A stretch of DNA of 64,000 bases. It comes from an uncultured Candidatus Saccharibacteria bacterium (GTDB lineage Bacteria > Patescibacteriota > Minisyncoccia > 2-02-FULL-40-12 > GWA2-44-9). The notes under the pieces are model-generated. The model ran no database searches, had not been told where the DNA came from, and saw only the letters and a program-made list of their open reading frames with translations. Below, in pieces: positions 1 through 64,000 of the stretch. Position 1 is the stretch's first letter; every line of letters starts with the position of its first letter. Both the position numbers and the translations under genes were made by a program. The DNA lies in the NCBI GenBank assembly GCA_964491455.1, contig CAZBFM010000001.1, positions 81,970 through 145,969 on the forward strand, given 5' to 3'.

Positions 1-26
1 AGGTAAGCGTGGTATTCTAAGATACT

Positions 27-989
27 ATGACACCGGTTACGATTCTGACTGGCTTTTTAGGAGCAGGGAAGACGACTCTCCTGAACCATATCCTCACGGG
101 CGACCACGGCAAGCGTATTGCAGTGGTCGTCAATGAACTTGGTGACATCGGACTCGATGATCGATTTATCGCGCGCTCGGATGGTGACATTGTTGAGCTC
201 ACCAATGGTTGTGTGTGCTGTAGCGGACGCAATGACACCATGGAGGTTCTCTTGTCGTTGGTCGCGCGCTCGAAGCGTGGCGAGCCTATCGATCACGTCA
301 TCATCGAAACCACTGGCCTTGCAAAGCCCGCATCCCTGTGTCGGTTCTTTTTGGGGGACTCACCACTTAAGTCATTCTATCGACTTGATGGCGTCGTGAC
401 GGTGGTGGACGCCTACCACGGTGTCAGTCAGATGGTGCAGTATCGTGAAGTCAAAGAACAAATCGCGATTGCTGACTTGGTGCTCATGAATAAGACCGAT
501 TTGGCAGAAGAACCACAAATCCATAATCTCGAAGAATGGGTGCACGGTCTCAATCCGACTGCACCTATCATACGCGGGAGTCGCGGCGTGGTGCCGCTCG
601 ATCGTATTCTGAATGTCGGCGGCTTTCAGCTCATGGGCAAGGAACACATTCTTGATGAGCATCACAATCATGATGAGCCTGTGCATGATTCAGATGTCAC
701 CTCCATTTCAATTCGCGAAGAACAGCCACTTGATCGAGGTAAGTTTATTAAATGGCTTACCGAATTTGTCGCCATGGAAGGCGGCGACTTGCTGCGCTAC
801 AAAGGAATCCTCCAGTTTGCTGGGTTACCAAATAGAAGCATCCTGCAAGGCGTGCACATGATCCGCGAGCTCGAAGATGCGGGGCCGTGGCCAGACGGCG
901 TTGTGCCGGCGACGGAGCTGGTGATCATCGGGCGACGCTTGATGGCGGATGTGATACGCGAGGGGGTTCGCAACTGCGTCGCGCGGTAG
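27..989 (+). CDS. CobW/COG0523-family GTPase (putative zinc metallochaperone)
   Basis: Walker A GFLGAGKTTLLN at the N-terminus, the CxCC motif (GCVCCS) typical of COG0523, a His-rich stretch HILDEHHNHDEPVHDSD, and a CobW C-terminal-like domain. Confidence 0.8.
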   Translation: MTPVTILTGFLGAGKTTLLNHILTGDHGKRIAVVVNELGDIGLDDRFIARSDGDIVELTNGCVCCSGRNDTMEVLLSLVARSKRGEPIDHVIIETTGLAKPASLCRFFLGDSPLKSFYRLDGVVTVVDAYHGVSQMVQYREVKEQIAIADLVLMNKTDLAEEPQIHNLEEWVHGLNPTAPIIRGSRGVVPLDRILNVGGFQLMGKEHILDEHHNHDEPVHDSDVTSISIREEQPLDRGKFIKWLTEFVAMEGGDLLRYKGILQFAGLPNRSILQGVHMIRELEDAGPWPDGVVPATELVIIGRRLMADVIREGVRNCVAR

Positions 990-1003
990 TATACTGTGAG
1001 TAT

Positions 1004-1312
1004 ATGGTAGGAGTGATCTTGTTTCTTTTTGGTGTGCTCATTGGCATTACAGCAATGTGGCTTGTTCAACATAGCGCTCATCACAGTGCATCTCGTGAGC
1101 ACATAGGCGAGGCGCACTACGAGCCTGTGCGTCGCGTTGTAGTGGCGCACTTGCGTTCGCATGGGACTATCAATCTGCGACAACTTGAGCGCATGGTGGA
1201 TCTTCCTACGCATCGCATCTCTTCTTTTCTCAATCAAATGATTGCAGATCGCCACATCATTCGTCACGGACATGGTGATGATGGCGCCTTTTTCACGCTG
1301 ATGCTACGCTAG
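1004..1312 (+). CDS. hypothetical membrane-anchored protein with a possible winged-helix segment
   Basis: ATG at 1004; N-terminal hydrophobic helix VGVILFLFGVLIGITAMWLV; C-terminal LRQLERMVDLPTHRISSFLNQM looks like a wHTH. Confidence 0.35.
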   Translation: MVGVILFLFGVLIGITAMWLVQHSAHHSASREHIGEAHYEPVRRVVVAHLRSHGTINLRQLERMVDLPTHRISSFLNQMIADRHIIRHGHGDDGAFFTLMLR

Positions 1313-1340
1313 CGGAGGTTCTTTTGCAGAGGAGATTCTC

Positions 1341-2201
1341 ATGAACCTTGTGCAGGGTGCTTTTCGGAGGGAGCTTGTAGGCGTGCTTGCGATGCTGCAT
1401 TTCTTGGCTGCGTATGGGGTCTGGTGGTGCAGCACATGGGGCGTTCCCGTTACTGCCTGGGTGCTCGCCGTTGTACTCTATTGTGTTAGCTCGCTTGGTA
1501 TTACCGTCGGGTATCATCGTTATTTTACCCATGGGGCATTCTGGTGCGTGCGCGAGGTGAAGTATGCTCTTGCGATTGCAGGAGCGCTCGCAGGGGAGGG
1601 TCCACTCTCGAGGTGGTGTGCCGATCACCGGCAACACCATCGCTTCACCGACGGCGATTTCGACCCTCACTCGCCATGGAGTTCACGTGCAGGTGAGGGG
1701 TTCAAGCAGTCCGTCCTTGGCTTTCTCTGGGCGCACGTTGGTTGGATCTGCTGGGAAACAAAACGTCCCGAAGGATTTCATCCCGGCGTGCCTGTGCACG
1801 ATAAGGCTGTAGTTGCATGGCAAGAGCGCTACTACTGGCACATCGTCGCTCTGGGGTTCATCATTCCATTTCTCCTTGCTGGTTGGGCGGGATTCTTTCT
1901 GGCGGGTTGCATCCGTATGGTGGCGCACTTTCATGCCACATGGATGGTCAATTCCGTATGTCATCTGTGGGGATCGCATCCGCTCGGACCTGATGGCGAC
2001 GTATGGAAGCGAGATAAGTCTCGCAACAACGTCTTCGTTGCACTCGTGACGATGGGTGAGGGGTGGCATGGCAATCACCATGTGCAGCCGCATGCAGCGC
2101 AGCTCGGGTATCGGTGGTACCACTGGGATCCAGGCAAGTGGCTCATTCATCTCTTCGAGGGTGCGCACGTTGCACGCAAGGTGCAGCGATATACCGTGTG
2201 A
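1341..2201 (+). CDS. acyl-CoA/acyl-lipid (delta-9 type) fatty acid desaturase
   Basis: Three histidine boxes HRYFTH, HRQHHRF and HGNHHVQPH in the order typical of membrane desaturases; several TM segments; GGAG RBS. Confidence 0.8.
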   Translation: MNLVQGAFRRELVGVLAMLHFLAAYGVWWCSTWGVPVTAWVLAVVLYCVSSLGITVGYHRYFTHGAFWCVREVKYALAIAGALAGEGPLSRWCADHRQHHRFTDGDFDPHSPWSSRAGEGFKQSVLGFLWAHVGWICWETKRPEGFHPGVPVHDKAVVAWQERYYWHIVALGFIIPFLLAGWAGFFLAGCIRMVAHFHATWMVNSVCHLWGSHPLGPDGDVWKRDKSRNNVFVALVTMGEGWHGNHHVQPHAAQLGYRWYHWDPGKWLIHLFEGAHVARKVQRYTV

Positions 2202-2212
2202 CTATTTCGGTA

Positions 2213-2242
2213 GGCGTCTCGCATGTTGGGACGCCTTTTTTG
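2213..2242 (+). terminator. rho-independent terminator after the desaturase gene
   Basis: Hairpin GGCGTC..GACGCC followed by TTTTTTG. Confidence 0.5.
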
Positions 2243-2371
2243 TCCTTGTAAAGTGGATATCCTCATGGTATTCTACGTAATGATACAGAGCCTAGGTACG
2301 GCATTATTTATTGCCGTCTTTGTGTGTTCGGAGGTGTGTCCGAGGCAATTTCACAGGCCGGTATCTTGCCA

Positions 2372-4156
2372 ATGAGCGATACCGTCGAACAAATCAAGTC
2401 TCGCCTCGATATCGTCGACATCATCTCCGGGTATCTGAAGGTGCAAAAAGCTGGCCAAAACTATAAGGCTCGCTGTCCGTTTCATAACGAAAAGACTCCG
2501 TCCTTTCACATTTCTCCCGAGCGACAGTCATGGCATTGTTTCGGCTGCAATCGAGGTGGCGACATGATCTCCTTCGTCCAAGAGATTGAAGGAATTGATT
2601 TTGTCGAGACACTTCGGATTCTCGCATCGCGAGCAGGTGTCCAGATGCAAGAGCGTCATCCCGAACAGCAGAAAACAAAAGGTCAGCGTCAGGCATTGTT
2701 GGCCGTAACGGAGCTTGCCTCGAAATTTTTCGAGAAGCAATTGTGGCACAGCACGTCAGGTGCTCGCGCTCTTGCGTATCTTCGTAGCCGCGGTCTGCGT
2801 GACGAGACTATCGTCGCATGGCGCCTCGGTTGGGCACCCAATGATTGGCAGGCGCTTACGGGTTTCTTGCTCGATCAGGGCACCACGGCACCAGCCATCG
2901 TCGGCGCGGGTATGGCCATTGATAAGAATGGCCGCCCTTATGATCGTTTTCGAAGCCGCATTATGTTTCCGATTTGTGATTCCAATGGGCAGGTTGTTGG
3001 ATTCACAGGTCGCGTGTTTGGAGCTGAGGTGGCCGTTGATGGCGAACCGTTGGCAAAATACGTCAACACACCGCAGACGCTCCTCTACGATAAGGGCAAC
3101 ATCCTGTACGGTCTCGATAAAGCAAAAACCGCGATGCGCACGAATGACGCGTGTCTCCTTGTTGAGGGCAATGTTGATGCAATCATGTCATGGCAGGCCG
3201 GCGCACAACATGTGGTCGCGACGTCTGGTACCGCATTAACTCCTCAGCAGCTGAAGATACTTGGTCGCTACAGTATGAATTTGGATATGTGTTTTGATAC
3301 CGATCAAGCCGGCAAAGTTGCTACTCGGCGCGGTATCGGACTCGCCCTCGCGCAAAACTTCGCCGTGCGCATTCTGACGATCAAGGACGCTGAATGCAAA
3401 GATCCTGCAGACTATATTCAGAAATACGGTGCCGCGTGGAATGACATTGTGTCTTCGGCAACGCCTGTGTTGCACTATTACTATCAAGACGCGCTGACGA
3501 CATTTGATCCATCTTCGCCGGCTATCAAGAAGGCAATTGTTGCATCGATGGGTCCGCTCATCCGTCGTCTCCCGAGCAAAGTCGAGCAAGGTCATTGGAT
3601 CGGTCAGCTCGCGGCGCTCTTGCGCACCAGCGAGTCGGCCGTGGCGGAGGATATTAGCGCAGTCAAAGACGATCTTTCAATGTCAGAGATATTAGCTCCA
3701 CAGTCCCCAGCGCCCACGCCAGTAATTGTGCCGCTCGCACCACTGGATACCACTGGCCAGGAGCTCCTCGCTCTCCTCGTGCGACAGCCGGCACTTGCCG
3801 CTCAGCTAGGTGAGTACGCCGAGCAACTCGACCCGCGAGTAGCGGCGGTTATCACTGATCCAGCGATGCTTGCCACGGGATACGAGGGAGAGCATCGTCA
3901 TCTGATTGATGTGGCAGTTATGCGTGCTGCAGAGCTGTGGCAGGAATATACACCCCAGCAGCTCGAGGATCACATGGCTACACTGGTGAATCACATGCGC
4001 ATCAAACAACTCAAAAAGCTTCGCACAGATGTCGAACGCGACATCCGCCAGGCGGAAGCAGGTAGCGATACCCAACGCCTGCGCGAGCTCCTCGGCAAAT
4101 TTCAAGAATATTCCACTCAATTAAATCAGTTGCAGCAAATACAAACCACGACATGA
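2372..4156 (+). CDS. dnaG: DNA primase DnaG
   Basis: CHC2 zinc finger [25 protein letters not shown]; [22 protein letters not shown]; classic dnaG-rpoD gene order; start may instead be 2324. Confidence 0.9.
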
Positions 4157-5430
4157 AGAAATTACAGAAGAAGAAAGTGTCAGGCAAGAAGTCTGCAGCG
4201 AAAAAGAAAAAAGTCATCAAGAAGGCGACAAAGAAATCGTCTTCTTCAGCGCGCAAAGGCGTCGCCAAGAAGAGACCCGTAGCAAAGAAAATATCGAAGA
4301 AGGCAGCCAAGAAGGTGTCTCGCGGAGCTAAGGCCAGCGCACGCACGCCAAAACAGCCCGTGATATCAGAGTCTGCGGTTCAGGCGCTTGTGGAGAAGGG
4401 ACGTGCTCGCGGCTTTGTGACGCATGCCGAGATGTTGGCAATGTTTCCAAATATTGAAAAAGACATCGTCGGCCTCGAGACGCTCTACGAACGACTGGAG
4501 GGGATGAGTATCAATGTCATCGAATCGAGCCGCGTCTTTGATACCAAGGAGGCAAAAGTCTATGAGGAAAAGAAGCGCATCGAAACTGAATTTGATGATT
4601 CTGCCTCTGACAACGTGCAGATGTATCTCAAGGAAATCGGTCGTTACCCACTCCTTTCGGGAGAAGAGGAGATCGATCTCGCAAAGCGCATCGAGCGTGG
4701 CGACGATGCCGCACGTTCAAAGCTCGCTGTATCCAACCTTCGTCTTGTTGTCTCAATTGCCAAGAAGTACGTCGGACGATCGGCGAATCTTTCACTGCTG
4801 GATTTGATTCAGGAGGGAAACATCGGACTCTTCAAAGCGGTTGAGAAGTTTGATTATCACAAAGGGTTCAAATTCTCGACCTATGCTACTTGGTGGATCC
4901 GCCAGGCGATTACGCGCGCACTCGCAGATCAAGGTCGCACGATTCGTATTCCGGTGCATATGGTTGAGACTATCAACAAGTACCAGCAAGTTGTGCGTCG
5001 TTTGGTGCAGGATCTTGGACGCGATCCATTACCCGAAGAGACTGCCGCTGAAATGGGTATCGAAGTCGACAAGATTCGTCACATTATCAAAATCTCACAA
5101 GACACCGTATCTCTTGAGGCGCCCGTGGGCGATGAGGATGACGATTCATCCTTGGCCAACTTTGTGCCAGATGAGGAGACGATTTCTCCTGCAGTATCAG
5201 CGCAACGCAAAATCCTCAAGCAGTACATCACCGAGATCGTTAACGATCTCACGCCGCGTGAGCAAAAGATTCTCGATATGCGTTTTGGTCTTACCGATGG
5301 CGTAACGCACACACTCGAAGAGGTGGGGCGCGTATTCTCCGTTACACGCGAGCGTATTCGTCAGATTGAAGCAAAGGCGCTCGACAAAATTCGTCAGCAC
5401 ACCAATGTGGAGAAGTTGAAGAACTACTAG
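4153..5430 (+). CDS. rpoD: RNA polymerase sigma-70 factor RpoD with a Lys-rich N-terminal tail
   Basis: Region 2 [18 protein letters not shown] and [13 protein letters not shown]; region 4 [24 protein letters not shown]; the first ~60 residues are [15 protein letters not shown]-type repeats; start overlaps the dnaG stop (ATGA). Confidence 0.9.
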
Positions 5431-5669
5431 AGCTTCCGAATCTCGTCGAGATTATTATCAGGAAGATAGAGGACGAGAAATCCGATGATAATACTCAAGG
5501 GAAGAGTAATGTGGACGTCGTTGTGGAAAAATGCGCCTTCCATCCAGTCGAGGATATACCAGATGCCGCGCCAGATAAGTACAACACCGAGCACCGTGCG
5601 AAAACTTGCAGCGAAGTAAGCGAATCGATGATGAAGTCTGCGTCGTGCCATGTACATGTAGTATAACAT
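5427..5669 (-). CDS. hypothetical small membrane protein
   Basis: 80-aa ORF with two hydrophobic helices, convergent with rpoD; no recognisable motif. Confidence 0.3.
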
Positions 5670-5758
5670 ATGGCATCGACGCCTGTGGGCGTGCTCGCCT
5701 GTGGATCATCGAGGATGAATATCGGCGAAAGAAAAACGGCCCTCGTGAGGGCCGTGGA

Positions 5759-6346
5759 TTACTCTGTGAAGATGGTGTGACAGGCGCCACACCGTACTTC
5801 GTAGTCACCGAGATCGCCGGGTTGGCGCTGCTCGGTGCCACCGCGGATGCGCTGGGTATAGAGGCCTTTTCCGTAGTTGCCACGACACCGCATGCAGACA
5901 CCAGGACACACGTGCACCTTTGCTGCCATCGCAAGAAGCTTTGGCATGGGGCCGAATGGCTGTTTCGCGAAGTCCATGTTGAGTCCGGCAATTGCAATCG
6001 TGATGCGCTCATCGCTGCGTTCGTCGAGTACGTGAGCAAGCTCGAGCACAAGCCAATCGGGAAAGAATTGTGCCTCATCGAATGCGAAAAACGTTACCGA
6101 TCGATCCTCTAGAATCGCACGAAGCTCTTCGCGTGTATGGACGATGCAGGCCGGATAGCGAATCGAATTGTGCGATACGCCCTTGATGACGCGACGAGCC
6201 TGAATGAACGGCTCCTCGTCGCGACCTTCTGGCGGTCGAATTGCCGCAACCCGCTGACCTTGGTATTCAGCCTGCATGATACGGTCGATGAGCCGTAGGC
6301 TTTTGCCGCCGAACATCGGACCAGTAAAGACAACAATCTGCGCCAT
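5759..6346 (-). CDS. tdk: thymidine kinase
   Basis: P-loop VFTGPMFGGKS; C-terminal zinc ribbon CxxC..CxxC (CPGVCMRCRGN...CGAC); ATG at 6346 preceded by AAGGGAGG RBS. Confidence 0.85.
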   Translation of the reverse strand: MAQIVVFTGPMFGGKSLRLIDRIMQAEYQGQRVAAIRPPEGRDEEPFIQARRVIKGVSHNSIRYPACIVHTREELRAILEDRSVTFFAFDEAQFFPDWLVLELAHVLDERSDERITIAIAGLNMDFAKQPFGPMPKLLAMAAKVHVCPGVCMRCRGNYGKGLYTQRIRGGTEQRQPGDLGDYEVRCGACHTIFTE

Positions 6347-6424
6347 AGCGCCTCCCTTGAAAGAACGACCTGAAAAGAGTACACTGTCCAGGCGTTGTTC
6401 GCAAACGCAACAATCCAATTCCAT

Positions 6425-6496
6425 TCCGGAGTAGCTCAATGGTAGAGCAGGTCGCTGTTAACGACAAGGTTCCAGGTTCGAGTCCTGGCTCCGGAG
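6425..6496 (+). tRNA. tRNA-Asn (anticodon GTT)
   Basis: Acceptor stem TCCGGAG/CTCCGGA; D arm GCTCAATGGTAGAGC; anticodon loop CTGTTAA; T arm CCAGGTTCGAGTCCTGG; CCA not encoded. Confidence 0.8.
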
Positions 6497-7951
6497 CAAA
6501 TCAGGACGGTGTGAATATTCAGCCAGCAGATTGAATGGATTTCGTAAGGTAAACTCTAGGTTTTTACCGTTTAACTGAGCGTTCTGAAGGAAGTATCCTA
6601 AGAATTGCTGTTTTTCGGCTACTTCAGAACGGGTAAATATCTCAAGTGCCCTTTGTGCTAATGAAAGCACGGTTTTTGCAGTGATATGGTACTGCTCATC
6701 GGCATCCGTGTATTCCTGTAATTGAGTCTCAACCAGTCGCTGCTCTTCCTTGTAGCTCTTCAACTTCTTGTCGTATATGGCGTCAGTAATACGTCCGTCG
6801 GCAAGCATATCGATAAGGCGGTCGTTCATTGCTTGGATCTTATCGTAGCGCTGTCGCAGTTCGCTCGTAGCTTCCTCTTGGAAGGCCTTTTTAGCCTCGT
6901 GGGCGCGCCTGAGACTGGTAACTAGCATATCTATCCTATCCTGTGGTAGCTGAACTGATTTGAGGGCTTTTATGACTGGCTCGAGCATTTCTTTTTCATT
7001 CACATAGGTGCGGCTACAGGTGCCCTTATAATTCGTACAGCTGTAATACACGAGACGTCCCTTCTTTAGCTCAGGGGATACCATACTATTACAGTGCGTA
7101 CATCTGACGAGACGGCTCAAGATAAAGGGTCTATGTCGTGTTTTAGTTGCAAGATTGCTTTTGCGCGTCATTAGGCTCTGAGCTTTCTGGTATTTCTCAA
7201 TCGGAATCAGATGCTCGTAGTGATGCGGATACTCTTTGCCTTTGGAGATCATGGTTCCACAGTAGAACGGATCCTTTAAGACCTTCTGTATATTGCTCTG
7301 GGAAACCTTCTTACCGATCTTGCTGCGGAGGCCTCGCTTATGTATCTCGTCAGCGATTGCTCGAAAAGACCATCCTTGGAGGTAGAGATCATAGATAGAG
7401 ACTATGAAGTGGGCCCGTTCTGGATCGGGCACATGAACCTTTTTCTCCTGCATAGTAATCGAGACGTACCCAAGCTTCGGTTGGCCAATGGATTCGCCAT
7501 TGGCCAGCTTCTGCCTGAAGGTTCGTTTCACGTTGTCGCCAATCTGTAGCACGAATCCTCGAGCAAACATTACGCCCATATCCCAGCGCAGCATCTCGGA
7601 GCTGTTAGAGTCTTTGTTAATAATAAGTCCTTCTCGTATAAAATGAACTTCAACTTTGTCTGCCTTGATAAGCTCTAAGAGCAAGACTGATTCTTTAAAA
7701 CTGCGCTGCATTCGATCGATCGTTTCCACGATTAGTGCTACGCGTTCTTTCGAAGCCTTAATCAGCTCTATTATCTCCTCGAACTTCTTGCGATGATCTT
7801 TAAGGGATGATTCATCGAACTGAAACTCTTTCCATGCGTCTAGTTTCCTGCGTACTCGGTACTCACGAGAACGCTCAAGTTGTGCAGGGATGGATTGCCC
7901 ATCTCGCATCTGCTCTTCCGTTGAGACTCGAGCTAGAATTATCGCTTTCAT
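6458..7951 (-). CDS. large serine recombinase (resolvase/invertase-type integrase)
   Basis: N-terminal catalytic motif MKAIILARVSTEEQ; recombinase domain; Cys-rich zinc-ribbon region CTHCNS...CTNYKGTC; long coiled-coil C-terminus. Its 3' end overlaps the tRNA-Asn 3' half and its start overlaps the MTase stop. Confidence 0.85.
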   Translation of the reverse strand: MKAIILARVSTEEQMRDGQSIPAQLERSREYRVRRKLDAWKEFQFDESSLKDHRKKFEEIIELIKASKERVALIVETIDRMQRSFKESVLLLELIKADKVEVHFIREGLIINKDSNSSEMLRWDMGVMFARGFVLQIGDNVKRTFRQKLANGESIGQPKLGYVSITMQEKKVHVPDPERAHFIVSIYDLYLQGWSFRAIADEIHKRGLRSKIGKKVSQSNIQKVLKDPFYCGTMISKGKEYPHHYEHLIPIEKYQKAQSLMTRKSNLATKTRHRPFILSRLVRCTHCNSMVSPELKKGRLVYYSCTNYKGTCSRTYVNEKEMLEPVIKALKSVQLPQDRIDMLVTSLRRAHEAKKAFQEEATSELRQRYDKIQAMNDRLIDMLADGRITDAIYDKKLKSYKEEQRLVETQLQEYTDADEQYHITAKTVLSLAQRALEIFTRSEVAEKQQFLGYFLQNAQLNGKNLEFTLRNPFNLLAEYSHRPDLLRSQDSNLEPCR

Positions 7952-10900
7952 GTTTGACTTTTGTGGTTCATAATTAATTCTTTCTCTTCGTCACTGAGCT
8001 TGTACAGGCTCATAACGTGCATTTCAATGTTCGAAATATCATCGTCAATACTGATTTCGGGATTTACTTTTTTTTGTAGCATTACTTTTCTTACTAGATT
8101 TTCAATATTAGTAACGAGTGGAGAGAAATTTTCTTCAAAGTTGGGGATCGGTAAGGATTTAACTATTTCTGGAGAGAAGTTAATTCCACCGTCCATCGAA
8201 GAGATCTGAAACTTTTTGTCAATAAAATAAGCCATTACCTTGGAATTTAATATTCCAGTTAGTAGTTCAAGCGATTCATTAAGTTTTGGCGAGTATATTA
8301 TTGTAGTGGGTATTGTTGAGTAGAACTCTTTCTCTAAGTCAAGAAATGCCCTGAAGTGTCTTATCCCTGAAATCATTATTTTCTGAGCATCGAATAACTC
8401 GTACCTTCTCGGAAAGTGTTTTTGAAATTCATTGCACGTAACAATTGGCTTGTTAAAACTTAGTTTTAAATATTTGAATAACTGCCTCCCCCAAAGAGCT
8501 TCGTATTTACGCAGAGTGCCTGTGTTGATTAACTTCACCACCCGCTCGTCATTGTCTTGATGACACTCCTTAATTAGAGGTCGAAATTCGTACGCCTCAG
8601 ATGTGCTAAAAGATGCAAGGACGGAGAACCTATCACCCACGGTTTGGTAAAGCGAAAGTCTATCTAGAAGTTGGTCATTGTTAAATAATAAACCAAAATC
8701 CTTTAGATTGATCTTACTCCGCGGCGCAGTTGATTCCGAGTATTTTGAAATCTCAGAATAATTTCGTATTCGAATTATAGGTGTTGTCGTATTTTTTTGA
8801 AAAAGTACGACGATTGAAGATATTGAAGCTGTTTCGAAAACTTTAACGCTGGTGAAATTCGACATGCTTAAGAGGCCAGGTGCCAAGAGTTGTCTTAATC
8901 CGCCGCCGTATTCCATGGTAAGCCACTTGTTGGGAACAATGAAAGACACATTACCGAACTCGGAAAGGAGAGAGATTGATTTTTCAAAAAAGGGAACGTA
9001 AAGATCCCAAGCTCCCTTTGTTGCCGAATATATCTTTGAGAGTTTACGCCGCATAACTGGATCTGACTTAACCATATTAGCTGAATCAACATAAGGGGGA
9101 TTCCCAATAATAATGTTAAATTCCGATGTGCCGAATATAAACTCGGGATTGAAGAAGTTTGCGGATTGCTCACTATCAAACGGTCGGTATGTTTTGAGCT
9201 GCTTAGAAATTTGAGACTCGCCAAAAAGGCCCTCTCCTTGGTTAACGAGCTCGCTGTATTTTGCTCTTAGCTTTTTCTTATTATTTAGACTTTCAGTCTT
9301 AAAATATGCATCCCTGATTTCTCGGAGTTTTTTGGCTAACTGCGGGTCGTCTCCAAATGCGACTGCGCGACTCCTATCTAAGTCAATTAGCGAGTTTGCG
9401 CAAACAAATTTAAATTCAAGATTCGGTAACGGCTTAATATTTTTAGAATCCGCAGCCTCGTCAACGATGATAGATAGCCAAGTGCGAAGTCTTGCGATTT
9501 CCACAGCCATTGGCTCGATGTCGACGCCATAGATATTCTTTTCGATGATCGCAAGTTTCGTTTTATAGGAATCAAATCGTGACTCGAGACGTTCGTAAAC
9601 ACGAACTAACAACTGGAGCATTCCAATTGGAAAGGCTCCTGAGCCACAGGCGGGGTCTAACACCTTGAGCTCATCGAGTGCTTCTATGATTCCGTCCTTG
9701 TATGGTTTCCAGTCTCTGCGCCAGTTATGATCTTGGTCTTGGAAGTCTTTATCGGGGGCATCAATAAGCTGAACCAATCTTTGGTCTCTAAACTGATCTT
9801 CAGGGATTTTTGTTTTTAAATATTCACGTAGAGATTCACGGCACATATAGTCCACAATCTCACGTGGTGTATAGAACGCACCCTTTGCTTTGCGTGCTTG
9901 CTCTCCAGTGTCTTCCGTGATTTCAGCAAGGAGATTCTCGAAGATTCTTCCTAGCATTTCAGGATCAATCGCTACTTGCTGGAACTGACTAGTACTCTCG
10001 TCGGTTGTGAAGTTATAGCCATTAAGAAAGTCAAAGAGGTCATTGAAGTAGTACTTTGGGAATGAGAGTTTTGAATTTCTATACAAGTCAGTATCTCGTG
10101 CCTCAAAAAGTCCACCATTTAGGAAGGGGGTTACGTCGTCTTTATATTCACGATCGGCAATAGGAGTGTTGAGCACTCCAAAGAATAGATTTTCGAGGTT
10201 CTTTCGATAGTATTCGGAGCTATTCTCAAATGCGTGAGAATCAAAATACTTTCGATCTGGGTTGATCACACCTTTTTTGTCTAAGAACCAGCAGAAGATT
10301 ATGCGTCCGAGTAGGCGATTCGCAAATAGAGACGCATGCTTATCGTCGAGGATATTCTCTTTCGTAAGGTATTGTCGGAGAGTGATAAATCTCTCGCTGA
10401 TACCTGCGTAAAACTTCTTGTTGAGCGGCTGCAAATCGAAGCTCTCCCACAGAATGGCGTGCACTTCTTTCTTGTTACTGAAATCAGAGATACTAGCCCA
10501 TTTGGCAAGAATCTCTTGGAAGGTGGCAGTTAGCGCTCCTTTGAGCTCTAAAGTGCGAACGACGTAGTTATTACTCAAAACTATAATCACTCTGTCAGCG
10601 CTCTTTGGCACAACAAAATCTATCCCTACGTTATACTTTGAGTTAAACGACTCATCCTCAAAATTTGGAGTAAGGGCTTGGGCCCACGCAATAGTTCGCT
10701 TCGACGGTTTGGTGACGCCGTACAACTTGAAGTCTATGTTGAGCTTGTTGCCGTTATGAATCTTGTACGTTGCCTTACGATCTATAATAACTTGATCCTC
10801 AAAAAACCAAGATGCATTGGCTCTGATCTTACCATCGCTGTCGGAAAACAATTGGAAAAGATTCTGGTCATCGGGCGATACGGAATCATCTAGAAGATGT

Positions 10901-11004
10901 ATTACGGCGAGAATAACTTTCTTGGCTTGAGCAAGAGTTTTATGCTCAGATAGGGTATTGAGCTCTTTCTGTATTTCTTGGATTGCAGGCAGCGGCTTAT
11001 TCAT
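7948..11004 (-). CDS. large gamma-class N6-adenine DNA methyltransferase with N-terminal and C-terminal extensions (type IIG / PglX / DrmMI-like layout)
   Basis: SAM-binding motif I VLDPACGSGAFPIG near aa 467; catalytic motif IV IIIGNPPYVDSANM near aa 640 (about nt 9092-9103); ~450 aa upstream including a possible PD-x(n)-ELK element (GIDFVV...RTLELK); ~380 aa downstream, TRD-like. 1018 aa; AT-rich codon usage. Confidence 0.8.
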   Translation of the reverse strand: MNKPLPAIQEIQKELNTLSEHKTLAQAKKVILAVIHLLDDSVSPDDQNLFQLFSDSDGKIRANASWFFEDQVIIDRKATYKIHNGNKLNIDFKLYGVTKPSKRTIAWAQALTPNFEDESFNSKYNVGIDFVVPKSADRVIIVLSNNYVVRTLELKGALTATFQEILAKWASISDFSNKKEVHAILWESFDLQPLNKKFYAGISERFITLRQYLTKENILDDKHASLFANRLLGRIIFCWFLDKKGVINPDRKYFDSHAFENSSEYYRKNLENLFFGVLNTPIADREYKDDVTPFLNGGLFEARDTDLYRNSKLSFPKYYFNDLFDFLNGYNFTTDESTSQFQQVAIDPEMLGRIFENLLAEITEDTGEQARKAKGAFYTPREIVDYMCRESLREYLKTKIPEDQFRDQRLVQLIDAPDKDFQDQDHNWRRDWKPYKDGIIEALDELKVLDPACGSGAFPIGMLQLLVRVYERLESRFDSYKTKLAIIEKNIYGVDIEPMAVEIARLRTWLSIIVDEAADSKNIKPLPNLEFKFVCANSLIDLDRSRAVAFGDDPQLAKKLREIRDAYFKTESLNNKKKLRAKYSELVNQGEGLFGESQISKQLKTYRPFDSEQSANFFNPEFIFGTSEFNIIIGNPPYVDSANMVKSDPVMRRKLSKIYSATKGAWDLYVPFFEKSISLLSEFGNVSFIVPNKWLTMEYGGGLRQLLAPGLLSMSNFTSVKVFETASISSIVVLFQKNTTTPIIRIRNYSEISKYSESTAPRSKINLKDFGLLFNNDQLLDRLSLYQTVGDRFSVLASFSTSEAYEFRPLIKECHQDNDERVVKLINTGTLRKYEALWGRQLFKYLKLSFNKPIVTCNEFQKHFPRRYELFDAQKIMISGIRHFRAFLDLEKEFYSTIPTTIIYSPKLNESLELLTGILNSKVMAYFIDKKFQISSMDGGINFSPEIVKSLPIPNFEENFSPLVTNIENLVRKVMLQKKVNPEISIDDDISNIEMHVMSLYKLSDEEKELIMNHKSQT

Positions 11005-14000
11005 TGTTCTTCACGTAAAACAGCACACTTTCTGCTCGCTTAGGCAGTTCGATGGCGTCCTTGTCTGAGTGATTACTTACCTCTTTTGCAAGTGAGACGA
11101 GTTGTTTCAAGTTTTCGTTATATACCTCACCTTTGTTCTTCTGAGCCATTATTCTTCGTTTCAATTGACCGATGTCGCGACGATAGAAAACATCTTTTGT
11201 TTTGAACGCATCCCGAACGATATCAATTTCTAGCTCCGTATAACCAACTGAATGCATCAATCGAAGTATTTCATTCTCCTGGCCGATTAATGCGCCAATC
11301 TCTTCCTCACCAAAATATTGAACGACATGAGATTGGAGTTGCTCTTTTACCGCAATCTTATTTGCAGTTATCTTGTCTATTAATCGCTCGTTATCTTCGG
11401 GGGTAGTGCGCAACCACTCAATAGCCTGCAGTTGGGACGCTGCCTGTATTTGAGAACCGTCACGATCAATCTTTGCAAACTGAAATCCTACTTCTTCTCC
11501 AGATTCAGCAAACAAGCGGGCCATTCCAAAGACTTCAGGTTTATCCTGTCCACGAGAGCTATTGCCAGGCATCAGGGCCCACTTGCCAGCAGATATTTCG
11601 TAGATAGATTTCTTGTACTTTTCTGGGTAATTAGCGTTCGAATTAAATCTTTTTAGATCGAGAACAAATTCATCTTCAGAAAGCAGGAAGTCCGAAGCCT
11701 TTTCTGCGTCTTGAAGAGCTTGCATTCGTTTCTGAAAGTCAGCACTGTAAATATCACTCACTGAATCAGTGTATTCAATCGGGTTTTCTGGTTCATCGAG
11801 CACGGGCGTATCAGTGCCGATGGTATTCTTGATGATGTCGATCTTTCCTTGAAGTCGTTGAATCAGCTTGAGGTATGAGTCGAGCTTTGCCTCAGGCCGC
11901 ATATTATAGATGTATACTTCATCAAAGGTAGAGCCGAGACGGTTTACACGGCCATTTCTCTGAATCATACGCACTGGATTCCAGTGGAGATCGTAGTTGA
12001 TTAAAATACCTGAATCTTGAAGATTTTGACCTTCAGAGAGCACGTCCGTAGAGAATAGGTACTGTAGGGGGGTCTCTCCTTCTTTCAACTGGTACTTCTT
12101 CGATACAGGAGAGAACCGAGATGCAATGTTTTCTGCGTCGCTACGATTCTTTGATGATACGAAACCAGTGTTTGTGTGATTGATAGATGGTGCATATTTG
12201 CCGATGCTCTCTTCAAGGTAGTTGACGGTATCTGCGAAGTACGAGAACACGAGAACTTTTTTATCTGGTTGCTCTGTGCGTAGCTTTTCGAGGCGATCCG
12301 CAAAGCATTTGATCTTGGAGTCGTCTTTATTGAGAATCTCAAGTTGTTCACGAATAATCGCGACAAGCTCTTTCTCTTTTGCGAGATCTGCCTTGATAGT
12401 CGCTAGCTCGTAATTCTTGTCATCAATAACGTCGAGGGTATTTTCTTCCAGTAATTCCGCATCGATCTCTATATCTTCATCGCCTAAACTGATACTTAGT
12501 GCCTCAACATCATTGAGTGATACTATCTTCCCGTCTTTGATGCCCTTCTCGAAGAGCTCAAGCTTGTGCGCATATGTATCGAGAGATGATCGGAGTGCGC
12601 TCACCGATGATTCCATTCGCTTCAAGAAAACCGTTCGCAGGATACCGAAAATGCCGAGCTGTAAGAGAAGTCTTTTGCTCTGATCTGAACTAAGCCCGAT
12701 CTCTTTGATTTCGTCTCGTGTTTTACCGTAGTACTTACTCTGATACATCATCCAGCGATATGGAATGAAGCCGAGCATTAAGATCAACTGGAATACAAAG
12801 TACATCGGGTTTTCATCATCAAGAACCTCCTGGCCGACCCTCTTTGTTACGAGAGACAGTTGATCTGTAGGATGTTTGAGATCCTTACACTTCTCGACGA
12901 TCTCGTTGGGATCGAGGCTGTAAATAAGATTGAGGTCAAAAGACTTAGAGTCGACAGATTTTATCTTTGAAACAAGTTTCTTATCAAACTCGTACACCGT
13001 AACTTCGGGGATTACCTTGGGAAACTTTTTAGTCACACCATCGATGGTGAGTGATCCATATTCTTGCTCAATACCTTGTCGAGTACGACGAACAACAAAT
13101 GTACGGATAATTGGGGTCATTATCTGCTTGATGTAGTTGTAATCTATCTTTCCGTGACGCTTAAGATCCTGGTTGATCTTCTTTTTAAGGTTTTCGACTG
13201 CTTGATAGAAGCTGATTTGAACCGTCTGTTTTTGTTCGTCTGCAACCGTAACCTTGAGAACTTCTGCATCTCCACCAGTACCAAGAAGGATCTGGTTTGT
13301 AATATCGCTCAACTGGTTATTTATTGGCGTCGCAGTGAGGAGTAGAACGTGAGCTTTAGGATTGGCGCGTACCCATTCAAGTAATTGTCTAAACCGAGTA
13401 CCGCTCGTCTGGCGTAGGTTGTGGGATTCATCGATCACGAACAATGACACGCTGGCGATGCCATCGAGTTCTCTCTTCTGTTCAATCTCGTTGCTGTTTT
13501 GTAGGGTGTTTGGCCTGAGGCCAAACACGCCTTCGGAAGCGAGCTCTTTTTGCCATTGCTGAACTAGAGATTTTGGACAAATAACCTCTACTCGCTTTTT
13601 ACCCTCTGGGTTATCCAAGTACTGCTTCAATACGGTGATCGCTGTAGTTGTTTTTCCAAGACCAACCGAATCAGAAAGCATGGCTACGTTGTACTTACGC
13701 AGTCTTCGTAAGAGGGAGTGTACGTTTTTTTGCTGAAAATCGAAAAGAGTTTTGCCTTGTCCGCTCTTTACGGAATTGAGAGGATCATCTTGAATCTCTT
13801 CTTTGTAGAGTTCGTAGAGTGTCTTTATGTATGTCTCATATGGAGAATAAAGCATATCCCCGACAGGAGAGGATTCGAGAATCGCACCAAACTCCTCATT
13901 CCATCGCTCTGTAGTTTTGTCATTCCAAAGCTCGTCGAACCAAAACAGGTGTCCGATTTCTTGCGTCTCATTCTTCGGCTGGAATAGTACTACTCGATGA

Positions 14001-14479
14001 TCAGATTCAAGCGCATTGAGCTCGGAGTTATGCGTGAGGCCATTTTTTGTTAAGTTTGAAGATCCTATAATGCCAACTGCTTCATCTGATGCGTATGAGC
14101 CCAAGATAAAACATTTAGCATGTAAAAAGTTCTTGCGATATACGCGCACCTCTAGTTTTCCGTCAGAGATCCACTTCTTTATTTCGGTAACTACACCTCG
14201 TAGATCAGAATCAGGGGCAAGCATTGAAAGATCGAACTTGAAATCTTGATCTGGATAATCAAGTTCTGGTTGCTGGAGTTGATGGCGGGGGATGAGCGGT
14301 TCGCGTCCGATTAACAGTCGTATTTTTTCGAACTTCGTAAGGTGAGGCATCACGAGTCTCATCGCTTCAAGATCCCAATAACCAGTCGCGATAGAGATTT
14401 CATTGTGCGATTTGCTTGCCTCGATGAGAGTGTCGAGGAGGGTATTTCTTTGGTTGTCGATTATCTTGGGTAGTTTCAT
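10997..14479 (-). CDS. fusion protein: N-terminal single-HKD phospholipase-D-family nuclease domain plus SNF2/SF2 helicase
   Basis: HKD motif NFLHAKCFILGS...GSSNLTKNGL near aa 118-150. Helicase motif I DSVGLGKTTTA near aa 273, motif II VIDESHNLR, motif III LLLTATPINNQ, C-terminal helicase motifs VLVFSYFADTVNYL and LHWNPVRMIQRNGRVNRLGS. Its stop overlaps the MTase start by 8 nt. Confidence 0.8.
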   Translation of the reverse strand: MKLPKIIDNQRNTLLDTLIEASKSHNEISIATGYWDLEAMRLVMPHLTKFEKIRLLIGREPLIPRHQLQQPELDYPDQDFKFDLSMLAPDSDLRGVVTEIKKWISDGKLEVRVYRKNFLHAKCFILGSYASDEAVGIIGSSNLTKNGLTHNSELNALESDHRVVLFQPKNETQEIGHLFWFDELWNDKTTERWNEEFGAILESSPVGDMLYSPYETYIKTLYELYKEEIQDDPLNSVKSGQGKTLFDFQQKNVHSLLRRLRKYNVAMLSDSVGLGKTTTAITVLKQYLDNPEGKKRVEVICPKSLVQQWQKELASEGVFGLRPNTLQNSNEIEQKRELDGIASVSLFVIDESHNLRQTSGTRFRQLLEWVRANPKAHVLLLTATPINNQLSDITNQILLGTGGDAEVLKVTVADEQKQTVQISFYQAVENLKKKINQDLKRHGKIDYNYIKQIMTPIIRTFVVRRTRQGIEQEYGSLTIDGVTKKFPKVIPEVTVYEFDKKLVSKIKSVDSKSFDLNLIYSLDPNEIVEKCKDLKHPTDQLSLVTKRVGQEVLDDENPMYFVFQLILMLGFIPYRWMMYQSKYYGKTRDEIKEIGLSSDQSKRLLLQLGIFGILRTVFLKRMESSVSALRSSLDTYAHKLELFEKGIKDGKIVSLNDVEALSISLGDEDIEIDAELLEENTLDVIDDKNYELATIKADLAKEKELVAIIREQLEILNKDDSKIKCFADRLEKLRTEQPDKKVLVFSYFADTVNYLEESIGKYAPSINHTNTGFVSSKNRSDAENIASRFSPVSKKYQLKEGETPLQYLFSTDVLSEGQNLQDSGILINYDLHWNPVRMIQRNGRVNRLGSTFDEVYIYNMRPEAKLDSYLKLIQRLQGKIDIIKNTIGTDTPVLDEPENPIEYTDSVSDIYSADFQKRMQALQDAEKASDFLLSEDEFVLDLKRFNSNANYPEKYKKSIYEISAGKWALMPGNSSRGQDKPEVFGMARLFAESGEEVGFQFAKIDRDGSQIQAASQLQAIEWLRTTPEDNERLIDKITANKIAVKEQLQSHVVQYFGEEEIGALIGQENEILRLMHSVGYTELEIDIVRDAFKTKDVFYRRDIGQLKRRIMAQKNKGEVYNENLKQLVSLAKEVSNHSDKDAIELPKRAESVLFYVKNNE

Positions 14480-14483
14480 GAAA

Positions 14484-14657
14484 TTATTTTGTCTTACTTG
14501 CGTCTAAGAACCGTTCAAATTCTATTCGTGGGATTCGAAACTCTTTACCAATCTTGTGTGCCTTGAATCGTTTCGCCTTGATATAGCGATAGATAGTCAT
14601 GACATTTACTCGGAGTTTGTCGGCTAGTTCTTGAGCGGTATAGTAGCTCTTTTCCAT
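14484..14657 (-). CDS. excisionase-family helix-turn-helix DNA-binding protein (57 aa; not in the supplied ORF track)
   Basis: Translation MEKSYYTAQELADKLRVNVMTIYRYIKAKRFKAHKIGKEFRIPRIEFERFLDASKTK matches the Xis/AlpA/MerR-like excisionase HTH pattern; lies 4 nt upstream of the helicase start. Confidence 0.55.
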   Translation of the reverse strand: MEKSYYTAQELADKLRVNVMTIYRYIKAKRFKAHKIGKEFRIPRIEFERFLDASKTK

Positions 14658-14681
14658 ATGGTTAGTATACTTTACTTTGGT

Positions 14682-15803
14682 TTACACATCAAATCTTGGA
14701 AGTTTGTAACTTTCGAAGATATTGATCTGATTTTCGATGTCCATGACCCAGCTATGACAATCCGATCGTTGCTGCAGGCTGTTCAGCTGCTTAAGGCTAG
14801 ATGCAATACGATACCATGTTTGTTGATCGCAGATTGTTGCTATCTCCTTGCGCAATCCACGAATGCCATCCTGATCTCTTGATAGGGTAGCGAGACCTAC
14901 TTGGTAGATAGCTTCTTTTGGCGTAATCGCGCCGTTACTTCGGATTATCTTCTTGAGCGTAGCTTGCGGGCCACTGGCGGCATCATACAGGAATGCATTC
15001 TTTTCGATGACGAAGTAATTCCAATACATCTGGACTACCTTTCGCCAGAGATCTCTTCGAAAGATAGCTCTAAAGCTTGGGTTTGCCTCGAATCCCAGCT
15101 TTACCAATACAGCGGACATCTTGTTCTTGTTGACCAGCCGTACCTCGAAGCGCACGATCTCGGGTAGTGTACGTTTTATACTTGTATCTCTGAATAGTGA
15201 AAGCTGGAGAGGCAGGCGATCCTTCTCAACCGCTCGGCCGACAGAAAGTATTTTGTCTTCAGCGATTTTGTCATAGATCGCAAATGCATGTGACTTTGAG
15301 TGATACTGCAGAGCGTGGCCATTGTTTTTATATTGCTTCCTATCCATTTCCATTTTCTCCATGAGGTCTATCTTCGCTAATTCCGCGATGACGAAAGGAG
15401 CCCTGTATCCGCCCCCAATGACGATGTTCTTTGCTGGATGAATGGTAATGACAGTGGCATCGCGTATGCTTTGATCTGTAATCCGAATCGTTCTTCGCTT
15501 GAGGCATACCTGCAATCGCTCGACTACTTGTTCGAAGTCAGATTCTTCGACTTCGTCCACGCTATTTCCAAGCAGCATCTTTTGGACAGAGAACTGCATA
15601 TTGATCCACCATGCTTTGCCGCGACGATAGAGGGAGAACACGGGCATATAGATTCCTTGGCGCTTTTCGAGTGGAGTTGGATTGCTGTGATATTGAGCGA
15701 ATCCTCGTGGATCCATATTTGTCATGCTCTTGGTTGTGCCAAAATGCGACATATCTTCTATCTCAAACTGATGGCGGGGGAATGATAGGACGACGGTATC
15801 CAT
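14682..15803 (-). CDS. hypothetical protein of the island; possibly a replication-initiator or relaxase-like protein (unverified)
   Basis: 373-aa ORF lying just upstream of the excisionase gene on the same strand; AT-rich; no motif I can assign confidently. Confidence 0.45.
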   Translation of the reverse strand: MDTVVLSFPRHQFEIEDMSHFGTTKSMTNMDPRGFAQYHSNPTPLEKRQGIYMPVFSLYRRGKAWWINMQFSVQKMLLGNSVDEVEESDFEQVVERLQVCLKRRTIRITDQSIRDATVITIHPAKNIVIGGGYRAPFVIAELAKIDLMEKMEMDRKQYKNNGHALQYHSKSHAFAIYDKIAEDKILSVGRAVEKDRLPLQLSLFRDTSIKRTLPEIVRFEVRLVNKNKMSAVLVKLGFEANPSFRAIFRRDLWRKVVQMYWNYFVIEKNAFLYDAASGPQATLKKIIRSNGAITPKEAIYQVGLATLSRDQDGIRGLRKEIATICDQQTWYRIASSLKQLNSLQQRSDCHSWVMDIENQINIFESYKLPRFDV

Positions 15804-16036
15804 GTGAATTAGGAGTTATCGTTTGGTTTATACAATTGCGGGTTTATTCGCAGGTCTATCCGAAGGAGCAGATCAAACGCGCTGACGAGATTATCAGCGT
15901 CAAAGTCAACCCATTCGTAAGGTTGTTCTTTCGGTAGGTTGTCTTCTTTGGTCGGCTCTTCAAACATAAAACCTGATGGTTATGACATCAGGTTACGCTT
16001 GCTACGCTGCCTAGTATAAGAATTAATTGATACTAG

Positions 16037-16810
16037 TTAACTTCTTTTCCGCTTTTCGATTTGTCTGATTTTCCCAATATGGCCGTCATCGAGGAATACC
16101 CCAGTATCCGCAAGTTGTTTTCGGATTTGAGATAGCGACAGCTCACGTAATTCATAAATTCGATCGTTTATTTGCTGCTTCTTTTTAGTTCGGATTCCGT
16201 TGAGTAGCGTCTTCGTCGTGTCTCGATATGCAACAATGTCCTTCCAGTTTCTTGATATGAAATCCTTTAGTTGATTCTGAGTTGCCTCTGGGTTGATGAA
16301 AAGGGCAACAGGGTGGGTCTTGCTGATCTCATGAAAGTGCGCATACATGTGCTTCAAAAGTGTGTGATCAGTTTCGCTGTACCATGAAAGTTCGGAAGGT
16401 AAATGGTCGATTCTAAAGAGATCATCATGTTCGCTGCTGTATCTTAATGGCGCATCAATTATCTTATTAAAAATTAAATAGTATCTAAGTATCGATGCGA
16501 TGATCATGCTAGTTATCCCTTGTTGCCCCGTAAATGCCATACAAGTATTTATGATCCGAATAGAGGGATTCGGATTGTCTTTGCTGGGTGAAACAATTCT
16601 AACGGGGACATAGAAAAATGATTCTATTGGCTTTGTGATTTCAGCGGCATCGATTTCAAGGAATGGCATGCCACTCGGCGGTATTCCAAGGATCTCGCGG
16701 TAGTCCTTTATAAACTTAGCAACGGTATCCTTCCTGATGAATTCCTCAAAAAACTTGATCGTTTGCTGGGCGGACTTGCTAAGACCTTGGCGCGTAGTAG
16801 CGATCTTCAT
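16037..16810 (-). CDS. hypothetical protein
   Basis: 257-aa ORF with its own hairpin plus U-tract terminator at about 15975-15998 on the minus strand; AT-rich. Confidence 0.45.
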   Translation of the reverse strand: MKIATTRQGLSKSAQQTIKFFEEFIRKDTVAKFIKDYREILGIPPSGMPFLEIDAAEITKPIESFFYVPVRIVSPSKDNPNPSIRIINTCMAFTGQQGITSMIIASILRYYLIFNKIIDAPLRYSSEHDDLFRIDHLPSELSWYSETDHTLLKHMYAHFHEISKTHPVALFINPEATQNQLKDFISRNWKDIVAYRDTTKTLLNGIRTKKKQQINDRIYELRELSLSQIRKQLADTGVFLDDGHIGKIRQIEKRKRS

Positions 16811-16864
16811 GTGTCACTTTACATTACTTTACATTCCTAGTATTTTCAATAAGAAAAGTGATCT

Positions 16865-17608
16865 ATGAAAAAGGAGTTCAAAATAAAGGAACGCGGGCTC
16901 TACAAACCAGGTAGCGATGAACCCTTCAAGGTTAGCCGCTCTGGTATTGAGCTGTTCACGGAGTGTCCGTGCTGTTTTTATTTAAACAATCGAACTGGTA
17001 TTCGGCGACCCTCTGGCCCGCCATTCAACATCAACAAAGCGGTAGATACGCTTTTGAAGAAGGAGTTTAACGTTCACCGAGCAAATGCGACACCCCATCC
17101 ATATATGAAGCACTATGGCATTGATGCTGTGCCATTCCAGCACGAGATGATGAACGAATGGCGAGAGAACTTCAAAGGCGTTAGGTATCATCACAAGTCC
17201 ACGAATTTGCTTGTCACGGGCGCGGTTGACGATATTTGGGTCAATCTATCTGGGGAGCTCATTGTGGTTGATTACAAGGCGACCTCAAAGAACGAGGAGG
17301 TGAGCTTGGACGCGGATTGGCAGATGAGTTATAAGCGTCAGATGGAAGTGTATCAGTGGCTTTTGCGCCAACTTGGATTCAAAGTTTCGAATACTGGATA
17401 TTTTGTATACTGCAATGGAAGAGCCGACGCGGTGGCATTTGATGGTAAAGTTGAGTTTGATGTGGTGCTTTTGCCCTATGAGGGTAATGACGGCTGGATT
17501 GAGGATGCGCTCATCCAACTCAAAAAGTGCCTGGACAACCCCGAGACACCCGCGCCAACGAGTGACTGCGAGTTCTGCGGGTACGCTCAAGCTCGCTGCC
17601 ATGTCTAA
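16865..17608 (+). CDS. Cas4/RecB-like PD-(D/E)xK nuclease with Fe-S cluster cysteines
   Basis: D...E-x-K core AVDDIW...LIVVDYKATSK; one N-terminal Cys cluster ECPCCFY plus C-terminal C-x2-C-x6-C (CEFCGYAQARC) as in Cas4/AddB-type Fe-S nucleases. Confidence 0.7.
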   Translation: MKKEFKIKERGLYKPGSDEPFKVSRSGIELFTECPCCFYLNNRTGIRRPSGPPFNINKAVDTLLKKEFNVHRANATPHPYMKHYGIDAVPFQHEMMNEWRENFKGVRYHHKSTNLLVTGAVDDIWVNLSGELIVVDYKATSKNEEVSLDADWQMSYKRQMEVYQWLLRQLGFKVSNTGYFVYCNGRADAVAFDGKVEFDVVLLPYEGNDGWIEDALIQLKKCLDNPETPAPTSDCEFCGYAQARCHV

Positions 17609-17972
17609 TCGCTTCGGCATCCCACTCGAAGTTGAAAACAGGCTTCGAGCTCGTGATAAGTATTGCGTTTACTGCGGAAAGAAGATGGCTGCATGGTCTG
17701 TTCGAAATAGCAAAGATGATGAGACCATTGAACATTTTAGAGAAAAGGGCCCGTTTTATTGGAGGGGACATCCGAAAGCTGACATAAATAATGAACTGAA
17801 AGAAGATGACTTGGCCATATGCTGTCGTAGTTGCAATTCAAGTCGTAGTAGGTGGAAGTTGCACGATTGGTTCACGAGGCCTTATTGCAAAAATAGAGAG
17901 AGACCGATAGATGAAGGATCAGTTGCTGAACCAGTCAAGCAGTATATCCGACGGCTAGGTTTAGCAGCCTGA
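17601..17972 (+). CDS. HNH endonuclease-domain protein
   Basis: CVYCGKK...H and CCRSCNSSR zinc-finger-like HNH signature; ATG at 17601 overlaps the upstream gene by 8 nt, suggesting translational coupling. Confidence 0.65.
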   Translation: MSNRFGIPLEVENRLRARDKYCVYCGKKMAAWSVRNSKDDETIEHFREKGPFYWRGHPKADINNELKEDDLAICCRSCNSSRSRWKLHDWFTRPYCKNRERPIDEGSVAEPVKQYIRRLGLAA

Positions 17973-18025
17973 TACAGATCTGGGCTGTCATTTATCTTTG
18001 CGCATTCAGAGAGTATAGTCGTGAT

Positions 18026-18778
18026 ATGAAACGCTCAGTGATTATCGAAATACTTACACTGGTCGTTCTGATTGTCCTTTTGCTCACCATATCGGAGCAG
18101 AGCAAGCATATATTTCTCTACGCATGGGAGCGGCCAGAGGACTTTTCTTTTTTGAAAAATGTTCCTGAGCGTAGTCGTCCGACCATCATCGTTTTCTCAG
18201 GAGCCATATCAGTGCGTCGTGATGGTCTGTCTTTTTCGCAGCGGAGCAATCCCTTAAAGCTCCCAGAGGGTACTCGAGTAATACCGCTTATTCGAATTGA
18301 TAGCTACGTCAGTTCAGCTTCATTCGCGAGCTACTTAGATTCGATCGCTCAGCTCGTTGTGAGGGTCTGCGGTGGGAGCGCTGAGTGCCAGTTAGACTTC
18401 GATGATGCTCGCCCAAGCGATTTCGAGAGGTATGGGGCACTTATCGAGCGCATTGCTGCTGAGATCCCAGAGACCTCGTTAAAAATGACCGCACTCGCCA
18501 CTTGGTGTGGAGGGCAAAGCTGGCTCGATTCGCTACCAGTCGCCAAAGCGATACCTATGCTGTATCGTATGGGCATCGGTTCTCGGGCGATCAAGGCAGG
18601 GGATGTACCATCAGGATTTCTTTCGAATGCGAAGTGCCGCGGCGTTCGGGCTGTTGCTATGGATGAATTAGATTTTGATGTTCAACGATACGGAAACGAT
18701 TCTACGGAATGGTACGCATTTAATCCTCGCCCCTGGACAAGGACAGACTACGATAAATTACTCTCCGCACTTCGATGA
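18026..18778 (+). CDS. hypothetical membrane-anchored protein
   Basis: N-terminal TM helix IIEILTLVVLIVLLLTI; stop overlaps the start of the next gene (ATGA). Confidence 0.5.
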   Translation: MKRSVIIEILTLVVLIVLLLTISEQSKHIFLYAWERPEDFSFLKNVPERSRPTIIVFSGAISVRRDGLSFSQRSNPLKLPEGTRVIPLIRIDSYVSSASFASYLDSIAQLVVRVCGGSAECQLDFDDARPSDFERYGALIERIAAEIPETSLKMTALATWCGGQSWLDSLPVAKAIPMLYRMGIGSRAIKAGDVPSGFLSNAKCRGVRAVAMDELDFDVQRYGNDSTEWYAFNPRPWTRTDYDKLLSALR

Positions 18779-21321
18779 AAAGAATCATTAGCATTTCGAT
18801 CACGATCGTGCTGCTCCAGTTCATACCTGTTTTTGCATCGGCGAGTGATACACCAGCTCCATTTGAAATCTATGAGAAGTCGTATCTCGAGAGAGTGCTG
18901 AGTCGCGTTTGGTTTGATGCCACCAGAGACTATTCGTCATATTTATTTGGCGAGAAGTTAAATCCCGTCTCATTCTATGCGGCGTATAGCGCCATGACTG
19001 GACAAGAAGTTACTGACGACATGAAGAAGGCTGCCGAGGCGATGTTTAAACAGCACGGCAACTGGCGCCCCGAAACATCAACCGAAGACTGGAGTGTTCT
19101 GTCCCCAATTGATACGTGGCGATCTGCTGCATCAGCTATTGTAAATGAACCACCTGGGAGTCATAAAAAATATTTTGATGACCAAATTTGTCCCGACGGA
19201 GCTATTACCGCAGCGCTGGCTAGTCTTGAGGATCGCAAGAAAAACTACACAGCTCAGGAGTTAAAGACATGGGTTGAGAATCAAAACAAAGTATTTGTTC
19301 CTTGTGAGATCGATAGTCTTTGGGAGCCCAGATCCCTCGCGCCACGTTGCACATGGAATCAGGGCCAGGAAAACGTCCGATTGTCGCTTTGGGGTCGTAT
19401 CAAGAGATTCTTCGGATTTTCCGATGCACGGCCCAGTTTTCTCTGCTCTGATGATGACATCTCGGGGCCCAAAGATGCATCGGTGCGCCTCATGCAAGAT
19501 ATTGCGTATCAACGAGCTGCGCGCCATCTCTACCGAGGAGGACTTCTCAATACTCAGGAACTTCAGGAGGCGCAGCGTTCATTCGAAGCTATCTCACGAG
19601 ACGAGTCCAATCCATGGTCGGCGTATGCCAAGATCGGACAAATTCGCTCTATGATTCGTGAGTTGGACGGGATAAATAATGAACTGAATACTCAGGCGCG
19701 TGGTGATATAAATAATTATGAATGGCAGGCGAAGCTGTTCTACAATTCGGATAGTGCTCTTCGCGAGAAGTCGAAAGCTGCTCTGGAAGTCGTCGAGGCG
19801 AGTCTTAGCGATCAGAAAATGCATGAATATCGAGACCAGCTTCTATTGCAACGCGAAATGATACTTGCTCGACTTGTTGATTCTCACGCTGCGAAGGATT
19901 CATGTGGTGTTGTGGTGGCGCGAGGGAGTGACGCTACGCATCATCTGGCTATTTGCATGCAGCAGTACCAGTTGAACGCGAGTGGTCGCGTTGTGCAGGC
20001 GAGGGATTCAACTATAGACATGATGCAGATGCCAGAATTTCTCAGATATGTCTGGTATTGGAATTCCGAAAATACGACCGATCTGAGAGCGAAAATTCGG
20101 AGAGAATACGATCAAAGTCCCAGAAAATCGCTTTGGTCAGTACTGCTCCTACGGAAAATCTCACAGGATCCTAGTGCAATAACAACTGACGATGCCAGTC
20201 TTGTGGAGTCTGCACTTCGTCAGGGCGTTTCCAATAATCTGTATTGGCAACTACAGTACTATGCAAATGCGGTTCTATTTCTTAGCGATTCTTTGCGGGC
20301 GGCGACGAATATCGCTACTCTGCTCTCGAAAACGAATGTTCCTGATATAGCTTTTAATTTCTTTTCGGATCTAGCGATGTCCCATGCGAAAAGCTTGGAT
20401 GAAATGATTCGATACGGCGAGCGACGCACCTCTTTTATACAGGGCTACGGCTACTCGTATGGATTTGAACGTTCCAATGGTATTATATCAGCTACTCTGG
20501 GGCGTTTAGGGGCTAAGTACGACGATGTGGGCTATAGCGGTAAGGATACTCTACGATCGTGGTACGATAATTATAAATTTCGTGGAAAAGAACAGCCGAC
20601 CGACGGCCAACTCATTGATCTCTTAAATTATGGCGTTCCGATCGATTCGCTATTGGCAAACGAGTACCTCGCAAATCGTTATGCAGGTCAAATCCTGACT
20701 CGCGCATTGCTACTCGGGAGAAACGATATTACCAAAGGGCTCGCGGGCAAACATGTCATGGGTGATCAGGCGTTACGAGGAACTAATGATACCACGACGC
20801 AGTTGCAGCAAGACTTTGGTTTTGTTTATGCGATTTTGCATTCAACAGATCCAAACAGAGAGGATCCGTATGGCATAGCCATTCATAATCGAAACTTCAA
20901 CAATTCAACGAATGATTGGCATCTTGAGTGTGCTGCATGCGGGGGATACTCAAACTACGACAACAAGAACGGGAAAGAGTATCACGACTTCGATCGGTGG
21001 ATGCGTCAGTCCTCTCAGAAAGAATACTCAGAGCGAGTGTTAAGCGAGGATGAGCGAAAGGAAAATACTCGCGAGAAAGAAAAGCTGCTGGAAACTCCGA
21101 TTGTAAAATTTCTTGGGGACATCATATTGAGTTACGCAAAAGAGAATCCGAATGATTCACGAGTACCCGAAGCTCTAGCGGGGCTTGTTGAGTTTTATCG
21201 AAACAACTATCGATACGCACCATTTGAACAAGATCAGAAAACACAGAAGAAGGCATTCGAATATCTCCATAAGAATTACCCGAATTCATCATGGGCAAAG
21301 AATACTCCTTATTATTATTAG
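18775..21321 (+). CDS. large secreted hypothetical protein (848 aa)
   Basis: Signal peptide MKRIISISITIVLLQFIPVFASA; translationally coupled to the upstream membrane protein; no recognisable catalytic motif. Confidence 0.6.
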   Translation: MKRIISISITIVLLQFIPVFASASDTPAPFEIYEKSYLERVLSRVWFDATRDYSSYLFGEKLNPVSFYAAYSAMTGQEVTDDMKKAAEAMFKQHGNWRPETSTEDWSVLSPIDTWRSAASAIVNEPPGSHKKYFDDQICPDGAITAALASLEDRKKNYTAQELKTWVENQNKVFVPCEIDSLWEPRSLAPRCTWNQGQENVRLSLWGRIKRFFGFSDARPSFLCSDDDISGPKDASVRLMQDIAYQRAARHLYRGGLLNTQELQEAQRSFEAISRDESNPWSAYAKIGQIRSMIRELDGINNELNTQARGDINNYEWQAKLFYNSDSALREKSKAALEVVEASLSDQKMHEYRDQLLLQREMILARLVDSHAAKDSCGVVVARGSDATHHLAICMQQYQLNASGRVVQARDSTIDMMQMPEFLRYVWYWNSENTTDLRAKIRREYDQSPRKSLWSVLLLRKISQDPSAITTDDASLVESALRQGVSNNLYWQLQYYANAVLFLSDSLRAATNIATLLSKTNVPDIAFNFFSDLAMSHAKSLDEMIRYGERRTSFIQGYGYSYGFERSNGIISATLGRLGAKYDDVGYSGKDTLRSWYDNYKFRGKEQPTDGQLIDLLNYGVPIDSLLANEYLANRYAGQILTRALLLGRNDITKGLAGKHVMGDQALRGTNDTTTQLQQDFGFVYAILHSTDPNREDPYGIAIHNRNFNNSTNDWHLECAACGGYSNYDNKNGKEYHDFDRWMRQSSQKEYSERVLSEDERKENTREKEKLLETPIVKFLGDIILSYAKENPNDSRVPEALAGLVEFYRNNYRYAPFEQDQKTQKKAFEYLHKNYPNSSWAKNTPYYY

Positions 21322-21376
21322 CTAACGAATGAGTCGGGGATTTTGTGCATAGTCAAATTGGGTGTATATCTTACAT

Positions 21377-21646
21377 ATGAGCCAAGATAATAAAGCAATA
21401 CTCCAATGGATCGTTCTGCCACTAATTATCGTAGCAGCTTTGCAATTATTTTCAGGAACAAGGGAAAAGGATTGCACTAAACTTGAACCAAGGAATCCTT
21501 TCTCGGATGGAGGACATGCGGCGGGGTTTGAATGGGCGCAATCAAAGGATGTGCGTGACTGCGGGGGCATATCGACATCCTTTCAACAGGGGTGCAATGA
21601 ATTCGTCATCCAGCAGCTTACTTATGAGGACTGCCTAGCAAAATGA
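21377..21646 (+). CDS. hypothetical small membrane protein, Cys-containing
   Basis: ORF with one TM helix IVLPLIIVAALQLF; start uncertain (ATG at 21377 or GTG at 21362). Confidence 0.3.
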   Translation: MSQDNKAILQWIVLPLIIVAALQLFSGTREKDCTKLEPRNPFSDGGHAAGFEWAQSKDVRDCGGISTSFQQGCNEFVIQQLTYEDCLAK

Positions 21647-21647
21647 C

Positions 21648-21911
21648 ATGATGGAAACTACTAAATTTAGGGACTACATTCTTAGGTATCAGCGATATAT
21701 AATGGCGTTTGTTTTGATCCTTACTCTTGGGTGGGTGTATCTTCGCGAGTATCGCTTAGAGTACTGTGTCGCGAAATATCCGCAATCAGAGGATGCAGCA
21801 TCGGTAGGGGGACTTTCTGACTTATCACACCTCCCCAGGCTGCCAGGTTTTGAAGAATATGGTGATCGGCAGCGTTGCCTAGATAAACCCATTTCATCTT
21901 TCTTGTTCTAG
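21648..21911 (+). CDS. hypothetical small membrane protein
   Basis: 87-aa ORF with TM helix IMAFVLILTLGWVYL. Confidence 0.3.
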   Translation: MMETTKFRDYILRYQRYIMAFVLILTLGWVYLREYRLEYCVAKYPQSEDAASVGGLSDLSHLPRLPGFEEYGDRQRCLDKPISSFLF

Positions 21912-22134
21912 CAGGATGGAATATTCTAAATGTTCATGAATCTACTGACGGTTGTCGGCAGATCCTGACGAATTCTACGCCAATCCACCGTTCTGAATGC
22001 GTTCTGTAATCGGAGCATAAATCAAAACGAGGCCCACACGGGTCTCGTTTGAGTGACATTGACAAATACAAAAATAGTGTGCTAAAGTATTCGCGGTCTG
22101 AAGAATCACAATTCTTGCTAAGGAGCGTAGGTGT

Positions 22135-22578
22135 ATGAAATTACCGGCGAAGTTCTTTGACGAGTTGCTGCGGTTGGCGCACCGGCATGGCATCAAGGAG
22201 ATCGGAACATCACTCATCCGTACGGGCGATGATGATAAGGCGGTCGCAGAGCTCGTCATTTTTTCTGATGAAGTCTCCGACAGTGTTCGAGCCCCAGGGT
22301 CCGCGTGGCAGACACAAAACTACCTCGAGTCGTTTGGTGTGCCGCGTGAGCGCTTTCCTGTCGGGACCGACAGTCGAAGTATCAGGGTGAAGGTGGTGAA
22401 TTCAAGGAGCGATGGTCACGAGCAACAGCTCCGCCTCCTTGGAGAATTTCTCGGGCTTGAGGAAATCCATTACCTCGATCGAGGTAATGGTGAGAATTAC
22501 ACCTTTGTGCGACATGATGGAAGAAAGATGACGCTTATGGTGCGACGTTGTTGGGCAAGGTGGGTTCCTTGCGATTGA
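22135..22578 (+). CDS. hypothetical protein
   Basis: AAGGAG RBS; followed by a strong terminator. Confidence 0.5.
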   Translation: MKLPAKFFDELLRLAHRHGIKEIGTSLIRTGDDDKAVAELVIFSDEVSDSVRAPGSAWQTQNYLESFGVPRERFPVGTDSRSIRVKVVNSRSDGHEQQLRLLGEFLGLEEIHYLDRGNGENYTFVRHDGRKMTLMVRRCWARWVPCD

Positions 22579-22625
22579 TAAAACGCGTGATGCTCCCTTG
22601 ATGGGATAGTCTCCGTGGTCGTCTT

Positions 22626-22659
22626 CGCTCTGCCGTAGACGGCAGAGCGATTTCTTTTT
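22626..22659 (+). terminator. rho-independent terminator
   Basis: CGCTCTGCCG-TAGA-CGGCAGAGCG hairpin followed by ATTTCTTTTT. Confidence 0.6.
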
Positions 22660-22754
22660 ATGTAATCTATTCGAGACCGATTTCTATGGAAGTTCACCAC
22701 GCACTGTGGTATTCTCGTCTACTAGTTTCTTAAAAATTCCGAGAAGGGCGCATT

Positions 22755-23291
22755 ATGAGCAATCTAATTGTTGTTGCATCCACGAATCCCGTAAAGATCG
22801 AAGCGACGCGTCGAGGATTCAGCCAGATGTTTCCAGGGCGCGTGTTCGAAGTCATCGGTGTTGTGGCACATTCGGGAGTGCCTAATCAACCGAAGTCAGA
22901 TCGACAAACGTTGGAGGGTGCTACTAATCGCATAGCCGACATCCTTGAAGTGTGGGGAGAGAGCGGCTTCATCGTTGCGCTGGAAGGGGGCGTGGAGGAT
23001 GTCGATGGTGAGCTCCATGAGTTTGCGTGGATCGTCGTGCGCGCCAAGAATGGAAAAGTAGGTAAGGGGAAGACGTGTACCTTTCTTGCTCCTCCTATTT
23101 TCCGTACCATGGTCCTCGATGATGGTATGGAAGTCGGAGACATAAGCGATCGCGTGTTTGGTCAGAGTAATTCCAAGCAAGCTATGGGCGCTATCGGTCT
23201 GTTAACGAATGGCGTTATCGACCGCACTGAGCTGTATCGACATGCGGTTGTAGCGGCACTCATTCCCTTTGCGCAGCCGAAACTGTATTGA
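22755..23291 (+). CDS. yjjX: non-canonical purine NTP phosphatase (inosine/xanthosine triphosphatase), YjjX family
   Basis: N-terminus IVVASTNPVKIEA and overall colinearity with E. coli YjjX (VVCATTNPAKIQA...). Confidence 0.75.
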   Translation: MSNLIVVASTNPVKIEATRRGFSQMFPGRVFEVIGVVAHSGVPNQPKSDRQTLEGATNRIADILEVWGESGFIVALEGGVEDVDGELHEFAWIVVRAKNGKVGKGKTCTFLAPPIFRTMVLDDGMEVGDISDRVFGQSNSKQAMGAIGLLTNGVIDRTELYRHAVVAALIPFAQPKLY

Positions 23292-23428
23292 GTCACACAA
23301 GCGGAGTACCGAACGGGAAACGCTTTTTTGTTGCTCACATGCTGCGCTCGCTCGGCACGAGATTTGACCGTATACAAAATATAGTATATAGTATTCGTTG
23401 TCTGTCGTTCTTCAACAAGGAGGTCGTT

Positions 23429-24079
23429 GTGCAATTTCTCTATCCTACGATTCAGCAGTTTCCGTTTGATGTCGCGTGCGAGCAGATTGTTCGTGAGCTG
23501 GAAAAGCGGAACTGGAAGATCCCCGGTCTTGAAGTTGAATTTCGAGAGTATGGCGTTTTCCGCCTTGTCTCGGAGATCCGACATCGAGATTTCCGACTTT
23601 ATTTCTGTCGTGTGCAGCGCGCGCTGCCTGGTGGTGACTGGAACGATGTAGCTGGCGTCATGGATCTTGTGATTCCGAGAAAGCAGCTGTCCGTATACGA
23701 AGATGAATCTGGTCCTCGATTCTATGTGTACGTCGGCGATGACTACGAGCGCGATCGTGAACGGTTCCTGCGCAGCCTGAAGTTCAATAGCAATCTAAAC
23801 GGTGAGCCCAGGTGGTATCTCGAATATAAAGGGGAGTGCCACTGTGGCAGCGCAAGCGTCAATTTGGTTGACAGGGTACCACACACGCACACGGGCTATC
23901 GGCCTCCGCTTCTCGTGCATACGAATGACTTGAATCGGGAATACGATCCAGTTGGTGATGAACCGAAGTTCTTCCATACCGGTGAGGTGTTGGATGAATT
24001 TAAGAGCTACCTCGAACAGGTCGTGCTCCCTATGATTCTGAGCCATCCGGAAGGTGAACTTCCTGTTGTCACTGCGTAA
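23429..24079 (+). CDS. hypothetical protein
   Basis: GTG start after a CAAGGAGG RBS; the ORF could extend to 23288. Confidence 0.45.
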   Translation: MQFLYPTIQQFPFDVACEQIVRELEKRNWKIPGLEVEFREYGVFRLVSEIRHRDFRLYFCRVQRALPGGDWNDVAGVMDLVIPRKQLSVYEDESGPRFYVYVGDDYERDRERFLRSLKFNSNLNGEPRWYLEYKGECHCGSASVNLVDRVPHTHTGYRPPLLVHTNDLNREYDPVGDEPKFFHTGEVLDEFKSYLEQVVLPMILSHPEGELPVVTA

Positions 24080-24096
24080 TCACTGTGTTCTGCCTA

Positions 24097-24123
24097 CCCC
24101 GCCACGTGGCGGGGTTTCTTTTT
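24097..24123 (+). terminator. rho-independent terminator (perfect 18-nt palindrome CCCCGCCACGTGGCGGGG plus T-tract)
   Basis: Perfect palindrome followed by TTTCTTTTT. Confidence 0.6.
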
Positions 24124-24179
24124 ACGTAGATTTACATGTTGCTACTTATGTGGTACTATTTTATTGAAGGAGTAGAGAA

Positions 24180-24833
24180 GTGATTGTTACACATGAGGAG
24201 CTCGATCGTGAGCTATTGCGTGCGTCATTGGAGCTTGGAATCCACGACGATGACTGGGTTGCGGCGCAAGCGTTCGTGGCACCGCTCAAGCATAAGAGTG
24301 ATGTGACCCAGGTTCATTATTACCATGCGGTGCGTGTGGCACTTCTGTGCCGTCGGATCGGAGCATTTGTTCATCTTGATGAAAAGGCACTCTTTCTTGC
24401 TGGTCTTCTGCATGACTTGGGAAAGTGTCAAGTGCCACTGGAGACGCTTGGGAAAACCTCCACGTGGGAGGCGCAAGACTACGCGCGGATCAGGAAGCAT
24501 GTCATCGATGGATATGCATTCTTGCGGGGGAGATTCGATTTCACGGCCGAGGTAATTCTTTGGCACCATCGCTTCCAACAGGGTGGCTATCCCAAGAGAA
24601 TGCCGCGACGACTTCATCAGTATTCGGAGGGCACTAAGCTGCTCATCGTTGAGTGCGGGCGGATGTTGGCAGTCGCCGACGTCTACGATGCGCTGCATCG
24701 TGCCAATTCGAAGTTTGGTGAATTACGTGCTCTCTCGGGCGCTGAGATTCGAGAGAAGATGCTTGCATTGAATGTCGATCGAAGGAGGCTCATCGAGGAC
24801 CTCTACCACGCTGGGATACTTGTCGCAGAGTAA
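24180..24833 (+). CDS. standalone HD-GYP-domain phosphohydrolase (putative c-di-GMP phosphodiesterase)
   Basis: HD motif YYHAVRVA...LLHDLGK and the downstream HHRFQQGGYPKR resembling HHExxDGxGYP; GTG start after GAAGGAG. Confidence 0.65.
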   Translation: MIVTHEELDRELLRASLELGIHDDDWVAAQAFVAPLKHKSDVTQVHYYHAVRVALLCRRIGAFVHLDEKALFLAGLLHDLGKCQVPLETLGKTSTWEAQDYARIRKHVIDGYAFLRGRFDFTAEVILWHHRFQQGGYPKRMPRRLHQYSEGTKLLIVECGRMLAVADVYDALHRANSKFGELRALSGAEIREKMLALNVDRRRLIEDLYHAGILVAE

Positions 24834-24852
24834 GTCGCGCATTTCATTCCTA

Positions 24853-24878
24853 CCCCTGCCATATGGCGGGGTTTTTTT
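24853..24878 (+). terminator. rho-independent terminator of the CCCCGCC..GGCGGGG family
   Basis: CCCCTGCCATATGGCGGGG plus TTTTTTT. Confidence 0.55.
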
Positions 24879-24969
24879 CTTGCCGACCGACGATAATTGA
24901 CAGTATTGGTAACATAGTATTAAATATTTACTCACTCGCGCATCAATTTTACAACTAAGGAGTAATCCC

Positions 24970-25371
24970 ATGAGAGAAGAGCTGACCGTGCAAGATCGGG
25001 AGTGGTTGAAATGGATCAAGTCGGCCATATGGAAGAAAGATCAATGGGGGAGTAAGACGCTCATACGACCGTTAACAGCGGAGGAGCTCGAGCGTGTATT
25101 CACGATCATCGAGCGTTGTGAGCTTCCCTGCAATTTCGGAACCGATGCGTACGGGTTCTTCTTGAAGGTGTTTGGTCATTCATCTACCCCCGAAGTGCGA
25201 CCGTGGGTAATCATGACAATTTCGCCCCGGCACATTCCAGACGAGACATGTCATGGGTTCGATGGTCAACACAAGGCGTATTCCGTTTTTCAGCGCGTGA
25301 CCCATTCCCAGCGAAATAGGGAGCTCCTGAAGTTTTACCGGATGATCTTAGATGAAGATCCGTTCTATTGA
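24970..25371 (+). CDS. hypothetical protein
   Basis: 133-aa ORF with its own promoter-like TTGACA..TATTAA and AAGGAG RBS. Confidence 0.5.
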   Translation: MREELTVQDREWLKWIKSAIWKKDQWGSKTLIRPLTAEELERVFTIIERCELPCNFGTDAYGFFLKVFGHSSTPEVRPWVIMTISPRHIPDETCHGFDGQHKAYSVFQRVTHSQRNRELLKFYRMILDEDPFY

Positions 25372-25425
25372 TTCGCGATTCGACCCCGTCGCCTGGCGGG
25401 GTTTTCTTACGGGCAGAGAATGAAG

Positions 25426-25453
25426 TAGACATTGGCAAATTGTATGATATAAT
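25426..25453 (+). promoter_or_regulatory. sigma70-type promoter (TAGACA-16-TATAAT)
   Basis: -35 and -10 hexamers with 16-nt spacing upstream of the 25474 gene. Confidence 0.4.
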
Positions 25454-25473
25454 ATTACTTAAGGAGTTTAGCA

Positions 25474-25863
25474 ATGGAACAGGATGAGAAGATCAATGAA
25501 AAGCAGCCGAGCAGTGCTACGACACTGCCTCAACGAACGTCTTCGGTGCGCCGGGCACCCATTTCCTATCGAAATCGCCGACGCCCACCCCTGTTTGAGG
25601 CGATACAGCTTGAAAACACGGAATCAATCACTCCTCGCGACGTCAACGATGATACATTCGAGCGTCTGAAGCGGAAGGGGTACTTCTCGCCTCGGCCCTG
25701 GCCGTGGGGTATCGGATTCCGTGACAGAGGGCATGGACACGGTGATTACGCTATTATTGATCGCTTTGGTGATCCTGTGGCAGAAAAAATCAGTCTCGCC
25801 GATGCTGAAATCATTTTGAAGGCGATGCGATCGCTGAAGAGACGAAAGCACTGCAAGAGCTGA
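25474..25863 (+). CDS. hypothetical protein
   Basis: 129-aa ORF with AAGGAG RBS. Confidence 0.5.
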   Translation: MEQDEKINEKQPSSATTLPQRTSSVRRAPISYRNRRRPPLFEAIQLENTESITPRDVNDDTFERLKRKGYFSPRPWPWGIGFRDRGHGHGDYAIIDRFGDPVAEKISLADAEIILKAMRSLKRRKHCKS

Positions 25864-25953
25864 TTATTGATCGTGTGTGCGGGCACGCAACCACTTGTGA
25901 GAGTGGTTTTTTCTTAGGCGAAGTGAGAGTATATAGCATACTCAAGTGCTCGC

Positions 25954-26301
25954 ATGCGTATATCCCAAAGACAATTTGTAGTTCGATTTCTTCTATCGGG
26001 CTTTGTGTTTTTGTTTCTTTCAACAACCCTATTGGGCACGACGGGTCCTCGCGGATTTCCGCAGTCTCCAGATTCGATATTGAGAACGGGCAGCGATTCT
26101 CCGATTGCGTGGAAGCGGGTAGCGTCTCATGTGGTACTGCCCATCAAGTCGGTGCTCCTTGGGCCGCTCACGCCATACTTCAACGTGCTCGACGAAGATC
26201 CACCGCCACCCTTTATTTGGCTTGGTATCGTCATCTACTGGACATTGTTGGCAGCTGGGTTCTATGGCTTAATGGCTCGTATGCTATACTTGAAGCAGTA
26301 G
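25954..26301 (+). CDS. hypothetical membrane protein
   Basis: Two hydrophobic helices FVVRFLLSGFVFLFLSTTLLG and FIWLGIVIYWTLLAAGFYGL; preferred over the overlapping 229-aa ORF in another frame. Confidence 0.4.
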   Translation: MRISQRQFVVRFLLSGFVFLFLSTTLLGTTGPRGFPQSPDSILRTGSDSPIAWKRVASHVVLPIKSVLLGPLTPYFNVLDEDPPPPFIWLGIVIYWTLLAAGFYGLMARMLYLKQ

Positions 26302-26424
26302 CAATCACTAACTACCACTATGGCCAAAGGACATCAGTCGCAGAAGCGCGAGACGCGCAAACCCAAGAAGATCAAAAAGTAACACCTGGCTCCCGTAAGG
26401 GAGCCAGTCCGTTGGTATTGAACT

Positions 26425-26820
26425 ATGAAACTATTTACGTTGTTCAGAAGGCGACGAAAGAGACGATCGGCTACCGGTGCTCGCGCATATCAGGCCCGAA
26501 AAGAAGAAGCACGAGCGTTGGTGCATGCTCGTCTTTTATACTGGACAACGGTATTTCCGTTTGAATATGGACAGGTTCGCATTAAGAATCAACGACGAGC
26601 CTGGGGGAGTTGCAGCTCGAAGAAGAATTTGAATTTCAATTGGCGCCTCGTACTTCTCGCGCGAGATCTCGCGGATTACGTCATCGTCCATGAGCTCTGC
26701 CATACGGTGCATCTGAATCATTCACGAGAGTTCTGGAATCTTGTGGAATTCCATCTCCCTAATGCGTCAGCATTGCGGACGCGCCTTCGACAAATTGCTA
26801 TCAACGGAGTGATATATTAA
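26425..26820 (+). CDS. N-terminally truncated YgjP/DUF45-family metal-dependent hydrolase (possible remnant)
   Basis: RAWGSCS...LNFNWRL...DYVIVHELCHTVHLNHSREFW matches the C-terminal half of DUF45 including the HExxH-like HELCH; the N-terminal ~100 aa typical of the family are absent. Confidence 0.55.
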   Translation: MKLFTLFRRRRKRRSATGARAYQARKEEARALVHARLLYWTTVFPFEYGQVRIKNQRRAWGSCSSKKNLNFNWRLVLLARDLADYVIVHELCHTVHLNHSREFWNLVEFHLPNASALRTRLRQIAINGVIY

Positions 26821-26836
26821 TGTACGCGATAGGAGG

Positions 26837-27106
26837 TTGAGTTTGAAATTGCAAATTAGTGCAGAATGGACCACTGATGAGCGCAGAAGTGTTATTCGAG
26901 CTATTCAGTTCCACTGTGATGAGTTGATGAGGGAGGGTCGTAAGCTCATTGAAGATGGTCCTGAGGCGAGCGAGCGACACGACGTGATATCGGCAGAGGT
27001 CTATGCGCTTTGTGAGTTAATGGAGTTTGTGGAGCATGAAAGCGCAGAGATTCTTGAGCGCTTTCGATACCGCGTTGAGGCGTACGTAGTCGATACTTCA
27101 CGATGA
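26837..27106 (+). CDS. hypothetical protein
   Basis: TTG start after an AGGAGG RBS; followed by a terminator. Confidence 0.4.
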   Translation: MSLKLQISAEWTTDERRSVIRAIQFHCDELMREGRKLIEDGPEASERHDVISAEVYALCELMEFVEHESAEILERFRYRVEAYVVDTSR

Positions 27107-27132
27107 GCACCCAAGAGATGGGTGCTTTTTTA
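27106..27132 (+). terminator. rho-independent terminator
   Basis: AGCACCC-AAGAGAT-GGGTGCT plus TTTTTT. Confidence 0.55.
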
Positions 27133-27187
27133 TCATGAACGTTCTATGGTACAGTAGTGTCATCGGATCGCTCTCATCACTCGTGCA

Positions 27188-27571
27188 ATGAATGAAGATG
27201 AATTCAAGAAAAAGCTCACTGAGGAGCAGTATGCAGTTTTGCGCCAAGGTGCAACGGAGGCGCCATTTTCTGGCGGCAGTATTCACCCCGATACTGGTGG
27301 GGCGTATCGTTGCGCTGCGTGTGGAAGTGCCTTATTTAACGCCGATGCAAAATTTGAATCCGGCACTGGTTGGCCAAGTTTTGACGATGCAATCCCTGGA
27401 GCCATTCTTGAGAGGCAGGACACTACGCACGGGATGATTCGAACAGAGATCGTGTGCGCGCAATGCCAATCACATCTTGGGCATTTGTTCACGGATGGTC
27501 CCACTAAGACCGGTAAGCGCTACTGCACAAATTCCGTTTGCTTTGCGGGTCCAGTATCTACTCATGAATAA
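27188..27571 (+). CDS. msrB: peptide-methionine (R)-S-oxide reductase MsrB
   Basis: Two CxxC pairs ([16 protein letters not shown]) and GTGWPSF, diagnostic of the SelR/MsrB fold. Confidence 0.9.
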
Positions 27572-28052
27572 ATCAATCGTGCTCGCTGGTGGCTGTTTTT
27601 GGGGTCTTCAGGAATTGATACGTTCTCAACCGGGTGTCGTTTCATCTGACGTTGGCTATACAGGCGGTAGCAACGAGAATCCGACGTATGAGAATCATCC
27701 GGGACATGCCGAAGCGGTGCGTATCACCTATGATCCAGCAGTGACTTCCTATCGAGCACTGTTGGACTTCTTTTTCCGCGTTCACAATCCGACGACACGC
27801 AATCAACAGGGAAATGATGTCGGAACATCATATCGATCAGCGATATTTTATGGTAACGATGATGAGCGAAAAGAAGCTGAGGACTTTATTGCTCTCGTGA
27901 ACACCTCACATCGTTGGAAAGATCCCGTCGTGACAACATTGGAGCCGCTGACGATATTTTATCCAGCGGAATCATATCATCAAGACTATCTCCAGAAGAA
28001 TCCCAATGGATACACCTGTCACGCTGTCTATTTTGACTCGTATCTATCGTAA
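27564..28052 (+). CDS. msrA: peptide-methionine (S)-S-oxide reductase MsrA
   Basis: Active-site motif LAGGCFWG followed by GYTGG; start overlaps the msrB stop by 8 nt. Confidence 0.9.
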
Positions 28053-28582
28053 TGCACCCCATGAAAATGAATTATAAACGTATTGGCGGGCTCGTGGTCA
28101 TCTGCGGATTGGTTCTCATCGCGAGATATGAATTGAGAGATACGATGCACCAAGTCGTCGAGTACAAAAACGCCTCGTATGTCATCGAGGGGAGATCGGT
28201 GACGCTTGCCAATGGCATAGCTACCATACAGGAGCAGGAAGGAGGATCGGTTTCAGAAGTGCGATACTTTGGAAATGAAGTGGTTGCTGATTTCAACGAG
28301 GACTCCTATTCTGATGTCGCATTTATTCTGACTCAGTCAGGCGGTGGTAGTGGGACATTTTATTATCTCGCCGTTGCGCTCGGAGGTGAGAAGGGGTACC
28401 GCGGTACGAATGCGATGTTACTGGGCGATCGTATCGCACCTCAGACGTCGGAGTTCCGTGACGGTGTGATCGTGGTGAATTTTGCTGACCGTGGTGTTGA
28501 AGAACCCATGACCGCGCGACCGTCGATTGGAGTTACGCGACGTTTCAGTCTCCAATCATCAATGCTCGTCTCCGCCAAGTAA
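28052..28582 (+). CDS. hypothetical membrane-anchored protein
   Basis: N-terminal TM helix IGGLVVICGLVLIA; start overlaps the msrA stop (TAATG); a terminator follows. Confidence 0.5.
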   Translation: MHPMKMNYKRIGGLVVICGLVLIARYELRDTMHQVVEYKNASYVIEGRSVTLANGIATIQEQEGGSVSEVRYFGNEVVADFNEDSYSDVAFILTQSGGGSGTFYYLAVALGGEKGYRGTNAMLLGDRIAPQTSEFRDGVIVVNFADRGVEEPMTARPSIGVTRRFSLQSSMLVSAK

Positions 28583-28633
28583 CGAAAACACCCAGTTTGG
28601 GTGTTTTCGTTATCACTTCCATAGTCCGACAGA

Positions 28634-28852
28634 TTACTTGTGCTCTGGGAGCGCTTCGTAGTCCGCTTCAAACTTTGTATTCCACTCTACCATCTGTGGA
28701 TCATCTTTTGGCATTGATTGTACCTGTGCCGCCATTTCTGGGTGGGCGACTGCGAGGTGCTCCATGCCCTTGCTAAGCATTTCCTCTTTACTCGTTGCGA
28801 CAATAGCTTCGTCGCACATCCCACCCATCTCTTTGCATGTCATTGTTTTCAT
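28634..28852 (-). CDS. DUF1059-family small metal-binding protein
   Basis: MKTMTCKEMGGMCDEAIVATSKEEMLSKGMEHLAVAHP matches the DUF1059 pattern MK..C.D.G..CDF....TEEE.L....H....H. Confidence 0.6.
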   Translation of the reverse strand: MKTMTCKEMGGMCDEAIVATSKEEMLSKGMEHLAVAHPEMAAQVQSMPKDDPQMVEWNTKFEADYEALPEHK

Positions 28853-28967
28853 GAACTATTCGATTAGAAATACCGAGCTACTATACCATGAGGTGTCACA
28901 TGGCGGTTATTGACACAGCGATATCTTGTGATATTATAGTTTCTCACGTCGTTCAAAGGAGAGTGCC

Positions 28968-29480
28968 TTGAAAATCAAAGTCTTGAAATTGGGGACAACG
29001 TGCCAGGACATCGCAACCCAGCTCACAGGAATGCTGACGCACTGGGTGCTCAATCTGGAAAAGACCGTGTACTACGTCTTTCAGCCTCACGGACTCAACG
29101 AGGAGGGACTCCCGGTCGGGAAGATCTTTGTCGAGGGAGCTCGGCTGAAGGTGCAAGACGCAGACTACGAAGAAGTAGACGTGCCGTTTAAGATCCTCGG
29201 TTCTATCGTCACCGATAAGGCTAGTGGCTTCACCGGAATGGCAATTGAGTTTGTTCGTCACATCAATGGCTGCTTCCATGTCACCATCCAGCCCGCTGGT
29301 GTGGTGGCGAAAACGAATACGCCCGTCAAAAAGATCGAGATTGATCTCCGTCAGTGCAAAGGAGAGAAGATCATCGAGCTTTCTCCCGAGATGCTCAAAC
29401 AGAGTAAGGAGCTGCGCCCTTCGCCGACAGGAGATGACGTTCTTCGGGCAATGCCCGCAAGCCTTTCTCACTGTCGATAG
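28968..29480 (+). CDS. hypothetical protein
   Basis: TTG start after an AAAGGAGAG RBS; a CCCCGCC-family terminator follows. Confidence 0.45.
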   Translation: MKIKVLKLGTTCQDIATQLTGMLTHWVLNLEKTVYYVFQPHGLNEEGLPVGKIFVEGARLKVQDADYEEVDVPFKILGSIVTDKASGFTGMAIEFVRHINGCFHVTIQPAGVVAKTNTPVKKIEIDLRQCKGEKIIELSPEMLKQSKELRPSPTGDDVLRAMPASLSHCR

Positions 29481-29496
29481 TCGATTGATCCGTGTA

Positions 29497-29524
29497 CCCC
29501 GCCATTCTTGGCGGGGTTTTGTTT
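29497..29524 (+). terminator. rho-independent terminator of the CCCCGCC..GGCGGGG family
   Basis: CCCCGCCA-TTCT-TGGCGGGG plus TTTTGTTT. Confidence 0.55.
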
Positions 29525-29542
29525 GGCCAAACGTGAGGGTGC

Positions 29543-29571
29543 TTGCATAAATACGTAAAATGTGCTATAAT
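29543..29571 (+). promoter_or_regulatory. sigma70-type promoter (TTGCAT-17-TATAAT)
   Basis: Near-consensus hexamers with 17-nt spacing about 30 nt upstream of the 29603 ORF. Confidence 0.45.
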
Positions 29572-29602
29572 TGTACTGCCAATTTCGACACTGTGGAGGA
29601 TG

Positions 29603-29833
29603 GAAATGGAACAGATTCTGGCATTCTTGCTCGCGCTGGCCATCATGGGTTATGGAGTGTCCTACATGTTTGGAGGGGCGAAGCTCGGTGCGCGGTTTCT
29701 CCGGGCGATCGGTCGCGGGATCGGACACGGCGTCGATTGGATTGGGCGGTGGGCGGCTCGGTTCGCGCGTCGCCACCCACGTGTGGTCGGAACGATTATC
29801 CTCGCGATAATTGTTCTCGCAAGCAGGCTCTAG
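29603..29833 (+). CDS. hypothetical small membrane protein
   Basis: TGGAGGA RBS; two TM helices; terminator GCAGGC..GCCTGC plus T7 at 29823-29847. Confidence 0.4.
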   Translation, partial: EMEQILAFLLALAIMGYGVSYMFGGAKLGARFLRAIGRGIGHGVDWIGRWAARFARRHPRVVGTIILAIIVLASRL

Positions 29834-29860
29834 GGCCTGCTTTTTTTACGATGCAATACG

Positions 29861-29889
29861 TTGACAAAACATAGAAAATATGCTATAAG
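29861..29889 (+). promoter_or_regulatory. sigma70-type promoter (TTGACA-17-TATAAG)
   Basis: Hexamers with 17-nt spacing upstream of the 29907/29943 gene. Confidence 0.45.
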
Positions 29890-29942
29890 GAATATAGCTC
29901 GTTTACATGCCACATCTCGTGGTGAAACGAAGGGATGGATAC

Positions 29943-31694
29943 ATGATCTACGTTTTGTTGGGATTGCTCATTGGTGTGCTGAGTGCGCTTCCGTTGGCGC
30001 TTCGCGGCAAACTGGTTGGGGCGCTTCGTTACGGTTGCTTTAGTGCCGTTGTCACAACACTCCTCTCGTGGTTGTTTACCTGGAGCACAATGGGACCGCT
30101 GGCTGGTGGCTTCGGCTTCCTGCTGCTGGTTTTTTGGGCCGGTGCTGCTTTCATCGATGAAGGCGAAGATACGTATGACCGGCGCGGAAGACGCGAGTAT
30201 CAGGCGTCATGGATTTGGCTCTTCCCCGTTATCTATGGTGTTGTCTTTTTCGGCTCGCTGGCGGCCGGATCGGCGATGTGTAATGCTCGCACATGGTCGT
30301 CGATGATTGGTACCGTTGAGACGCGTGAGTGGACGAAGGATGTCCAGCCAAAGGACCCAGCGCACATGCGGATGGCAAGCCGCGAAAACGCTCTCTATCA
30401 AGCCCAGAAGGTCCTTGGCTCTGCCGGTGCGGTTGGTTCGCAATTCAATATCAGCGAGGACAGCATGACGCTGCAGATGATCAATAAGCATCTGTGGTTC
30501 ATTGTCCCACTCGATTACACTGCGTTCTCTGTGTGGCTCAATTCCACGACCGGCGCTCCAGGATACATCCGTATTGACGGGGAAGACCCTCATGCTCAGC
30601 CTGAAGTAATCATGCTGAAGAATGGCGAGAGGTTAACCTACACCCCTGGTGCATATTTCGATCAGAATCTCGAGAGACACCTACGATACAATGGTTATCT
30701 TGATGCAATTTTGTCGGATTGGACGTTTGAGATCGATGAAGGAGGGAGGCCATGGTGGGTGGTTACTGTCGCTGACCCGACGATTTGGTGGGATGGCTGG
30801 AAGGTCCGCGGGGTCGTTCAAGTAGATCCGGCAACCGGAAGCACGCTATTTCATGAGATCGGAGCCGTTCCATCGTGGATTGACCGTGTCGTTCCTGCGT
30901 ATTTTGTGGAGAACTACCTGGATTGGCAGGGCGCGTATTCGAGCGGGTGGCTCAATAGCTGGTGGGGGCGACTCAATGTCACCACAGCAGAGCGGCCGCG
31001 GCTCATTTACGCATCTGACGGAGAGCCAGAATTCGTGACAGGTATTACGTCGGCTTCAGCTAGGGATAATTCACTGGTTGCGCTCGTGTACACGAACTCA
31101 CGCACCGGTAAGTCCGTTCGGTATGTGATGAAGGGCGGAGCGACGGAGACTGCCGTGCTCGATGCTGTGGACAAGAACTCGCAAGTTCAGTTCAAGCATC
31201 AACATGGCGTTGATCCGCAGCTCTACAACATCAACGGAATGCCGGTAGCTGTGGTGCCGCTCTTGAATGAGTCACATGCGTTCCAGGGCGTCGCTATGGT
31301 TCCCATCAACGACGTGCAGACGGTTGCCGTCGGGGCAACGCAATACGAAGCACTTCGAGAGCTTGAGTCCAAGCTTTCCGACGGCAACGGCCGCATGGCC
31401 ATCACTGAGCAGCGCGACATCAGCGCCGTAAATGGTGTTGTCGATCGGATTGCAAGCGAAGCGATCTCAAGTGGGACGATCTACTACATTCACCTCCGGG
31501 GTGTGCCGCATCTGTTCAAGGCAAAATCCGGCGAGTCAGCGAAGCTGCCTGTCACGTCGGTGGGTGATCGTGTCCACTTGCAGTACTTTGATTCAGAGCG
31601 GGATGTTGTCCCGATCAAGTCTTTTGATAACCTGAGTCTCGTGCTTTCGTCGAGCTCGTTGCAGCAGCGGTTGAGCGCCGAGACGAAGCAGTAG
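29943..31694 (+). CDS. hypothetical integral membrane protein with a large Trp-rich extracytoplasmic domain
   Basis: Four N-terminal TM helices followed by ~430 aa soluble domain; start may be 29907; bidirectional terminator pair downstream. Confidence 0.5.
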   Translation: MIYVLLGLLIGVLSALPLALRGKLVGALRYGCFSAVVTTLLSWLFTWSTMGPLAGGFGFLLLVFWAGAAFIDEGEDTYDRRGRREYQASWIWLFPVIYGVVFFGSLAAGSAMCNARTWSSMIGTVETREWTKDVQPKDPAHMRMASRENALYQAQKVLGSAGAVGSQFNISEDSMTLQMINKHLWFIVPLDYTAFSVWLNSTTGAPGYIRIDGEDPHAQPEVIMLKNGERLTYTPGAYFDQNLERHLRYNGYLDAILSDWTFEIDEGGRPWWVVTVADPTIWWDGWKVRGVVQVDPATGSTLFHEIGAVPSWIDRVVPAYFVENYLDWQGAYSSGWLNSWWGRLNVTTAERPRLIYASDGEPEFVTGITSASARDNSLVALVYTNSRTGKSVRYVMKGGATETAVLDAVDKNSQVQFKHQHGVDPQLYNINGMPVAVVPLLNESHAFQGVAMVPINDVQTVAVGATQYEALRELESKLSDGNGRMAITEQRDISAVNGVVDRIASEAISSGTIYYIHLRGVPHLFKAKSGESAKLPVTSVGDRVHLQYFDSERDVVPIKSFDNLSLVLSSSSLQQRLSAETKQ

Positions 31695-31750
31695 TCCGTA
31701 GCCCGTAGGGGAGTCGAGTCATCGACCACCTCTACGGGTTTTTTCTTACA

Positions 31751-31775
31751 AAAAAGCCCCCCGAGATGGGGGCGC
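31751..31775 (-). terminator. rho-independent terminator for the minus-strand gene 31779-32381
   Basis: GCGCCCCC-ATCTC-GGGGGGC followed by TTTTTT when read on the minus strand. Confidence 0.55.
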
Positions 31776-31778
31776 TTA

Positions 31779-32381
31779 TCAATGCCTGATGACCGCGTAC
31801 TGCGTTACGTGCCAGCCGTAGCGCTGGAACTCGGCGTCGAGATTCTTTTGCTGTGATGCGTCATCGGCGAATGGTGATCGACCAATGACGATTTCTGCTA
31901 GCTTGCGGTAGCACTGTTCCGATTCGGGCGGGCCACAACGGGGCAGCGTTCTCAAGAGGTGATACTGCAGTGTTGCTCTGCGAAGTGGGTCATTCTGCGG
32001 CGACTCTAAGGGAAACGCAGTGAGAATGGCAGGTGCCCAATCCGTTTCTGATGGGACCATCAACTGAAGAACGAGCACGTCTCGCTCAACATATTCAAAC
32101 GTCGTTGTTCCGTCGTATGTCCACACGAGCGAGCGATTGAGTTCAACGACCTTCTTATCGCGGACGACAGCAAGTCCCTTTATGCCAAACGATGTGTCCC
32201 ATAGCAGTAATGACCCGAGGACTCCACTGATAGCGAGGGATGCTGAGACAACGGCGATGCTCCGATGTACGCGTGCTTGGCGCTCGAAGCCACCACGGCG
32301 AATGAGACCTTCCTCAATTTCCCGGGCTACCGCACAGATCAGCAAGAGCGCCATATACGCCATAATCTGCAATAGAAACAT
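31779..32381 (-). CDS. hypothetical membrane-anchored protein
   Basis: N-terminal TM helix IMAYMALLLICAV and a second helix; 200 aa. Confidence 0.45.
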   Translation of the reverse strand: MFLLQIMAYMALLLICAVAREIEEGLIRRGGFERQARVHRSIAVVSASLAISGVLGSLLLWDTSFGIKGLAVVRDKKVVELNRSLVWTYDGTTTFEYVERDVLVLQLMVPSETDWAPAILTAFPLESPQNDPLRRATLQYHLLRTLPRCGPPESEQCYRKLAEIVIGRSPFADDASQQKNLDAEFQRYGWHVTQYAVIRH

Positions 32382-32662
32382 TCGATGCTCCTTTCAAAAA
32401 GCTATTCGTATAATAACATCATATTAATAGTACGTCAATATCTTGCGTAAGACGTGTGACGCGTTCGGTGATATCAACATGAGCACTCCCCCCGGCTCTT
32501 GAGAGTTTTTTACGCACTTGTCATTTTATGGGGGTGAGCGCACACTGAGTATGTTAATCACAAGCTCATGATTACTACCATTGATGGGGGCATGTATCTG
32601 GGTGACAGTGATAGTTGGCGACGCCAACGTATCCTTTGGCATGAATTCATAGATTTCTCTCG

Positions 32663-33274
32663 ATGACCCAGCAGATGCTTACAACGCTTCTCCTGGGTCT
32701 TATTGGTGGGGTGATCCCCGGGCCAGTGTTGGCGGCTACGTTTACTGAGATACTACAGGGTGGATTCCGGAAAAGTATTCGCATCATTCTCTGGGCGATG
32801 ATAACGGAAACGTCTGTCGCTCTGTTTACGCTCCTTCTCCTGTCATCGCTTGGATTGTCGAGCTCATTTTTCTTTGCGGCGTCATTTGTAGGAGCGGGGG
32901 TTCTGGTATGGATCGCACGACAGCTGTGGCATATTGCAGCACTCGACGCGGGACATGCAATCCACTTCAGCGGGTGGCAGGTTGCTGCGATGATTGCAAC
33001 CAATTCAGCGCTGTGGACGTTTTGGGTTACGGTCTGCGTTCCCAAGGCTATCATTATGGGGCAATCAATCTTGTACGGGCAATTCTTGTTCATCATGCTC
33101 TATGAAGTGACATGGATGTCCACGACGGCATTGATTGCGCTCCTCTTTTCGCGTTTCCGAGGACTGCTCGCGCGCACACGACTCGTCCCAGTTATGTTCA
33201 AAGTATTTGCATTTATTTTTGTACTTTTCGCGCTTCAAATGCTCTATGCCGCTATTCGATTCTTCGTTGGGTAG
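32663..33274 (+). CDS. LysE/RhtB-type amino-acid exporter family membrane protein
   Basis: About six TM helices, ~200 aa, N-terminal LLGLIGGVIPGPV reminiscent of the LysE family signature. Confidence 0.5.
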   Translation: MTQQMLTTLLLGLIGGVIPGPVLAATFTEILQGGFRKSIRIILWAMITETSVALFTLLLLSSLGLSSSFFFAASFVGAGVLVWIARQLWHIAALDAGHAIHFSGWQVAAMIATNSALWTFWVTVCVPKAIIMGQSILYGQFLFIMLYEVTWMSTTALIALLFSRFRGLLARTRLVPVMFKVFAFIFVLFALQMLYAAIRFFVG

Positions 33275-33354
33275 CGATGAGGGAGCGAATTGACGAATCT
33301 AACAACGAGTGGTACTTTCGAGCCGCAACGTCGTACATTTCCAAGGAGCTTGCT

Positions 33355-34359
33355 ATGGGTGAAATCGTACTGTCTGGCATTCGGGCAACTGCTCGCTTGC
33401 ATTTCGGTAACTTTCTTGGTGCAGTTCGAAACTTCGTAGCGTTTCAGCAGCCGGGGAATACATGTCTCTACTTCGTGGCTGATTGGCATACGCTCACCAC
33501 GCTCGAGAAGCCGGATCTGCTCCGCAGTAACCTGCTAGAAATTGTGAAAGATTATCTTGCTGCTGGCCTGGATCCTGAACAGTCGATACTCTATGCGCAA
33601 TCGAGTGTTCCGGAAATAGCGGAACTGGCGCTCTACTTGAGTATGATCCAGCCGATGGGGAATCTCCAGAACATCCCGACGTTCAAGGAATTGATTCGAC
33701 AAAATCCCGATAGCGTTAACCTGGGGATGTTGAGCTACCCGGTGCTCATGGCGGCGGACATTCTTGGGCCTCAGTCGACGCTTGTTCCCGTCGGGAGCGA
33801 TCAAATTCCCAACGTTGAGCTTGCTCAGCTATTAGCCCGACGATTCAATGATCGATTTGGTAGCATTTTTACCATTCCGAACATGATGACGTCGATGGTA
33901 AAGGTGCCCGGGCTGGATGGCGGTAAAATGAGCAAGTCGCGTGGCGCTGGTGCGATCGACATCGATTCGCCCCTCGACGAGATCCGCGCTCTCTATCTGC
34001 AAAAAGCAGTGACCGATCCAAGACGGGTACGATTGTCGGACCCCGGTGACCCGTATAACGGTTGCGTGGCAGTCTATCCATTGCATGAGATTGTGACGGA
34101 CGACGAACAGCGTACCCGAACGATCGCAAATCGCTGCTTGGCAGGATCCATTGGTTGTCGAGAGTGTAAGAATCATCTCGTTGACGGCATCGCCAAAATT
34201 CTTGAGCCATTCCAAGAACGTCGTGCGCAATTGCGAAATCAAGACGCATTTGTACGCGATGTGCTCGAGGAGGGCGGCAGGAGAGCACGAGCGCGCATCC
34301 GTCCAACCGTTGAGAAGGTGAGGGATGTGATGGGTATCGCTCGATACGGGTCTGTCTAG
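33355..34359 (+). CDS. trpS: tryptophan--tRNA ligase
   Basis: Class I HIGH-type motif SGIRATARLHFGNFLGA and KMSKS motif (GGKMSKSRG); AAGGAG RBS; 334 aa. Confidence 0.9.
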   Translation: MGEIVLSGIRATARLHFGNFLGAVRNFVAFQQPGNTCLYFVADWHTLTTLEKPDLLRSNLLEIVKDYLAAGLDPEQSILYAQSSVPEIAELALYLSMIQPMGNLQNIPTFKELIRQNPDSVNLGMLSYPVLMAADILGPQSTLVPVGSDQIPNVELAQLLARRFNDRFGSIFTIPNMMTSMVKVPGLDGGKMSKSRGAGAIDIDSPLDEIRALYLQKAVTDPRRVRLSDPGDPYNGCVAVYPLHEIVTDDEQRTRTIANRCLAGSIGCRECKNHLVDGIAKILEPFQERRAQLRNQDAFVRDVLEEGGRRARARIRPTVEKVRDVMGIARYGSV

Positions 34360-34365
34360 AGTGGC

Positions 34366-34395
34366 GGGGGCATCGAGAGATGCCCCCTTTTTTTA
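34366..34395 (+). terminator. rho-independent terminator after trpS
   Basis: GGGGGCATC-GAGA-GATGCCCCC plus TTTTTTTT. Confidence 0.6.
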
Positions 34396-34419
34396 TGCAA
34401 AACCCCTCAGTGAGAGGGG

Positions 34420-34495
34420 TGGCGAGCACGGAGGGACTCGAACCCTCGGTAGGCAGTTTTGGAGACTGCTGTCTTAGCCGCTAGACGACGTGCCC
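34420..34495 (-). tRNA. tRNA-Trp (anticodon CCA)
   Basis: Reverse complement folds as acceptor GGGCACG/CGTGCTC, D arm GTCT-AGCGGCTA-AGAC, anticodon stem GCAGT/ACTGC with loop CTCCAAA, T arm GAGGG-TTCGAGT-CCCTC, discriminator G and encoded CCA; 76 nt. Confidence 0.85.
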
Positions 34496-34535
34496 GCATG
34501 AACTGAGGCGAGCATACGGGATGACGATAGCAGAG

Positions 34536-35285
34536 TCAAGTGATGCTATGCGCAGCGAATCCAAATATTTCCGTGTAGTTATGCTGTCCGAAGAGAATGG
34601 GGTAGAAGTCACGACGTGCCAGGATTGCACCTGATGGCGCTTTCGCGTATGCCGTGCCCTTCGTGATGAGCTTGTAGTTTTTAATCGTCGGAGCTAGGAC
34701 AGCTCCCACTGGTTTGGGAACGGACGAGGTTACCTTAAAGAATTTGATGGGATGTTGAGCGGCGCGAATATTCTTGGGCGCAATCATGCGCTCATGCATG
34801 AGTAATCGCATGATGCCCTGAATCACTCGCTTGGCAACCGCAGGATCTTTATCTTTGCCATACTCAAATGCTATCCCAATCTTGGCGTTGGAGATTAATG
34901 CGCTGTCACCAGTTGCTCGCATCCAGAGAGCATATTTGGGGCATATGACATTGATATAATGTCGAGTTTTCTTGTTGAGCGATGTAACAATAATGGCATC
35001 CCGGAGTTCACTCGTCGTGGAATGGATATCGATGACCATGTCGTAGGATTCAATAATGGGCAAGAGCGAGTGAGCGAGGCGTTGCTCATGATTGCCCTTC
35101 TTTGTACCTGGAAATGAACGATTGAGGTCTTGGTCGATGAATCGCACATTTCGCTCATACGCCTTTTCATTGGCGACGAGCACGGTCAAGGAGCCGCGCA
35201 GTATTGTGCATTGTTGCAGTGCATCGGCCACAACGCGTCCAATCTTTTCGTCGCCATGCGTCCCGATAGCGAGAAGAATATTCAT
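34536..35285 (-). CDS. succinylglutamate desuccinylase/aspartoacylase (AstE/AspA, M14-like) family zinc hydrolase
   Basis: N-terminal LLAIGTHGDEKIG (GxHGxE zinc-ligand motif), size and layout typical of the family. Confidence 0.65.
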   Translation of the reverse strand: MNILLAIGTHGDEKIGRVVADALQQCTILRGSLTVLVANEKAYERNVRFIDQDLNRSFPGTKKGNHEQRLAHSLLPIIESYDMVIDIHSTTSELRDAIIVTSLNKKTRHYINVICPKYALWMRATGDSALISNAKIGIAFEYGKDKDPAVAKRVIQGIMRLLMHERMIAPKNIRAAQHPIKFFKVTSSVPKPVGAVLAPTIKNYKLITKGTAYAKAPSGAILARRDFYPILFGQHNYTEIFGFAAHSIT

Positions 35286-35351
35286 GATTCGTCAGAGTGT
35301 AGCACGTCGTATATAAAATAAAAGCGAGGCAGGTGCCTCGCTTGTCCGATG

Positions 35352-36119
35352 TTACTCGGTGGCGGACTTACAAATGTCGTAGCAGCGCGTCGCCCATGCA
35401 ATAATCTCATCGCGATGAGGAGTTGCGCCGAACATGCGAAATTCAATGGTCCCATGAGCCGAGATCCGTATGAGATGCCAGCAATTGCGTGGATTCTCAT
35501 GGAAGCCATGTTCCTTGGCATACGATTCGTAGGCATCCCAGCTGTCGTATGTTGGTGGGATGAGCGCAGGCTTTACGATCTTATAGATTTCAAGCCGTTG
35601 ACCATGGGAATGATCGCCTGCCGCGCATAGCTCCATGACGTGATGGACCGCTGCATTGTGCGCTTTGAGAGCGAGCTCGTGCGATGCCATGCCGACGTGC
35701 ACGTGGGTGCCTGCGACCTGGCATGCAGCGCGAATGACTTCGATGGGCATCGTCGCCGTGATTGCTTGATAGCGCCCGGTGGGATCTGGGTAGATATCCA
35801 GAGGCATATCAAAGGGTGCAACCTCGCGATGCTCGACATGGAATCCCAGTCGACATTCGTCGTCGTGTAGACGAGTGTCCATGGCGAGGAGTGTGCGCGG
35901 GAGGTCGTTGATGTGCGTGGGGGCGGTGCGGAGCTCGAGCTGACAGGCCGATAGCTCGTATCCGTAGGCGTTATCAGACGCGAGAAGGTGCGGGATAACG
36001 CGAGGACCATCAGCAACAATGGCGCCGTCGTTGACGAAAAAGCTTTCGCGCTCAATGCCTAGATACAGGTGTAGCGCGGGATTGAACCGAAATTTATCTC
36101 GGAAAATGTCGCGTGTCAT
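35352..36119 (-). CDS. glutamate-cysteine ligase family 2 (YbdK-like) carboxylate-amine ligase, short form
   Basis: AGTHVHVGM matches the GQHVHVG core of YbdK/GCS2; GGAG RBS before the ATG at 36119. Confidence 0.65.
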   Translation of the reverse strand: MTRDIFRDKFRFNPALHLYLGIERESFFVNDGAIVADGPRVIPHLLASDNAYGYELSACQLELRTAPTHINDLPRTLLAMDTRLHDDECRLGFHVEHREVAPFDMPLDIYPDPTGRYQAITATMPIEVIRAACQVAGTHVHVGMASHELALKAHNAAVHHVMELCAAGDHSHGQRLEIYKIVKPALIPPTYDSWDAYESYAKEHGFHENPRNCWHLIRISAHGTIEFRMFGATPHRDEIIAWATRCYDICKSATE

Positions 36120-36283
36120 ACATGTACTCCGCGTTGTAAATGATCGCATCGAGCGCACAACAGAGTGCTGTGCGCGCCTGCGATGTAGAGGTATCGTTTT
36201 TAGCGGATGATGTCAATGAGCCGATTGTTTCATGGCTCGCATTTGTCTTCCTGTTTGGTGAACGACGTCGCGAGCGAGACTAT

Positions 36284-36312
36284 TGACTACTGTATCAATT
36301 GCATGCTATAAT
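36284..36312 (+). promoter_or_regulatory. sigma70-type promoter (TTGACT-17-TATAAT)
   Basis: Hexamers with 17-nt spacing upstream of the 36343 gene. Confidence 0.45.
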
Positions 36313-36342
36313 ATTCAGCGTTAACCACGAAAGGGGTGGCGT

Positions 36343-36741
36343 ATGAATGTGGCAGTGATTATGCGAGGACTGCCGGGAACCGGCAAATCCACGATCGCGC
36401 GCCTTCTGGCAGGACCAGACGGTGCTGTTCATTCGACGAACGATTACTTTCATGTTGGAGGTCGGTACCGATTTGATGCGCGCCTGCAAAACGAATACCA
36501 CGCTGAGAACTTCCGCGCGTTTGTCGAAAGCTTGAAGCGACGTGTCCCAGTGGTGGTGTGCGACAATACGAACATCCGCTACTGGAACTATCAGCACTAC
36601 ATGGGGGCAGCGCGCAAGGAGGGGTATCAGGTGCATATCATCTGCATGCCGCATATCGACCCCTCAATTGCAGCAGTGAGATCGCCGCACTTCGTCCCTG
36701 AACACCACATCAGACTCATGCTCGAGGGCTGGGAGGACTAG
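36343..36741 (+). CDS. P-loop NTPase (AAA_33/predicted kinase-like)
   Basis: Walker A GLPGTGKST at the N-terminus; small 132-aa kinase-like fold; CCCCGCC-type terminator at 36747-36772. Confidence 0.5.
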   Translation: MNVAVIMRGLPGTGKSTIARLLAGPDGAVHSTNDYFHVGGRYRFDARLQNEYHAENFRAFVESLKRRVPVVVCDNTNIRYWNYQHYMGAARKEGYQVHIICMPHIDPSIAAVRSPHFVPEHHIRLMLEGWED

Positions 36742-36837
36742 TGCCGGCCCGCCAGCAATGGCGGGCTTTTTTCTTGAAAGAATAGGAAATTGTGGTATCG
36801 TATGAATGATCTCTCATAATGATAAGGAGGGCGGTCA

Positions 36838-37053
36838 GTGATCTATGTGATTGGTTTCGTGTGGCTTGCCTGTCTGCTTGTGAGCTATGGCGCGGTGCTG
36901 GCATTCTTTGAACGTGAATATGTCGATCGTCAGAATATTTACTTCTATGAGAACCGCATCATCGCAATTATGATTAGTATGTGTGGTCCGTTGGGGCTGC
37001 TGTTGGCATTTTTTGCCACAAAGCGCTTTCAGCACGGGTTTACGTACTGGTAG
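36838..37053 (+). CDS. hypothetical small membrane protein
   Basis: GTG start after AAGGAGGG; two TM helices. Confidence 0.35.
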   Translation: MIYVIGFVWLACLLVSYGAVLAFFEREYVDRQNIYFYENRIIAIMISMCGPLGLLLAFFATKRFQHGFTYW

Positions 37054-37062
37054 GGTGGTGAG

Positions 37063-37290
37063 ATGCTGAAATCACTTCAAGAGTTGTTTGCGGCGATTAT
37101 TGCACTCAAGAGGCGTCGCAAGGAAAATAGAAAAACAAGCGCACTTGCAGGAGCGGTGACACTGGATGAGGACGTCGCGATGGTTCGTTGCACGGGTTGC
37201 GGAGCGCGACTTGCTGGAATCTGGGAGTCGGATGTTTCATCGGTGTATTGTCCCGACTGCATGCCACTGAAGACGAGGGGATGGTTGTGA
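37063..37290 (+). CDS. small zinc-ribbon protein
   Basis: CTGCGARL...CPDC, two CxxC pairs; terminator GCCCCGC..GCGGGGC plus T-tract at 37300-37330. Confidence 0.45.
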   Translation: MLKSLQELFAAIIALKRRRKENRKTSALAGAVTLDEDVAMVRCTGCGARLAGIWESDVSSVYCPDCMPLKTRGWL

Positions 37291-37380
37291 GTCAGAGCTG
37301 CCCCGCACGCCACGCGGGGCTTTTCTTTTTAAAATAGTATGGTATAATAATTACTCACGCACATTTACAAGGAGACTCGC

Positions 37381-37791
37381 ATGAAGCATGCCACTCGAAA
37401 GGCAACACCAGAACAGCATACGCTATTCAAGAAAGTGCAGCAGACTCTCCCGTTTGTTTCGGGGGATATTATCTGGGAGCGTATCCTGGGCGGAACTGAA
37501 GCGCTTGCTTGTCTGAGCGCTCCGAGATTGTCTTTTCGTGAGTATCAAGAGCTGTGGCATAACGCTCCCGAAGGCTCCTTCCTCGAAGAGCAGATTGCAG
37601 CCGAATGGGAGAGCGTGGCCCAGCTCGAAATGCGCACGCGTATCCAGCGTGCTCATCTGAATGGGTACAGCGACGAGGAGCAAGTCGAATACCTCCGATC
37701 ATTGTATCTCGATGCACCTCCTAAGGGTGAGACGAGACGCATGATTGTGCGGCATATCATCTCACTTTTGTCGACCCAACTCGCCGTCTAA
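37381..37791 (+). CDS. hypothetical protein
   Basis: AAGGAG RBS and TATAAT -10 upstream; CCCCGCAC..GTGCGGGG terminator at 37819-37845. Confidence 0.5.
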   Translation: MKHATRKATPEQHTLFKKVQQTLPFVSGDIIWERILGGTEALACLSAPRLSFREYQELWHNAPEGSFLEEQIAAEWESVAQLEMRTRIQRAHLNGYSDEEQVEYLRSLYLDAPPKGETRRMIVRHIISLLSTQLAV

Positions 37792-37859
37792 GCGACAAGC
37801 GAGCCGGTCATGTAGTTCCCCCCGCACTCACGTGCGGGGTTTTTGTTGCATTCGAATCG

Positions 37860-38258
37860 ATGTATACTGAGTATATGCAAAACTATCTCATCATACTCGG
37901 TGCGCTTCTGCTGATTGACTTGCCGTGGATCGGACTCGTTGCTTCCTCGTTCTATAAGAAGCATCTTGGGTATATCATGGGATCTCAGTTTGCGGCGACT
38001 CCTGCGGTGATTTTTTATGCACTCTACGCATATGGTGTTCTCTACTTTGCTGTGCAGCCTGCGCTCGCAGCGGGCTCATGGAGTGTTGCGGCAGGGCGAG
38101 GTGCGCTATTGGGGCTTATAGCATACGGTACATATGATCTCACTAACCACGCAACGATTGCGCGCTGGCCCGCGGTGGTCACGGTCGTTGATATGGGGTG
38201 GGGACTTGTGGTGACGGCACTCGTAAGCACGATTGCGTATCTTATAGCAAGTCGATAG
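37860..38258 (+). CDS. hypothetical membrane protein (DUF2177-like)
   Basis: Four predicted TM helices; start may be the Met at 37875. Confidence 0.4.
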   Translation: MYTEYMQNYLIILGALLLIDLPWIGLVASSFYKKHLGYIMGSQFAATPAVIFYALYAYGVLYFAVQPALAAGSWSVAAGRGALLGLIAYGTYDLTNHATIARWPAVVTVVDMGWGLVVTALVSTIAYLIASR

Positions 38259-38259
38259 G

Positions 38260-38529
38260 ATGGAATCGATGATTACCGGCGTCTTTTTTTGCATGATAAT
38301 TACGCAATCGATTGCGTACCTTTGGTTTCAATCCAGGGGCGGCGTTGTAACGCACGGAAATTACATGAGAGCTCACGCTTTCTTTATGCTAGGGCAGTTT
38401 GCGCAAGCTGGAGATAGCCTCCTCAATGGCGCGTGGGCGAGCTTTTCGATCGCAGCATTCTATTTCATTATTACTGCTACCGGGATCGTGCAACGCTATC
38501 GTATAATGCGGAGTGAATTTGTGCGATGA
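38260..38529 (+). CDS. hypothetical small membrane protein
   Basis: Two hydrophobic helices; stop overlaps the next gene start. Confidence 0.35.
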   Translation: MESMITGVFFCMIITQSIAYLWFQSRGGVVTHGNYMRAHAFFMLGQFAQAGDSLLNGAWASFSIAAFYFIITATGIVQRYRIMRSEFVR

Positions 38530-39035
38530 AGCACGTTATTGTTCATGACCGTATGCAGCAAGGATATCGCTACGAGCTCGTGGCGCGTGAGGGAGGCGAT
38601 TTTGATCCGCGTTTTACTCCTGATCTTACTCCTGAAGAGATGCTCCGATTAGGAGTCTTCGGAGGACGGTATTTACGCGATTGTAGGGATGAATTTCCTG
38701 CACGTTGGTTTGCGCATGCAAAGCTACTCCCCGACGGAGTGCCAGGTCATGATCCTCATCTGAACTTTTTTCACGTTGATGCTTCTCAATCGTTAGCTGA
38801 GTGGAAGCGAAAAGGATGGATTTACCCCGAAGACCCTCGGGGGTGGTTTCAATGGTACTGTCGTTACTATCGTGGGCGTCGTATAGCGGATGATGAAGTC
38901 CAGATTCAGCGTTGGCGATCTATTCGTCGTCACATTGCTCAAATCAAAAAACACTGCCGTGCTGGTGATGCATCGTGTCGTCCACGACAGCGACAAGCGC
39001 TCCTGCACTGGGCTTACGATAGTCGCTCAATCTAA
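38526..39035 (+). CDS. hypothetical protein
   Basis: 169-aa Trp/Arg-rich ORF; no motif assigned. Confidence 0.45.
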   Translation: MKHVIVHDRMQQGYRYELVAREGGDFDPRFTPDLTPEEMLRLGVFGGRYLRDCRDEFPARWFAHAKLLPDGVPGHDPHLNFFHVDASQSLAEWKRKGWIYPEDPRGWFQWYCRYYRGRRIADDEVQIQRWRSIRRHIAQIKKHCRAGDASCRPRQRQALLHWAYDSRSI

Positions 39036-39285
39036 GGCGGGATGATGTTGCTGGCTCTCTTTTGAAAATCGTGGTATGCTCAGCGAAAGCAAGTAATCAT
39101 AATATTCCTATGGCAAAACGACGCGGTGCTCTCGGAAGCACAAAAGTAATCCGACATCCCAAGAAAACGAAGAAGCGACGAGCGGCAAAGCAGGCAATGC
39201 TAGCTTCGAGAGCCAAGAAGTAAGCGGTTCGGCACATGATTCAACTTCCATAACGACCCTTCGGGGTCGTTTGGTTCTGGGCTCC

Positions 39286-39969
39286 ATGCACGCAAAACTT
39301 GATTACGTATTTGAATTTCTTGAAGATCTGTCACGAAATAATACCCGTGCATGGATTCATGAGCGCGTGAATGAGCGCAGATTTGAGGTGGTACAAAAGA
39401 CGATGTTGCAATGGGTCTCGATGCTGCTACTGGATATGCAGGACATTGAAGATACGCGAAACATTAGAGCAAAGGATTGTATGTATCGGATTTGGAGGGA
39501 TACTCGTTTTGGTTCCGATAAAACGCCTTGTAAAACATATCTTTCATTCATCATTCGAGCGGGTGGAAGACGCAATGAACAGCGAGCTGCGTACTACGTA
39601 CAAATCGGGCCGAACGGGCAATCGTTTATTGGCGGCGGAGTATATCGACCAGATCCGGTGAGTATGCATAAGATTCGTACGTCACTCATCGATCACGGTG
39701 ACAATTTGCATCGCATACTTTCATCTCGTGAATTCACAAAGATGTTTTCGTCACTTGAACGCATTACGCTCAAGACGCGCCCTCGTGGCTTCAGGATTGA
39801 TGATGCGTCGCCTGAAGTGCGCGACCTGCTTAGGTATACATCGTGGGTTGCAACGCGTCATCTCACTGATGCAGAGGTGCTTTCAAAAACATTTGATACA
39901 GAAATTCTGAAAACATTTCGAGTGCTACAACCGCTCAATGGCTGGCTCAACCATGCATTGGGCTCATAG
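39286..39969 (+). CDS. DUF2461 (TIGR02453) family protein
   Basis: YRIWRDTRFGSDKTPCKTY matches the family hallmark YRIYRDTRFSKDKTPYK. Confidence 0.6.
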   Translation: MHAKLDYVFEFLEDLSRNNTRAWIHERVNERRFEVVQKTMLQWVSMLLLDMQDIEDTRNIRAKDCMYRIWRDTRFGSDKTPCKTYLSFIIRAGGRRNEQRAAYYVQIGPNGQSFIGGGVYRPDPVSMHKIRTSLIDHGDNLHRILSSREFTKMFSSLERITLKTRPRGFRIDDASPEVRDLLRYTSWVATRHLTDAEVLSKTFDTEILKTFRVLQPLNGWLNHALGS

Positions 39970-40019
39970 CGCATCGGATTGCGTTGTCGGGGTAGTGTAT
40001 TTGTCGTACTATTGACTCT

Positions 40020-40814
40020 ATGAAAACTCGAAGCATAATCACAGCCGTTGGCATCCTCGTAGTGGCGGTGGTGGCAGCGGGGTATCGGTATGCAATTCAC
40101 GATGCATACATTAATTATCAAAAGCCCCCGGTGCCCAGTGAGCAACCGCGGAGCGTTGTGATATCTCAAGAGCCGAATCAGCTGCAACCAACGCCGACGC
40201 CTGAAATCCGTGGAGCGATTAATCTCGCGGTGCCTTTTTCCAGTCAGGCCCCTCGCGGCGATTGGAGTCTTCCATGGCAAGAGGCGTGCGAGGAGACGAG
40301 TGCGCTTCTCGTTGATGCGTTTTGGAGAGGTGTGACTCCAACTGCGGATGAGGTGGTGACCTCTATTCAGCGATTGGTTGATTGGCAGAAAGAACACCTT
40401 GGCTTCTACCAGCATACAACTGCTGCGGAAACGGCCACGATGATACGCTCGGTGTTTGGATACCGACGAGTAGACGTGATGTATGATATATCTATCGAGG
40501 ACCTTCGACGTGAAGTTCGGGCTGGACGTCCGGTTATCGTGCCGCTCGCTGGGCGTTTACTCGGTAATCCTTTCTATACGGTGCCCGGTCCGGCGTATCA
40601 TATGCTTGTCGTGAAGGGCGTAGCGGATAATGGAGATGTGATTACCAATGATGTTGGTACGAGACATGGGAGAAATCTTACGTATTCCGCAGATGTATTT
40701 TTGCGGGCTATGCACGATGTGCCGACGGGTGGAGACGACTGGTCAAGCGACATTGATCCGGCGGGCTATGTTCTGACCGGGAGGCGCGCGATGATTGTCA
40801 TTTATCCCAACTAG
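40020..40814 (+). CDS. secreted/membrane-anchored C39-like peptidase-family protein (tentative)
   Basis: N-terminal anchor IITAVGILVVAVVAAG; the central region with a conserved Cys resembles the Peptidase_C39_2 layout; low certainty. Confidence 0.4.
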   Translation: MKTRSIITAVGILVVAVVAAGYRYAIHDAYINYQKPPVPSEQPRSVVISQEPNQLQPTPTPEIRGAINLAVPFSSQAPRGDWSLPWQEACEETSALLVDAFWRGVTPTADEVVTSIQRLVDWQKEHLGFYQHTTAAETATMIRSVFGYRRVDVMYDISIEDLRREVRAGRPVIVPLAGRLLGNPFYTVPGPAYHMLVVKGVADNGDVITNDVGTRHGRNLTYSADVFLRAMHDVPTGGDDWSSDIDPAGYVLTGRRAMIVIYPN

Positions 40815-42154
40815 ATCACAAATCCTCTGCGCTGTTGCAGTCGTCTGCGTAGGAGTGCAACCAGAAGTACTGCTTCAATGGTTGATGCGAGTGCGTACGC
40901 GAGTCCGAGCCCATTGAGGCCCATGGTGGGCATCCATAGTCGCGCGAGGAGCCATATTAAACCGAGACCGGGGACGGATACAAAAATAGGCGTCCAGGTG
41001 TCCTTGAGTGCATAGAACGCACGCACAAAAAGATGGATGAATGCTTCAGCGGGTATACCAAGCGAGAACCATGCGAGGAGTGATGCAGTTGCTGCAATTT
41101 GATGAGAGCCAAAATGTCCTCCACCAAGCAGCGTCTTGATTACCAGTGGACCTGCAAGTATGTAAAATGCCATAGAAAGAGTGGTCACGAACAAGAGAGG
41201 CCGCGCTGCTTCCTTTAGCGTGCGCATAAATGAGGCGTCGTCATCCAGGGCCGCATAGCGTGATAGCGATGCAAAGACGGCCGTGGCAAAGGAGATGCCA
41301 AACACAGATACGGGAACGGATTCAAAATTGCGCGCGAACGAAAGAATGGCGATGGAGCCAGCAGAAAGGGTTGATGCTAGGTTCGTAAATAGAAAAAAGG
41401 TTAATTGCTCGACCGGTTGGCCCGCCATACGAGGAATCATGAGACGGAGAACATTTCGAAAATAGGTACCAGAAAAATTGATTGAGCCATGTAGAGTAAA
41501 ACCCGATCGAAGCGTAGAAATAATGCGAACCAAAAGGTGCAGCGCTGCACCTGCTATGGTGCCAATGACGAGCCCGCTAGGTCCCAGGGGTGCAACAAGA
41601 AATGCACCGGCGATAATGCCGAGATTATAGAGCACGGGAGAAAGTCCATATCCTGTAAATCGCTCCAATGAGACGAGAATTCCACCGAGTGTATTGGAGA
41701 GCGCAAAAAGAATTGGCGAAATGAGCATGATTCGGGACAGATGAATCAAAAGTGCAAGATCATCCCCTGAAAATCCTGGTGCGACAACACCCGCAAAGTG
41801 AGGCATCCCGATGTAGGCAATTATTCCGATGAATAGCATTGAAATCGGTGCGCCAACGAGCATAGTTGTTGCTAGTTCGCGTGCCTCTTCTCTTTGGTCT
41901 TTGGCGAGCAACTGAGTAAACACCGGAACAAAAGCCGCTGCGAGTGCTCCTGCGATGAATATATTCAGGAGAACGTCGGGAATGATGAAGGCGGCATTGT
42001 ATACATCTAGGAGTCGACTCGCACCGAGTATGCGTGCAAAAACCATGTCTCGAACGAGGCCTAGTGCGTAACTGATTATGGTGAGCGCGGTAAGCAGAGA
42101 TGCTCCACGGCGAAATACGCTCCCAAAGAGATATTCACGTATGTTGAGTTTCAT
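40811..42154 (-). CDS. murJ: lipid II flippase MurJ
   Basis: ~14 TM helices; N-terminus ...LGLVRDMVFARILGAS...YNAAFIIPDVL typical of MviN/MurJ. Confidence 0.85.
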   Translation of the reverse strand: MKLNIREYLFGSVFRRGASLLTALTIISYALGLVRDMVFARILGASRLLDVYNAAFIIPDVLLNIFIAGALAAAFVPVFTQLLAKDQREEARELATTMLVGAPISMLFIGIIAYIGMPHFAGVVAPGFSGDDLALLIHLSRIMLISPILFALSNTLGGILVSLERFTGYGLSPVLYNLGIIAGAFLVAPLGPSGLVIGTIAGAALHLLVRIISTLRSGFTLHGSINFSGTYFRNVLRLMIPRMAGQPVEQLTFFLFTNLASTLSAGSIAILSFARNFESVPVSVFGISFATAVFASLSRYAALDDDASFMRTLKEAARPLLFVTTLSMAFYILAGPLVIKTLLGGGHFGSHQIAATASLLAWFSLGIPAEAFIHLFVRAFYALKDTWTPIFVSVPGLGLIWLLARLWMPTMGLNGLGLAYALASTIEAVLLVALLRRRLQQRRGFVI

Positions 42155-42207
42155 GTATTAGTAGTATACGCATACCAACGCCTAATTCCAACCGACCCTT
42201 TCTCGCT

Positions 42208-43845
42208 ATGACCATGTCTGATAATTTGCTATACTCAACGTGTAGTTGTAAGAACATCTCTCATATGTCGTTGATATCATTTCTCGGTACTCGAAAGTGG
42301 CTCAGTGTCGCTTCTGCAATAGTTCTTATTGCGATTGGAGTCTATTTCTTTCGCTCAGGGGATGGGCAAGCCATTGGTGATATTGAAGTGAAGAGATCTA
42401 CCATTCTCGAAACGGTTGCCGTGACGGGTAGTATTGAGCCGGCGGATGCCGTTGAGCTATCATTTCAAAATAGTGGAAGGGTTTCACGAGCGAATGTGCG
42501 AGTCGGCGACCGAGTTGTTCAAGGGCAAACGTTGGCGAGTTTGGATGTCGCGGAGCTTAGTGCGCAGCTGAGAGACGCACAAGCGACGGTCCTCGCGCAA
42601 AGCGCAAAGCTGCAGAACATTCAAGGTGGAGGTCGAGCTGAAGAAATCGCAATTCAGGAATCGGATGTGCGCTCAGCGCAATTGGCATTGGCACACGCGT
42701 ATGAGGGCGTCTATGGGGTGCTCACTGATGCATTTACGAAGGCGGATAACGCAATGCGAGCTCAGTTGTATCCTCTTTTTACGAGTGTTGGTAATGATGG
42801 CACTCCACAATATGTGATGACCGTGTCGTGTCAGTGTGACGTAGCTGCAGCGTCAGCTGTTTCTAACAGGGCAAAATCGGAGACGTATCTTATTCGTTGG
42901 AAGGCAGAACTCTCTGATTTAGCACTGCACGGCACTCCGGAACTTTTCATGCGTGCGATGGTGAATGCGGAAAGTTATCTGAATGCAATTCGTGCAACGG
43001 TGAATGCAGTTGGAACTTTGCTTGATGATACAACGCTCAATCAATATACAGCTGCAGCAACCGTGCAAGAGTATCGAACCCGAGTAGTGACTGCTCGCAC
43101 AGCGGTTGATGCTGCATCGCTCGCGGTGACTACGCGAACTCAGTTGATTGGAACGAATGAGTCAGCTCTTGAACGAGCCGAGCGTGCGTTGGCGCTCACA
43201 AAAGCTGGATCAACAAAGTATGAGATTGATGCGCAAAGGGCTAGTCTGCTTTCAGCGCAAGCACAAGTGGAACGCTACGAGGCGCAGATTGCAAAGAGCC
43301 TCATACGGAGCCCTATTGATGGCATTGTGACCAGGCAGGATGCTAAGACCGGCCAAAATGCTACCGCGAACATTGGGCTTATTGAAGTTATTTCAGATAA
43401 GAATCTGCAGATCGAATCGTACATTCCGGAGGTGGATATTGGAAAGGTTGCGGTAGGCGATAAAGTCAAAGTTGCCGCGGATGCATTTCCAGCCGAGGTG
43501 TTTCAAGGGCAGATTTTGTTTGTTGATCCCGCAAAAACAATTATCGATGGCGTAGTGAAGTTCAAGGTGATCATGAGTCTCGCCCAAGAGGACACACGTT
43601 TTAAGAGTGGCCTTACGGTGAACCTCGATATCATCACGCAGGAAAAGTCAGATGTGATTGTGGTGCCACAGTTTACGATCATTGAAAATGATGAAGGAAC
43701 GTTTGTGCAGCGCGTGACATCTTCTGGTACTGAGAAGATTATGGTGCAGCTCGGCATTCGTGATCAGTCGGGTATGGTCGAGGTTGTTTCGGGACTCAAT
43801 GAGCACGACCTAGTGCAGAACATTGGGTTGAAAACGTCGCAGTAA
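42208..43845 (+). CDS. efflux periplasmic adaptor protein (HlyD/MacA family)
   Basis: N-terminal anchor, long coiled-coil, C-terminal beta-barrel domains; upstream of the ABC ATPase and permease. Confidence 0.75.
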   Translation: MTMSDNLLYSTCSCKNISHMSLISFLGTRKWLSVASAIVLIAIGVYFFRSGDGQAIGDIEVKRSTILETVAVTGSIEPADAVELSFQNSGRVSRANVRVGDRVVQGQTLASLDVAELSAQLRDAQATVLAQSAKLQNIQGGGRAEEIAIQESDVRSAQLALAHAYEGVYGVLTDAFTKADNAMRAQLYPLFTSVGNDGTPQYVMTVSCQCDVAAASAVSNRAKSETYLIRWKAELSDLALHGTPELFMRAMVNAESYLNAIRATVNAVGTLLDDTTLNQYTAAATVQEYRTRVVTARTAVDAASLAVTTRTQLIGTNESALERAERALALTKAGSTKYEIDAQRASLLSAQAQVERYEAQIAKSLIRSPIDGIVTRQDAKTGQNATANIGLIEVISDKNLQIESYIPEVDIGKVAVGDKVKVAADAFPAEVFQGQILFVDPAKTIIDGVVKFKVIMSLAQEDTRFKSGLTVNLDIITQEKSDVIVVPQFTIIENDEGTFVQRVTSSGTEKIMVQLGIRDQSGMVEVVSGLNEHDLVQNIGLKTSQ

Positions 43846-43851
43846 CTTCGC

Positions 43852-44568
43852 ATGGAGGATCTCATCGAATTACGCAAGCTCGGTAAAGAATACCTATCGG
43901 AATCTGTACGAACGACCGCGCTTACGGACGTATCATTTCGTATACATCGCGGCGAGTTTGTTGCTATCATGGGTCCTTCAGGCTCAGGGAAGTCGACCCT
44001 ACTTCATTTGCTTGATTTTCTTGATCGACCAACCAGTGGTTCATATGTTTTTCGAGGTAGTGATACAACACACCTTTCCGATATAGATTTGGCACGTCTC
44101 CGGAATAAAGAGATGGGGTTTATATTCCAAGCGTTCAATTTGCTAGGTCGAGGAACTGTGTATGAAAATGTCGAGTTGCCATTATTGTATTCCGATGTCC
44201 CCGTCATGCGTCGACCGGAACTGGTCCGAGAAGCTATCCATGGCGTCGGACTCGACGATAAAATTGATGTCCCTGCCAGTAATTTGTCGGGCGGGCAAAA
44301 GCAGCGCGTCGCAATTGCGCGAGCGCTCGTAAATGATCCTAGTATTATTTTTGCAGATGAGCCGACGGGAAATTTAGATTCAAAATCGGGGGGACAAGTC
44401 ATGGAGATACTTGAGCAGCTAAATCAGCAGGGAAGAACAATTGTACTGGTGACTCATGAGACATATACGGCGAAATACGCCGGAAGGTTGATCGCGCTCT
44501 TGGATGGTCGCATTGAAAAGGACGAGGCAATTGAGGATCGTAATACGACGGGTCAATTTATCAAGTAA
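43852..44568 (+). CDS. ABC transporter ATP-binding protein (MacB/LolD type)
   Basis: Walker [10 protein letters not shown]; signature LSGGQKQR; Walker [13 protein letters not shown]. Confidence 0.9.
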
Positions 44569-45812
44569 TGAAACTCAACGACTCGATTAAAAGCGCATTA
44601 CGTGGACTCCGGCAGTCCAAAGTTCGGACCGCATTGACGATGTTGGGAGTCATTATTGGTATCGCGTCAGTTATTCTGTTGATGTCCATTGGCGCTTCCG
44701 CTCAGCAGTATATTCTTGGACAAGTAAAAAGCGTTGGGTCCAACCTTATCTATGTTATTCCTGGCGGGTCCGGTGGGAGCAAAACATCGACTCCTGCATC
44801 GAGTCTTGGTGTTATCATAAAAACATTGGTTGATCGTGACGTAGAGAGTCTTCGTCGCGAACCCAGCATCGTAAGTGCCGCTCCTGTAGTTCGTGGTCAA
44901 GCACGTGCAGTTGCTGCGTCCAATGATATCTCGGTCACGTGGCAGGCATCGAGTGAGGAGTATTTTGCATTGAGTAATCTGAATCCCGTGCAGGGCATGG
45001 CATTCTCGAGGTCGGATGTGATGTCATTTAATCGTGTCGCTGTTCTGGGGTCGCAGCTTGCGCGCGATCTTTTTGGCGACCGCAATCCTATTGGGCAGGT
45101 ATTACGATTGCGCGATACCACGTTCCACGTCGTCGGAGTGCTTGGCCCCAAGGGAATCGGAGCATTCGGTATCGATCAAGACGCAACGATTATTATCCCC
45201 ATCAGTGTCGGTCAAAAGCAGCTGCTGGGCATTGATTATTACCAAACGGTGGTTGTGCAGGCGTCAAATGACTATACGATTGATTTCGTGAAGTCACGCA
45301 TTACGTCGATATTGCGCCAGAATCATAGTATTACAGATGTCTCAAAGGATGATTTCACCATTCGAGCACAGGAGGATATTCTTAGTATTTTGGGAAGCAT
45401 CACGTCTGTTCTCACTGTATTCCTGACAGCGATAGCAGCTATTTCACTTATTGTTGGAGGTATCGGGATTATGAATATTATGCTTGTGAGTGTTACGGAG
45501 CGCACGCGTGAGATAGGTCTTCGTAAGGCGATTGGTGCGACTGAAAAGGACATCCTCACGCAGTTTCTTGTAGAGTCAGTTATTGTCACGTCGATTGGCG
45601 GCTCAATCGGTATAGCATTTGGCGTATTGCTTACCGCACTCACGTACGTGGGTATAAAATATGGAGCAAGTATTCCTTGGACATTTCAATTGCCACTTAC
45701 GGGAGTTGCGCTGGCGTTCGGTGTGTCAGCAATAACGGGATTGGTGTTCGGCGTGTATCCTGCTCGCCAAGCGGCACGAAAGAATCCGATTGATGCCCTG
45801 CGATATGAATAA
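44568..45812 (+). CDS. ABC transporter permease (FtsX/MacB family)
   Basis: N-terminal TM helix, large periplasmic domain, C-terminal four-helix FtsX-like bundle. Confidence 0.85.
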   Translation: MKLNDSIKSALRGLRQSKVRTALTMLGVIIGIASVILLMSIGASAQQYILGQVKSVGSNLIYVIPGGSGGSKTSTPASSLGVIIKTLVDRDVESLRREPSIVSAAPVVRGQARAVAASNDISVTWQASSEEYFALSNLNPVQGMAFSRSDVMSFNRVAVLGSQLARDLFGDRNPIGQVLRLRDTTFHVVGVLGPKGIGAFGIDQDATIIIPISVGQKQLLGIDYYQTVVVQASNDYTIDFVKSRITSILRQNHSITDVSKDDFTIRAQEDILSILGSITSVLTVFLTAIAAISLIVGGIGIMNIMLVSVTERTREIGLRKAIGATEKDILTQFLVESVIVTSIGGSIGIAFGVLLTALTYVGIKYGASIPWTFQLPLTGVALAFGVSAITGLVFGVYPARQAARKNPIDALRYE

Positions 45813-45873
45813 TTATTTATTGCGCGTTTTATTCGCCATGGTACGATAGTTTGTCCGCATAATTTATTTTTTC

Positions 45874-46224
45874 ATGAAATCTGTCCAAGACATTTTCGAT
45901 CGTTTGCAGGAAAAAAAGAATCAAGTGAAAGTCGTGCGCCGCAAATATAAGGATGAATTAGGAGCAAGTAGTGAGTATCAGAAAATTACAGAAGAACTCG
46001 ATAAGCTTCGTGCAAAAAAGAAGGCGTATGAGCAGTCTATTCGCGAGCAATCAGGTGCTGCATTTGGCAAGATTGATGATCTTGCGCTTGCCATACGACA
46101 AGATACGCAGATGTTGAGTGACGTCGCGCTCACATCAATTATGAAAGGAGAGCGCGTAGAAGTGAAGGATCAATATTCTGGCTATGAGCCTGTATTCACG
46201 GTTCGCTTTAAACGAACAAAATAG
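45874..46224 (+). CDS. hypothetical coiled-coil protein
   Basis: 116-aa Lys/Glu-rich helical ORF. Confidence 0.4.
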   Translation: MKSVQDIFDRLQEKKNQVKVVRRKYKDELGASSEYQKITEELDKLRAKKKAYEQSIREQSGAAFGKIDDLALAIRQDTQMLSDVALTSIMKGERVEVKDQYSGYEPVFTVRFKRTK

Positions 46225-46864
46225 GCGAGTCAGCCTGCGCATTCTTTGGTGCATCGTTGCTGGCGCCGCTGTATGGGTGTTGGTGAGTTTTGTTGCCACG
46301 AAGACTATTAGGTCTCCTCGATATATAGTCGTATCTTCTGAGGCTGGATATCAAGTTCGTGAGTACGAGTCGTATATTGTTGCTCAAGTCGCGGGTGCGG
46401 ATTCATTCGAGAGAGCATTGTATGACAGCGGCTCACTTTTGCTTCGGTATATTCGAGGAGAGAATACTCGTCAAGAAGCAGTTGCAATGAGGCGACCCGA
46501 GGGAGTGACTGCGCAGTCTTCTCGAGAGCGTATGGCATATTGGGCGCCAATCGTAATTGGACAAAAGAATCAGCATATTGATGCCTCTGTCATCCTTCCG
46601 AGCGATGTGACCATTGTGACTGCGCCGAGACCTAATAATCCAACCATTCGTATTCTGCAGGTGCCGGCGACAGTGCGAGCTGTCGTTCTCGTGTCAGGGA
46701 GTGTGCCATACGATGAAACGGTGCGTCTCGCATCTATGCTTCGTGAGTTGCTTGCCAGAGATAATCGCGTTATTCTCTCGGCTGCAAGTGCTATGTATGT
46801 TGGGCCTTCGTGGGCGCCATCATTTCTTCGACGAACGGAAATATCATTCGTCATCCGCAACTAG
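46184..46864 (+). CDS. SOUL/heme-binding-protein-family protein (tentative), membrane-anchored
   Basis: TM helix followed by PRYIVVSSEAGYQVREYESYIVAQV resembling the SOUL/HBP signature; the annotated start overlaps the upstream gene, so the true start is uncertain. Confidence 0.45.
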   Translation: MSLYSRFALNEQNRRVSLRILWCIVAGAAVWVLVSFVATKTIRSPRYIVVSSEAGYQVREYESYIVAQVAGADSFERALYDSGSLLLRYIRGENTRQEAVAMRRPEGVTAQSSRERMAYWAPIVIGQKNQHIDASVILPSDVTIVTAPRPNNPTIRILQVPATVRAVVLVSGSVPYDETVRLASMLRELLARDNRVILSAASAMYVGPSWAPSFLRRTEISFVIRN

Positions 46865-46879
46865 TCGCTCATCGCACTC

Positions 46880-47662
46880 ATGTATACCCTCCAATCACCT
46901 TATCTCGTCGATAAGCCGCTGGGCGCGACGCCGTTGCAGACACTCGACGTATTTCGGCGCGTTCGAAATATACCTGGGACGGTAAAGCTAGCATACGCGG
47001 GAAGATTGGATCCCTTAGCTTCTGGATTGCTGGCAGTGCTGCATGGCGAGCAATTAGCACATCAAGAAGATTACTGGTATCTTCCCAAGCAGTATGAAGC
47101 GCATATCGTATGCGGCGTTTCTACTGACTCTTTTGATGTGATGGGCATGCCAGTCTCGCAAGGGCACCAAGAGCATACCGCGGAACGGATTACTGCCGTT
47201 CTGCGTGGTCTCGTTGGGAAGATCGATCTGAGTGTCCCGGTATATTCGAGCCAGCGCTTTCAAGGTGAGGCGCTCTTTTCTTTGGCGCGTAATCAACCAG
47301 ATAAAACAATCGTAGTACCCGTTCGTAGAATGGTGATCAGTCAAATAGACGCCCAGCGTAGTGAGCGAATCACAACGGATGCCCTGGTTGCTCTTGCGTG
47401 CGAGCGAATCGGGCTCGTGCAGGGTGATTTTCGACAACAAGAAATATGCGAAGCGTGGAAGGCGCTGTTTATTCAGCGTGAGGAGCTCATCTCATTTCAT
47501 CTTACCATTCATTGTGGCAGCGGCACGTATATTCGTTCGATCGCCCAGGAAATTGGCAGACGCTTGGGCAATGGCGCTGTTCTCGCCGGGTTGCGCCGGA
47601 CTGCTATCGGTGCATGGAGAGTGACAGATTCTGACGTTACAAAGCTTTCTTGGCCGCAATAA
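46880..47662 (+). CDS. truB: tRNA pseudouridine synthase TruB-like (no PUA domain)
   Basis: LVDKPLGATP and catalytic-loop YAGRLDPLASGLL resemble TruB LDKPxGxTS and GTLDPxAxGxL. Confidence 0.65.
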   Translation: MYTLQSPYLVDKPLGATPLQTLDVFRRVRNIPGTVKLAYAGRLDPLASGLLAVLHGEQLAHQEDYWYLPKQYEAHIVCGVSTDSFDVMGMPVSQGHQEHTAERITAVLRGLVGKIDLSVPVYSSQRFQGEALFSLARNQPDKTIVVPVRRMVISQIDAQRSERITTDALVALACERIGLVQGDFRQQEICEAWKALFIQREELISFHLTIHCGSGTYIRSIAQEIGRRLGNGAVLAGLRRTAIGAWRVTDSDVTKLSWPQ

Positions 47663-48608
47663 CGCTGCGAAGGATCGCGCGTACGTTTTCCAAGGATTCG
47701 TCATCATGAATGGATACCGGCAGAGCAGTAATTCCTACTCGGGAAAACTCCTCCACCATGCGCGCGAGTGCCTCTGGAGCAACAACGTCTGATTTTGTGA
47801 GAAGGACGTATTCGTCTTTATCAAGTAGCGCTGGGTTGTATGCTCCTAGTTCACCACGAAGAGTTTGCCAGGCAACGACGGGATGCTCTGATTCACATGA
47901 CACCGTATGAAGCAGAGTCCTTGTTCGCTCGACGTGACGCAAGAATTTAATACCCAAACCCTTTCCCGTGGACGCACCTTCGATGAGCCCAGGAATGTCG
48001 GCGAGGATCAGCTCAAAGAAGACACCTAGTCCAGGTTCGAGCGTGGTGAATGGATAATTAGCAACTTTTTGCTGCGCGCGTGTAAGCTCATTGATGAGAC
48101 TTGATTTGCCAGCATTCGGAAATCCAACAAAACCGACATCGGCGATGAGCTTGAGCTCCAACCGCAATGTCCATCGCTGTCCTTCGGTTCCTGTATCAAA
48201 TGAGCGCGGGCTGGTGTCTGTTGATGAGCGGAAGTGATAATTACCTTTCCCGCCTTTTCCTCCACGAGCGAGGAGAATGCGTTGGCCGATGGAAACCACT
48301 TCTTGGTCTTCATGCGTGTCGAGATTGTGGATCACCGTGCCTACGGGAATATTGAACTCAATATCTGCTCCATCGCTTCCATCACGATACTGAATACCAC
48401 CTTCATGTCCGTTTTCGGCGTAGGCTGTCTTCGTGTTTCTCCAATGAGAAAGCGCGCCAATATCTGCGACGCCGACGCAGTACACGCTGCCACCATTTCC
48501 ACCAGTGGCGCCCGTGGGGCCAAGCTCCTTCATGTTCTTATTGAAGGCCACATTCCCATTGCCACCTGATCCTGCGCGAACTTCAATTGTGACGTCATCT
48601 ATAAGCAT
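47637..48608 (-). CDS. obg: GTPase Obg (short form without C-terminal domain)
   Basis: Gly-rich Obg fold AGSGGNGNVAF...GGNGGSVY; G1 GFPNAGKSSL; G3 DIPGLIEGA. Confidence 0.9.
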   Translation of the reverse strand: MLIDDVTIEVRAGSGGNGNVAFNKNMKELGPTGATGGNGGSVYCVGVADIGALSHWRNTKTAYAENGHEGGIQYRDGSDGADIEFNIPVGTVIHNLDTHEDQEVVSIGQRILLARGGKGGKGNYHFRSSTDTSPRSFDTGTEGQRWTLRLELKLIADVGFVGFPNAGKSSLINELTRAQQKVANYPFTTLEPGLGVFFELILADIPGLIEGASTGKGLGIKFLRHVERTRTLLHTVSCESEHPVVAWQTLRGELGAYNPALLDKDEYVLLTKSDVVAPEALARMVEEFSRVGITALPVSIHDDESLENVRAILRSVIAAKKAL

Positions 48609-48686
48609 TGCGTACTGAGGGTACCACAGAGTGACCCAAGAGCGAAGGGATGGTATACTTGGGGGGTACTTATCTCATTTTTCTTC

Positions 48687-49826
48687 ATGAAGAAAATTTT
48701 TGCCGTAGCTATCGTCAGCATCTCGCTTGTGTTGCCTTTGTCTGTGTCTGCCGCCACGCTCGGAGCCGGACAACAGTATTCATTGTTGCGTCAGCAGGTA
48801 GTAGTTGGCAGCGCATATGTTGCCGCGGGTACTACGACCATTGGTGGGCTTGTTACTGGAGATGTTGTTGCTGCGGGCGGGACGGTTATCGTATCGGGTT
48901 CGGTCGGCGAGGACATCGCGGTCATTGGTGGCACGGTGCAAGTGTTAGGGCCAATAGGTGGTGACGTTCGCGTCGTCGGTGGCACAGTTACTATTGCTGA
49001 CAGCATCGGTGGAGACCTCGTAGCTCTTGGTGGGACTGTGCATATTTTACCGAACGCAGTAATCACGGGTGATGTCATTATCGCGGGAGGACAGCTAATC
49101 ATTGACGGATCCGTGCAGGGATCGATTACGTATCGTGGTGGCACATTGATGCTCAACGGGACCGTTGATGGGAGTGTTTCTGCGAAGGTTCAGGACCATG
49201 TAGAGCTTGGATCTACTGCAGTTATTAAGGGCGGTTTTATGTATGGCTCTTCGCGTGAGGCCATGATAGCTGAGGGCGCGCGCATTCTTGGTGCAACGGC
49301 ATACGAGCCTGCTGGCAAGATTGAAAAGCAATCTGAAGCACCTGCAAAGGTCATGTGGGCAATGCTCGGAGTACTCACCGGGATGCGGCTGATCGCTGTA
49401 ATCGGCCTCACGATCTTTCTGGTGTGGAGGTGGCGTCGTGAAACTCTCGATGTCCTTTCGGGAATTCGCGAAGGCTTCTGGCAAGCAATGGGACGCGGAC
49501 TTGCATTCATGGTGCTTATTCCAGTCGCTGTGGTGCTGCTCATGATTAGTTTTGTTGGTGTGCTACCTGGAGCGCTCTTGCTTATGGCATTTGTGGGAAT
49601 GGTGATTGTCACAAAGGCACTCACCGGAATATTCTTCGGGTCATGGGTGTATATGATGTTTAAGAAGCGCGAGGTGCTTCACATCTCGTGGGGCTCCGCT
49701 ATTGGTGGCGTGATAGCGCTTGAACTACTTTCGAGTATTCCCGTGCTCGGTTGGATTGGAAGCGCAGCGCTTTGGTTGGCGGTGTTTGGCGTGGTGAGTC
49801 ACCAGGTTCAGAAAATTGCTCGATAA
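48687..49826 (+). CDS. secreted repeat protein with beta-helix-like GG(T/D)V repeats and a C-terminal multi-TM anchor
   Basis: Signal peptide; ~12 tandem degenerate repeats (GGTVxVxGxIGGDV...); four C-terminal TM helices. Confidence 0.5.
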   Translation: MKKIFAVAIVSISLVLPLSVSAATLGAGQQYSLLRQQVVVGSAYVAAGTTTIGGLVTGDVVAAGGTVIVSGSVGEDIAVIGGTVQVLGPIGGDVRVVGGTVTIADSIGGDLVALGGTVHILPNAVITGDVIIAGGQLIIDGSVQGSITYRGGTLMLNGTVDGSVSAKVQDHVELGSTAVIKGGFMYGSSREAMIAEGARILGATAYEPAGKIEKQSEAPAKVMWAMLGVLTGMRLIAVIGLTIFLVWRWRRETLDVLSGIREGFWQAMGRGLAFMVLIPVAVVLLMISFVGVLPGALLLMAFVGMVIVTKALTGIFFGSWVYMMFKKREVLHISWGSAIGGVIALELLSSIPVLGWIGSAALWLAVFGVVSHQVQKIAR

Positions 49827-50014
49827 AACATACTTCTATGCCAACAATGAAATCAGTCGTTGTTCGTGTGCGTCCAGCGCGAGCATATCCTACACCGAAG
49901 CGTGCTCCTGCGCGCATGAACACACAAACTGCTCGTGCGAACGCGCATAATGTTCGTAAGCCAAAATCACGATAAGCGTATTGCGTCGACGACGATGAAT
50001 CGCTAGAATACCGC

Positions 50015-50644
50015 ATGATTGTTGTTGACGTTGAAACAACGGGGCTCAATGAGCGGCTCCATAGCATTGTCTCGATTGGTGCAGTTGATTTTGAAAAACC
50101 GCAGCGACAGTTTTACGGTGAATGTCGAATGTTTGAGGGAGCTCAATCTGAGGAGGCGGCTCTTCGAGTGAACGGTTTTACGATTGATCAGATTACGGAT
50201 TCGAGTAAGAAATCACTCGAGCAGCTTATGGGGGAGTTTGTGTCGTGGACTCGTGATTCAAAAAATCGAACCCTCATGGGGTTTAATACCTTTTTTGACC
50301 ATCGCTTTTTGCAATCTAGTGCTGAGCGGTGTCACATGTCGTGGGATTTCGGTCATCGAATTATTGATATTCATTCTATTGCATGGGCGCACATGCTTAT
50401 GCGCGGCATCGAGCCTCCTGTGAAGTACAATCGCTCTTCTATCAATAGCGACTCGCTTTTAGAATATGTCGGCCTTCCCTCGGAGCCAAAGCCGCATAAT
50501 GGCTTAGTGGGTGCAAAGATGGAGGCTGAAACCTTCTCGCGTTTGCTATTCGGTCGATCACTGCTATCCGAGTACGAATTGCATACGTTGCCTGCCCACG
50601 TTCTTTTGTCCACGCCGCTATCAGACCAGCAGGCGCTCTTCTGA
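50015..50644 (+). CDS. DEDDh 3'-5' exonuclease (DnaQ-like)
   Basis: Exo I IVVDVETTGL; later H-x4-D type motif. Confidence 0.7.
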   Translation: MIVVDVETTGLNERLHSIVSIGAVDFEKPQRQFYGECRMFEGAQSEEAALRVNGFTIDQITDSSKKSLEQLMGEFVSWTRDSKNRTLMGFNTFFDHRFLQSSAERCHMSWDFGHRIIDIHSIAWAHMLMRGIEPPVKYNRSSINSDSLLEYVGLPSEPKPHNGLVGAKMEAETFSRLLFGRSLLSEYELHTLPAHVLLSTPLSDQQALF

Positions 50645-50656
50645 TATACTGATGGT

Positions 50657-52306
50657 ATGACATTGGTTGATGATCTCAAGCGACTCACATGTGGCGATGT
50701 CGATGACTCGAGCGCTGCACGAATGCGATACAGTCACGATGCAAGTATTTTCGAGGTCGTGCCGAAGGTTGTTGTCTCTCCCCGTGATGCTCGTGATGTT
50801 GAGCGCCTTGTAGCGTATGCGGCATCACATGATGGCGTCGCTATCACGCCGCGATCAGCTGGTACTGATATGTCTGGTGCCGCGGTCGGAGGCTCTATCG
50901 TAATGGATATGATGAAGCATATGAATCATATCCTGGATATTGAGCGCGATGAGTCGCTTGAGGGAAAAGATGGGTTTGTCGTTGCTCAGCCAGGGGCATA
51001 TTATCGTGACGTAGAGGTGCAGACACTGGAGCGTGGCTTGCAGTATCCGGTCTATCCCGCGTCGCGCGATCTCTGTGCTATTGGAGGGATTGTTTCTAAT
51101 AATTCAGGAGGTGAGAAGTCGCTTACCTACGGACAGGCGGTGCAATGGATTCGAAGTATTCGGGCAGTTTTGGCGGATGGGCACGAATACGAGCTCGGAC
51201 CGCTGAATCGCCTGGAGCTCGAAGAGAAAATGAAACAGGGCGATTATGAGGGCGAGATCTATCGAGCGATTTTCAGCCTGTTGCAGTCGCAACGAGAAGA
51301 AATCGCGCGCATGAGACCGAATGTGTCAAAGAATTCATCGGGGTATCAGCTCTGGCACGTTTGGGATGGTACGACGTTTAATCTAGCTAAGCTACTCTGT
51401 GGTGCGCAGGGTACGCTTGGTATTGTGACTCAGGCCACGCTCTCCTTGATGAAGCCAAAGAAGCACAAGCAAATGATCGTTGTGCTTCTTGATGACATCA
51501 CGTCGATCGCCTCGGTCGTCAACGACATCCTTATTCATACACCGGAAGCAGTGGAGTCGTTTGACGACAAGACACTCTGGTTCACGCTTCGATTCTTGCT
51601 TGACTTTGTTCGGATTATTGGAGCTTCCAACATAATTTCGCTTGGTTTGCAGTTTTTGCCCGAGGCGTGGATGATTCTTCGCGGGGGGATGCCGAAGCTC
51701 ATCGTTATCGCTGAATTTGTCGGCGACGATGAACGTGATGTTCAGGCGCGAGCGACTGCCGCGCTCGCATCGGTGCGGTCTCGTGGCATTCGCGCACGAC
51801 GTACCAAAGACGAGGAAGAGTCCCATAAGTATTGGACGATACGCCGCTCGAGCTTCAATGTCATTCGATCTCATACGAAGGGAAAGAAGACAACTCCCTT
51901 TATCGATGACTTTATTATTCCTCCAAAAGACATGCCGGAGTTCTTGCCGAAGCTCTACGATATACTGAGGCCGTACAAATTAACGCTCACGATCGCTGGA
52001 CATGTGGGAGATGGGAACTTTCACATCATTCCACTCATGAATTTGGCGAATCCTGAAACACGACGCATCATTCCTGAGCTTTCTAAGAAGGTATATGACC
52101 TTGTATTGTCGTATAAGGGCTCAATTACCGCAGAGCACAATGACGGTCTCATACGAGGACCGTACGTGAAGCAACAGTTTGGTGAGCGTGGCTACCAGCT
52201 ATTTCGCGAGATCAAAAGAATCATGGATCCGAAGGGTATTTTCAATCCTGGACGAAAGCTGGACGTTGATTGGGAGTGGGCGATGCAGCATTTGCGTACC
52301 GACTAA
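50657..52306 (+). CDS. FAD-linked oxidase (GlcD/D-lactate dehydrogenase family)
   Basis: N-terminal FAD-binding PCMH-type domain (RSAGTDMSGAAVGG) and C-terminal oxidase domain. Confidence 0.75.
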   Translation: MTLVDDLKRLTCGDVDDSSAARMRYSHDASIFEVVPKVVVSPRDARDVERLVAYAASHDGVAITPRSAGTDMSGAAVGGSIVMDMMKHMNHILDIERDESLEGKDGFVVAQPGAYYRDVEVQTLERGLQYPVYPASRDLCAIGGIVSNNSGGEKSLTYGQAVQWIRSIRAVLADGHEYELGPLNRLELEEKMKQGDYEGEIYRAIFSLLQSQREEIARMRPNVSKNSSGYQLWHVWDGTTFNLAKLLCGAQGTLGIVTQATLSLMKPKKHKQMIVVLLDDITSIASVVNDILIHTPEAVESFDDKTLWFTLRFLLDFVRIIGASNIISLGLQFLPEAWMILRGGMPKLIVIAEFVGDDERDVQARATAALASVRSRGIRARRTKDEEESHKYWTIRRSSFNVIRSHTKGKKTTPFIDDFIIPPKDMPEFLPKLYDILRPYKLTLTIAGHVGDGNFHIIPLMNLANPETRRIIPELSKKVYDLVLSYKGSITAEHNDGLIRGPYVKQQFGERGYQLFREIKRIMDPKGIFNPGRKLDVDWEWAMQHLRTD

Positions 52307-52367
52307 AATTCTGCTATAATCTTTTCACGGACTGCGGGTCCGCTTCGTGCGGTCCCTTTTTGTTCTC

Positions 52368-54221
52368 ATGGCTCAAGAAATACGAAACATCGCAATCATC
52401 GCTCACGTCGACCACGGCAAAACAACGCTCGTGGACTTTTTATTGAAGCAATCTGGAACATTCCGCGAGACCTCACACGAGATGGGTGAGGACCTCATTA
52501 TGGACTCCAACGATCAAGAGCGAGAACGTGGCATCACTATTCTCGCAAAGAACACCGCCGTCCAGTACAGCGGCTACAAGATCAATATCGTCGACACGCC
52601 TGGACATGCTGATTTTGGCGGTGAAGTTGAGCGCACTTTGAACATGGCAGACGGTGCTATCTTACTGGTTGACGCGCAAGAGGGGCCAATGCCGCAGACA
52701 AAATTTGTGCTCAAGAAGGCGCTTGACCTCGGCTTGCGTGTTATCGTTGTGGTCAACAAGATAGACAAGCCTGGCGCGCAGATTCAGCGTACCATCGATG
52801 AGACAACGAATCTCTTCTTGCAGTTGGCAGTCGAAGAGCATCATTTGGATTTTCCTATCATGTACGCAATCGGGCGACAGGGGAAAGCATGGGATCATAT
52901 ACCTACGGCAGAGGAGATGGCAGCCGATGGTGACCTTCGCCCACTATTTGATAAGGTAGTTTCCTTTATTCCCGCACCGAGTGTCGATATCACAGGCTCA
53001 ATGCAGCTACTGGTGGCCGCATTAGATCGTGATGATTTTCAGGGACGATACGCTATCGGCAAGTTAGTCCGTGGCATTGCCACGCCAGGCGAGGCGGTGA
53101 CAATCGTGCATCCCGACGGTAAGCGCGTGAATTCAAAAGTCGACAAAGTGTTTGTCTATGCGGGCCTAAAGCGTGTTGAGGTGCAACGTGCGGAAGCTGG
53201 CGATATTATTGCTGTTACCGGAGCTACTGAGTCTCACATTGGCGATACGATTGCTGACACAGCTAATCCTGAAGCACTGCCAACGATTCGAGTTGAAGCT
53301 CCAACGCTGCGTATCACCATCGGACCGAACACGAGCCCGTTTGTGGGTCGCGAAGGAACATTACTCACTGGACGCCAAATTGGTGAACGTCTTGAGCGCG
53401 AGCTTGAAACAAACATCGGTTTTCGATTAGAACCCACTGGCGATGGGCGGTACTCGCTTGCGGGACGTGGCGAGCTTCATTTGTCCGTCTTTATTGAGAC
53501 GCTGCGCCGCGAAGGGTTTGAGATGGAAATATCAAAGCCTGAGGTTATTTTGCGCGACAACAACGGTCAGAAAGAGGAGCCATTGGAAGAGGTCACTGTT
53601 GATGTGCCTGAGGAGTATGTCGGCGCTGTAACGACTGAATTTGGGAAGCGAAAAGCACAGATGGTTGATTTGATCAATCACGGCAACGGCTATAGTCGTC
53701 TCGTCTGGCACATGCCGACGCGTGCATTTCTCGGTTTGCGCAGCATTTTGATGACCTCAACCAAGGGCACAGTGGTTATCAACTCAATTTATCTCAAGCA
53801 TGAGGGTATGTGGGATCTTCCACCCCGCGAACGTACAGGTGCGTTGACAGCATCCGAATCCGGAACGGCAGTCGCGTTTGGCCTGGATATTGCACAGGGG
53901 AGAGGAACGACATTTGTCGCTCCTGGCACCGACGTCTATGAGGGTATGATTATCGGTCAAAATGCGCGTCGTGAGGATATGGAAATCAATGTTGCCAAGG
54001 GAAAGGCACTGTCCAACATGCGCTCAAAAGGCAGTGACGGCATTACAGTTCTTGCGCCTCCCGTTATCATGTCACTAGAGCAGGCTCTCGACTGGATTGA
54101 AGATGATGAGCTTTTGGAGGTGACTCCAAAAGATATTCGTCTCCGTAAGCGCTTCCTAACCAAAGTGGACCGCGACCGCAATCGTCGTCGTGCTATCGAT
54201 GATGGCTCTCAGCAGAAGTAA
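52368..54221 (+). CDS. typA: translational GTPase TypA/BipA
   Basis: [19 protein letters not shown]; [14 protein letters not shown]; NKIDK; EF-G-like domain order. Confidence 0.9.
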
Positions 54222-54224
54222 AAG

Positions 54225-54247
54225 CACCCCGAAGAGGGGTGTTTTTA
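54225..54247. terminator. bidirectional rho-independent terminator between convergent typA and pyk
   Basis: CACCCC-GAAGA-GGGGTG flanked by A-tract and T-tract. Confidence 0.55.
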
Positions 54248-55036
54248 TAGCTTGTTGACCTTGCGTTCGTATTTTTCTGCTTCGATGCACACGCGCTCCA
54301 TGTAGTGTACAGCCTCTACAGGGTACTTACCAATGGCTGACTCTTCTGAGAGCATGACCGCATCGGCGCCTACCATGATGGCATACGCGATATCAGTGAC
54401 CTCTGCTCGTGTGGGGGTTGGGTTTTCTACCATGCTCTTGAGCATTTCCGTGGCTACAATCACTGGTTTGTGATGTTTCTTGCACGCGCGAACGACCATT
54501 GCTTCGGCAAAGGGGACTTGCTCGAGAGGGATGCTCAACCCCAAATCGCCGCGTCCAAGCATGACGGCATCAGCGACTTCGGCAATTTCATCGATGGCAT
54601 CGAGCGCTTCTTTTCGCTCGACTTTTGCCATGACTTTCGCGGTCCCGTTTCGTTGCGCAATTTCCTTTTTTAATTGAAGCACGTCGCTTGCTGACCCAAC
54701 AAATGACTGACAGATATAGTCAACCTCATTCGTGAGGCCAAATGCAAGATCCGTAAGGTCCTTTTCGGTGATGACTTCGGTTGCTGTTACATCAAGATGA
54801 TGCGTTGCACCCGTTTGTACGCGTGGACCCGAAAGGTCTTGAATGATGGGTATGTGCTTGTCTGCGCTCTTCGCTGCAGCTCGAACATGTGAAATAAATG
54901 TCGCATGCATCTCATGCGTACCATGGCTAAAATTGAGCCGAGCAACATCCATGCCGGCTTCAATGAGCTGTGTAAGGGTTGCAACTGACTGTGATGCTGG
55001 ACCAATGGTGCAAACTATTTGTGTTCGTGATGGCAT
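54245..55036 (-). CDS. pyk: pyruvate kinase, minimal form lacking the B-lid and C-terminal regulatory domains
   Basis: N-terminus TQIVCTIGPASQS...ARLNFSHG and catalytic-barrel motifs (MVARGDLG-like MLGRGDLG, VIVATEMLKSM) but only 263 aa. Confidence 0.75.
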   Translation of the reverse strand: MPSRTQIVCTIGPASQSVATLTQLIEAGMDVARLNFSHGTHEMHATFISHVRAAAKSADKHIPIIQDLSGPRVQTGATHHLDVTATEVITEKDLTDLAFGLTNEVDYICQSFVGSASDVLQLKKEIAQRNGTAKVMAKVERKEALDAIDEIAEVADAVMLGRGDLGLSIPLEQVPFAEAMVVRACKKHHKPVIVATEMLKSMVENPTPTRAEVTDIAYAIMVGADAVMLSEESAIGKYPVEAVHYMERVCIEAEKYERKVNKL

Positions 55037-55044
55037 AGTCGTGA

Positions 55045-56277
55045 TTAAAGTAATTCTAGAAAGCGATTATATTTTGCGATTCTCTCCCCGCGTTGGAGGC
55101 CACCCGCTTTGATTCCATACGCTCCAAATGCAAGTGCGAGGTCGACGATGAAGGTATCATTGGTCTCGCCTGAGCGATGCGAAATGATGCATTCGATGCC
55201 ATGATCGCGGGCATACTGCATAGCGTCGAGCGTTTCCGAAAGCGTTCCGATTTGATTTGGCTTGATGATGACACCGGAGATGGATTGCGCACTTGCAGCG
55301 AGCGCGATGCGGTCTCGATTGGTGACAGTTAGGTCGTCGCCGACAATGAGGCACGTGCCGTCATTGAGACGAGTAAAATCCTCAAACGCTTCCTCGTGGT
55401 AAGGGTCTTCAATGTACTGGATCGGGAAGTCTCTCATGAGGCTGCGTAGAGTCTCGGTTAGGTCGCCGGGTGCATGCTCGGCGTCATCATACACATACGA
55501 CTTGGTAGTGGCATCATAAAATGATGACGCAGCAACATCGAGAGCGAGCTTTATCTTTTGATCAAGACGAAGTTTCTGGGCGACCTCCATAAGGAGTTCA
55601 AGCGGACGGCGAATAGATTCGAGATGCAGTGCGAAGCCACCTTCATCGCCGACGTTGGCATTCTGCGCGCCGTACTGGCGTGACACCATATCTTTGAGTG
55701 CGTGAGACATCTGTGTACCGATCATGAGTGCTTCATGAATATCCGCAGTCTGCGGAATAATTTTGTATTCCTGAAATGCAACATTTGTGGCGGCATGCTT
55801 CCCGCCATTGATAACGTTCATACACAGAAAGGGGGTGATGCGACTTGGTTTGATCTTCGGCGCCAACAAATGAAGGTGCTTCGCGAGGGGCAGTTGCATG
55901 CTAGCTGCAGCTGCCCGTGCGCAGGCAAGTGAAACGCCAATGGTTGCATTGCCGCCGATATTTGATTTATTTGCGGTGCCATCAAGTTCGATCATGCGTC
56001 CATCAACTGCGCGCTGGTCAAGCGCATCCATGCCGGTCAATAAACCGCCAAGATTGACATTCACATGCGTCGCTGCTTTCAGGACACCGCGGCCCAGAAA
56101 GCGGCTCATATCGCCATCGCGGAGCTCGAGCGCCTCATGAGAGCCGGTTGATGCTCCCGACGGAACGGCAAATGAGCCCGATCCTCCCTCGCAGTTGACC
56201 GTGACGTCAAGTGTTGGGTTGCCGCGAGAATCAAGAATTTCTCGTGCGCGAATTGATGTAATGGTAGTACGAGGCAT
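55045..56277 (-). CDS. eno: enolase
   Basis: SIRAREILDSRGNPTLDV N-terminus; enolase signature SHRSGETNDTFIVDLA. Confidence 0.9.
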   Translation of the reverse strand: MPRTTITSIRAREILDSRGNPTLDVTVNCEGGSGSFAVPSGASTGSHEALELRDGDMSRFLGRGVLKAATHVNVNLGGLLTGMDALDQRAVDGRMIELDGTANKSNIGGNATIGVSLACARAAAASMQLPLAKHLHLLAPKIKPSRITPFLCMNVINGGKHAATNVAFQEYKIIPQTADIHEALMIGTQMSHALKDMVSRQYGAQNANVGDEGGFALHLESIRRPLELLMEVAQKLRLDQKIKLALDVAASSFYDATTKSYVYDDAEHAPGDLTETLRSLMRDFPIQYIEDPYHEEAFEDFTRLNDGTCLIVGDDLTVTNRDRIALAASAQSISGVIIKPNQIGTLSETLDAMQYARDHGIECIISHRSGETNDTFIVDLALAFGAYGIKAGGLQRGERIAKYNRFLELL

Positions 56278-56375
56278 AGCAGTATCGTACCACAGGGTGC
56301 CGTGTCTCGTATGAACAGTTTGACTACTACGTGTCAATGGTGTATAGTAAAATCTGCACTTTGAGAGGAGAATCC

Positions 56376-56870
56376 ATGTCTACAGTTCTTCTGGTTATTG
56401 CGATCGTTGTCGTTGCGTTGGCGTTGCTGGCCGCAGTTGTCCGGTACGCGACGAGGACTTTCGAGGTCAAAAAGCTTGACCCAGACACGTCGCGTACACT
56501 GAGTGAGACGTTTCGGACCGACATCGTGCAGCAATTTCAGGAGTTGTTCTACTCCATAGATCCGAAGTATAGTCCTGAGTGCTATGGCCGTGAAACGAAC
56601 TATGGCATAGCGGAGGCGAGAGTGAAAGCCATCTTCCACTCCATTGATGCCACCATCGAGGATGGGTACGATAACGACATTTTCGATTCAGTCCGTGTTC
56701 GACTGCTTCTTGTCACCACGAACGACATTCGTGAAATGACGTACAATTTCATGCGTGGAGCACGACAGAGAATTGTTGCTGATCTCGCACAGCGACTGCG
56801 GGCGAGCGGAGTCCCTTCAGACATCGTTGATGACGCCCTTCGCTATAAGGATGATGCGAGTGTACGGTAG
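56376..56870 (+). CDS. hypothetical membrane-anchored protein
   Basis: GAGGAG RBS; N-terminal TM helix VLLVIAIVVVALALLAAVV. Confidence 0.5.
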   Translation: MSTVLLVIAIVVVALALLAAVVRYATRTFEVKKLDPDTSRTLSETFRTDIVQQFQELFYSIDPKYSPECYGRETNYGIAEARVKAIFHSIDATIEDGYDNDIFDSVRVRLLLVTTNDIREMTYNFMRGARQRIVADLAQRLRASGVPSDIVDDALRYKDDASVR

Positions 56871-56974
56871 AGCAGTGTTTCATAACCCGACATGAAGATG
56901 TTGGGTTTGTTTATTGACAGAAGTCAGTAAAAACAGTATTATCGCTTTGTTCATATACACAGAGGTGGATTGAA

Positions 56975-57541
56975 ATGTCTTTTGAAAAAATGCTTGAAGC
57001 AGTACTGGTGGTCGCCGTTGTTCTGGGCGTGATAATCATCGGTACCGTGTTATGTGATCTAGCCATTCGAACGAGGAATCGCTACCGGCAAAACGACGAT
57101 GAGCCACGGCAGACAGCGGATCAGAAGGCGATGAGCGAGGCGATTTCGGAGGATATCAAGACGTTGGTGTCCCGCATTGCATATAAAACCAATTCGAATA
57201 CGTACGATGAGCTACCGTTGGAGGAGGCATTTCGTCACTCGCGAGCAGTGACGAAAGCGGTGGTCGCCATCTATAATCGGTGCAGCGATGCAGGCGAGGT
57301 GCATAGCGATGAATTTCAGCCGTGGCTCGATGAAGATATCGAAGTCATGTTTTGTGTCCTAGCGGGGTTGTTCCGCTGGGGTGATCGATTGAGAATCAAT
57401 GACATCATCATTGAGCGACTTGAAGAACGTGGTGTGCGCCGCGAGTTTCTCGAAGATGCCTACGACACGAGCGCAGCCACGGGACGAGCACCCGAGCCGA
57501 CAGGGGATCAAGTTGCCCCTCACTACTATCCGACTGCGTAA
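56975..57541 (+). CDS. hypothetical membrane-anchored protein, paralog of 58379-58918
   Basis: N-terminal TM helix; shares the blocks YDELP, AGEVH, PWLD, WG.R, LE.RGV..EFL.D.YD.S..TG.APE with the 58379 protein. Confidence 0.5.
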   Translation: MSFEKMLEAVLVVAVVLGVIIIGTVLCDLAIRTRNRYRQNDDEPRQTADQKAMSEAISEDIKTLVSRIAYKTNSNTYDELPLEEAFRHSRAVTKAVVAIYNRCSDAGEVHSDEFQPWLDEDIEVMFCVLAGLFRWGDRLRINDIIIERLEERGVRREFLEDAYDTSAATGRAPEPTGDQVAPHYYPTA

Positions 57542-57548
57542 AGTGCGA

Positions 57549-57582
57549 GCCCGGAAATCTTACATTCCGGGCTTTGTTATTT
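57549..57582 (+). terminator. rho-independent terminator (GCCCGGAA..TTCCGGGC family)
   Basis: 8-bp stem plus TTTGTTATTT. Confidence 0.5.
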
Positions 57583-57609
57583 GACGCATACATAAAGTCG
57601 TTGTATACT
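57581..57609 (+). promoter_or_regulatory. sigma70-type promoter (TTGACG-17-TATACT)
   Basis: Hexamers upstream of 57648. Confidence 0.4.
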
Positions 57610-57647
57610 AGATTTTCAGTTCAATTACAACAAAGGAGTTACGACAT

Positions 57648-58268
57648 ATGACGTGGACGATGATACTCACTGCAAGCCTGTTCGGCGTTATGTTTTTCTG
57701 GGCTGCGGGAATGTTTTTCATGGGAGCGCTCAGGGAGAATCGTATGCGGAGTGCCCCATCTGAGGTGCCACCCGCCCCATCTGAGGTGCCGGAAGTGTCG
57801 GATGTTCCGGTGGAGAATTCGCCTGAGTCATCGGAGGATGATGAGGCTCGACTCAAGCGCGAGAGCCGAGCTGCCCTCATACTTCGACTGGCTCGATTGT
57901 TCTCGAAGATCGATCCGGAAATGAACTACGAGCCATACCGTCAACTTGATCTCACGCGTGCCGAAGAGCGCGCAACAGCCATCCTCAATGCTGTAAACTC
58001 GTTTCTGATTGCCGGGTATCTCATCGGCACTCTCCGGGCCACCGACCCGATCACCGAAGTAAATCCACATTTGAAGAAGCGCATCACCGGTCTTCTCTAT
58101 GTGGGGCTTTGGCAGCAGGTCAATCACATGATCAGCGATGAGCTAGAGAAGCTGATAGATGATCCGGTGTTTGTCAAAGAAGCATTCGACCTCTACGATG
58201 AGATCAACGACATTCCGAGCAACGCCGGCACGGAAGGCTACTTCGAGATCTACGAGACGCACACCTAA
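57648..58268 (+). CDS. hypothetical membrane-anchored protein with acidic Pro/Ser/Glu-rich linker
   Basis: N-terminal TM; PSEVPPAPSEVPEVSDVP repeat; terminator GCCCGGAAA..TTTCCGGGC at 58279-58309. Confidence 0.5.
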   Translation: MTWTMILTASLFGVMFFWAAGMFFMGALRENRMRSAPSEVPPAPSEVPEVSDVPVENSPESSEDDEARLKRESRAALILRLARLFSKIDPEMNYEPYRQLDLTRAEERATAILNAVNSFLIAGYLIGTLRATDPITEVNPHLKKRITGLLYVGLWQQVNHMISDELEKLIDDPVFVKEAFDLYDEINDIPSNAGTEGYFEIYETHT

Positions 58269-58309
58269 GACCGCTAGTGCCCGGAAACAACGTTTTCCGG
58301 GCATTTTTC

Positions 58310-58338
58310 TTGACACGGGTGTAAATTCGTAGTATATT
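58310..58338 (+). promoter_or_regulatory. sigma70-type promoter (TTGACA-17-TATATT)
   Basis: Hexamers upstream of 58379. Confidence 0.4.
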
Positions 58339-58378
58339 GCGGCATTCGTACTTCAACAACTAAGGAGTAGTGACGGTC

Positions 58379-58918
58379 ATGTTTACAACCAGTTTTATTC
58401 TCTCGGCGGCGATGCTGGTTATCGCCTTAGTTCTGATTTGGAAGGCCGCAGGTTTGGCGCAGCTCGTGTATGCTCATGAACGCACGACACGGAAAAATCA
58501 TGAGCTGAGCGAGAAGAGTAAAAGAGTTTCCGATCGCATAAAGCTATTGCTTGCGAAGATCAACTACCTCGACGAAGAAACCGTCTACGATGAGCTATCC
58601 AGCGATGAGGCGCTTATTCATGCGAGAGCAATCACCGCTGAAGTGAAATCCATCTACGATGCGTGTCACGACGTCGGGGAAGTGCACGGTGAATTTGTGC
58701 CATGGCTTGATCACCATACGGCAGTCATGCGGAGTACATTCTGGGGTTTGCTTGAATGGGGAGAGCGCTCCACGGTTGTTCAATTGATCATGGATCAGCT
58801 CGAAAGTCGAGGTGTCTGCGTGGAGTTCCTGATCGACTCTTACGATCTCAGCTGCAGGACTGGATTCGCACCTGAACTGACCCAAGAGGCTATCGAGGCC
58901 TACTACCAGCCGCGATGA
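58379..58918 (+). CDS. hypothetical membrane-anchored protein, paralog of 56975-57541
   Basis: AAGGAG RBS; sequence blocks shared with 56975; terminator GCTCGGAAAT..ATTTCCGAGC at 58926-58957. Confidence 0.5.
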   Translation: MFTTSFILSAAMLVIALVLIWKAAGLAQLVYAHERTTRKNHELSEKSKRVSDRIKLLLAKINYLDEETVYDELSSDEALIHARAITAEVKSIYDACHDVGEVHGEFVPWLDHHTAVMRSTFWGLLEWGERSTVVQLIMDQLESRGVCVEFLIDSYDLSCRTGFAPELTQEAIEAYYQPR

Positions 58919-59129
58919 GTTAGCAGCTCGGAAATCACCTATTTCCGAGCTTTTTTGTAACTTGCTTTTTTGTGGAGACTATGCTATACTTATATTCAGC
59001 GTAGGTATCTCGGCAGCCAGTCGCCTCGGCGAAGGGTCTCGACGGGAGGTCGCCCTCACGCAATTATACGTGAAGTGTACCGGTTTGCTCAACGATTTCG
59101 TTGGTCGAAACGCACACTTCGCAGATGAA

Positions 59130-59426
59130 ATGGCGAACAAGCTTTACATCGGTAACTTGCCTTACAGCACGACCGGTGATGAGTTGCAGCAAATGTTTTC
59201 GCAGGCAGGAACAGTCTCTGAAGCCGTCGTTATGATGGACAAGATGACTGGTCGTTCCCGCGGATTCGGTTTCGTCACCATGGCATCCGATGAGGATGCA
59301 CAGAAGGCCATTGAAATGTTCAATGGTAAGGAGAACGGCGGCCGCGCAATCGTGGTCAATGAAGCCCGTCCTATGGAGCAGCGTGCTCCTCGTTCTGATC
59401 GTGGTGGCTTCGGTGGCGGCTACTAA
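59130..59426 (+). CDS. RRM-type RNA-binding protein with Gly-rich tail
   Basis: RNP-2 LYIGNLPY and RNP-1 RGFGFVTM; C-terminal RGGFGGGY; long leader upstream; terminator at 59446-59470. Confidence 0.8.
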   Translation: MANKLYIGNLPYSTTGDELQQMFSQAGTVSEAVVMMDKMTGRSRGFGFVTMASDEDAQKAIEMFNGKENGGRAIVVNEARPMEQRAPRSDRGGFGGGY

Positions 59427-59510
59427 GCCTCACTGAGCAACTGCAAAAACCCCCTCACGGGGGTTTTTGCTTTCTCTTGTTTGTAGGCGAGAACGCGGTA
59501 CACTTGTCGC

Positions 59511-59762
59511 ATGCATTTTAATACAAAAATACGAATACTCGAGTTTATCGTTGCGGGTATACTATTGGACCTCGTTGAGAACGCTATCGTTATGCGTGTC
59601 ACTACAGGTGAGAGTATGGCATTGACAGAGATGGGCGTTGCGATGCTCGTGATTATTCCGTTTGCAGTGTTAACGGAGCTGGTGATTGACCATCCTCGGT
59701 TTTGGCATCGACTCTTCCGTCGTAGGGGCCACAAATTCGATCACTTGGATTTAAGCGCATAA
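59511..59762 (+). CDS. hypothetical small membrane protein
   Basis: Two TM helices. Confidence 0.35.
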   Translation: MHFNTKIRILEFIVAGILLDLVENAIVMRVTTGESMALTEMGVAMLVIIPFAVLTELVIDHPRFWHRLFRRRGHKFDHLDLSA

Positions 59763-59766
59763 CCAG

Positions 59767-60285
59767 ATGCTCTTGGTGATTACTGGAAATGGGAAAGGGA
59801 AGACTACATCCGCGATCGGACAAGCTGTGCGCATGGTCGGAGATGGGAAGTGTGTGCTCATGGTGCAATTCATAAAGGGGCCTTGGCGATCCGGTGAGGA
59901 CGATGCGCAAATGCTGCTGCGTCCTTCGTTTAAGATTATAAAAACGGGACTTGGCTTCGTCGGTATTCTTGGTGATACACTCCCGCGCGCTGAGCATGCT
60001 CGTGCGGCGCATGAGGGACTCGCATTGGCATACACCGAGATGATGAGTGGCAAATGGAACGCACTGATCTTGGACGAGATTAATGTGGCAATACAACTCC
60101 AGCTTGTCTCGCTTACTGATGTGCTTTCGTTCTTGCGTGACGTACCGCAGGGCATGGATATTATCCTTACCGGGCGTGATGCGAAGCCGGATCTCATCGA
60201 GCTTGCGGATATCGTGTCGGATGTCACTGAGGTAAAGCATCCCTACCAGCAAGGAGAGGAGGGAAAAAAAGGAATTGAATGGTGA
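59767..60285 (+). CDS. cobO: cob(I)yrinic acid a,c-diamide adenosyltransferase (CobA/CobO/BtuR family)
   Basis: P-loop-like ITGNGKGKTTSAIGQA and overall BtuR-family length. Confidence 0.75.
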   Translation: MLLVITGNGKGKTTSAIGQAVRMVGDGKCVLMVQFIKGPWRSGEDDAQMLLRPSFKIIKTGLGFVGILGDTLPRAEHARAAHEGLALAYTEMMSGKWNALILDEINVAIQLQLVSLTDVLSFLRDVPQGMDIILTGRDAKPDLIELADIVSDVTEVKHPYQQGEEGKKGIEW

Positions 60286-60286
60286 T

Positions 60287-60655
60287 ATGAGTTTTAAGAT
60301 TCCAAAAAACGATCATAAGTATCGATGGACGAACCACGTGATACGAAAGATGCAGTACTATGGCCTCACGCCCAGTAGGATTTTGCGTGTCATCCGTGCT
60401 CCGGAGCGCACCGAAGATGGCATTGTTGAAGGCACGATTGCGGCAATGCAAACGGCGGGTACAAAGGTAAAGCCGTGGGAAATATGGACAATGTGGAAGG
60501 AGCTGGGCAAAAGTGATGGGCCTCTATCCGTCTCAAAAAAGGTCGTCATTACCGCCTGGAGATACCCTGGCGTCTCTCCTGTGCGTGAGCGCGCGCCCAT
60601 ACCGTCTGACATCATCGCAGAACTGGAACGAGAGGGTGTCTTGGATGAGGAATAA
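60287..60655 (+). CDS. hypothetical protein
   Basis: ORF following cobO; start could be TTG at 60275. Confidence 0.4.
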   Translation: MSFKIPKNDHKYRWTNHVIRKMQYYGLTPSRILRVIRAPERTEDGIVEGTIAAMQTAGTKVKPWEIWTMWKELGKSDGPLSVSKKVVITAWRYPGVSPVRERAPIPSDIIAELEREGVLDEE

Positions 60656-60657
60656 TA

Positions 60658-60915
60658 GTGTGGTATAGTAGGGGTATGTTTAAGGACATATTACAGGTGC
60701 CCATCGATCATCAGTTGTGGTACTTCGCATTGTTCGCGTGGGTGATAGCCTGGAAGGCGATGGCGCTCTGGAAAGCTGCTCATCGAGAGCAGAAGTGGTG
60801 GTTTGGGGCGTTTCTCGTAGTCAACACGCTCGGTATCCTCGAGATACTCTACGTCTACGTGTTTTCGGTCGAGCGCAGCGAGAAGGACTCACGCTCCGAG
60901 GTTGAGCGTCCCTAA
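60658..60915 (+). CDS. hypothetical small membrane protein
   Basis: Two Trp-rich TM helices. Confidence 0.35.
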   Translation: MWYSRGMFKDILQVPIDHQLWYFALFAWVIAWKAMALWKAAHREQKWWFGAFLVVNTLGILEILYVYVFSVERSEKDSRSEVERP

Positions 60916-60919
60916 TACA

Positions 60920-62050
60920 CTAGGATGTCTTCGATTTTCTGAACGTTCCTAGCACGCGTCGTTTTGTCTGCGCATATGTTCCCGCATCCATGGATGCGCG
61001 GATGCGCTCGAGGAGTTGATTGAACCAGCGAACGTTATGGAGGGTAGCGAGGCGGCCTGCTTCTTTATCGTGTGTTCGAAAGAGGGTGTGTAGTTTTTTT
61101 ATCGAGGCTCGTGATACGAGGAGCTTTCTGGTGTCGTGTGCGTAGCGAGCCTTGCGCACATCAATTGCGCCTTCATCGGTGTAGATGCGCGCATGTCGTG
61201 CCTCGCGTGTAGGGATAACGCAGTCAAAGGTATCAGCACCGCCGTCGATAGCATCAAATATATCCTCGACCGTTCCAATGCCCAGCAAGTGCCGTGGCTT
61301 GTCATCGGGAAGATGGGGAATAACCGCATCGAGCGTGGACCGCATCTCATCTTTGCCAAACGAGCCGCCGATGCCAAATCCGTCAAAACTCATAGCGCCA
61401 ATCGTTTTTGCGCTCCGAGCGCGTAGCTTTTTAAACCGTCCCCCCTGCACAATGCCGTACAGCATCTGATTCTGTTTGGTGTGCGCATCGAGGCAACGTT
61501 GTGCCCATCGATGCGTGCGCTCCATCGATGTCTTGGTGTATGCAAACGGGTGAAGTGGAGATGTGCATTCATCGAATGCAAAGATGATGTCCGCTCCCAG
61601 GCGTTGCTGAGTAGCGATGGAAGTCTCGGGAGAGATGATGCGCTCTACGCCGTCAACATCAAAACGCGCGCCTTCCTCAGTGAGGGTAACGTTATTGCGT
61701 TGTGAGGGCGTGCGGACTGGCTGGCGCAACACCTTGCCCACGCCTTGCTCGCGAGAAGCGCCGAGCGAGAATACCTGAAATCCGCCCGAGTCCGTCATCA
61801 TCGGCATTGGCACGCCAAGGATGCGGTGTGCATGTCGCTTGCCCCAAAGGTGATAGGTATTTGAGATTACCATCTGTGTTTTTGTTTTCTTGATATCGCT
61901 TGGCGTGAGTGTTTTGATGTGCGCATGAGTGGCGACGATCACATAAGCGGGTGTCTGCACAACGCCATGTGGTGTTGTGAGTATGCCTCGTCGCGCGCGC
62001 GAAGAACGAGAGCGTTTGGTGATGACAAATGAGGGGGCGGCTGATGATTT
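60920..62050 (-). CDS. tgt: queuine tRNA-ribosyltransferase (tRNA-guanine transglycosylase)
   Basis: ILTTPHGVVQTPAYV...VISNTYHLW...MTDSGGFQVFSLG core TGT motifs. Confidence 0.85.
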   Translation of the reverse strand, partial: KSSAAPSFVITKRSRSSRARRGILTTPHGVVQTPAYVIVATHAHIKTLTPSDIKKTKTQMVISNTYHLWGKRHAHRILGVPMPMMTDSGGFQVFSLGASREQGVGKVLRQPVRTPSQRNNVTLTEEGARFDVDGVERIISPETSIATQQRLGADIIFAFDECTSPLHPFAYTKTSMERTHRWAQRCLDAHTKQNQMLYGIVQGGRFKKLRARSAKTIGAMSFDGFGIGGSFGKDEMRSTLDAVIPHLPDDKPRHLLGIGTVEDIFDAIDGGADTFDCVIPTREARHARIYTDEGAIDVRKARYAHDTRKLLVSRASIKKLHTLFRTHDKEAGRLATLHNVRWFNQLLERIRASMDAGTYAQTKRRVLGTFRKSKTS

Positions 62051-62144
62051 CATAGCAAAATATGATACAACAAAAATACAATTTGGCAATTATTGCGCAC
62101 TGGCTGATGTGCTATGATGAAGGGGTATTTCTAACAGTTCAACG

Positions 62145-62390
62145 ATGCCACCCATTACCATTTACTCAACACCAACCTGCGGATACTGTCAGCAAGCCAA
62201 GCAATATTTAGCGTCAAAGAACGTGCCCTATACGGAAGTGGATGTTTCAACGGATCGGACCAAGCAAGAAGAGATGGTCGCCAAAAGCGGGCAATTCGGC
62301 GTTCCGGTGATTGATGTTGGCGGAAAGATCATTGTCGGCTTCGACAAGCGCAAGCTCGATGAATACGCAGGTATCACTTCTCATGCCTAA
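62145..62390 (+). CDS. glutaredoxin-like protein (NrdH/Grx fold)
   Basis: ITIYSTPTCGYCQQAK CxxC active site, 81 aa, GVPVI motif. Confidence 0.75.
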   Translation: MPPITIYSTPTCGYCQQAKQYLASKNVPYTEVDVSTDRTKQEEMVAKSGQFGVPVIDVGGKIIVGFDKRKLDEYAGITSHA

Positions 62391-62991
62391 TATGGAAACG
62401 AAACCATTATCATTCGATCAGACAAAGTTGGAGGGTATCAGTGAGAAGACGCTCGCGGTTCATCATGACAAGCTCTATGCGGGATACGTTGCCAAGGCAA
62501 ATGAAATTTCGGAGAAGCTCAAGGCAGCAGCATCTGATGAGTCGACGAGCGGCAACGCAACATACTCTGAGTTACGTGCGCTGAAAGATGCAGAGACATT
62601 TGCGGTCAATGGCGTCTATCTGCACGAGTGGTATTTTGATGTGCTTGGCGGGGATGGCGTATCTGACAAGGCACCAGAGCTATCGAAGGCACTCAGTGAA
62701 AAATGGGGATCAGTTGCTAATGGGATTCGTCATTTTTCAGAATGCGCTATGGCATCACGAGGATGGAGTGTTTTGTGCTGGGACACCAATGCGGGAAAGC
62801 TGAAACACTATAACGGCGACTCTCACAACCAGGGCGGAGTCTGGGGGTGCATGCCGATTATTGTGCTCGATGTGTATGAGCATGCGTACTTCATGGATTT
62901 TGGAAGCGACAAGAAATCGTACATTGCTGCATTCTGGAAGAACATGAATTGGGAAAAAGCGGAGCAGTTATATCTTGAAGCAAAGCGTTAA
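62383..62991 (+). CDS. Fe/Mn-family superoxide dismutase
   Basis: N-terminal HHDKLYAGYV and C-terminal LDVYEHAYFMDF (DxWEHAYY-type) metal-ligand motifs; start overlaps the grx stop; bidirectional terminator at 62996-63024. Confidence 0.8.
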   Translation: MPNMETKPLSFDQTKLEGISEKTLAVHHDKLYAGYVAKANEISEKLKAAASDESTSGNATYSELRALKDAETFAVNGVYLHEWYFDVLGGDGVSDKAPELSKALSEKWGSVANGIRHFSECAMASRGWSVLCWDTNAGKLKHYNGDSHNQGGVWGCMPIIVLDVYEHAYFMDFGSDKKSYIAAFWKNMNWEKAEQLYLEAKR

Positions 62992-63026
62992 ACGAGAAAA
63001 ACCCCCGACGATGTCGGGGGTTTGCG

Positions 63027-63509
63027 TTACGCAGCTGGATCAAGTGTGCCAAACCACTTGAAGCCGATGATGCCGTCCTTGATGACGATAGTCATCGGCC
63101 GCTCACCATCAGTGATGCGCTTGCTCGATTCTTGGTCAAGCATCTGCCGTTCAACGACAAGTGTCGCGTAGACGTCGCGCTGCTTATCTGGCGTGAGTGT
63201 GTTGAGTACCAGGAAGAAGTGACCCGCAGGTTTCGAAAACGGATCTGGAAATGCTGCGGTTACGTTCCAAGCGCCCTCGGGCAACTCAGACTCGCGTTCG
63301 GGCCTCAAGTTGAACTGAAACGCGTTTGCGATGACCCAGCATCGGAAAACGTCGTATCCGATGAAGACGATAGCACAGCATGCTCCGAAAGCGGCAGCGC
63401 CTCGGAACTCTTCATTCTTGCGAGTGTACACGAACAACTGCAGCACAACGAAGACGAGATAGGCAAGTGCAGCCCAGAGCGTGAACGATCCGACACGTTT
63501 TTGGTTCAT
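63027..63509 (-). CDS. hypothetical membrane protein
   Basis: Two N-terminal TM helices; 160 aa. Confidence 0.45.
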   Translation of the reverse strand: MNQKRVGSFTLWAALAYLVFVVLQLFVYTRKNEEFRGAAAFGACCAIVFIGYDVFRCWVIANAFQFNLRPERESELPEGAWNVTAAFPDPFSKPAGHFFLVLNTLTPDKQRDVYATLVVERQMLDQESSKRITDGERPMTIVIKDGIIGFKWFGTLDPAA

Positions 63510-63564
63510 TAAAGAGCCTTCCTTTCGGATAAAATAATAGCACGATATTCATAAATCGTCAATA

Positions 63565-64000
63565 TTATCGCCAGGTGGCTAGCCATGCGCGAGCATGCTG
63601 GGCTGATGCCGACATGGGGAGCCCGTAAGAGAGGGGGGCAAAGAAAACAAACAGCGCCAACGCTATTGCACACAGAGCTGCATACGAACGCTTTGACAGG
63701 TGTGACTGATCGACGACAAACGCCAGCGCAAGAATCGCCCACAACAACGCTGTGAAGTAGTGATACAGAAACATTACGCGTGATATACCGATAAACGGCA
63801 GCAGGTTGCTCGTCCATCCGATGAGAATGATCGCAGGCGTCATCTTGAGCGCGCGAACACCTGATGCCATTAGTTGCGCCAGAAGTGTCGCCATGGCAAC
63901 CGCAGAAAGCCACCACACTGCCGGATTGCCGATGAGGTAGATGCGAGCATTGCCTTCAATCCAGTAGAATATTGGGCGAAGCATGAGCGGCCATGTGTAC
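63565..64000 (-). CDS. C-terminal part of a GT39/PMT-like (ArnT-type) membrane glycosyltransferase; 5' end lies beyond the window
   Basis: Multiple TM helices and a WIEGNARIYLIGNPAVWW-like C-terminal region; the ORF runs off the window edge on the minus strand. Confidence 0.4.
   Translation of the reverse strand, partial: YTWPLMLRPIFYWIEGNARIYLIGNPAVWWLSAVAMATLLAQLMASGVRALKMTPAIILIGWTSNLLPFIGISRVMFLYHYFTALLWAILALAFVVDQSHLSKRSYAALCAIALALFVFFAPLSYGLPMSASAQHARAWLATWR

What the first reader, a model, noticed from the sequence alone, without database searches (positions are those of the whole stretch)
6425..22015. AT-richer integrative island inserted at tRNA-Asn, bounded by a large serine recombinase
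The tRNA-Asn gene is immediately followed, with about 39 nt overlap, by the 3' end of a 497-aa large serine recombinase gene. From there to about 22 kb the base composition is visibly more AT-rich than the flanks (by eye). Gene content shifts to an excisionase-like HTH, nucleases, a giant MTase and helicase, unknowns and a secreted protein. Typical small GC-richer host-like genes with CCCCGCC-type terminators resume after about 22.1 kb.
Basis: partly seen in the sequence, partly recalled or inferred. Interest (0 to 1): 0.6.

Follow-up and report, generated by a model that had tools for sequence, protein, structure and literature searches.

The report
Mobile restriction-gene island at tRNA-Asn
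A 15.5-kb mobile DNA element sits right after the tRNA-Asn gene of a tiny "candidate phyla radiation" bacterium; a serine integrase put it there, it carries a restriction-modification defence system, and it belongs to a large family of similar elements that I found no description of.

Summary
The host is a Candidatus Yanofskybacteria-like (CPR/Patescibacteria) genome.

**Island limits.** The island spans about 6499-22010, with 44.2% GC against 51.0% in the flanks. A strain 99% identical on the left flank lacks it. That strain also preserves a decayed copy of the unoccupied site, which matches the attB rebuilt from the window's two junctions at 34 of 38 bases. Both junctions share the core CGGAGCA. 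The far-end arm is conserved in the closest related element.

**Integrase.** The 497-aa large serine recombinase ends 40 nt inside the tRNA gene on the opposite strand. Its stop codon is the complement of TTA in the anticodon loop. Among 64 informative metagenomic relatives, 42 show the same kind of overlap, 30 of them with tRNA-Asn.

**Backbone.** The conserved gene order is a small ORF, a ~370-aa protein with an inovirus gpII-like fold (probable rolling-circle initiator), a 57-aa excisionase-type HTH, a cargo slot, and the recombinase.

**Cargo.** Here the slot holds a PLD-SNF2 nuclease/translocase and an MmeI/Eco57I-like methyltransferase. All 15 filled slots scanned in relatives hold restriction or modification genes.

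Excision, replication and restriction activity are inferred, not shown.

The parts
6425..6497 (+). tRNA-Asn (GTT), the integration target. It is intact. Its T-arm and acceptor 3' strand form the B half-site of attB.
   Evidence: ARAGORN; Rfam RF00005, 67.9 bits; conserved next to tdk-rpoD-dnaG in related genomes.
6492..6498 (+). Core CGGAGCA at attL. The crossover lies somewhere within this 7-nt identity; the exact dinucleotide is not resolved.
   Evidence: Identical 7-mer at 22011-22017. DNA similarity between the window recombinase gene and L175 ends at 6493. L083 diverges from the window at 6498-6502.
6499..22010 (.). Inserted element, 15,512 bp, 44.2% GC.
   Evidence: Absent from L083. Composition. 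Logan contig L082 (SRR12404947) carries window 12135-22614 at least; inferred start at 6469.
6458..7951 (-). Large serine recombinase (integrase), 497 aa. Its last 13 codons and its stop lie antisense inside tRNA-Asn, that is, across attL.
   Evidence: PF00239, PF07508 and PF13408; phrog_95 integrase, 2e-70. R8, S10, D79, R80 and R83 are invariant in the 24-sequence alignment A3. More than 1100 homologues, mostly from CPR.
7948..11004 (-). Cargo: MmeI/Eco57I-like gamma-class N6-adenine DNA methyltransferase with a TaqI_C specificity domain, 1018 aa. No nuclease domain was detected.
   Evidence: Pfam; PADLOC REase_MTase_IIG, 1.6e-148; TaqI methyltransferase and BrxX in the PDB. The specificity region (below ~9081) diverges from L179, while the rest is ~80% identical in DNA.
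10997..14479 (-). Cargo: N-terminal PLD (HKD) nuclease fused to an SNF2 helicase, 1160 aa. It overlaps the methyltransferase gene by 8 nt.
   Evidence: Pfam PLDc_2, SNF2-rel_dom and Helicase_C; PADLOC 'HKD+Snf2', 1.6e-46. The same gene pair occurs in L179, L180, L181, L158, L138 and Lactococcus plasmid pJM1F.
14484..14657 (-). 57-aa HTH_17 excisionase-family protein. It is a backbone gene at the head of the cargo slot and a candidate directionality factor or regulator.
   Evidence: TIGR01764, 45.8 bits; phrog_66. It is 67-73% identical in L084, L088, L089 and L175, where the recombinases are 49-80% identical.
14682..15803 (-). 373-aa backbone protein, a probable rolling-circle replication initiator with a gpII/Rep_trans-like fold.
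   Evidence: 32-64% identical homologues at the same position in L084, L088, L089 and L175. AF2 model with pLDDT 79. BFVD hits with probability 1.0, E from 3e-8 to 2e-5, including Inoviridae G2P. Weak Rep_trans/Phage_CRI hits in homologues. 1336 clusters in the representative library.
15809..15967 (-). 52-aa backbone ORF upstream of the Rep-like gene.
   Evidence: Homologues at the same position in L084, L088 and L175.
16037..16810 (-). 257-aa protein of unknown function. It is not found in the related elements examined.
   Evidence: No Pfam, PHROG, NCBIfam, PADLOC or PDB hit. No tblastn hit in other elements.
16865..17608 (+). PD-(D/E)XK (Cas4-like) nuclease, 247 aa; right-arm cargo.
   Evidence: PF12705, 2.4e-13; Cas4 models, 4e-8.
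17601..17972 (+). Small Cys-rich, HNH-like ORF (weak hits only).
   Evidence: PHROG HNH endonuclease families, 3e-4 to 1e-3; PtuB, 8e-4, below cutoff; start checked.
18026..21321 (+). Two overlapping genes: a 250-aa protein with an N-terminal membrane anchor and an 848-aa protein with a signal peptide. Function unknown.
   Evidence: N-termini MKRSVIIEILTLVVLIVLLLTI... and MKRIISISITIVLLQFIPVFASA.... No family or PDB hits.
21362..21911 (+). Two small ORFs (94 and 87 aa), each with a hydrophobic segment; unknown.
   Evidence: ORF list; called as genes in Logan contig L082; no family hits.
21972..22017 (+). attR: element-side P arm (TTCTGAATGCGTTCTGTAAT) plus core CGGAGCA (22011-22017).
   Evidence: 85% identical over 46 nt to the corresponding end of the related element L175. 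Half-site motif GT(C/T)CTG is shared with the B and P' arms.
22018..22052 (+). Host side of attR (B' arm): the original tRNA-Asn trailer and its hairpin (GAGGCCCACACGGGTCTCGTTT), now 15.5 kb from the tRNA.
   Evidence: In L083 the same sequence directly follows a decayed tRNA 3'-end copy.

Best explanation
This is an integrated mobile element of a large family found in CPR/Patescibacteria.

**Integration (inferred mechanism).** A large serine recombinase joined a circular element (attP) to the 3' end of the host tRNA-Asn gene (attB). The exchange fell inside a shared 7-nt core, CGGAGCA, which comprises the last bases of the tRNA and one trailer base. The tRNA therefore stays intact, and its original trailer and terminator are moved 15.5 kb away.

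**Recombinase gene and attP.** attP lies within the 3' end of the recombinase gene itself. In the integrated state the ORF runs across attL, reads the tRNA antisense, and stops at the anticodon-loop TTA (497 aa). In the circular form the ORF would instead end in the element's far end (514 aa).

**Backbone.** The conserved order is small ORF, gpII-like rolling-circle initiator, excisionase-type HTH, cargo slot, recombinase. All are co-oriented and tightly packed, probably as one operon.

**Life cycle (inferred).** Excision by the recombinase with a directionality factor (the HTH is the candidate), rolling-circle replication of the circle, and transfer by an unknown route.

**Cargo.** The slot holds a two-gene ATP-dependent restriction-modification module. 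The MmeI-like methyltransferase/specificity protein would mark host DNA. The PLD-SNF2 protein would translocate on and cut unmarked DNA. This would protect the host and stabilise the element.

**Right arm.** A second cargo region (16.0-21.9 kb) carries nucleases and secreted proteins of unknown role.
For: **Shown**
- Presence/absence polymorphism against a 99%-identical strain.
- Core repeat at both junctions; the rebuilt attB matches the L083 relic at 34 of 38 bases.
- The P arm is conserved in L175, and recombinase-gene similarity ends at the core.
- Catalytic residues of the recombinase are intact.
- 42 of 64 informative family loci overlap a tRNA 3' end, 30 of them tRNA-Asn with 40-43 nt of overlap.
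- Backbone synteny holds in L084, L088, L089 and L175, and in 25 of 54 metagenome loci.
- The gap from the HTH gene to the recombinase gene ranges from 5 nt to 6.8 kb.
- All 15 filled slots scanned carry restriction or modification genes; so do L138 (by tblastn) and L175 (Type I).
- The PLD-SNF2 + methyltransferase pair recurs with the same 8-nt overlap in unrelated contexts.
- The Rep-like fold matches inovirus G2P.
- Composition differs from the flanks.

**Inferred**
- All enzymatic activities, excision, replication, and the role of the HTH.
Against: - No clean empty site and no circular junction were found. L083 carries a 180-nt remnant of something else.
- The 7-nt core alone is not significant: CGGAGCA occurs 7 times in the window.
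- The Rep assignment rests on fold hits with TM scores of only 0.35-0.48 and sub-threshold Pfam hits. Foldseek against the PDB found nothing.
- No transfer or packaging genes were recognised.
- The right arm is closer to host GC (46.7%) and is not shared with relatives.
- The closest relative, L175, is not at a tRNA.
- The methyltransferase resembles type IIG enzymes, which normally carry their own nuclease, so the division of labour with the PLD-SNF2 protein is a guess.
Confidence: 0.8

Rival explanations
1. It is a prophage, for instance an inovirus-like filamentous phage that uses a serine integrase.
For: The gpII/G2P-like fold of the 373-aa protein. Integrase and excisionase hits in PHROGs. 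Small hydrophobic ORFs and secreted proteins in the right arm.
Against: No capsid, terminase, tail, Zot-like assembly ATPase or coat-protein family hit in any ORF. No relative of the Rep-like protein in IMG/VR, GenBank phages or plasmids. Related elements are as small as 6.3 kb and contain only the backbone genes plus three other ORFs (137 aa, 91 aa and a mechanosensitive-channel-like protein).
Confidence: 0.06
2. It is an immobilised relic: a defence island fixed at a recombination hotspot. The recombinase would be inactive or co-opted, for example to regulate the restriction operon.
For: The recombinase is translationally coupled to the methyltransferase gene (4-nt overlap). No excision junction was found. 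The tRNA-Asn locus also shows relics of other insertions (L083, and L089's second pseudo-copy).
Against: The recombinase, HTH and Rep-like genes are full-length with conserved catalytic residues. Both att arms are intact and the P arm is conserved with L175. The island is absent from a 99%-identical strain. Coupling of the recombinase to the upstream gene is a family feature even without cargo (L084). No inverted-repeat shufflon was found in the methyltransferase.
Confidence: 0.12
3. It is a composite. Only about 6.5-16.8 kb would be the serine-recombinase element. The 16.9-22.0 kb arm (PD-(D/E)XK, HNH-like, secreted proteins) would be a separate, older insertion or host-derived DNA.
For: The arm has higher GC (46.7% against 43.0%; some genes reach a GC3 of 0.57, like host genes). 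It is on the opposite strand. None of its genes occurs in the related elements examined.
Against: The conserved P arm of the family lies at 21972-22017, beyond this arm. No internal tRNA-like or att-like copy separates the two parts. L083 lacks both parts together. Relatives also have variable DNA between the P arm and the small backbone ORF (1.3 kb in L175).
Confidence: 0.1
4. It is native DNA with unusual composition and no horizontal origin.
For: None beyond the fact that composition alone cannot prove transfer.
Against: Absence in L083. Synteny with L001, L002 and L004 stops exactly at the tRNA. The cargo genes are 57-93% identical to genes in unrelated genomic contexts.
Confidence: 0.01

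Closest known systems
tRNA-gene genomic islands integrated by tyrosine integrases (Islander-type islands)
   Same: The target is the 3' end of a tRNA gene. The integrase gene lies next to the tRNA. The tRNA is left functional. Cargo includes defence genes. Composition is atypical.
   Different: The enzyme here is a large serine recombinase. The repeat is only 7 nt, rather than a displaced tRNA fragment of tens of nt. [quoted passage not shown] I could not check whether later surveys changed this.
rumA-targeting single serine-integrase ICEs of streptococci and clostridia (Tn1549/Tn5252-type), as described in PMC4701971
   Same: One direct repeat lies inside the 3' end of the serine integrase gene. 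Integration therefore exchanges the integrase C-terminus with target-derived sequence. Here the product is 497 aa when integrated and a predicted 514 aa when circular.
   Different: Their target is a protein-coding gene, which is altered. They carry conjugation modules. Here the target is a tRNA, which stays intact, and no conjugation genes are present.
Tycheposons of Prochlorococcus (bioRxiv 10.1101/2020.12.28.424599)
   Same: Small tRNA-targeting integrative elements that combine a site-specific integrase, replication genes and variable cargo. A minority use a large serine recombinase.
   Different: 910 of 937 use tyrosine recombinases. Their replication genes are primases, helicases or polymerases, not a gpII-like initiator. 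Their cargo is not specifically restriction-modification. The host phylum differs.
Type ISP / Type I / Type III ATP-dependent restriction-modification systems, and DISARM class 1 parts (DrmD, DrmC, DrmMI)
   Same: The cargo combines an N6-adenine methyltransferase/specificity module with an SF2/SNF2 translocase and a nuclease domain. The same slot in sister elements holds genuine Type I, Type III and Type ISP-like systems.
   Different: The nuclease is a PLD domain fused to SNF2, on a separate polypeptide from an MmeI-like methyltransferase. The DISARM core genes drmA and drmB are absent, and so are the BREX genes. The pair has been noted as a gene context (PMC9881135), but I found no characterisation of it.
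Inovirus gpII (G2P) / Rep_trans rolling-circle initiators
   Same: The predicted fold of the 373-aa backbone protein matches viral G2P-like models. Some homologues give weak Phage_CRI or Rep_trans hits. The alignment has invariant H122, Y177-D178-K179 and R218/E220/R222.
   Different: No sequence-level membership was found (no Pfam hit for the window protein, no PDB hit). No other inovirus genes are present. Activity is untested.

Membership tests
Large serine recombinase (serine integrase) | N-terminal resolvase catalytic domain with the serine nucleophile and conserved Arg/Asp residues | tested here: met
   PF00239, 59.7 bits. R8, S10, D79, R80 and R83 are invariant in A3. The corresponding Bxb1 residues are listed in 10.1101/2025.09.16.676606.
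Large serine recombinase (serine integrase) | C-terminal recombinase domain plus zinc-ribbon domain | tested here: met
   PF07508, 62.8 bits, and PF13408, 35.5 bits, both above cutoff. C284, C287 and C305 are invariant.
Large serine recombinase (serine integrase) | Short att sites with a small shared core flanked by imperfect inverted half-sites | tested here: inconclusive
   A 7-nt core is present at both junctions. A GT(C/T)CTG motif sits at a similar offset in the B, P and P' arms. The P arm is conserved in L175. No binding or cleavage data exist, and the central dinucleotide is not resolved.
Large serine recombinase (serine integrase) | Catalyses attP x attB integration, and excision with a directionality factor | not testable with these tools
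   Needs recombination assays or junction reads.
Islander-type tRNA island (tyrosine integrase) | Tyrosine-family integrase | tested here: not met
   No Phage_integrase domain in the island; the integrase is of the serine family.
Islander-type tRNA island (tyrosine integrase) | Intact tRNA gene at one end and a displaced tRNA fragment at the other | tested here: not met
   Only CGGAGCA (7 nt) is repeated. No longer tRNA copy was found.
Prophage | Virion structural and packaging genes | tested here: not met
   No such hit in Pfam, PHROGs or NCBIfam for any island ORF.
Integrative conjugative element | Type IV secretion genes (VirB4, coupling protein) and a relaxase | tested here: not met
   None detected. 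The Rep-like protein could in principle act as a Rep_trans-type relaxase, but this is untested.
Rep_trans / Phage_CRI rolling-circle initiators | Significant match to the family model | tested here: not met
   The window protein has no Pfam hit. One homologue hits Rep_trans at 6e-4 and another has a weak Phage_CRI hit.
Rep_trans / Phage_CRI rolling-circle initiators | Shared fold | tested here: inconclusive
DISARM class 1 | Core genes drmA and drmB (DUF1998) together with drmC/drmD/drmMI | tested here: not met
   Only DrmD-, DrmC- and DrmMI-like domains are present, all far below the NCBIfam cutoffs. There is no DrmA or DrmB gene.
BREX | PglZ, BrxC and BrxL/BrxA together with PglX | tested here: not met
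   The methyltransferase hits PglX models only weakly (85.8 bits against a cutoff of 500). No other BREX gene is present.
MADS | mad1-mad8 gene set | tested here: not met
   The HTH hits the PADLOC mad1 model at 3.4e-11. With NCBIfam it scores 26.5 bits on MADS1 (cutoff 80), and the methyltransferase scores 16.6 bits on MADS2 (cutoff 720). No other mad genes are present.
Type IIG restriction-modification enzyme (MmeI-like) | Single polypeptide with N-terminal nuclease, methyltransferase and specificity domain | tested here: inconclusive
   The methyltransferase, helical spacer and TaqI_C domains are present. No nuclease domain was detected in residues 1-230. The gene is always paired with the PLD-SNF2 gene.

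The most novel reading that the evidence does not exclude
The island would be one member of a very large, so far undescribed family of CPR/Patescibacteria integrative elements. Members combine a tRNA-targeting large serine recombinase, a gpII-like rolling-circle initiator and an excisionase-type HTH. The operon stretch from the HTH to the recombinase would be a dedicated docking slot for interchangeable restriction-modification systems. That would make these elements a main vehicle for restriction-modification exchange in bacteria that largely lack CRISPR (the last point is from my own knowledge). A further speculation concerns the fact that attP lies inside the recombinase gene and that integration places the gene's end antisense to a tRNA. 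The integration state might then be sensed through the swapped C-terminal tail or through convergent tRNA transcription.
Probability: 0.35. Interest if true: 0.7.

Novelty: new variant of a known kind. Interest (0 to 1): 0.55.

Why it matters
- **Scarce examples.** From my own knowledge, mobile elements of CPR/Patescibacteria are poorly characterised, and these organisms cannot be manipulated genetically. A defined integrase with a reconstructable attP and attB is a candidate genetic tool for them. It is also a new source of serine integrases with tRNA targets.
- **Unusual target.** tRNA genes are the classic targets of tyrosine integrases. A serine-integrase family that uses them routinely broadens that rule.
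- **Defence-gene traffic.** A restriction or modification gene set occupied every filled cargo slot examined. This gives a concrete, testable route by which defence systems move among these very small genomes.
- **Uncharacterised restriction module.** The PLD-SNF2 + MmeI-like methyltransferase pair is widespread, with 57-93% identity across unrelated genomic contexts, yet I found no functional study of it.

Tried and rejected
- **Long direct repeats.** A search across 6300-23500 found none involving the tRNA. The 7-nt core was found only by comparison with L083.
- **Species-level relatives.** The genome-contig loci (L001-L080) share the left flank up to the tRNA but never the right flank, so they gave no empty site.
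- **Exact-protein look-ups.** Look-ups of the recombinase failed twice.
- **Logan contig ends.** I considered the contig ends in sample SRR12404947 (inferred start 6469; overlap 22585-22614) as signs of co-existing island-free DNA. I rejected this. The right break is 575 nt beyond attR, and the left break can be explained by a tRNA sequence shared between organisms.
- **'Decayed tRNA copy' at the right junction.** I first read it that way. Comparison with L175 shows it is the element's conserved P arm.
- **Rep-like protein.**
  - No PDB sequence hit and no PDB Foldseek hit.
  - No relatives in IMG/VR, PLSDB plasmids or GenBank phages.
- **Circular junction.** The exact attP junction sequence was not found in IMG/VR.
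- **Named defence systems.** DISARM, BREX and MADS membership were rejected because core genes are missing and scores fall below cutoffs.
- **Unknown cargo proteins.** The 257-aa and 848-aa proteins have no PDB sequence match.
- **Other RNAs.** Rfam found no RNA in the island other than the tRNA.
- **Literature.** Searches found no description of this element family.

Full report
**Observation**

ARAGORN and Rfam both find tRNA-Asn(GTT) at 6425-6497. A 497-aa ORF on the minus strand (6458-7951) carries the three domains of a large serine recombinase (Resolvase, Recombinase, Zn_ribbon_recom). It overlaps the 3' part of the tRNA gene by 40 nt. Its TAA stop is the complement of the TTA in the anticodon loop.

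GC content drops from 51.0% in the flanks to 44.2% over 6499-22010. For 1-kb windows the means are 0.510 and 0.442, with Mann-Whitney p = 2e-8, and no 15.5-kb stretch of the right flank falls below 49.8%. The drop is stronger at 6.5-16.9 kb (43.0%) than at 16.9-22.0 kb (46.7%).

The listed gene content is correct. Strong GC-rich hairpin terminators occur just outside the island and not within it.

**Host and left flank**

The left flank is cobW, a desaturase, dnaG, rpoD, a thymidine kinase gene (5759-6346, minus strand) and tRNA-Asn. The closest rpoD relatives in a species-level genome collection are Candidatus Yanofskybacteria and other Parcubacteria MAGs. L001, L002 and L004 share this gene order up to the tRNA. 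Similarity stops there. In L004 and L012 the tRNA is followed directly by a terminator-like hairpin.

**Boundaries**

- **L083.** This 1463-bp contig from another sample is 99% identical to window 5487-6501. After the tRNA it has 180 nt of unrelated sequence. It then has a decayed copy of the tRNA 3' end joined to ATAAATCAAAACGAG..., and the start of the gene that in the window begins at 22135 (80% identity to 22010-22272). The whole stretch 6499-22010 is therefore missing in a close strain.
- **Core.** Both window junctions carry CGGAGCA, at 6492-6498 and 22011-22017.
- **Rebuilt attB.** Joining the left side of attL to the right side of attR gives a tRNA 3' end followed by a hairpin. This rebuilt site matches the L083 relic at 34 of 38 positions. 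attL matches it at 19 of 38 and attR at 30 of 38.
- **What L083 is.** It is best read as the same ancestral site hit by a different element that has since been largely deleted. It is not a clean empty site.
- **Caveat on the core.** The 7-mer alone is not significant; it occurs 7 times in the window. Its value comes from its position.

**The far end is the cognate end**

The closest related element is L175-L178, from Yanofskybacteria contigs. Its recombinase is 80% identical and its Rep-like protein 64% identical. At its far end it has a 46-nt stretch that is 85% identical to window 21972-22017, ending in the same core. DNA similarity between the two recombinase genes stops at window 6493, inside the core. 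So 21972-22017 is the element's P arm, and the whole 15.5 kb is bounded by matching ends.

The B, P and P' arms share a GT(C/T)CTG motif at a similar distance from the core. This fits a single protein recognising all half-sites, but it is only suggestive.

**The recombinase gene spans attP**

In the rebuilt circular form the ORF would run into the element's far end and give 514 aa with a different 27-residue tail. The integrated form has 497 aa, with 10 tail residues read from the tRNA antisense strand.

The same principle, an att repeat inside the 3' end of a serine integrase gene with exchange of C-termini, is described for rumA-targeting streptococcal ICEs (PMC4701971). That feature is therefore not new in itself.

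**Family behaviour**

The recombinase has more than 1100 homologues at E below 1e-10, mostly 44-57% identical and from CPR lineages. The 80 metagenomic loci retrieved with an alignment of the family fall out as follows:

| Outcome | Loci |
|---|---|
| Cut by a contig end (uninformative) | 16 |
| Recombinase ORF ends inside an antisense tRNA gene | 42 |
| – of these, tRNA-Asn (40-43 nt overlap) | 30 |
| – of these, His, Ser, Arg, Gln, Thr or Met | 12 |
| No tRNA at the recombinase 3' end | 22 |

Further points:
- Many family proteins end in peptides such as LRGQDSNLQP, which are translations of the antisense acceptor and T-arm.
- Direct repeats are usually shorter than 10 nt.
- L089 has a 14-nt repeat that defines a 6.3-kb element.
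- In L001, another Yanofskybacteria species, the same tRNA-Asn is occupied by a 7.4-kb element. Its recombinase is only 29% identical, and it has a 19-nt repeat.
- The Islander paper stated in 2014 that serine-family integrases were not known to target tRNA genes (PMC4383910). I found no later paper describing such a family, but my searches were limited.

**Backbone**

L084, L088, L089 and L175 share with the window the following order, all on one strand and tightly packed:
1. a ~50-aa ORF;
2. a ~370-aa protein, 32-64% identical to the window protein;
3. sometimes a small ORF;
4. a 57-aa HTH_17 protein, 67-73% identical;
5. a variable stretch;
6. the recombinase.

Among 54 metagenomic loci with at least 2.5 kb upstream of the recombinase, 25 have the HTH and 25 have the ~370-aa protein upstream on the same strand.

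*The HTH.* It passes the excisionase-family model TIGR01764. From my own knowledge, a small Xis-like protein serves as the directionality factor for the serine integrase of phiRv1, so such a role has a precedent.

*The 373-aa protein.*
- It has no Pfam, NCBIfam or PDB sequence match.
- An AlphaFold model from a 12-sequence alignment (pLDDT 79, pTM 0.79) matches viral models, including an Inoviridae G2P replication protein, with probability 1.0 and E from 3e-8 to 2e-5, at modest TM scores of 0.35-0.48.
- Two homologues give weak Rep_trans or Phage_CRI hits.
- The alignment has invariant H122, Y177-D178-K179 and R218/E220/R222.
- I therefore read it as a rolling-circle initiator, with moderate confidence.
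- The family has 1336 clusters at 50% identity in a 1.84-billion-protein library. It has no relatives in IMG/VR, PLSDB plasmids or GenBank phages.

**Cargo slot**

The distance from the HTH gene to the recombinase gene ranges from 5 nt to 6.8 kb in the family, and it is at least 2 kb in 18 of 25 loci. In the window it is 6.5 kb. The filled slots contain one to four tightly packed ORFs. Every one of the 15 slots scanned with Pfam holds restriction or modification genes:

| Slot content | Loci |
|---|---|
| Type III Mod + Res | L096, L100, L128, L136, L144, L155, L157 |
| Type ISP-like single protein | L094 |
| Other methyltransferase-containing sets | L097, L099, L124, L165, L169 |
| Mrr-type endonuclease | L167 |
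| Same pair as the window | L158 (also L138, by tblastn) |

L175 carries a Type I system there. This is the most striking regularity I found.

**The window's cargo**

- **The pair.** The 1160-aa protein has an N-terminal PLD (HKD) nuclease domain and an SNF2 helicase. The 1018-aa protein has MmeI-like spacer and methyltransferase domains and a TaqI_C specificity domain, but no detectable nuclease. The two genes overlap by 8 nt.
- **Recurrence.** The same pair with the same overlap occurs in L179 (93% and 64% identity), in L180 (next to a tyrosine integrase, in an actinobacterium-like context), in L181, and at 35% identity on Lactococcus plasmid pJM1F. On pJM1F it sits beside an inverted TaqI_C cassette and an invertase.
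- **Specificity region.** Against L179, DNA identity of about 80% runs through the HTH gene, the helicase gene and two thirds of the methyltransferase gene. It then stops before the specificity region. This is the pattern expected when specificity domains are swapped.
- **Prior mention.** The gene context is mentioned in a table of PMC9881135, but it is not named.
- **Not a named system.** It is not DISARM, BREX or MADS, because core genes are missing and scores are below cutoffs.
- **Inferred mechanism.** The methyltransferase/specificity protein marks its own DNA, and the PLD-SNF2 partner translocates on and cuts unmarked DNA.

**Right arm**

The stretch 16.0-21.9 kb holds a 257-aa unknown, a Cas4-like PD-(D/E)XK nuclease, a weak HNH-like ORF, a 250-aa anchored protein, an 848-aa secreted protein and two small hydrophobic ORFs. 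None occurs in the related elements examined, and most have no family match. I treat this arm as a second cargo region.

**What is not shown**

- No circular junction and no clean empty site were found.
- No transfer or packaging genes were recognised.
- All enzymatic activities are inferred.

**Verdict**

- The island itself is an ordinary kind of thing: an integrative element at a tRNA gene.
- The variant is unusual. It is a tRNA-targeting serine-integrase element with a gpII-like initiator, in a CPR bacterium.
- It belongs to a large family whose operon consistently carries restriction-modification systems.

Noticed in passing
L001:9215-16656: In another Yanofskybacteria species the same tRNA-Asn (after rpoD and tdk) is occupied by a different ~7.4-kb element. 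Its 539-aa serine recombinase is only 29% identical to the window's. It overlaps the tRNA by 15 nt and is bounded by an exact 19-nt repeat of the tRNA 3' end.
   Followed up: partly
L083 (reverse complement) about 1012-1230: The strain lacking the island has, after tRNA-Asn, its own terminator hairpin, about 140 nt of unrelated DNA, and then a 25-nt decayed copy of the tRNA 3' end (GAGTCCTGGCTTCGAAGCA). This looks like the scar of an earlier, different insertion with a longer repeat.
   Followed up: partly
window 22010-22614: The first gene right of the island (22135-22578, 147 aa, no family hit) is only about 80% identical to its L083 counterpart over the part L083 covers (22010-22272). The left flank is 99% identical. 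In sample SRR12404947 the assembly breaks at 22585-22614, just after this gene. The gene may itself be variable or part of an older insertion.
   Followed up: no
L175:4594-4694: The related element L175 has a tRNA-like sequence with a long extra arm in its non-coding far-end region. ARAGORN does not call it, and the Rfam tRNA-Sec model scores 29.5 bits, below threshold. No counterpart exists in the window island.
   Followed up: partly
L182 (Lactococcus cremoris plasmid pJM1F) 1737-10230: A 35%-identical PLD-SNF2-type helicase + N6-methyltransferase pair is followed by an inverted TaqI_C specificity cassette and an Mpi-family invertase. This suggests phase-variable specificity in this restriction-modification type.
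   Followed up: no
L101-L105, L111, L112, L116, L117, L122, L154: A subgroup of recombinase homologues (~46% identical) overlaps tRNA-Asn by 42 nt in the same way. It has no detectable HTH or Rep-like gene upstream, so the same integrase type serves a different, unexamined backbone.
   Followed up: no
L084:9618-10004, L088:9652-10023, L089:9499-9900: Elements without restriction-modification cargo carry a ~125-133-aa ORF of unknown function between the HTH and the recombinase. It is absent from the window and from the cargo-bearing elements.
   Followed up: no
L158 and L138: The same PLD-SNF2 + methyltransferase cargo (68-75% and 71-76% identity) sits in elements whose recombinases are only 45% identical to the window's. 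One of them is at tRNA-His. Cargo modules therefore move between backbones.
   Followed up: partly

Follow-up and report, generated by a model that had tools for sequence, protein, structure and literature searches.

Two adjacent genes in the analyzed window (the whole 64,000-nucleotide stretch of DNA) form a genuine two-gene restriction-modification-like defense module. The first gene, HEL, codes for a PLD nuclease fused to an SNF2 ATPase, and the second, MT, for an N6-adenine DNA methyltransferase. The module is the cargo of a compact integrative element, which comprises an HTH_17 gene, HEL, MT and a large serine recombinase gene and resides at tRNA-Asn in an ultra-small CPR bacterium (Paceibacterota-like genome). 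The HEL-MT locus is a further member of the previously noticed pLd8-type family, and this family is widespread. Positions of the features in the window are given below; residue numbers (aa) refer to the respective protein.

6425..6497, plus strand: tRNA-Asn(GTT), detected by ARAGORN and Rfam; target of integration, forming the left border of the element
6458..7951, minus strand: large serine recombinase, 497 aa, with Pfam Resolvase, Recombinase and Zn_ribbon_recom; integrase of the cassette
7948..11004, minus strand: MT, ORF of 1018 aa, gamma-class N6-adenine DNA methyltransferase with a target-recognition region; predicted modification/specificity subunit
7951..9084, minus strand: C-terminal part of MT, aa 641-1018, hypervariable; contains a TaqI_C-like target-recognition domain
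9085..10329, minus strand: conserved helical spacer and catalytic region of MT up to NPPY, aa 226-640, with MmeI_hel and MmeI match
10330..11004, minus strand: MT_N, N-terminal 225-aa domain of MT, no recognized fold; invariant N114, E116, D117, E118, G127, D129, R150 and E153
10997..14479, minus strand: HEL, ORF of 1160 aa, PLD (HKD) nuclease domain fused to an SNF2 ATPase; predicted motor-nuclease (restriction) subunit
11000..11779, minus strand: HEL_C, C-terminal region of HEL, aa 901-1160, confined to the methyltransferase-paired subfamily; no Pfam match
11780..13750, minus strand: SNF2-type ATPase core of HEL, aa 244-900, with Walker A GLGKT, DESH, TATPINN and QRNGRxNRLG
13994..14410, minus strand: PLD/HKD domain of HEL, aa 24-162, PLDc_2; single HxK...GSxN motif (H120, K122, G139-S-S-N142)
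14484..14657, minus strand: HTH_17 protein, 57 aa (Pfam HTH_17, 1.8e-14; PADLOC mad1, 3.4e-11)
14682..15803, minus strand: U373, conserved protein encoded upstream of the HTH gene in CPR cassettes; outside the core pair

The coordinates, strands and motifs of the two ORFs agree with the initial annotation, as does their overlap, which amounts to 8 nt (ATGAATAA). Since both ORFs exceed 1000 codons and carry conserved motifs, chance is excluded as their origin. Pfam matches above the cut-offs also bear out the gamma-class methyltransferase, the complete SNF2 ATPase and the single HKD motif. In HEL, PLDc_2 covers aa 24-162 (33.7 bits versus a cut-off of 27, E 3.9e-8), SNF2-rel_dom and Helicase_C likewise pass their curated cut-offs, and RE_NgoFVII gives a faint match (E 0.0058). 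The PADLOC model 'HKD+Snf2' spans aa 6-920 (1.6e-46), and a profile search against PDB returned RapA, Snf2, INO80 and SsoRad54 as top matches for the ATPase core. The nuclease motif is split between HAKCFILGS (aa 120-128) and GSSNLTKNGL (aa 139-148), and the motor motifs are GLGKTT (273-278), DESH (350-353), TATPINN (382-388) and QRNGRVNRLGS (840-850). H120, A121, K122, G139, S140, S141 and N142 are invariant (alignment A3); across 120 homologs there is little or no variation at H120, K122, GSSN, Walker A, DESH and the arginine-finger motif. No DNA-modification reader or target-recognition domain is recognizable in HEL by Pfam or fold search. HEL_C was modeled by AF2 with a pLDDT of 78.7, and a fold search with the predicted structure gave no match.

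A sequence search yielded more than 3100 homologs of HEL. Wherever downstream DNA is available for a relative of at least about 32% identity, HEL is followed by MT, so that the conserved helicase-methyltransferase pairing sought in homologous loci by the initial annotation is indeed present. This order holds in all eight genome loci with downstream DNA, six of which have the 8-nt overlap (it is kept among close relatives), and in 18 of 18 metagenome loci with HEL at about 32% identity or more. The pair also occurs on five plasmids (Lactococcus, Lactiplantibacillus) and on four long contigs, which represent three unrelated backgrounds, as two of them (L028 and L029) have the same context. The order and the overlapping start/stop are kept across CPR, Bacteroidota-labeled, actinobacterial-type and Firmicutes contexts. 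As judged from the arrangement of the ORFs, HEL and MT are translationally coupled. HEL_C and MT_N are confined to this pairing and co-occur exclusively: in the sets examined, MT_N was found only where full-length HEL occurs. Relatives that have the methyltransferase partner possess HEL_C, Lactococcus among them, where the alignment covers query aa 1-1157; it was not detected in the PLD-SNF2 proteins (∼27% identity) of other systems. We consider HEL_C a candidate domain for interaction with the methyltransferase. Relatives of the pair are located in defense islands and on plasmids, with integrases as well as Gabija and TIR genes among the neighbors.

It might be argued that the two genes are independent, MT being an orphan or regulatory methyltransferase and HEL a stand-alone PLD-helicase nuclease (SauUSI-like Type IV, or acting in repair or remodeling), with adjacency arising only from the clustering of defense genes. 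SauUSI is an existing stand-alone PLD-helicase restriction enzyme, and distant PLD-SNF2 homologs do sit in many differing contexts. However, the strict order with overlapping start/stop in such varied backgrounds, the exclusive co-occurrence of HEL_C and MT_N, and the lack of a recognizable reader or target-recognition domain in HEL all argue against independence, which we regard as quite improbable.

The closest described counterpart is a PLD-SNF2 and methyltransferase pair on the Lactococcus lactis plasmid pLd8 (orf33/orf34), where it was described as a putative restriction-modification system with the PLD as the restriction domain and no convincing nuclease domain in orf34; its similarity to class 1 DISARM was pointed out there as well (van Mastrigt et al. 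2018, PMC6098607). The family was also noted next to programmed inversions (Milman et al. 2023, PMC9881135). The novelty of the architecture implied by the initial annotation is not supported, as the same pair appears in both reports. Pairs of this type occur on L. cremoris pJM1F and L. plantarum plas2 as well, and on pJM1F an inverted spare TaqI_C cassette and an Mpi invertase lie by the pair. As here, the gene for a PLD, SNF2 and Helicase_C protein directly precedes the methyltransferase gene on the same strand, and the partner is an Eco57I/N6_Mtase and TaqI_C methyltransferase of about 1000-1150 aa without a recognizable restriction domain. Compared with the plasmid-borne members, HEL shows 34.7% identity over aa 1-1157 (E 0); for MT_N the identity is 27-28% (E 5e-11 to 7e-10). 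The pLd8-type hosts are lactic acid bacteria, whereas the present one is a CPR bacterium; in place of a spare target-recognition cassette and invertase, the HTH_17 gene and a serine integrase at a tRNA gene frame the pair. The function of the pLd8-type pair was assigned by bioinformatic annotation only.

The surroundings qualify the initial description of a two-gene module: the core does consist of two genes, but they are not isolated, as the HTH_17 gene lies upstream, ending 4 nt from the start of HEL, and the recombinase ORF overlaps the MT stop by 4 nt. The HTH_17 gene is found immediately upstream of HEL also in related loci L003-L006, L009 and L035, and its product is a candidate controller-type regulator or excisionase/RDF. 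Recombinase homologs lie downstream of MT in L003, L004, L006, L009 and L049; as in L004 and L006, the recombinase gene here overlaps a tRNA gene at its 3′ end. At tRNA-Asn the G+C content falls from ∼52% to 40-46%. Homologs of U373 (31-33% identical) occupy the same position in L003, L004 and L005 and are absent from relatives outside CPR; U373 itself has no match in Pfam, NCBIfam, PADLOC or PHROG. With a serine integrase abutting tRNA-Asn and the pairing kept across phyla, the view of the locus as a restriction-like translocase-nuclease and methyltransferase module on a mobile element holds.

MT carries DPACGSGAF at aa 450-458 and NPPY at aa 635-638, and matches Eco57I (1.2e-34), N6_Mtase and MmeI_Mtase above curated Pfam cut-offs. 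MmeI_hel (aa 229-300) is barely above its cut-off (27.3 versus 27), and TaqI_C (aa 831-953, 25.2 bits), found in most MT homologs, is just short of its own (26.5). Profile search against PDB matched CamA, BseCI, PglX, TaqI, DrdV and MmeI. The region aa 226-640 is 60-87% identical to the 119 nearest homologs, whereas aa 641-1018 are at most 26% identical to each of them. Conservation up to NPPY and divergence beyond it point to exchange of target specificity by module swapping, a view also favored by the spare TaqI_C cassette and invertase of pJM1F.

This domain layout bears on whether MT needs its partner at all. It could be a complete type IIG/IIL enzyme with MT_N as its endonuclease, and HEL an accessory that boosts or extends restriction, for example by processive degradation after the first cut or as a backup versus anti-restriction. 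The best PADLOC model for MT is indeed the REBASE-derived REase_MTase_IIG (1.6e-148), which extends into MT_N from aa 101. MT_N sits where MmeI has its nuclease domain, the MmeI spacer 190-264 aligning with MT aa 232-302, and contains the invariant cluster N114, E116, D117, E118, D129, R150 and E153. However, the 'PD..ELK' element suggested as a nuclease motif in the initial annotation (D129 and E153-L-K155) is not supported: the lysine of this putative D...ExK motif is replaced by H, R, N, C or S in ∼17% of close homologs and in distant ones, and the model of the MT N-terminal region, despite a pLDDT of 91, has no significant match to PD-(D/E)XK or any other nuclease fold. Nor does Pfam identify a nuclease domain in MT. 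Moreover, all nuclease and motor motifs are retained in HEL, and the constant presence of HEL with MT_N in the sets examined would be unexpected if MT were autonomous. An autonomous type IIG/IIL enzyme thus appears unlikely, albeit deserving serious consideration.

We consider it probable, from sequence data, that HEL and MT instead constitute a two-component ATP-dependent restriction-modification system. This reading starts from what is directly established, namely the domain content, the conservation of catalytic motifs, the obligatory pairing and coupling, the hypervariable specificity half and the absence of other partner genes. MT, a monomer with one swappable target-recognition region, would read a short, probably asymmetric, site and methylate host DNA at that site. 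At an unmethylated site MT would license HEL, probably through MT_N and HEL_C, and the SNF2 motor would then drive HEL along double-stranded DNA. Because HEL has a single HKD motif, it would have to pair with a second HEL, which would complete one PLD active site; a dimeric PLD site of this kind is known from MtsD of MANTIS and from SauUSI. The paired site is expected to cut DNA in a metal-independent manner and at a distance from the recognition site. If the analogy to Type III, Type ISP and MANTIS extends this far, two sites may be required for cleavage. A more specific proposal, which we make tentatively and at a nearly even chance, is that HEL-MT is a distinct ATP-dependent restriction-modification class, in which an MmeI/Eco57I-like MT might dock and license the dimerizing PLD-SNF2 protein via MT_N, a domain not described before, without the AAA+ loader on which MANTIS depends. 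If so, HEL-MT would represent the methyltransferase and PLD-motor defense logic in its minimal form, misnamed 'type IIG' by current tools. Several observations speak against the two-component reading. The invariant acidic cluster of MT_N (E116, D117, E118, D129, E153) could be an unrecognized nuclease site, which would make MT a self-sufficient type IIG enzyme. The top PADLOC model of MT is labeled 'REase_MTase_IIG'. In HEL an invariant glycine stands where the canonical HxK(x)4D motif has aspartate, and no HEL-MT fusion that would demonstrate physical coupling was found among MT_N homologs.

Among known systems, the likeness in architecture extends to MANTIS, also termed Gao_RL or the Type-2 DUF499-centered BREX-related (BR) system (Rakesh & Krishnan 2026, PMC12839542; Shaw et al. 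2026 preprint, 10.64898/2026.09.23.753747). Its effector combines an N-terminal single-HKD PLD with an SF2 ATPase and works with a self-marking N6-adenine methyltransferase; in Type-2 BR the HKD nuclease takes the place of a TUDOR domain at the N-terminus of the helicase effector. A PLD-SF2 effector beside an N6-methyltransferase thus has a precedent: the MtsD dimer forms one PLD site, with the catalytic His122 (H122) at the same N-terminal position as HEL H120, and MtsC hemimethylates. MtsD cleavage has not been reconstituted in vitro. MANTIS methylation, however, requires the DUF499 AAA+ ATPase (MtsA) and the small MtsB (DUF3780/3870), the latter as stand-alone DUF3780 present in 98% of Type-2 BR loci (PMC12839542). 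DUF499 and DUF3780 are absent from the window neighbors and from related loci with Pfam-annotated genes; since MANTIS needs these two further proteins, a two-gene version may work differently. The HmaA model matches only the C-lobe of HEL (1.7e-22), and MT_N and HEL_C are specific to the present family. Identity with MANTIS was rejected on the missing MtsA/MtsB genes and the partial HmaA match.

Class 1 DISARM contains the same kinds of domain, namely an SNF2 helicase, a PLD nuclease and an N6-adenine methyltransferase that likewise has long extensions, but its core includes DrmA and DrmB (DUF1998), and its PLD is a separate protein (DrmC) rather than fused. The initial annotation had placed the pair as DISARM-like and had noted the lack of drmA/drmB-like genes. 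The latter was confirmed in neighboring genes out to ∼24 kb and extends to the related loci examined; DUF1998, too, is missing from the neighbors; among the profiles named with it, PLDc_2, Helicase_C, Eco57I and N6_Mtase all gave matches. DISARM membership, by contrast, had to be abandoned. The DrmD equivalog NF038317 (NCBIfam) scored 147.6 bits against a cut-off of 610, aligning the C-lobe only, which places HEL and DrmD in different families, and the PADLOC DrmMI match of MT (1.9e-20) is far weaker than that of the type IIG model. BREX was rejected likewise, with PglX at 85.8 bits versus 500 and neither PglZ nor BrxC among the window neighbors or in the related loci examined.

The same data make it highly improbable that the locus is a reduced class 1 DISARM or DUF499-centered BREX-related/MANTIS system, the other genes having been lost or lying elsewhere in the genome. 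HEL has partial matches to DrmD (e-34 to e-43), BrxHII and HmaA, and MT to PglX, DrmMI and mad2; an N-terminal HKD-SF2 effector accompanies an N6-methyltransferase also in Type-2 BR/MANTIS, and on Bacillus cereus plasmids a distant PLD-SNF2 homolog adjoins drmA and a DUF1998 gene. Yet the curated cut-offs are missed several-fold, and DrmA/DrmB, DUF499, DUF3780, PglZ and BrxC are absent from the window neighbors and ∼35 related loci. Plasmids of 12-15 kb carry the pair alone, without other system genes. The PLD-SNF2 proteins of multi-gene systems are only ∼27% identical and lack HEL_C, and their methyltransferases lack MT_N.

In Type ISP enzymes (LlaGI, LlaBIII; PMC2790908), nuclease, ATP motor, gamma-class adenine methyltransferase and target-recognition domain follow one another as they do in HEL-MT. 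The behavior expected of HEL-MT is similar too: the site is asymmetric, one strand is methylated, and cleavage is coupled to translocation and takes place away from the site. In Type ISP, however, one polypeptide carries all of these functions, the nuclease belongs to the Mrr-family PD-(D/E)XK enzymes and the SF2 motor is of another kind; here there are two proteins, a PLD replacing the Mrr nuclease and an SNF2 motor replacing that of Type ISP. LlaBIII gave no sequence match in PDB searches. Membership in Type ISP was rejected on the two polypeptides, without fusion among MT_N homologs, and the PLD nuclease.

Type IIG/IIL enzymes (MmeI, DrdV, the Eco57I family) share with MT a homologous helical spacer, the gamma-class methyltransferase and the C-terminal target-recognition region, and annotation tools will assign MT to them. 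The N-terminal PD-(D/E)XK nuclease of MmeI and DrdV is not recognizable in MT, whose PLD-SNF2 partner is obligatory. As to the nuclease, the single-HKD PLD with an SF2 ATPase is shared with NgoAVII/CglI and SauUSI, in which such a nuclease must dimerize and is driven by an SF2 ATPase. In NgoAVII/CglI the PLD protein bears a B3-like DNA-binding domain, the ATPase is separate and the methyltransferase is of the C5 type, while SauUSI, a Type IV enzyme, is modification-dependent and has a target-recognition domain of its own.

The HEL-MT feature is real, and its domains, motif conservation and pairing emerge directly from the analyses. Both open reading frames have the coordinates and lengths reported in the initial annotation. 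One encodes a PLD(HKD)-SNF2 ATPase fusion (HEL) and the other an N6-adenine methyltransferase (MT), and their genes overlap by 8 nt (ATGAATAA). The description of the locus as a two-gene module holds for the pair itself, but it missed the HTH_17 and serine recombinase genes in the same transcription unit. The features are as follows.

6425-6497, plus strand: tRNA-Asn
6458..7951, minus strand: large serine recombinase, 497 aa; its start overlaps the MT stop by 4 nt
7948..11004, minus strand: MT, 1018 aa
10997..14479, minus strand: HEL, 1160 aa
14484..14657, minus strand: HTH_17 protein, 57 aa; stops 4 nt short of the HEL start
14682..15803, minus strand: U373, a 373-aa protein

Domains and motifs of HEL and MT (domains from Pfam)
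HEL domains: PLDc_2, aa 24-162; SNF2-rel_dom; Helicase_C, aa 729-849
HEL motifs: HxK, aa 120-122; GSSN, 139-142; GLGKT, 273-277; DESH, 350-353; TATPINN, 382-388; QRNGRVNRLG, 840-849
MT domains: Eco57I (1.2e-34), N6_Mtase, MmeI_Mtase
MT borderline domains: MmeI helical spacer, aa 229-300; TaqI_C recognition domain, aa 831-953
MT motifs: motif I (DPACGSGAF), aa 450-458; NPPY, aa 635-638

Profile-HMM searches thus recovered the domains expected for both proteins (PLDc_2, SNF2-rel_dom and Helicase_C in HEL; Eco57I and N6_Mtase in MT). The listed HEL motifs are invariant or near-invariant across 120 homologues. When the HEL family profile was compared with the PDB, RapA, Snf2, INO80 and SsoRad54 came first, and the motor is therefore a true SNF2 ATPase. 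The HKD motif has an invariant glycine at the aspartate position of HxK(x)4D; in Nuc, this aspartate is probably structural, not catalytic.

PADLOC annotates only MT at the locus, as 'type IIG' (top model 'REase_MTase_IIG', 1.6e-148). HEL is matched by the generic model 'HKD+Snf2', which spans aa 6-920 and carries no system assignment. The chief rival of the mechanism proposed below is that MT is an autonomous type IIG enzyme and HEL its accessory helicase; a nuclease within MT would tell the two apart. In its favour, besides the PADLOC label, the N-terminal 225-aa domain of MT (MT_N) occupies the position of the nuclease domain in MmeI. It also contains a cluster of invariant residues (N114, E116, D117, E118, G127, D129, R150 and E153), most of which are kept out to Lactococcus. 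However, the N-terminal 'PD..ELK' nuclease element suggested initially, which corresponds to D129 and E153-L-K155, was not supported. In 17% of close homologues position 155 carries H, R, N or C instead of lysine, and distant homologues have H, N or S there. A Foldseek search with the MT_N fold gave no match at E<=1e-3, and Pfam detected no nuclease domain in MT even at E<=5. The lactococcal MT homologue was likewise found to have no restriction domain (van Mastrigt et al. 2018, PMC6098607). A PD-(D/E)XK nuclease in MT_N thus has no support here, but given its residual acidic cluster MT_N may still be a nuclease. We regard an autonomous type IIG enzyme with an accessory helicase as unlikely.

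The partnership of HEL with MT was analyzed across the family. More than 3100 homologues of HEL were identified at E<=1e-10; they come from CPR bacteria, from contigs that are Bacteroidota-labelled or of actinobacterial type, and from plasmids of lactic acid bacteria. In each of the following sets MT directly follows HEL.

GTDB genome loci with downstream DNA: 8 of 8
Metagenome loci with HEL at least ~32% identical: 18 of 18
Long contigs from three unrelated backgrounds: 4 of 4 (loci L028 and L029 represent one context)
Lactococcus and Lactiplantibacillus plasmids: 5 of 5

The helicase-methyltransferase pairing is therefore conserved in relatives, and it is more than adjacency. The 8-nt overlap is retained in six genome loci. 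On the long contigs the surroundings are an ilv operon, an actinobacterial-type region that has a tyrosine integrase, and a defence island with Gabija and TIR genes; in all three the pair occurs without further system partners. None of the HEL-MT loci examined contains genes for DUF499, DUF3780, DUF1998/DrmA, PglZ or BrxC.

PLD-SNF2 proteins that are only ~26-31% identical to HEL belong to other systems. They lack its final ~260 residues (HEL_C, aa 901-1160), and their partner methyltransferases lack the first 225 residues of MT. Scanned exhaustively with HMMER, 1.84 billion representatives gave only 160 matches to MT_N; the full-length ones are all in proteins of 970-1150 aa, at residues 1 to ~225. 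Within the plasmid collection, MT_N is restricted to five records, all with full-length HEL. Judged by this distribution, HEL_C and MT_N are family-specific, co-occurring domains, which makes them obvious candidates for the contact between HEL and MT. A helicase-methyltransferase fusion ('Rosetta stone') was considered as well, but the lone 2447-aa MT_N match (P0402) proved to be a false positive, a surface protein with SLH/Ig repeats.

One of the distant clusters, found on Acinetobacter and Bacillus cereus plasmids, is headed by a distant PLD-SNF2 helicase (~27% identical) and continues with a DUF4391 protein, a methyltransferase and a DEAD helicase. It occupies 8004-17973 of Acinetobacter pMsp65 (L032). 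On the B. cereus plasmid NZ_AP022916.1 (L033, 3140-16873) it directly follows drmA and a DUF1998 gene, in what looks like a composite DISARM-like locus.

The two halves of MT differ strongly in conservation. Relative to the 119 nearest homologues, identity is 48-86% for aa 1-225 and 60-87% for aa 226-640, whereas aa 641-1018, comprising everything beyond NPPY, do not exceed 26% in any of them. Exchange of the recognition half as a module, apparent here, is a typical feature of systems selected for altered sequence specificity. On the Lactococcus cremoris plasmid pJM1F (NZ_CP016750.2, locus L030, 5425-10230), a spare, stand-alone TaqI_C cassette in inverted orientation and an Mpi-family invertase lie downstream of a homologous methyltransferase. 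From its gene content, this arrangement looks like a phase-variable specificity switch (shufflon) for the system family; such loci have been listed among programmed inversions (Milman et al. 2023, PMC9881135). An invertible specificity cassette was looked for in the window as well, but neither significant inverted repeats nor a spare target-recognition cassette turned up.

At the tRNA-Asn gene (6425-6497) G+C content falls from ~52% to 40-46%, and it stays low until at least 17 kb. The final 13 codons of the recombinase gene are antisense to the 3' half of this tRNA gene. The recombinase end is also antisense to a tRNA 3' half in two related loci, L004 (tRNA-Asn, 12766-12842) and L006 (tRNA-His, 8486-8559). 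Since this is seen in three independent loci (Asn, Asn and His), it suggests that the cassette family targets tRNA genes, the integrase reading frame running into the target. Six CPR loci have the HTH_17 gene conserved immediately ahead of HEL. Of the five among them whose downstream DNA is long enough, four also have the recombinase, as does the window. The HTH_17 protein matches mad1, the small regulator of the MADS system (3.4e-11, PADLOC), and may therefore be a controller protein or an excisionase. Further upstream, U373 has 31-33% identical homologues at the same position in three CPR cassettes and no match in four HMM libraries (Pfam, NCBIfam, PADLOC and PHROGs). Neither an att repeat nor a displaced tRNA-Asn 3' half was found for the right border, which would lie somewhere between ~15.9 and 22 kb. 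The host of the window is a CPR bacterium and resembles Paceibacterota: proteins named from 'Candidatus Paceibacterota' MAGs fall within the 90%-identity cluster of its DnaG. HEL copies of at least 90% identity (90%-identity cluster) come from Jorgensenbacteria-labelled MAGs, and a Saccharibacteria MAG (L001) has one that is 93% identical; this indicates that the cassette passed recently from one CPR lineage to another. As to carriage by phages, 50,697 phage records yielded just three weak matches.

Several neighbouring genes were also noted. A Cas4-like PD-(D/E)XK protein (16865-17608, plus strand; PDDEXK_1, 2.4e-13) is encoded in the low-G+C region beside the cassette. It is overlapped in another frame by an ORF with weak HNH/PtuB-like PADLOC matches (17373-17972, plus strand; 1.4e-4). 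Two genes overlapping by 4 nt (18026-18778 and 18775-21321, plus strand) encode proteins of 250 and 848 aa for which Pfam, NCBIfam, PADLOC and PHROGs give no significant match; G+C over 18026-21321 varies between 41 and 50% and is partly under the flanking ~50%. On the other side, at 4153-5430 (plus strand), is a gene for a sigma-70 family protein with an extremely lysine/alanine-rich N-terminal extension of ~70 aa.

We consider the restriction-like reading of the initial annotation well supported by the comparative evidence. As for the HEL-MT mechanism itself, we infer the following. Like MmeI, CamA and PglX, MT would be a gamma-class adenine methyltransferase that works as a monomer with a single recognition region, and it probably marks one strand of a short asymmetric site. 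Because HEL has a single HKD motif, two copies would be needed for one PLD active site. Two copies are known to join in this way in Nuc and BfiI. In MANTIS, a Type-2 DUF499-centred BREX-related system (PMC12839542; preprint 10.64898/2026.09.23.753747), one PLD site formed by two copies is seen directly in the cryo-EM dimer of the effector MtsD, whose catalytic His122 has the same N-terminal position as H120 of HEL. The SNF2 core of HEL would drive ATP-dependent translocation along double-stranded DNA. In the simplest model, MT sitting at an unmethylated site would recruit or activate HEL, which then translocates until two HEL molecules meet, build the PLD site and cut off-site with no metal ions. 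Cleavage may favour two sites in inverted orientation, as it does in Type III, Type ISP and MANTIS systems. Type ISP enzymes have the same domain order (nuclease, motor, methyltransferase, target-recognition domain), whereas HEL-MT is split over two polypeptides, and its nuclease and motor come from different families.

If the PLD-SNF2 protein is the real nuclease, these loci form a separate class of ATP-dependent restriction enzyme. HEL-MT could then be the simplest experimental model of defence in which a methyltransferase licenses a PLD-motor effector. The family is widespread, yet current tools label only its methyltransferase, as 'type IIG'. To our knowledge, CRISPR is largely absent from CPR bacteria; for their biology, the locus is predicted to be a portable, integrase-borne restriction cassette.

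Membership in established systems was considered in turn. The DISARM label of the initial annotation had to be dropped: for class 1 DISARM, the DrmD match reaches 147.6 bits where the cut-off is 610, and the absence of drmA- and drmB-like genes, noted from the outset, was confirmed for the neighbouring genes out to ~24 kb. BREX is rejected on similar grounds (PglX 85.8 bits against a cut-off of 500; no PglZ or BrxC). For DISARM, BREX, Dpd, Zorya and Hma as a whole, scores are far under the curated cut-offs or matches are only partial. HEL-MT is instead a member of the orf33/orf34 family of the Lactococcus plasmid pLd8, described by van Mastrigt et al. 2018 (PMC6098607). These authors argued that a REBASE 'type IIG' methyltransferase, itself without a restriction domain, obtains one from the PLD-SNF2 protein, and pointed out the likeness to class 1 DISARM. 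The architecture had thus been noticed before, its concept and likely meaning being published in 2018, and the novelty implied initially gives way to essentially the same argument made earlier. The N-terminal HKD domain of Snf2-like helicases also has a CDD entry, cd09178 (cited in PMC9881135). The literature searched contained bioinformatic mentions of the two-gene family and no experimental study of it. In Prevotella intermedia, cloning of a 'type IIG' gene that adjoins a SNF2/RAD54 helicase yielded m6A at GGYGAB, for which the methyltransferase gene by itself was enough; this locus may or may not belong to the HEL-MT family. Although HEL-MT is excluded from the Type-2 BREX-related/MANTIS systems by the absence of both the defining DUF499 ATPase and the DUF3780 protein, MANTIS is its closest experimentally studied analogue in effector-plus-methyltransferase logic.
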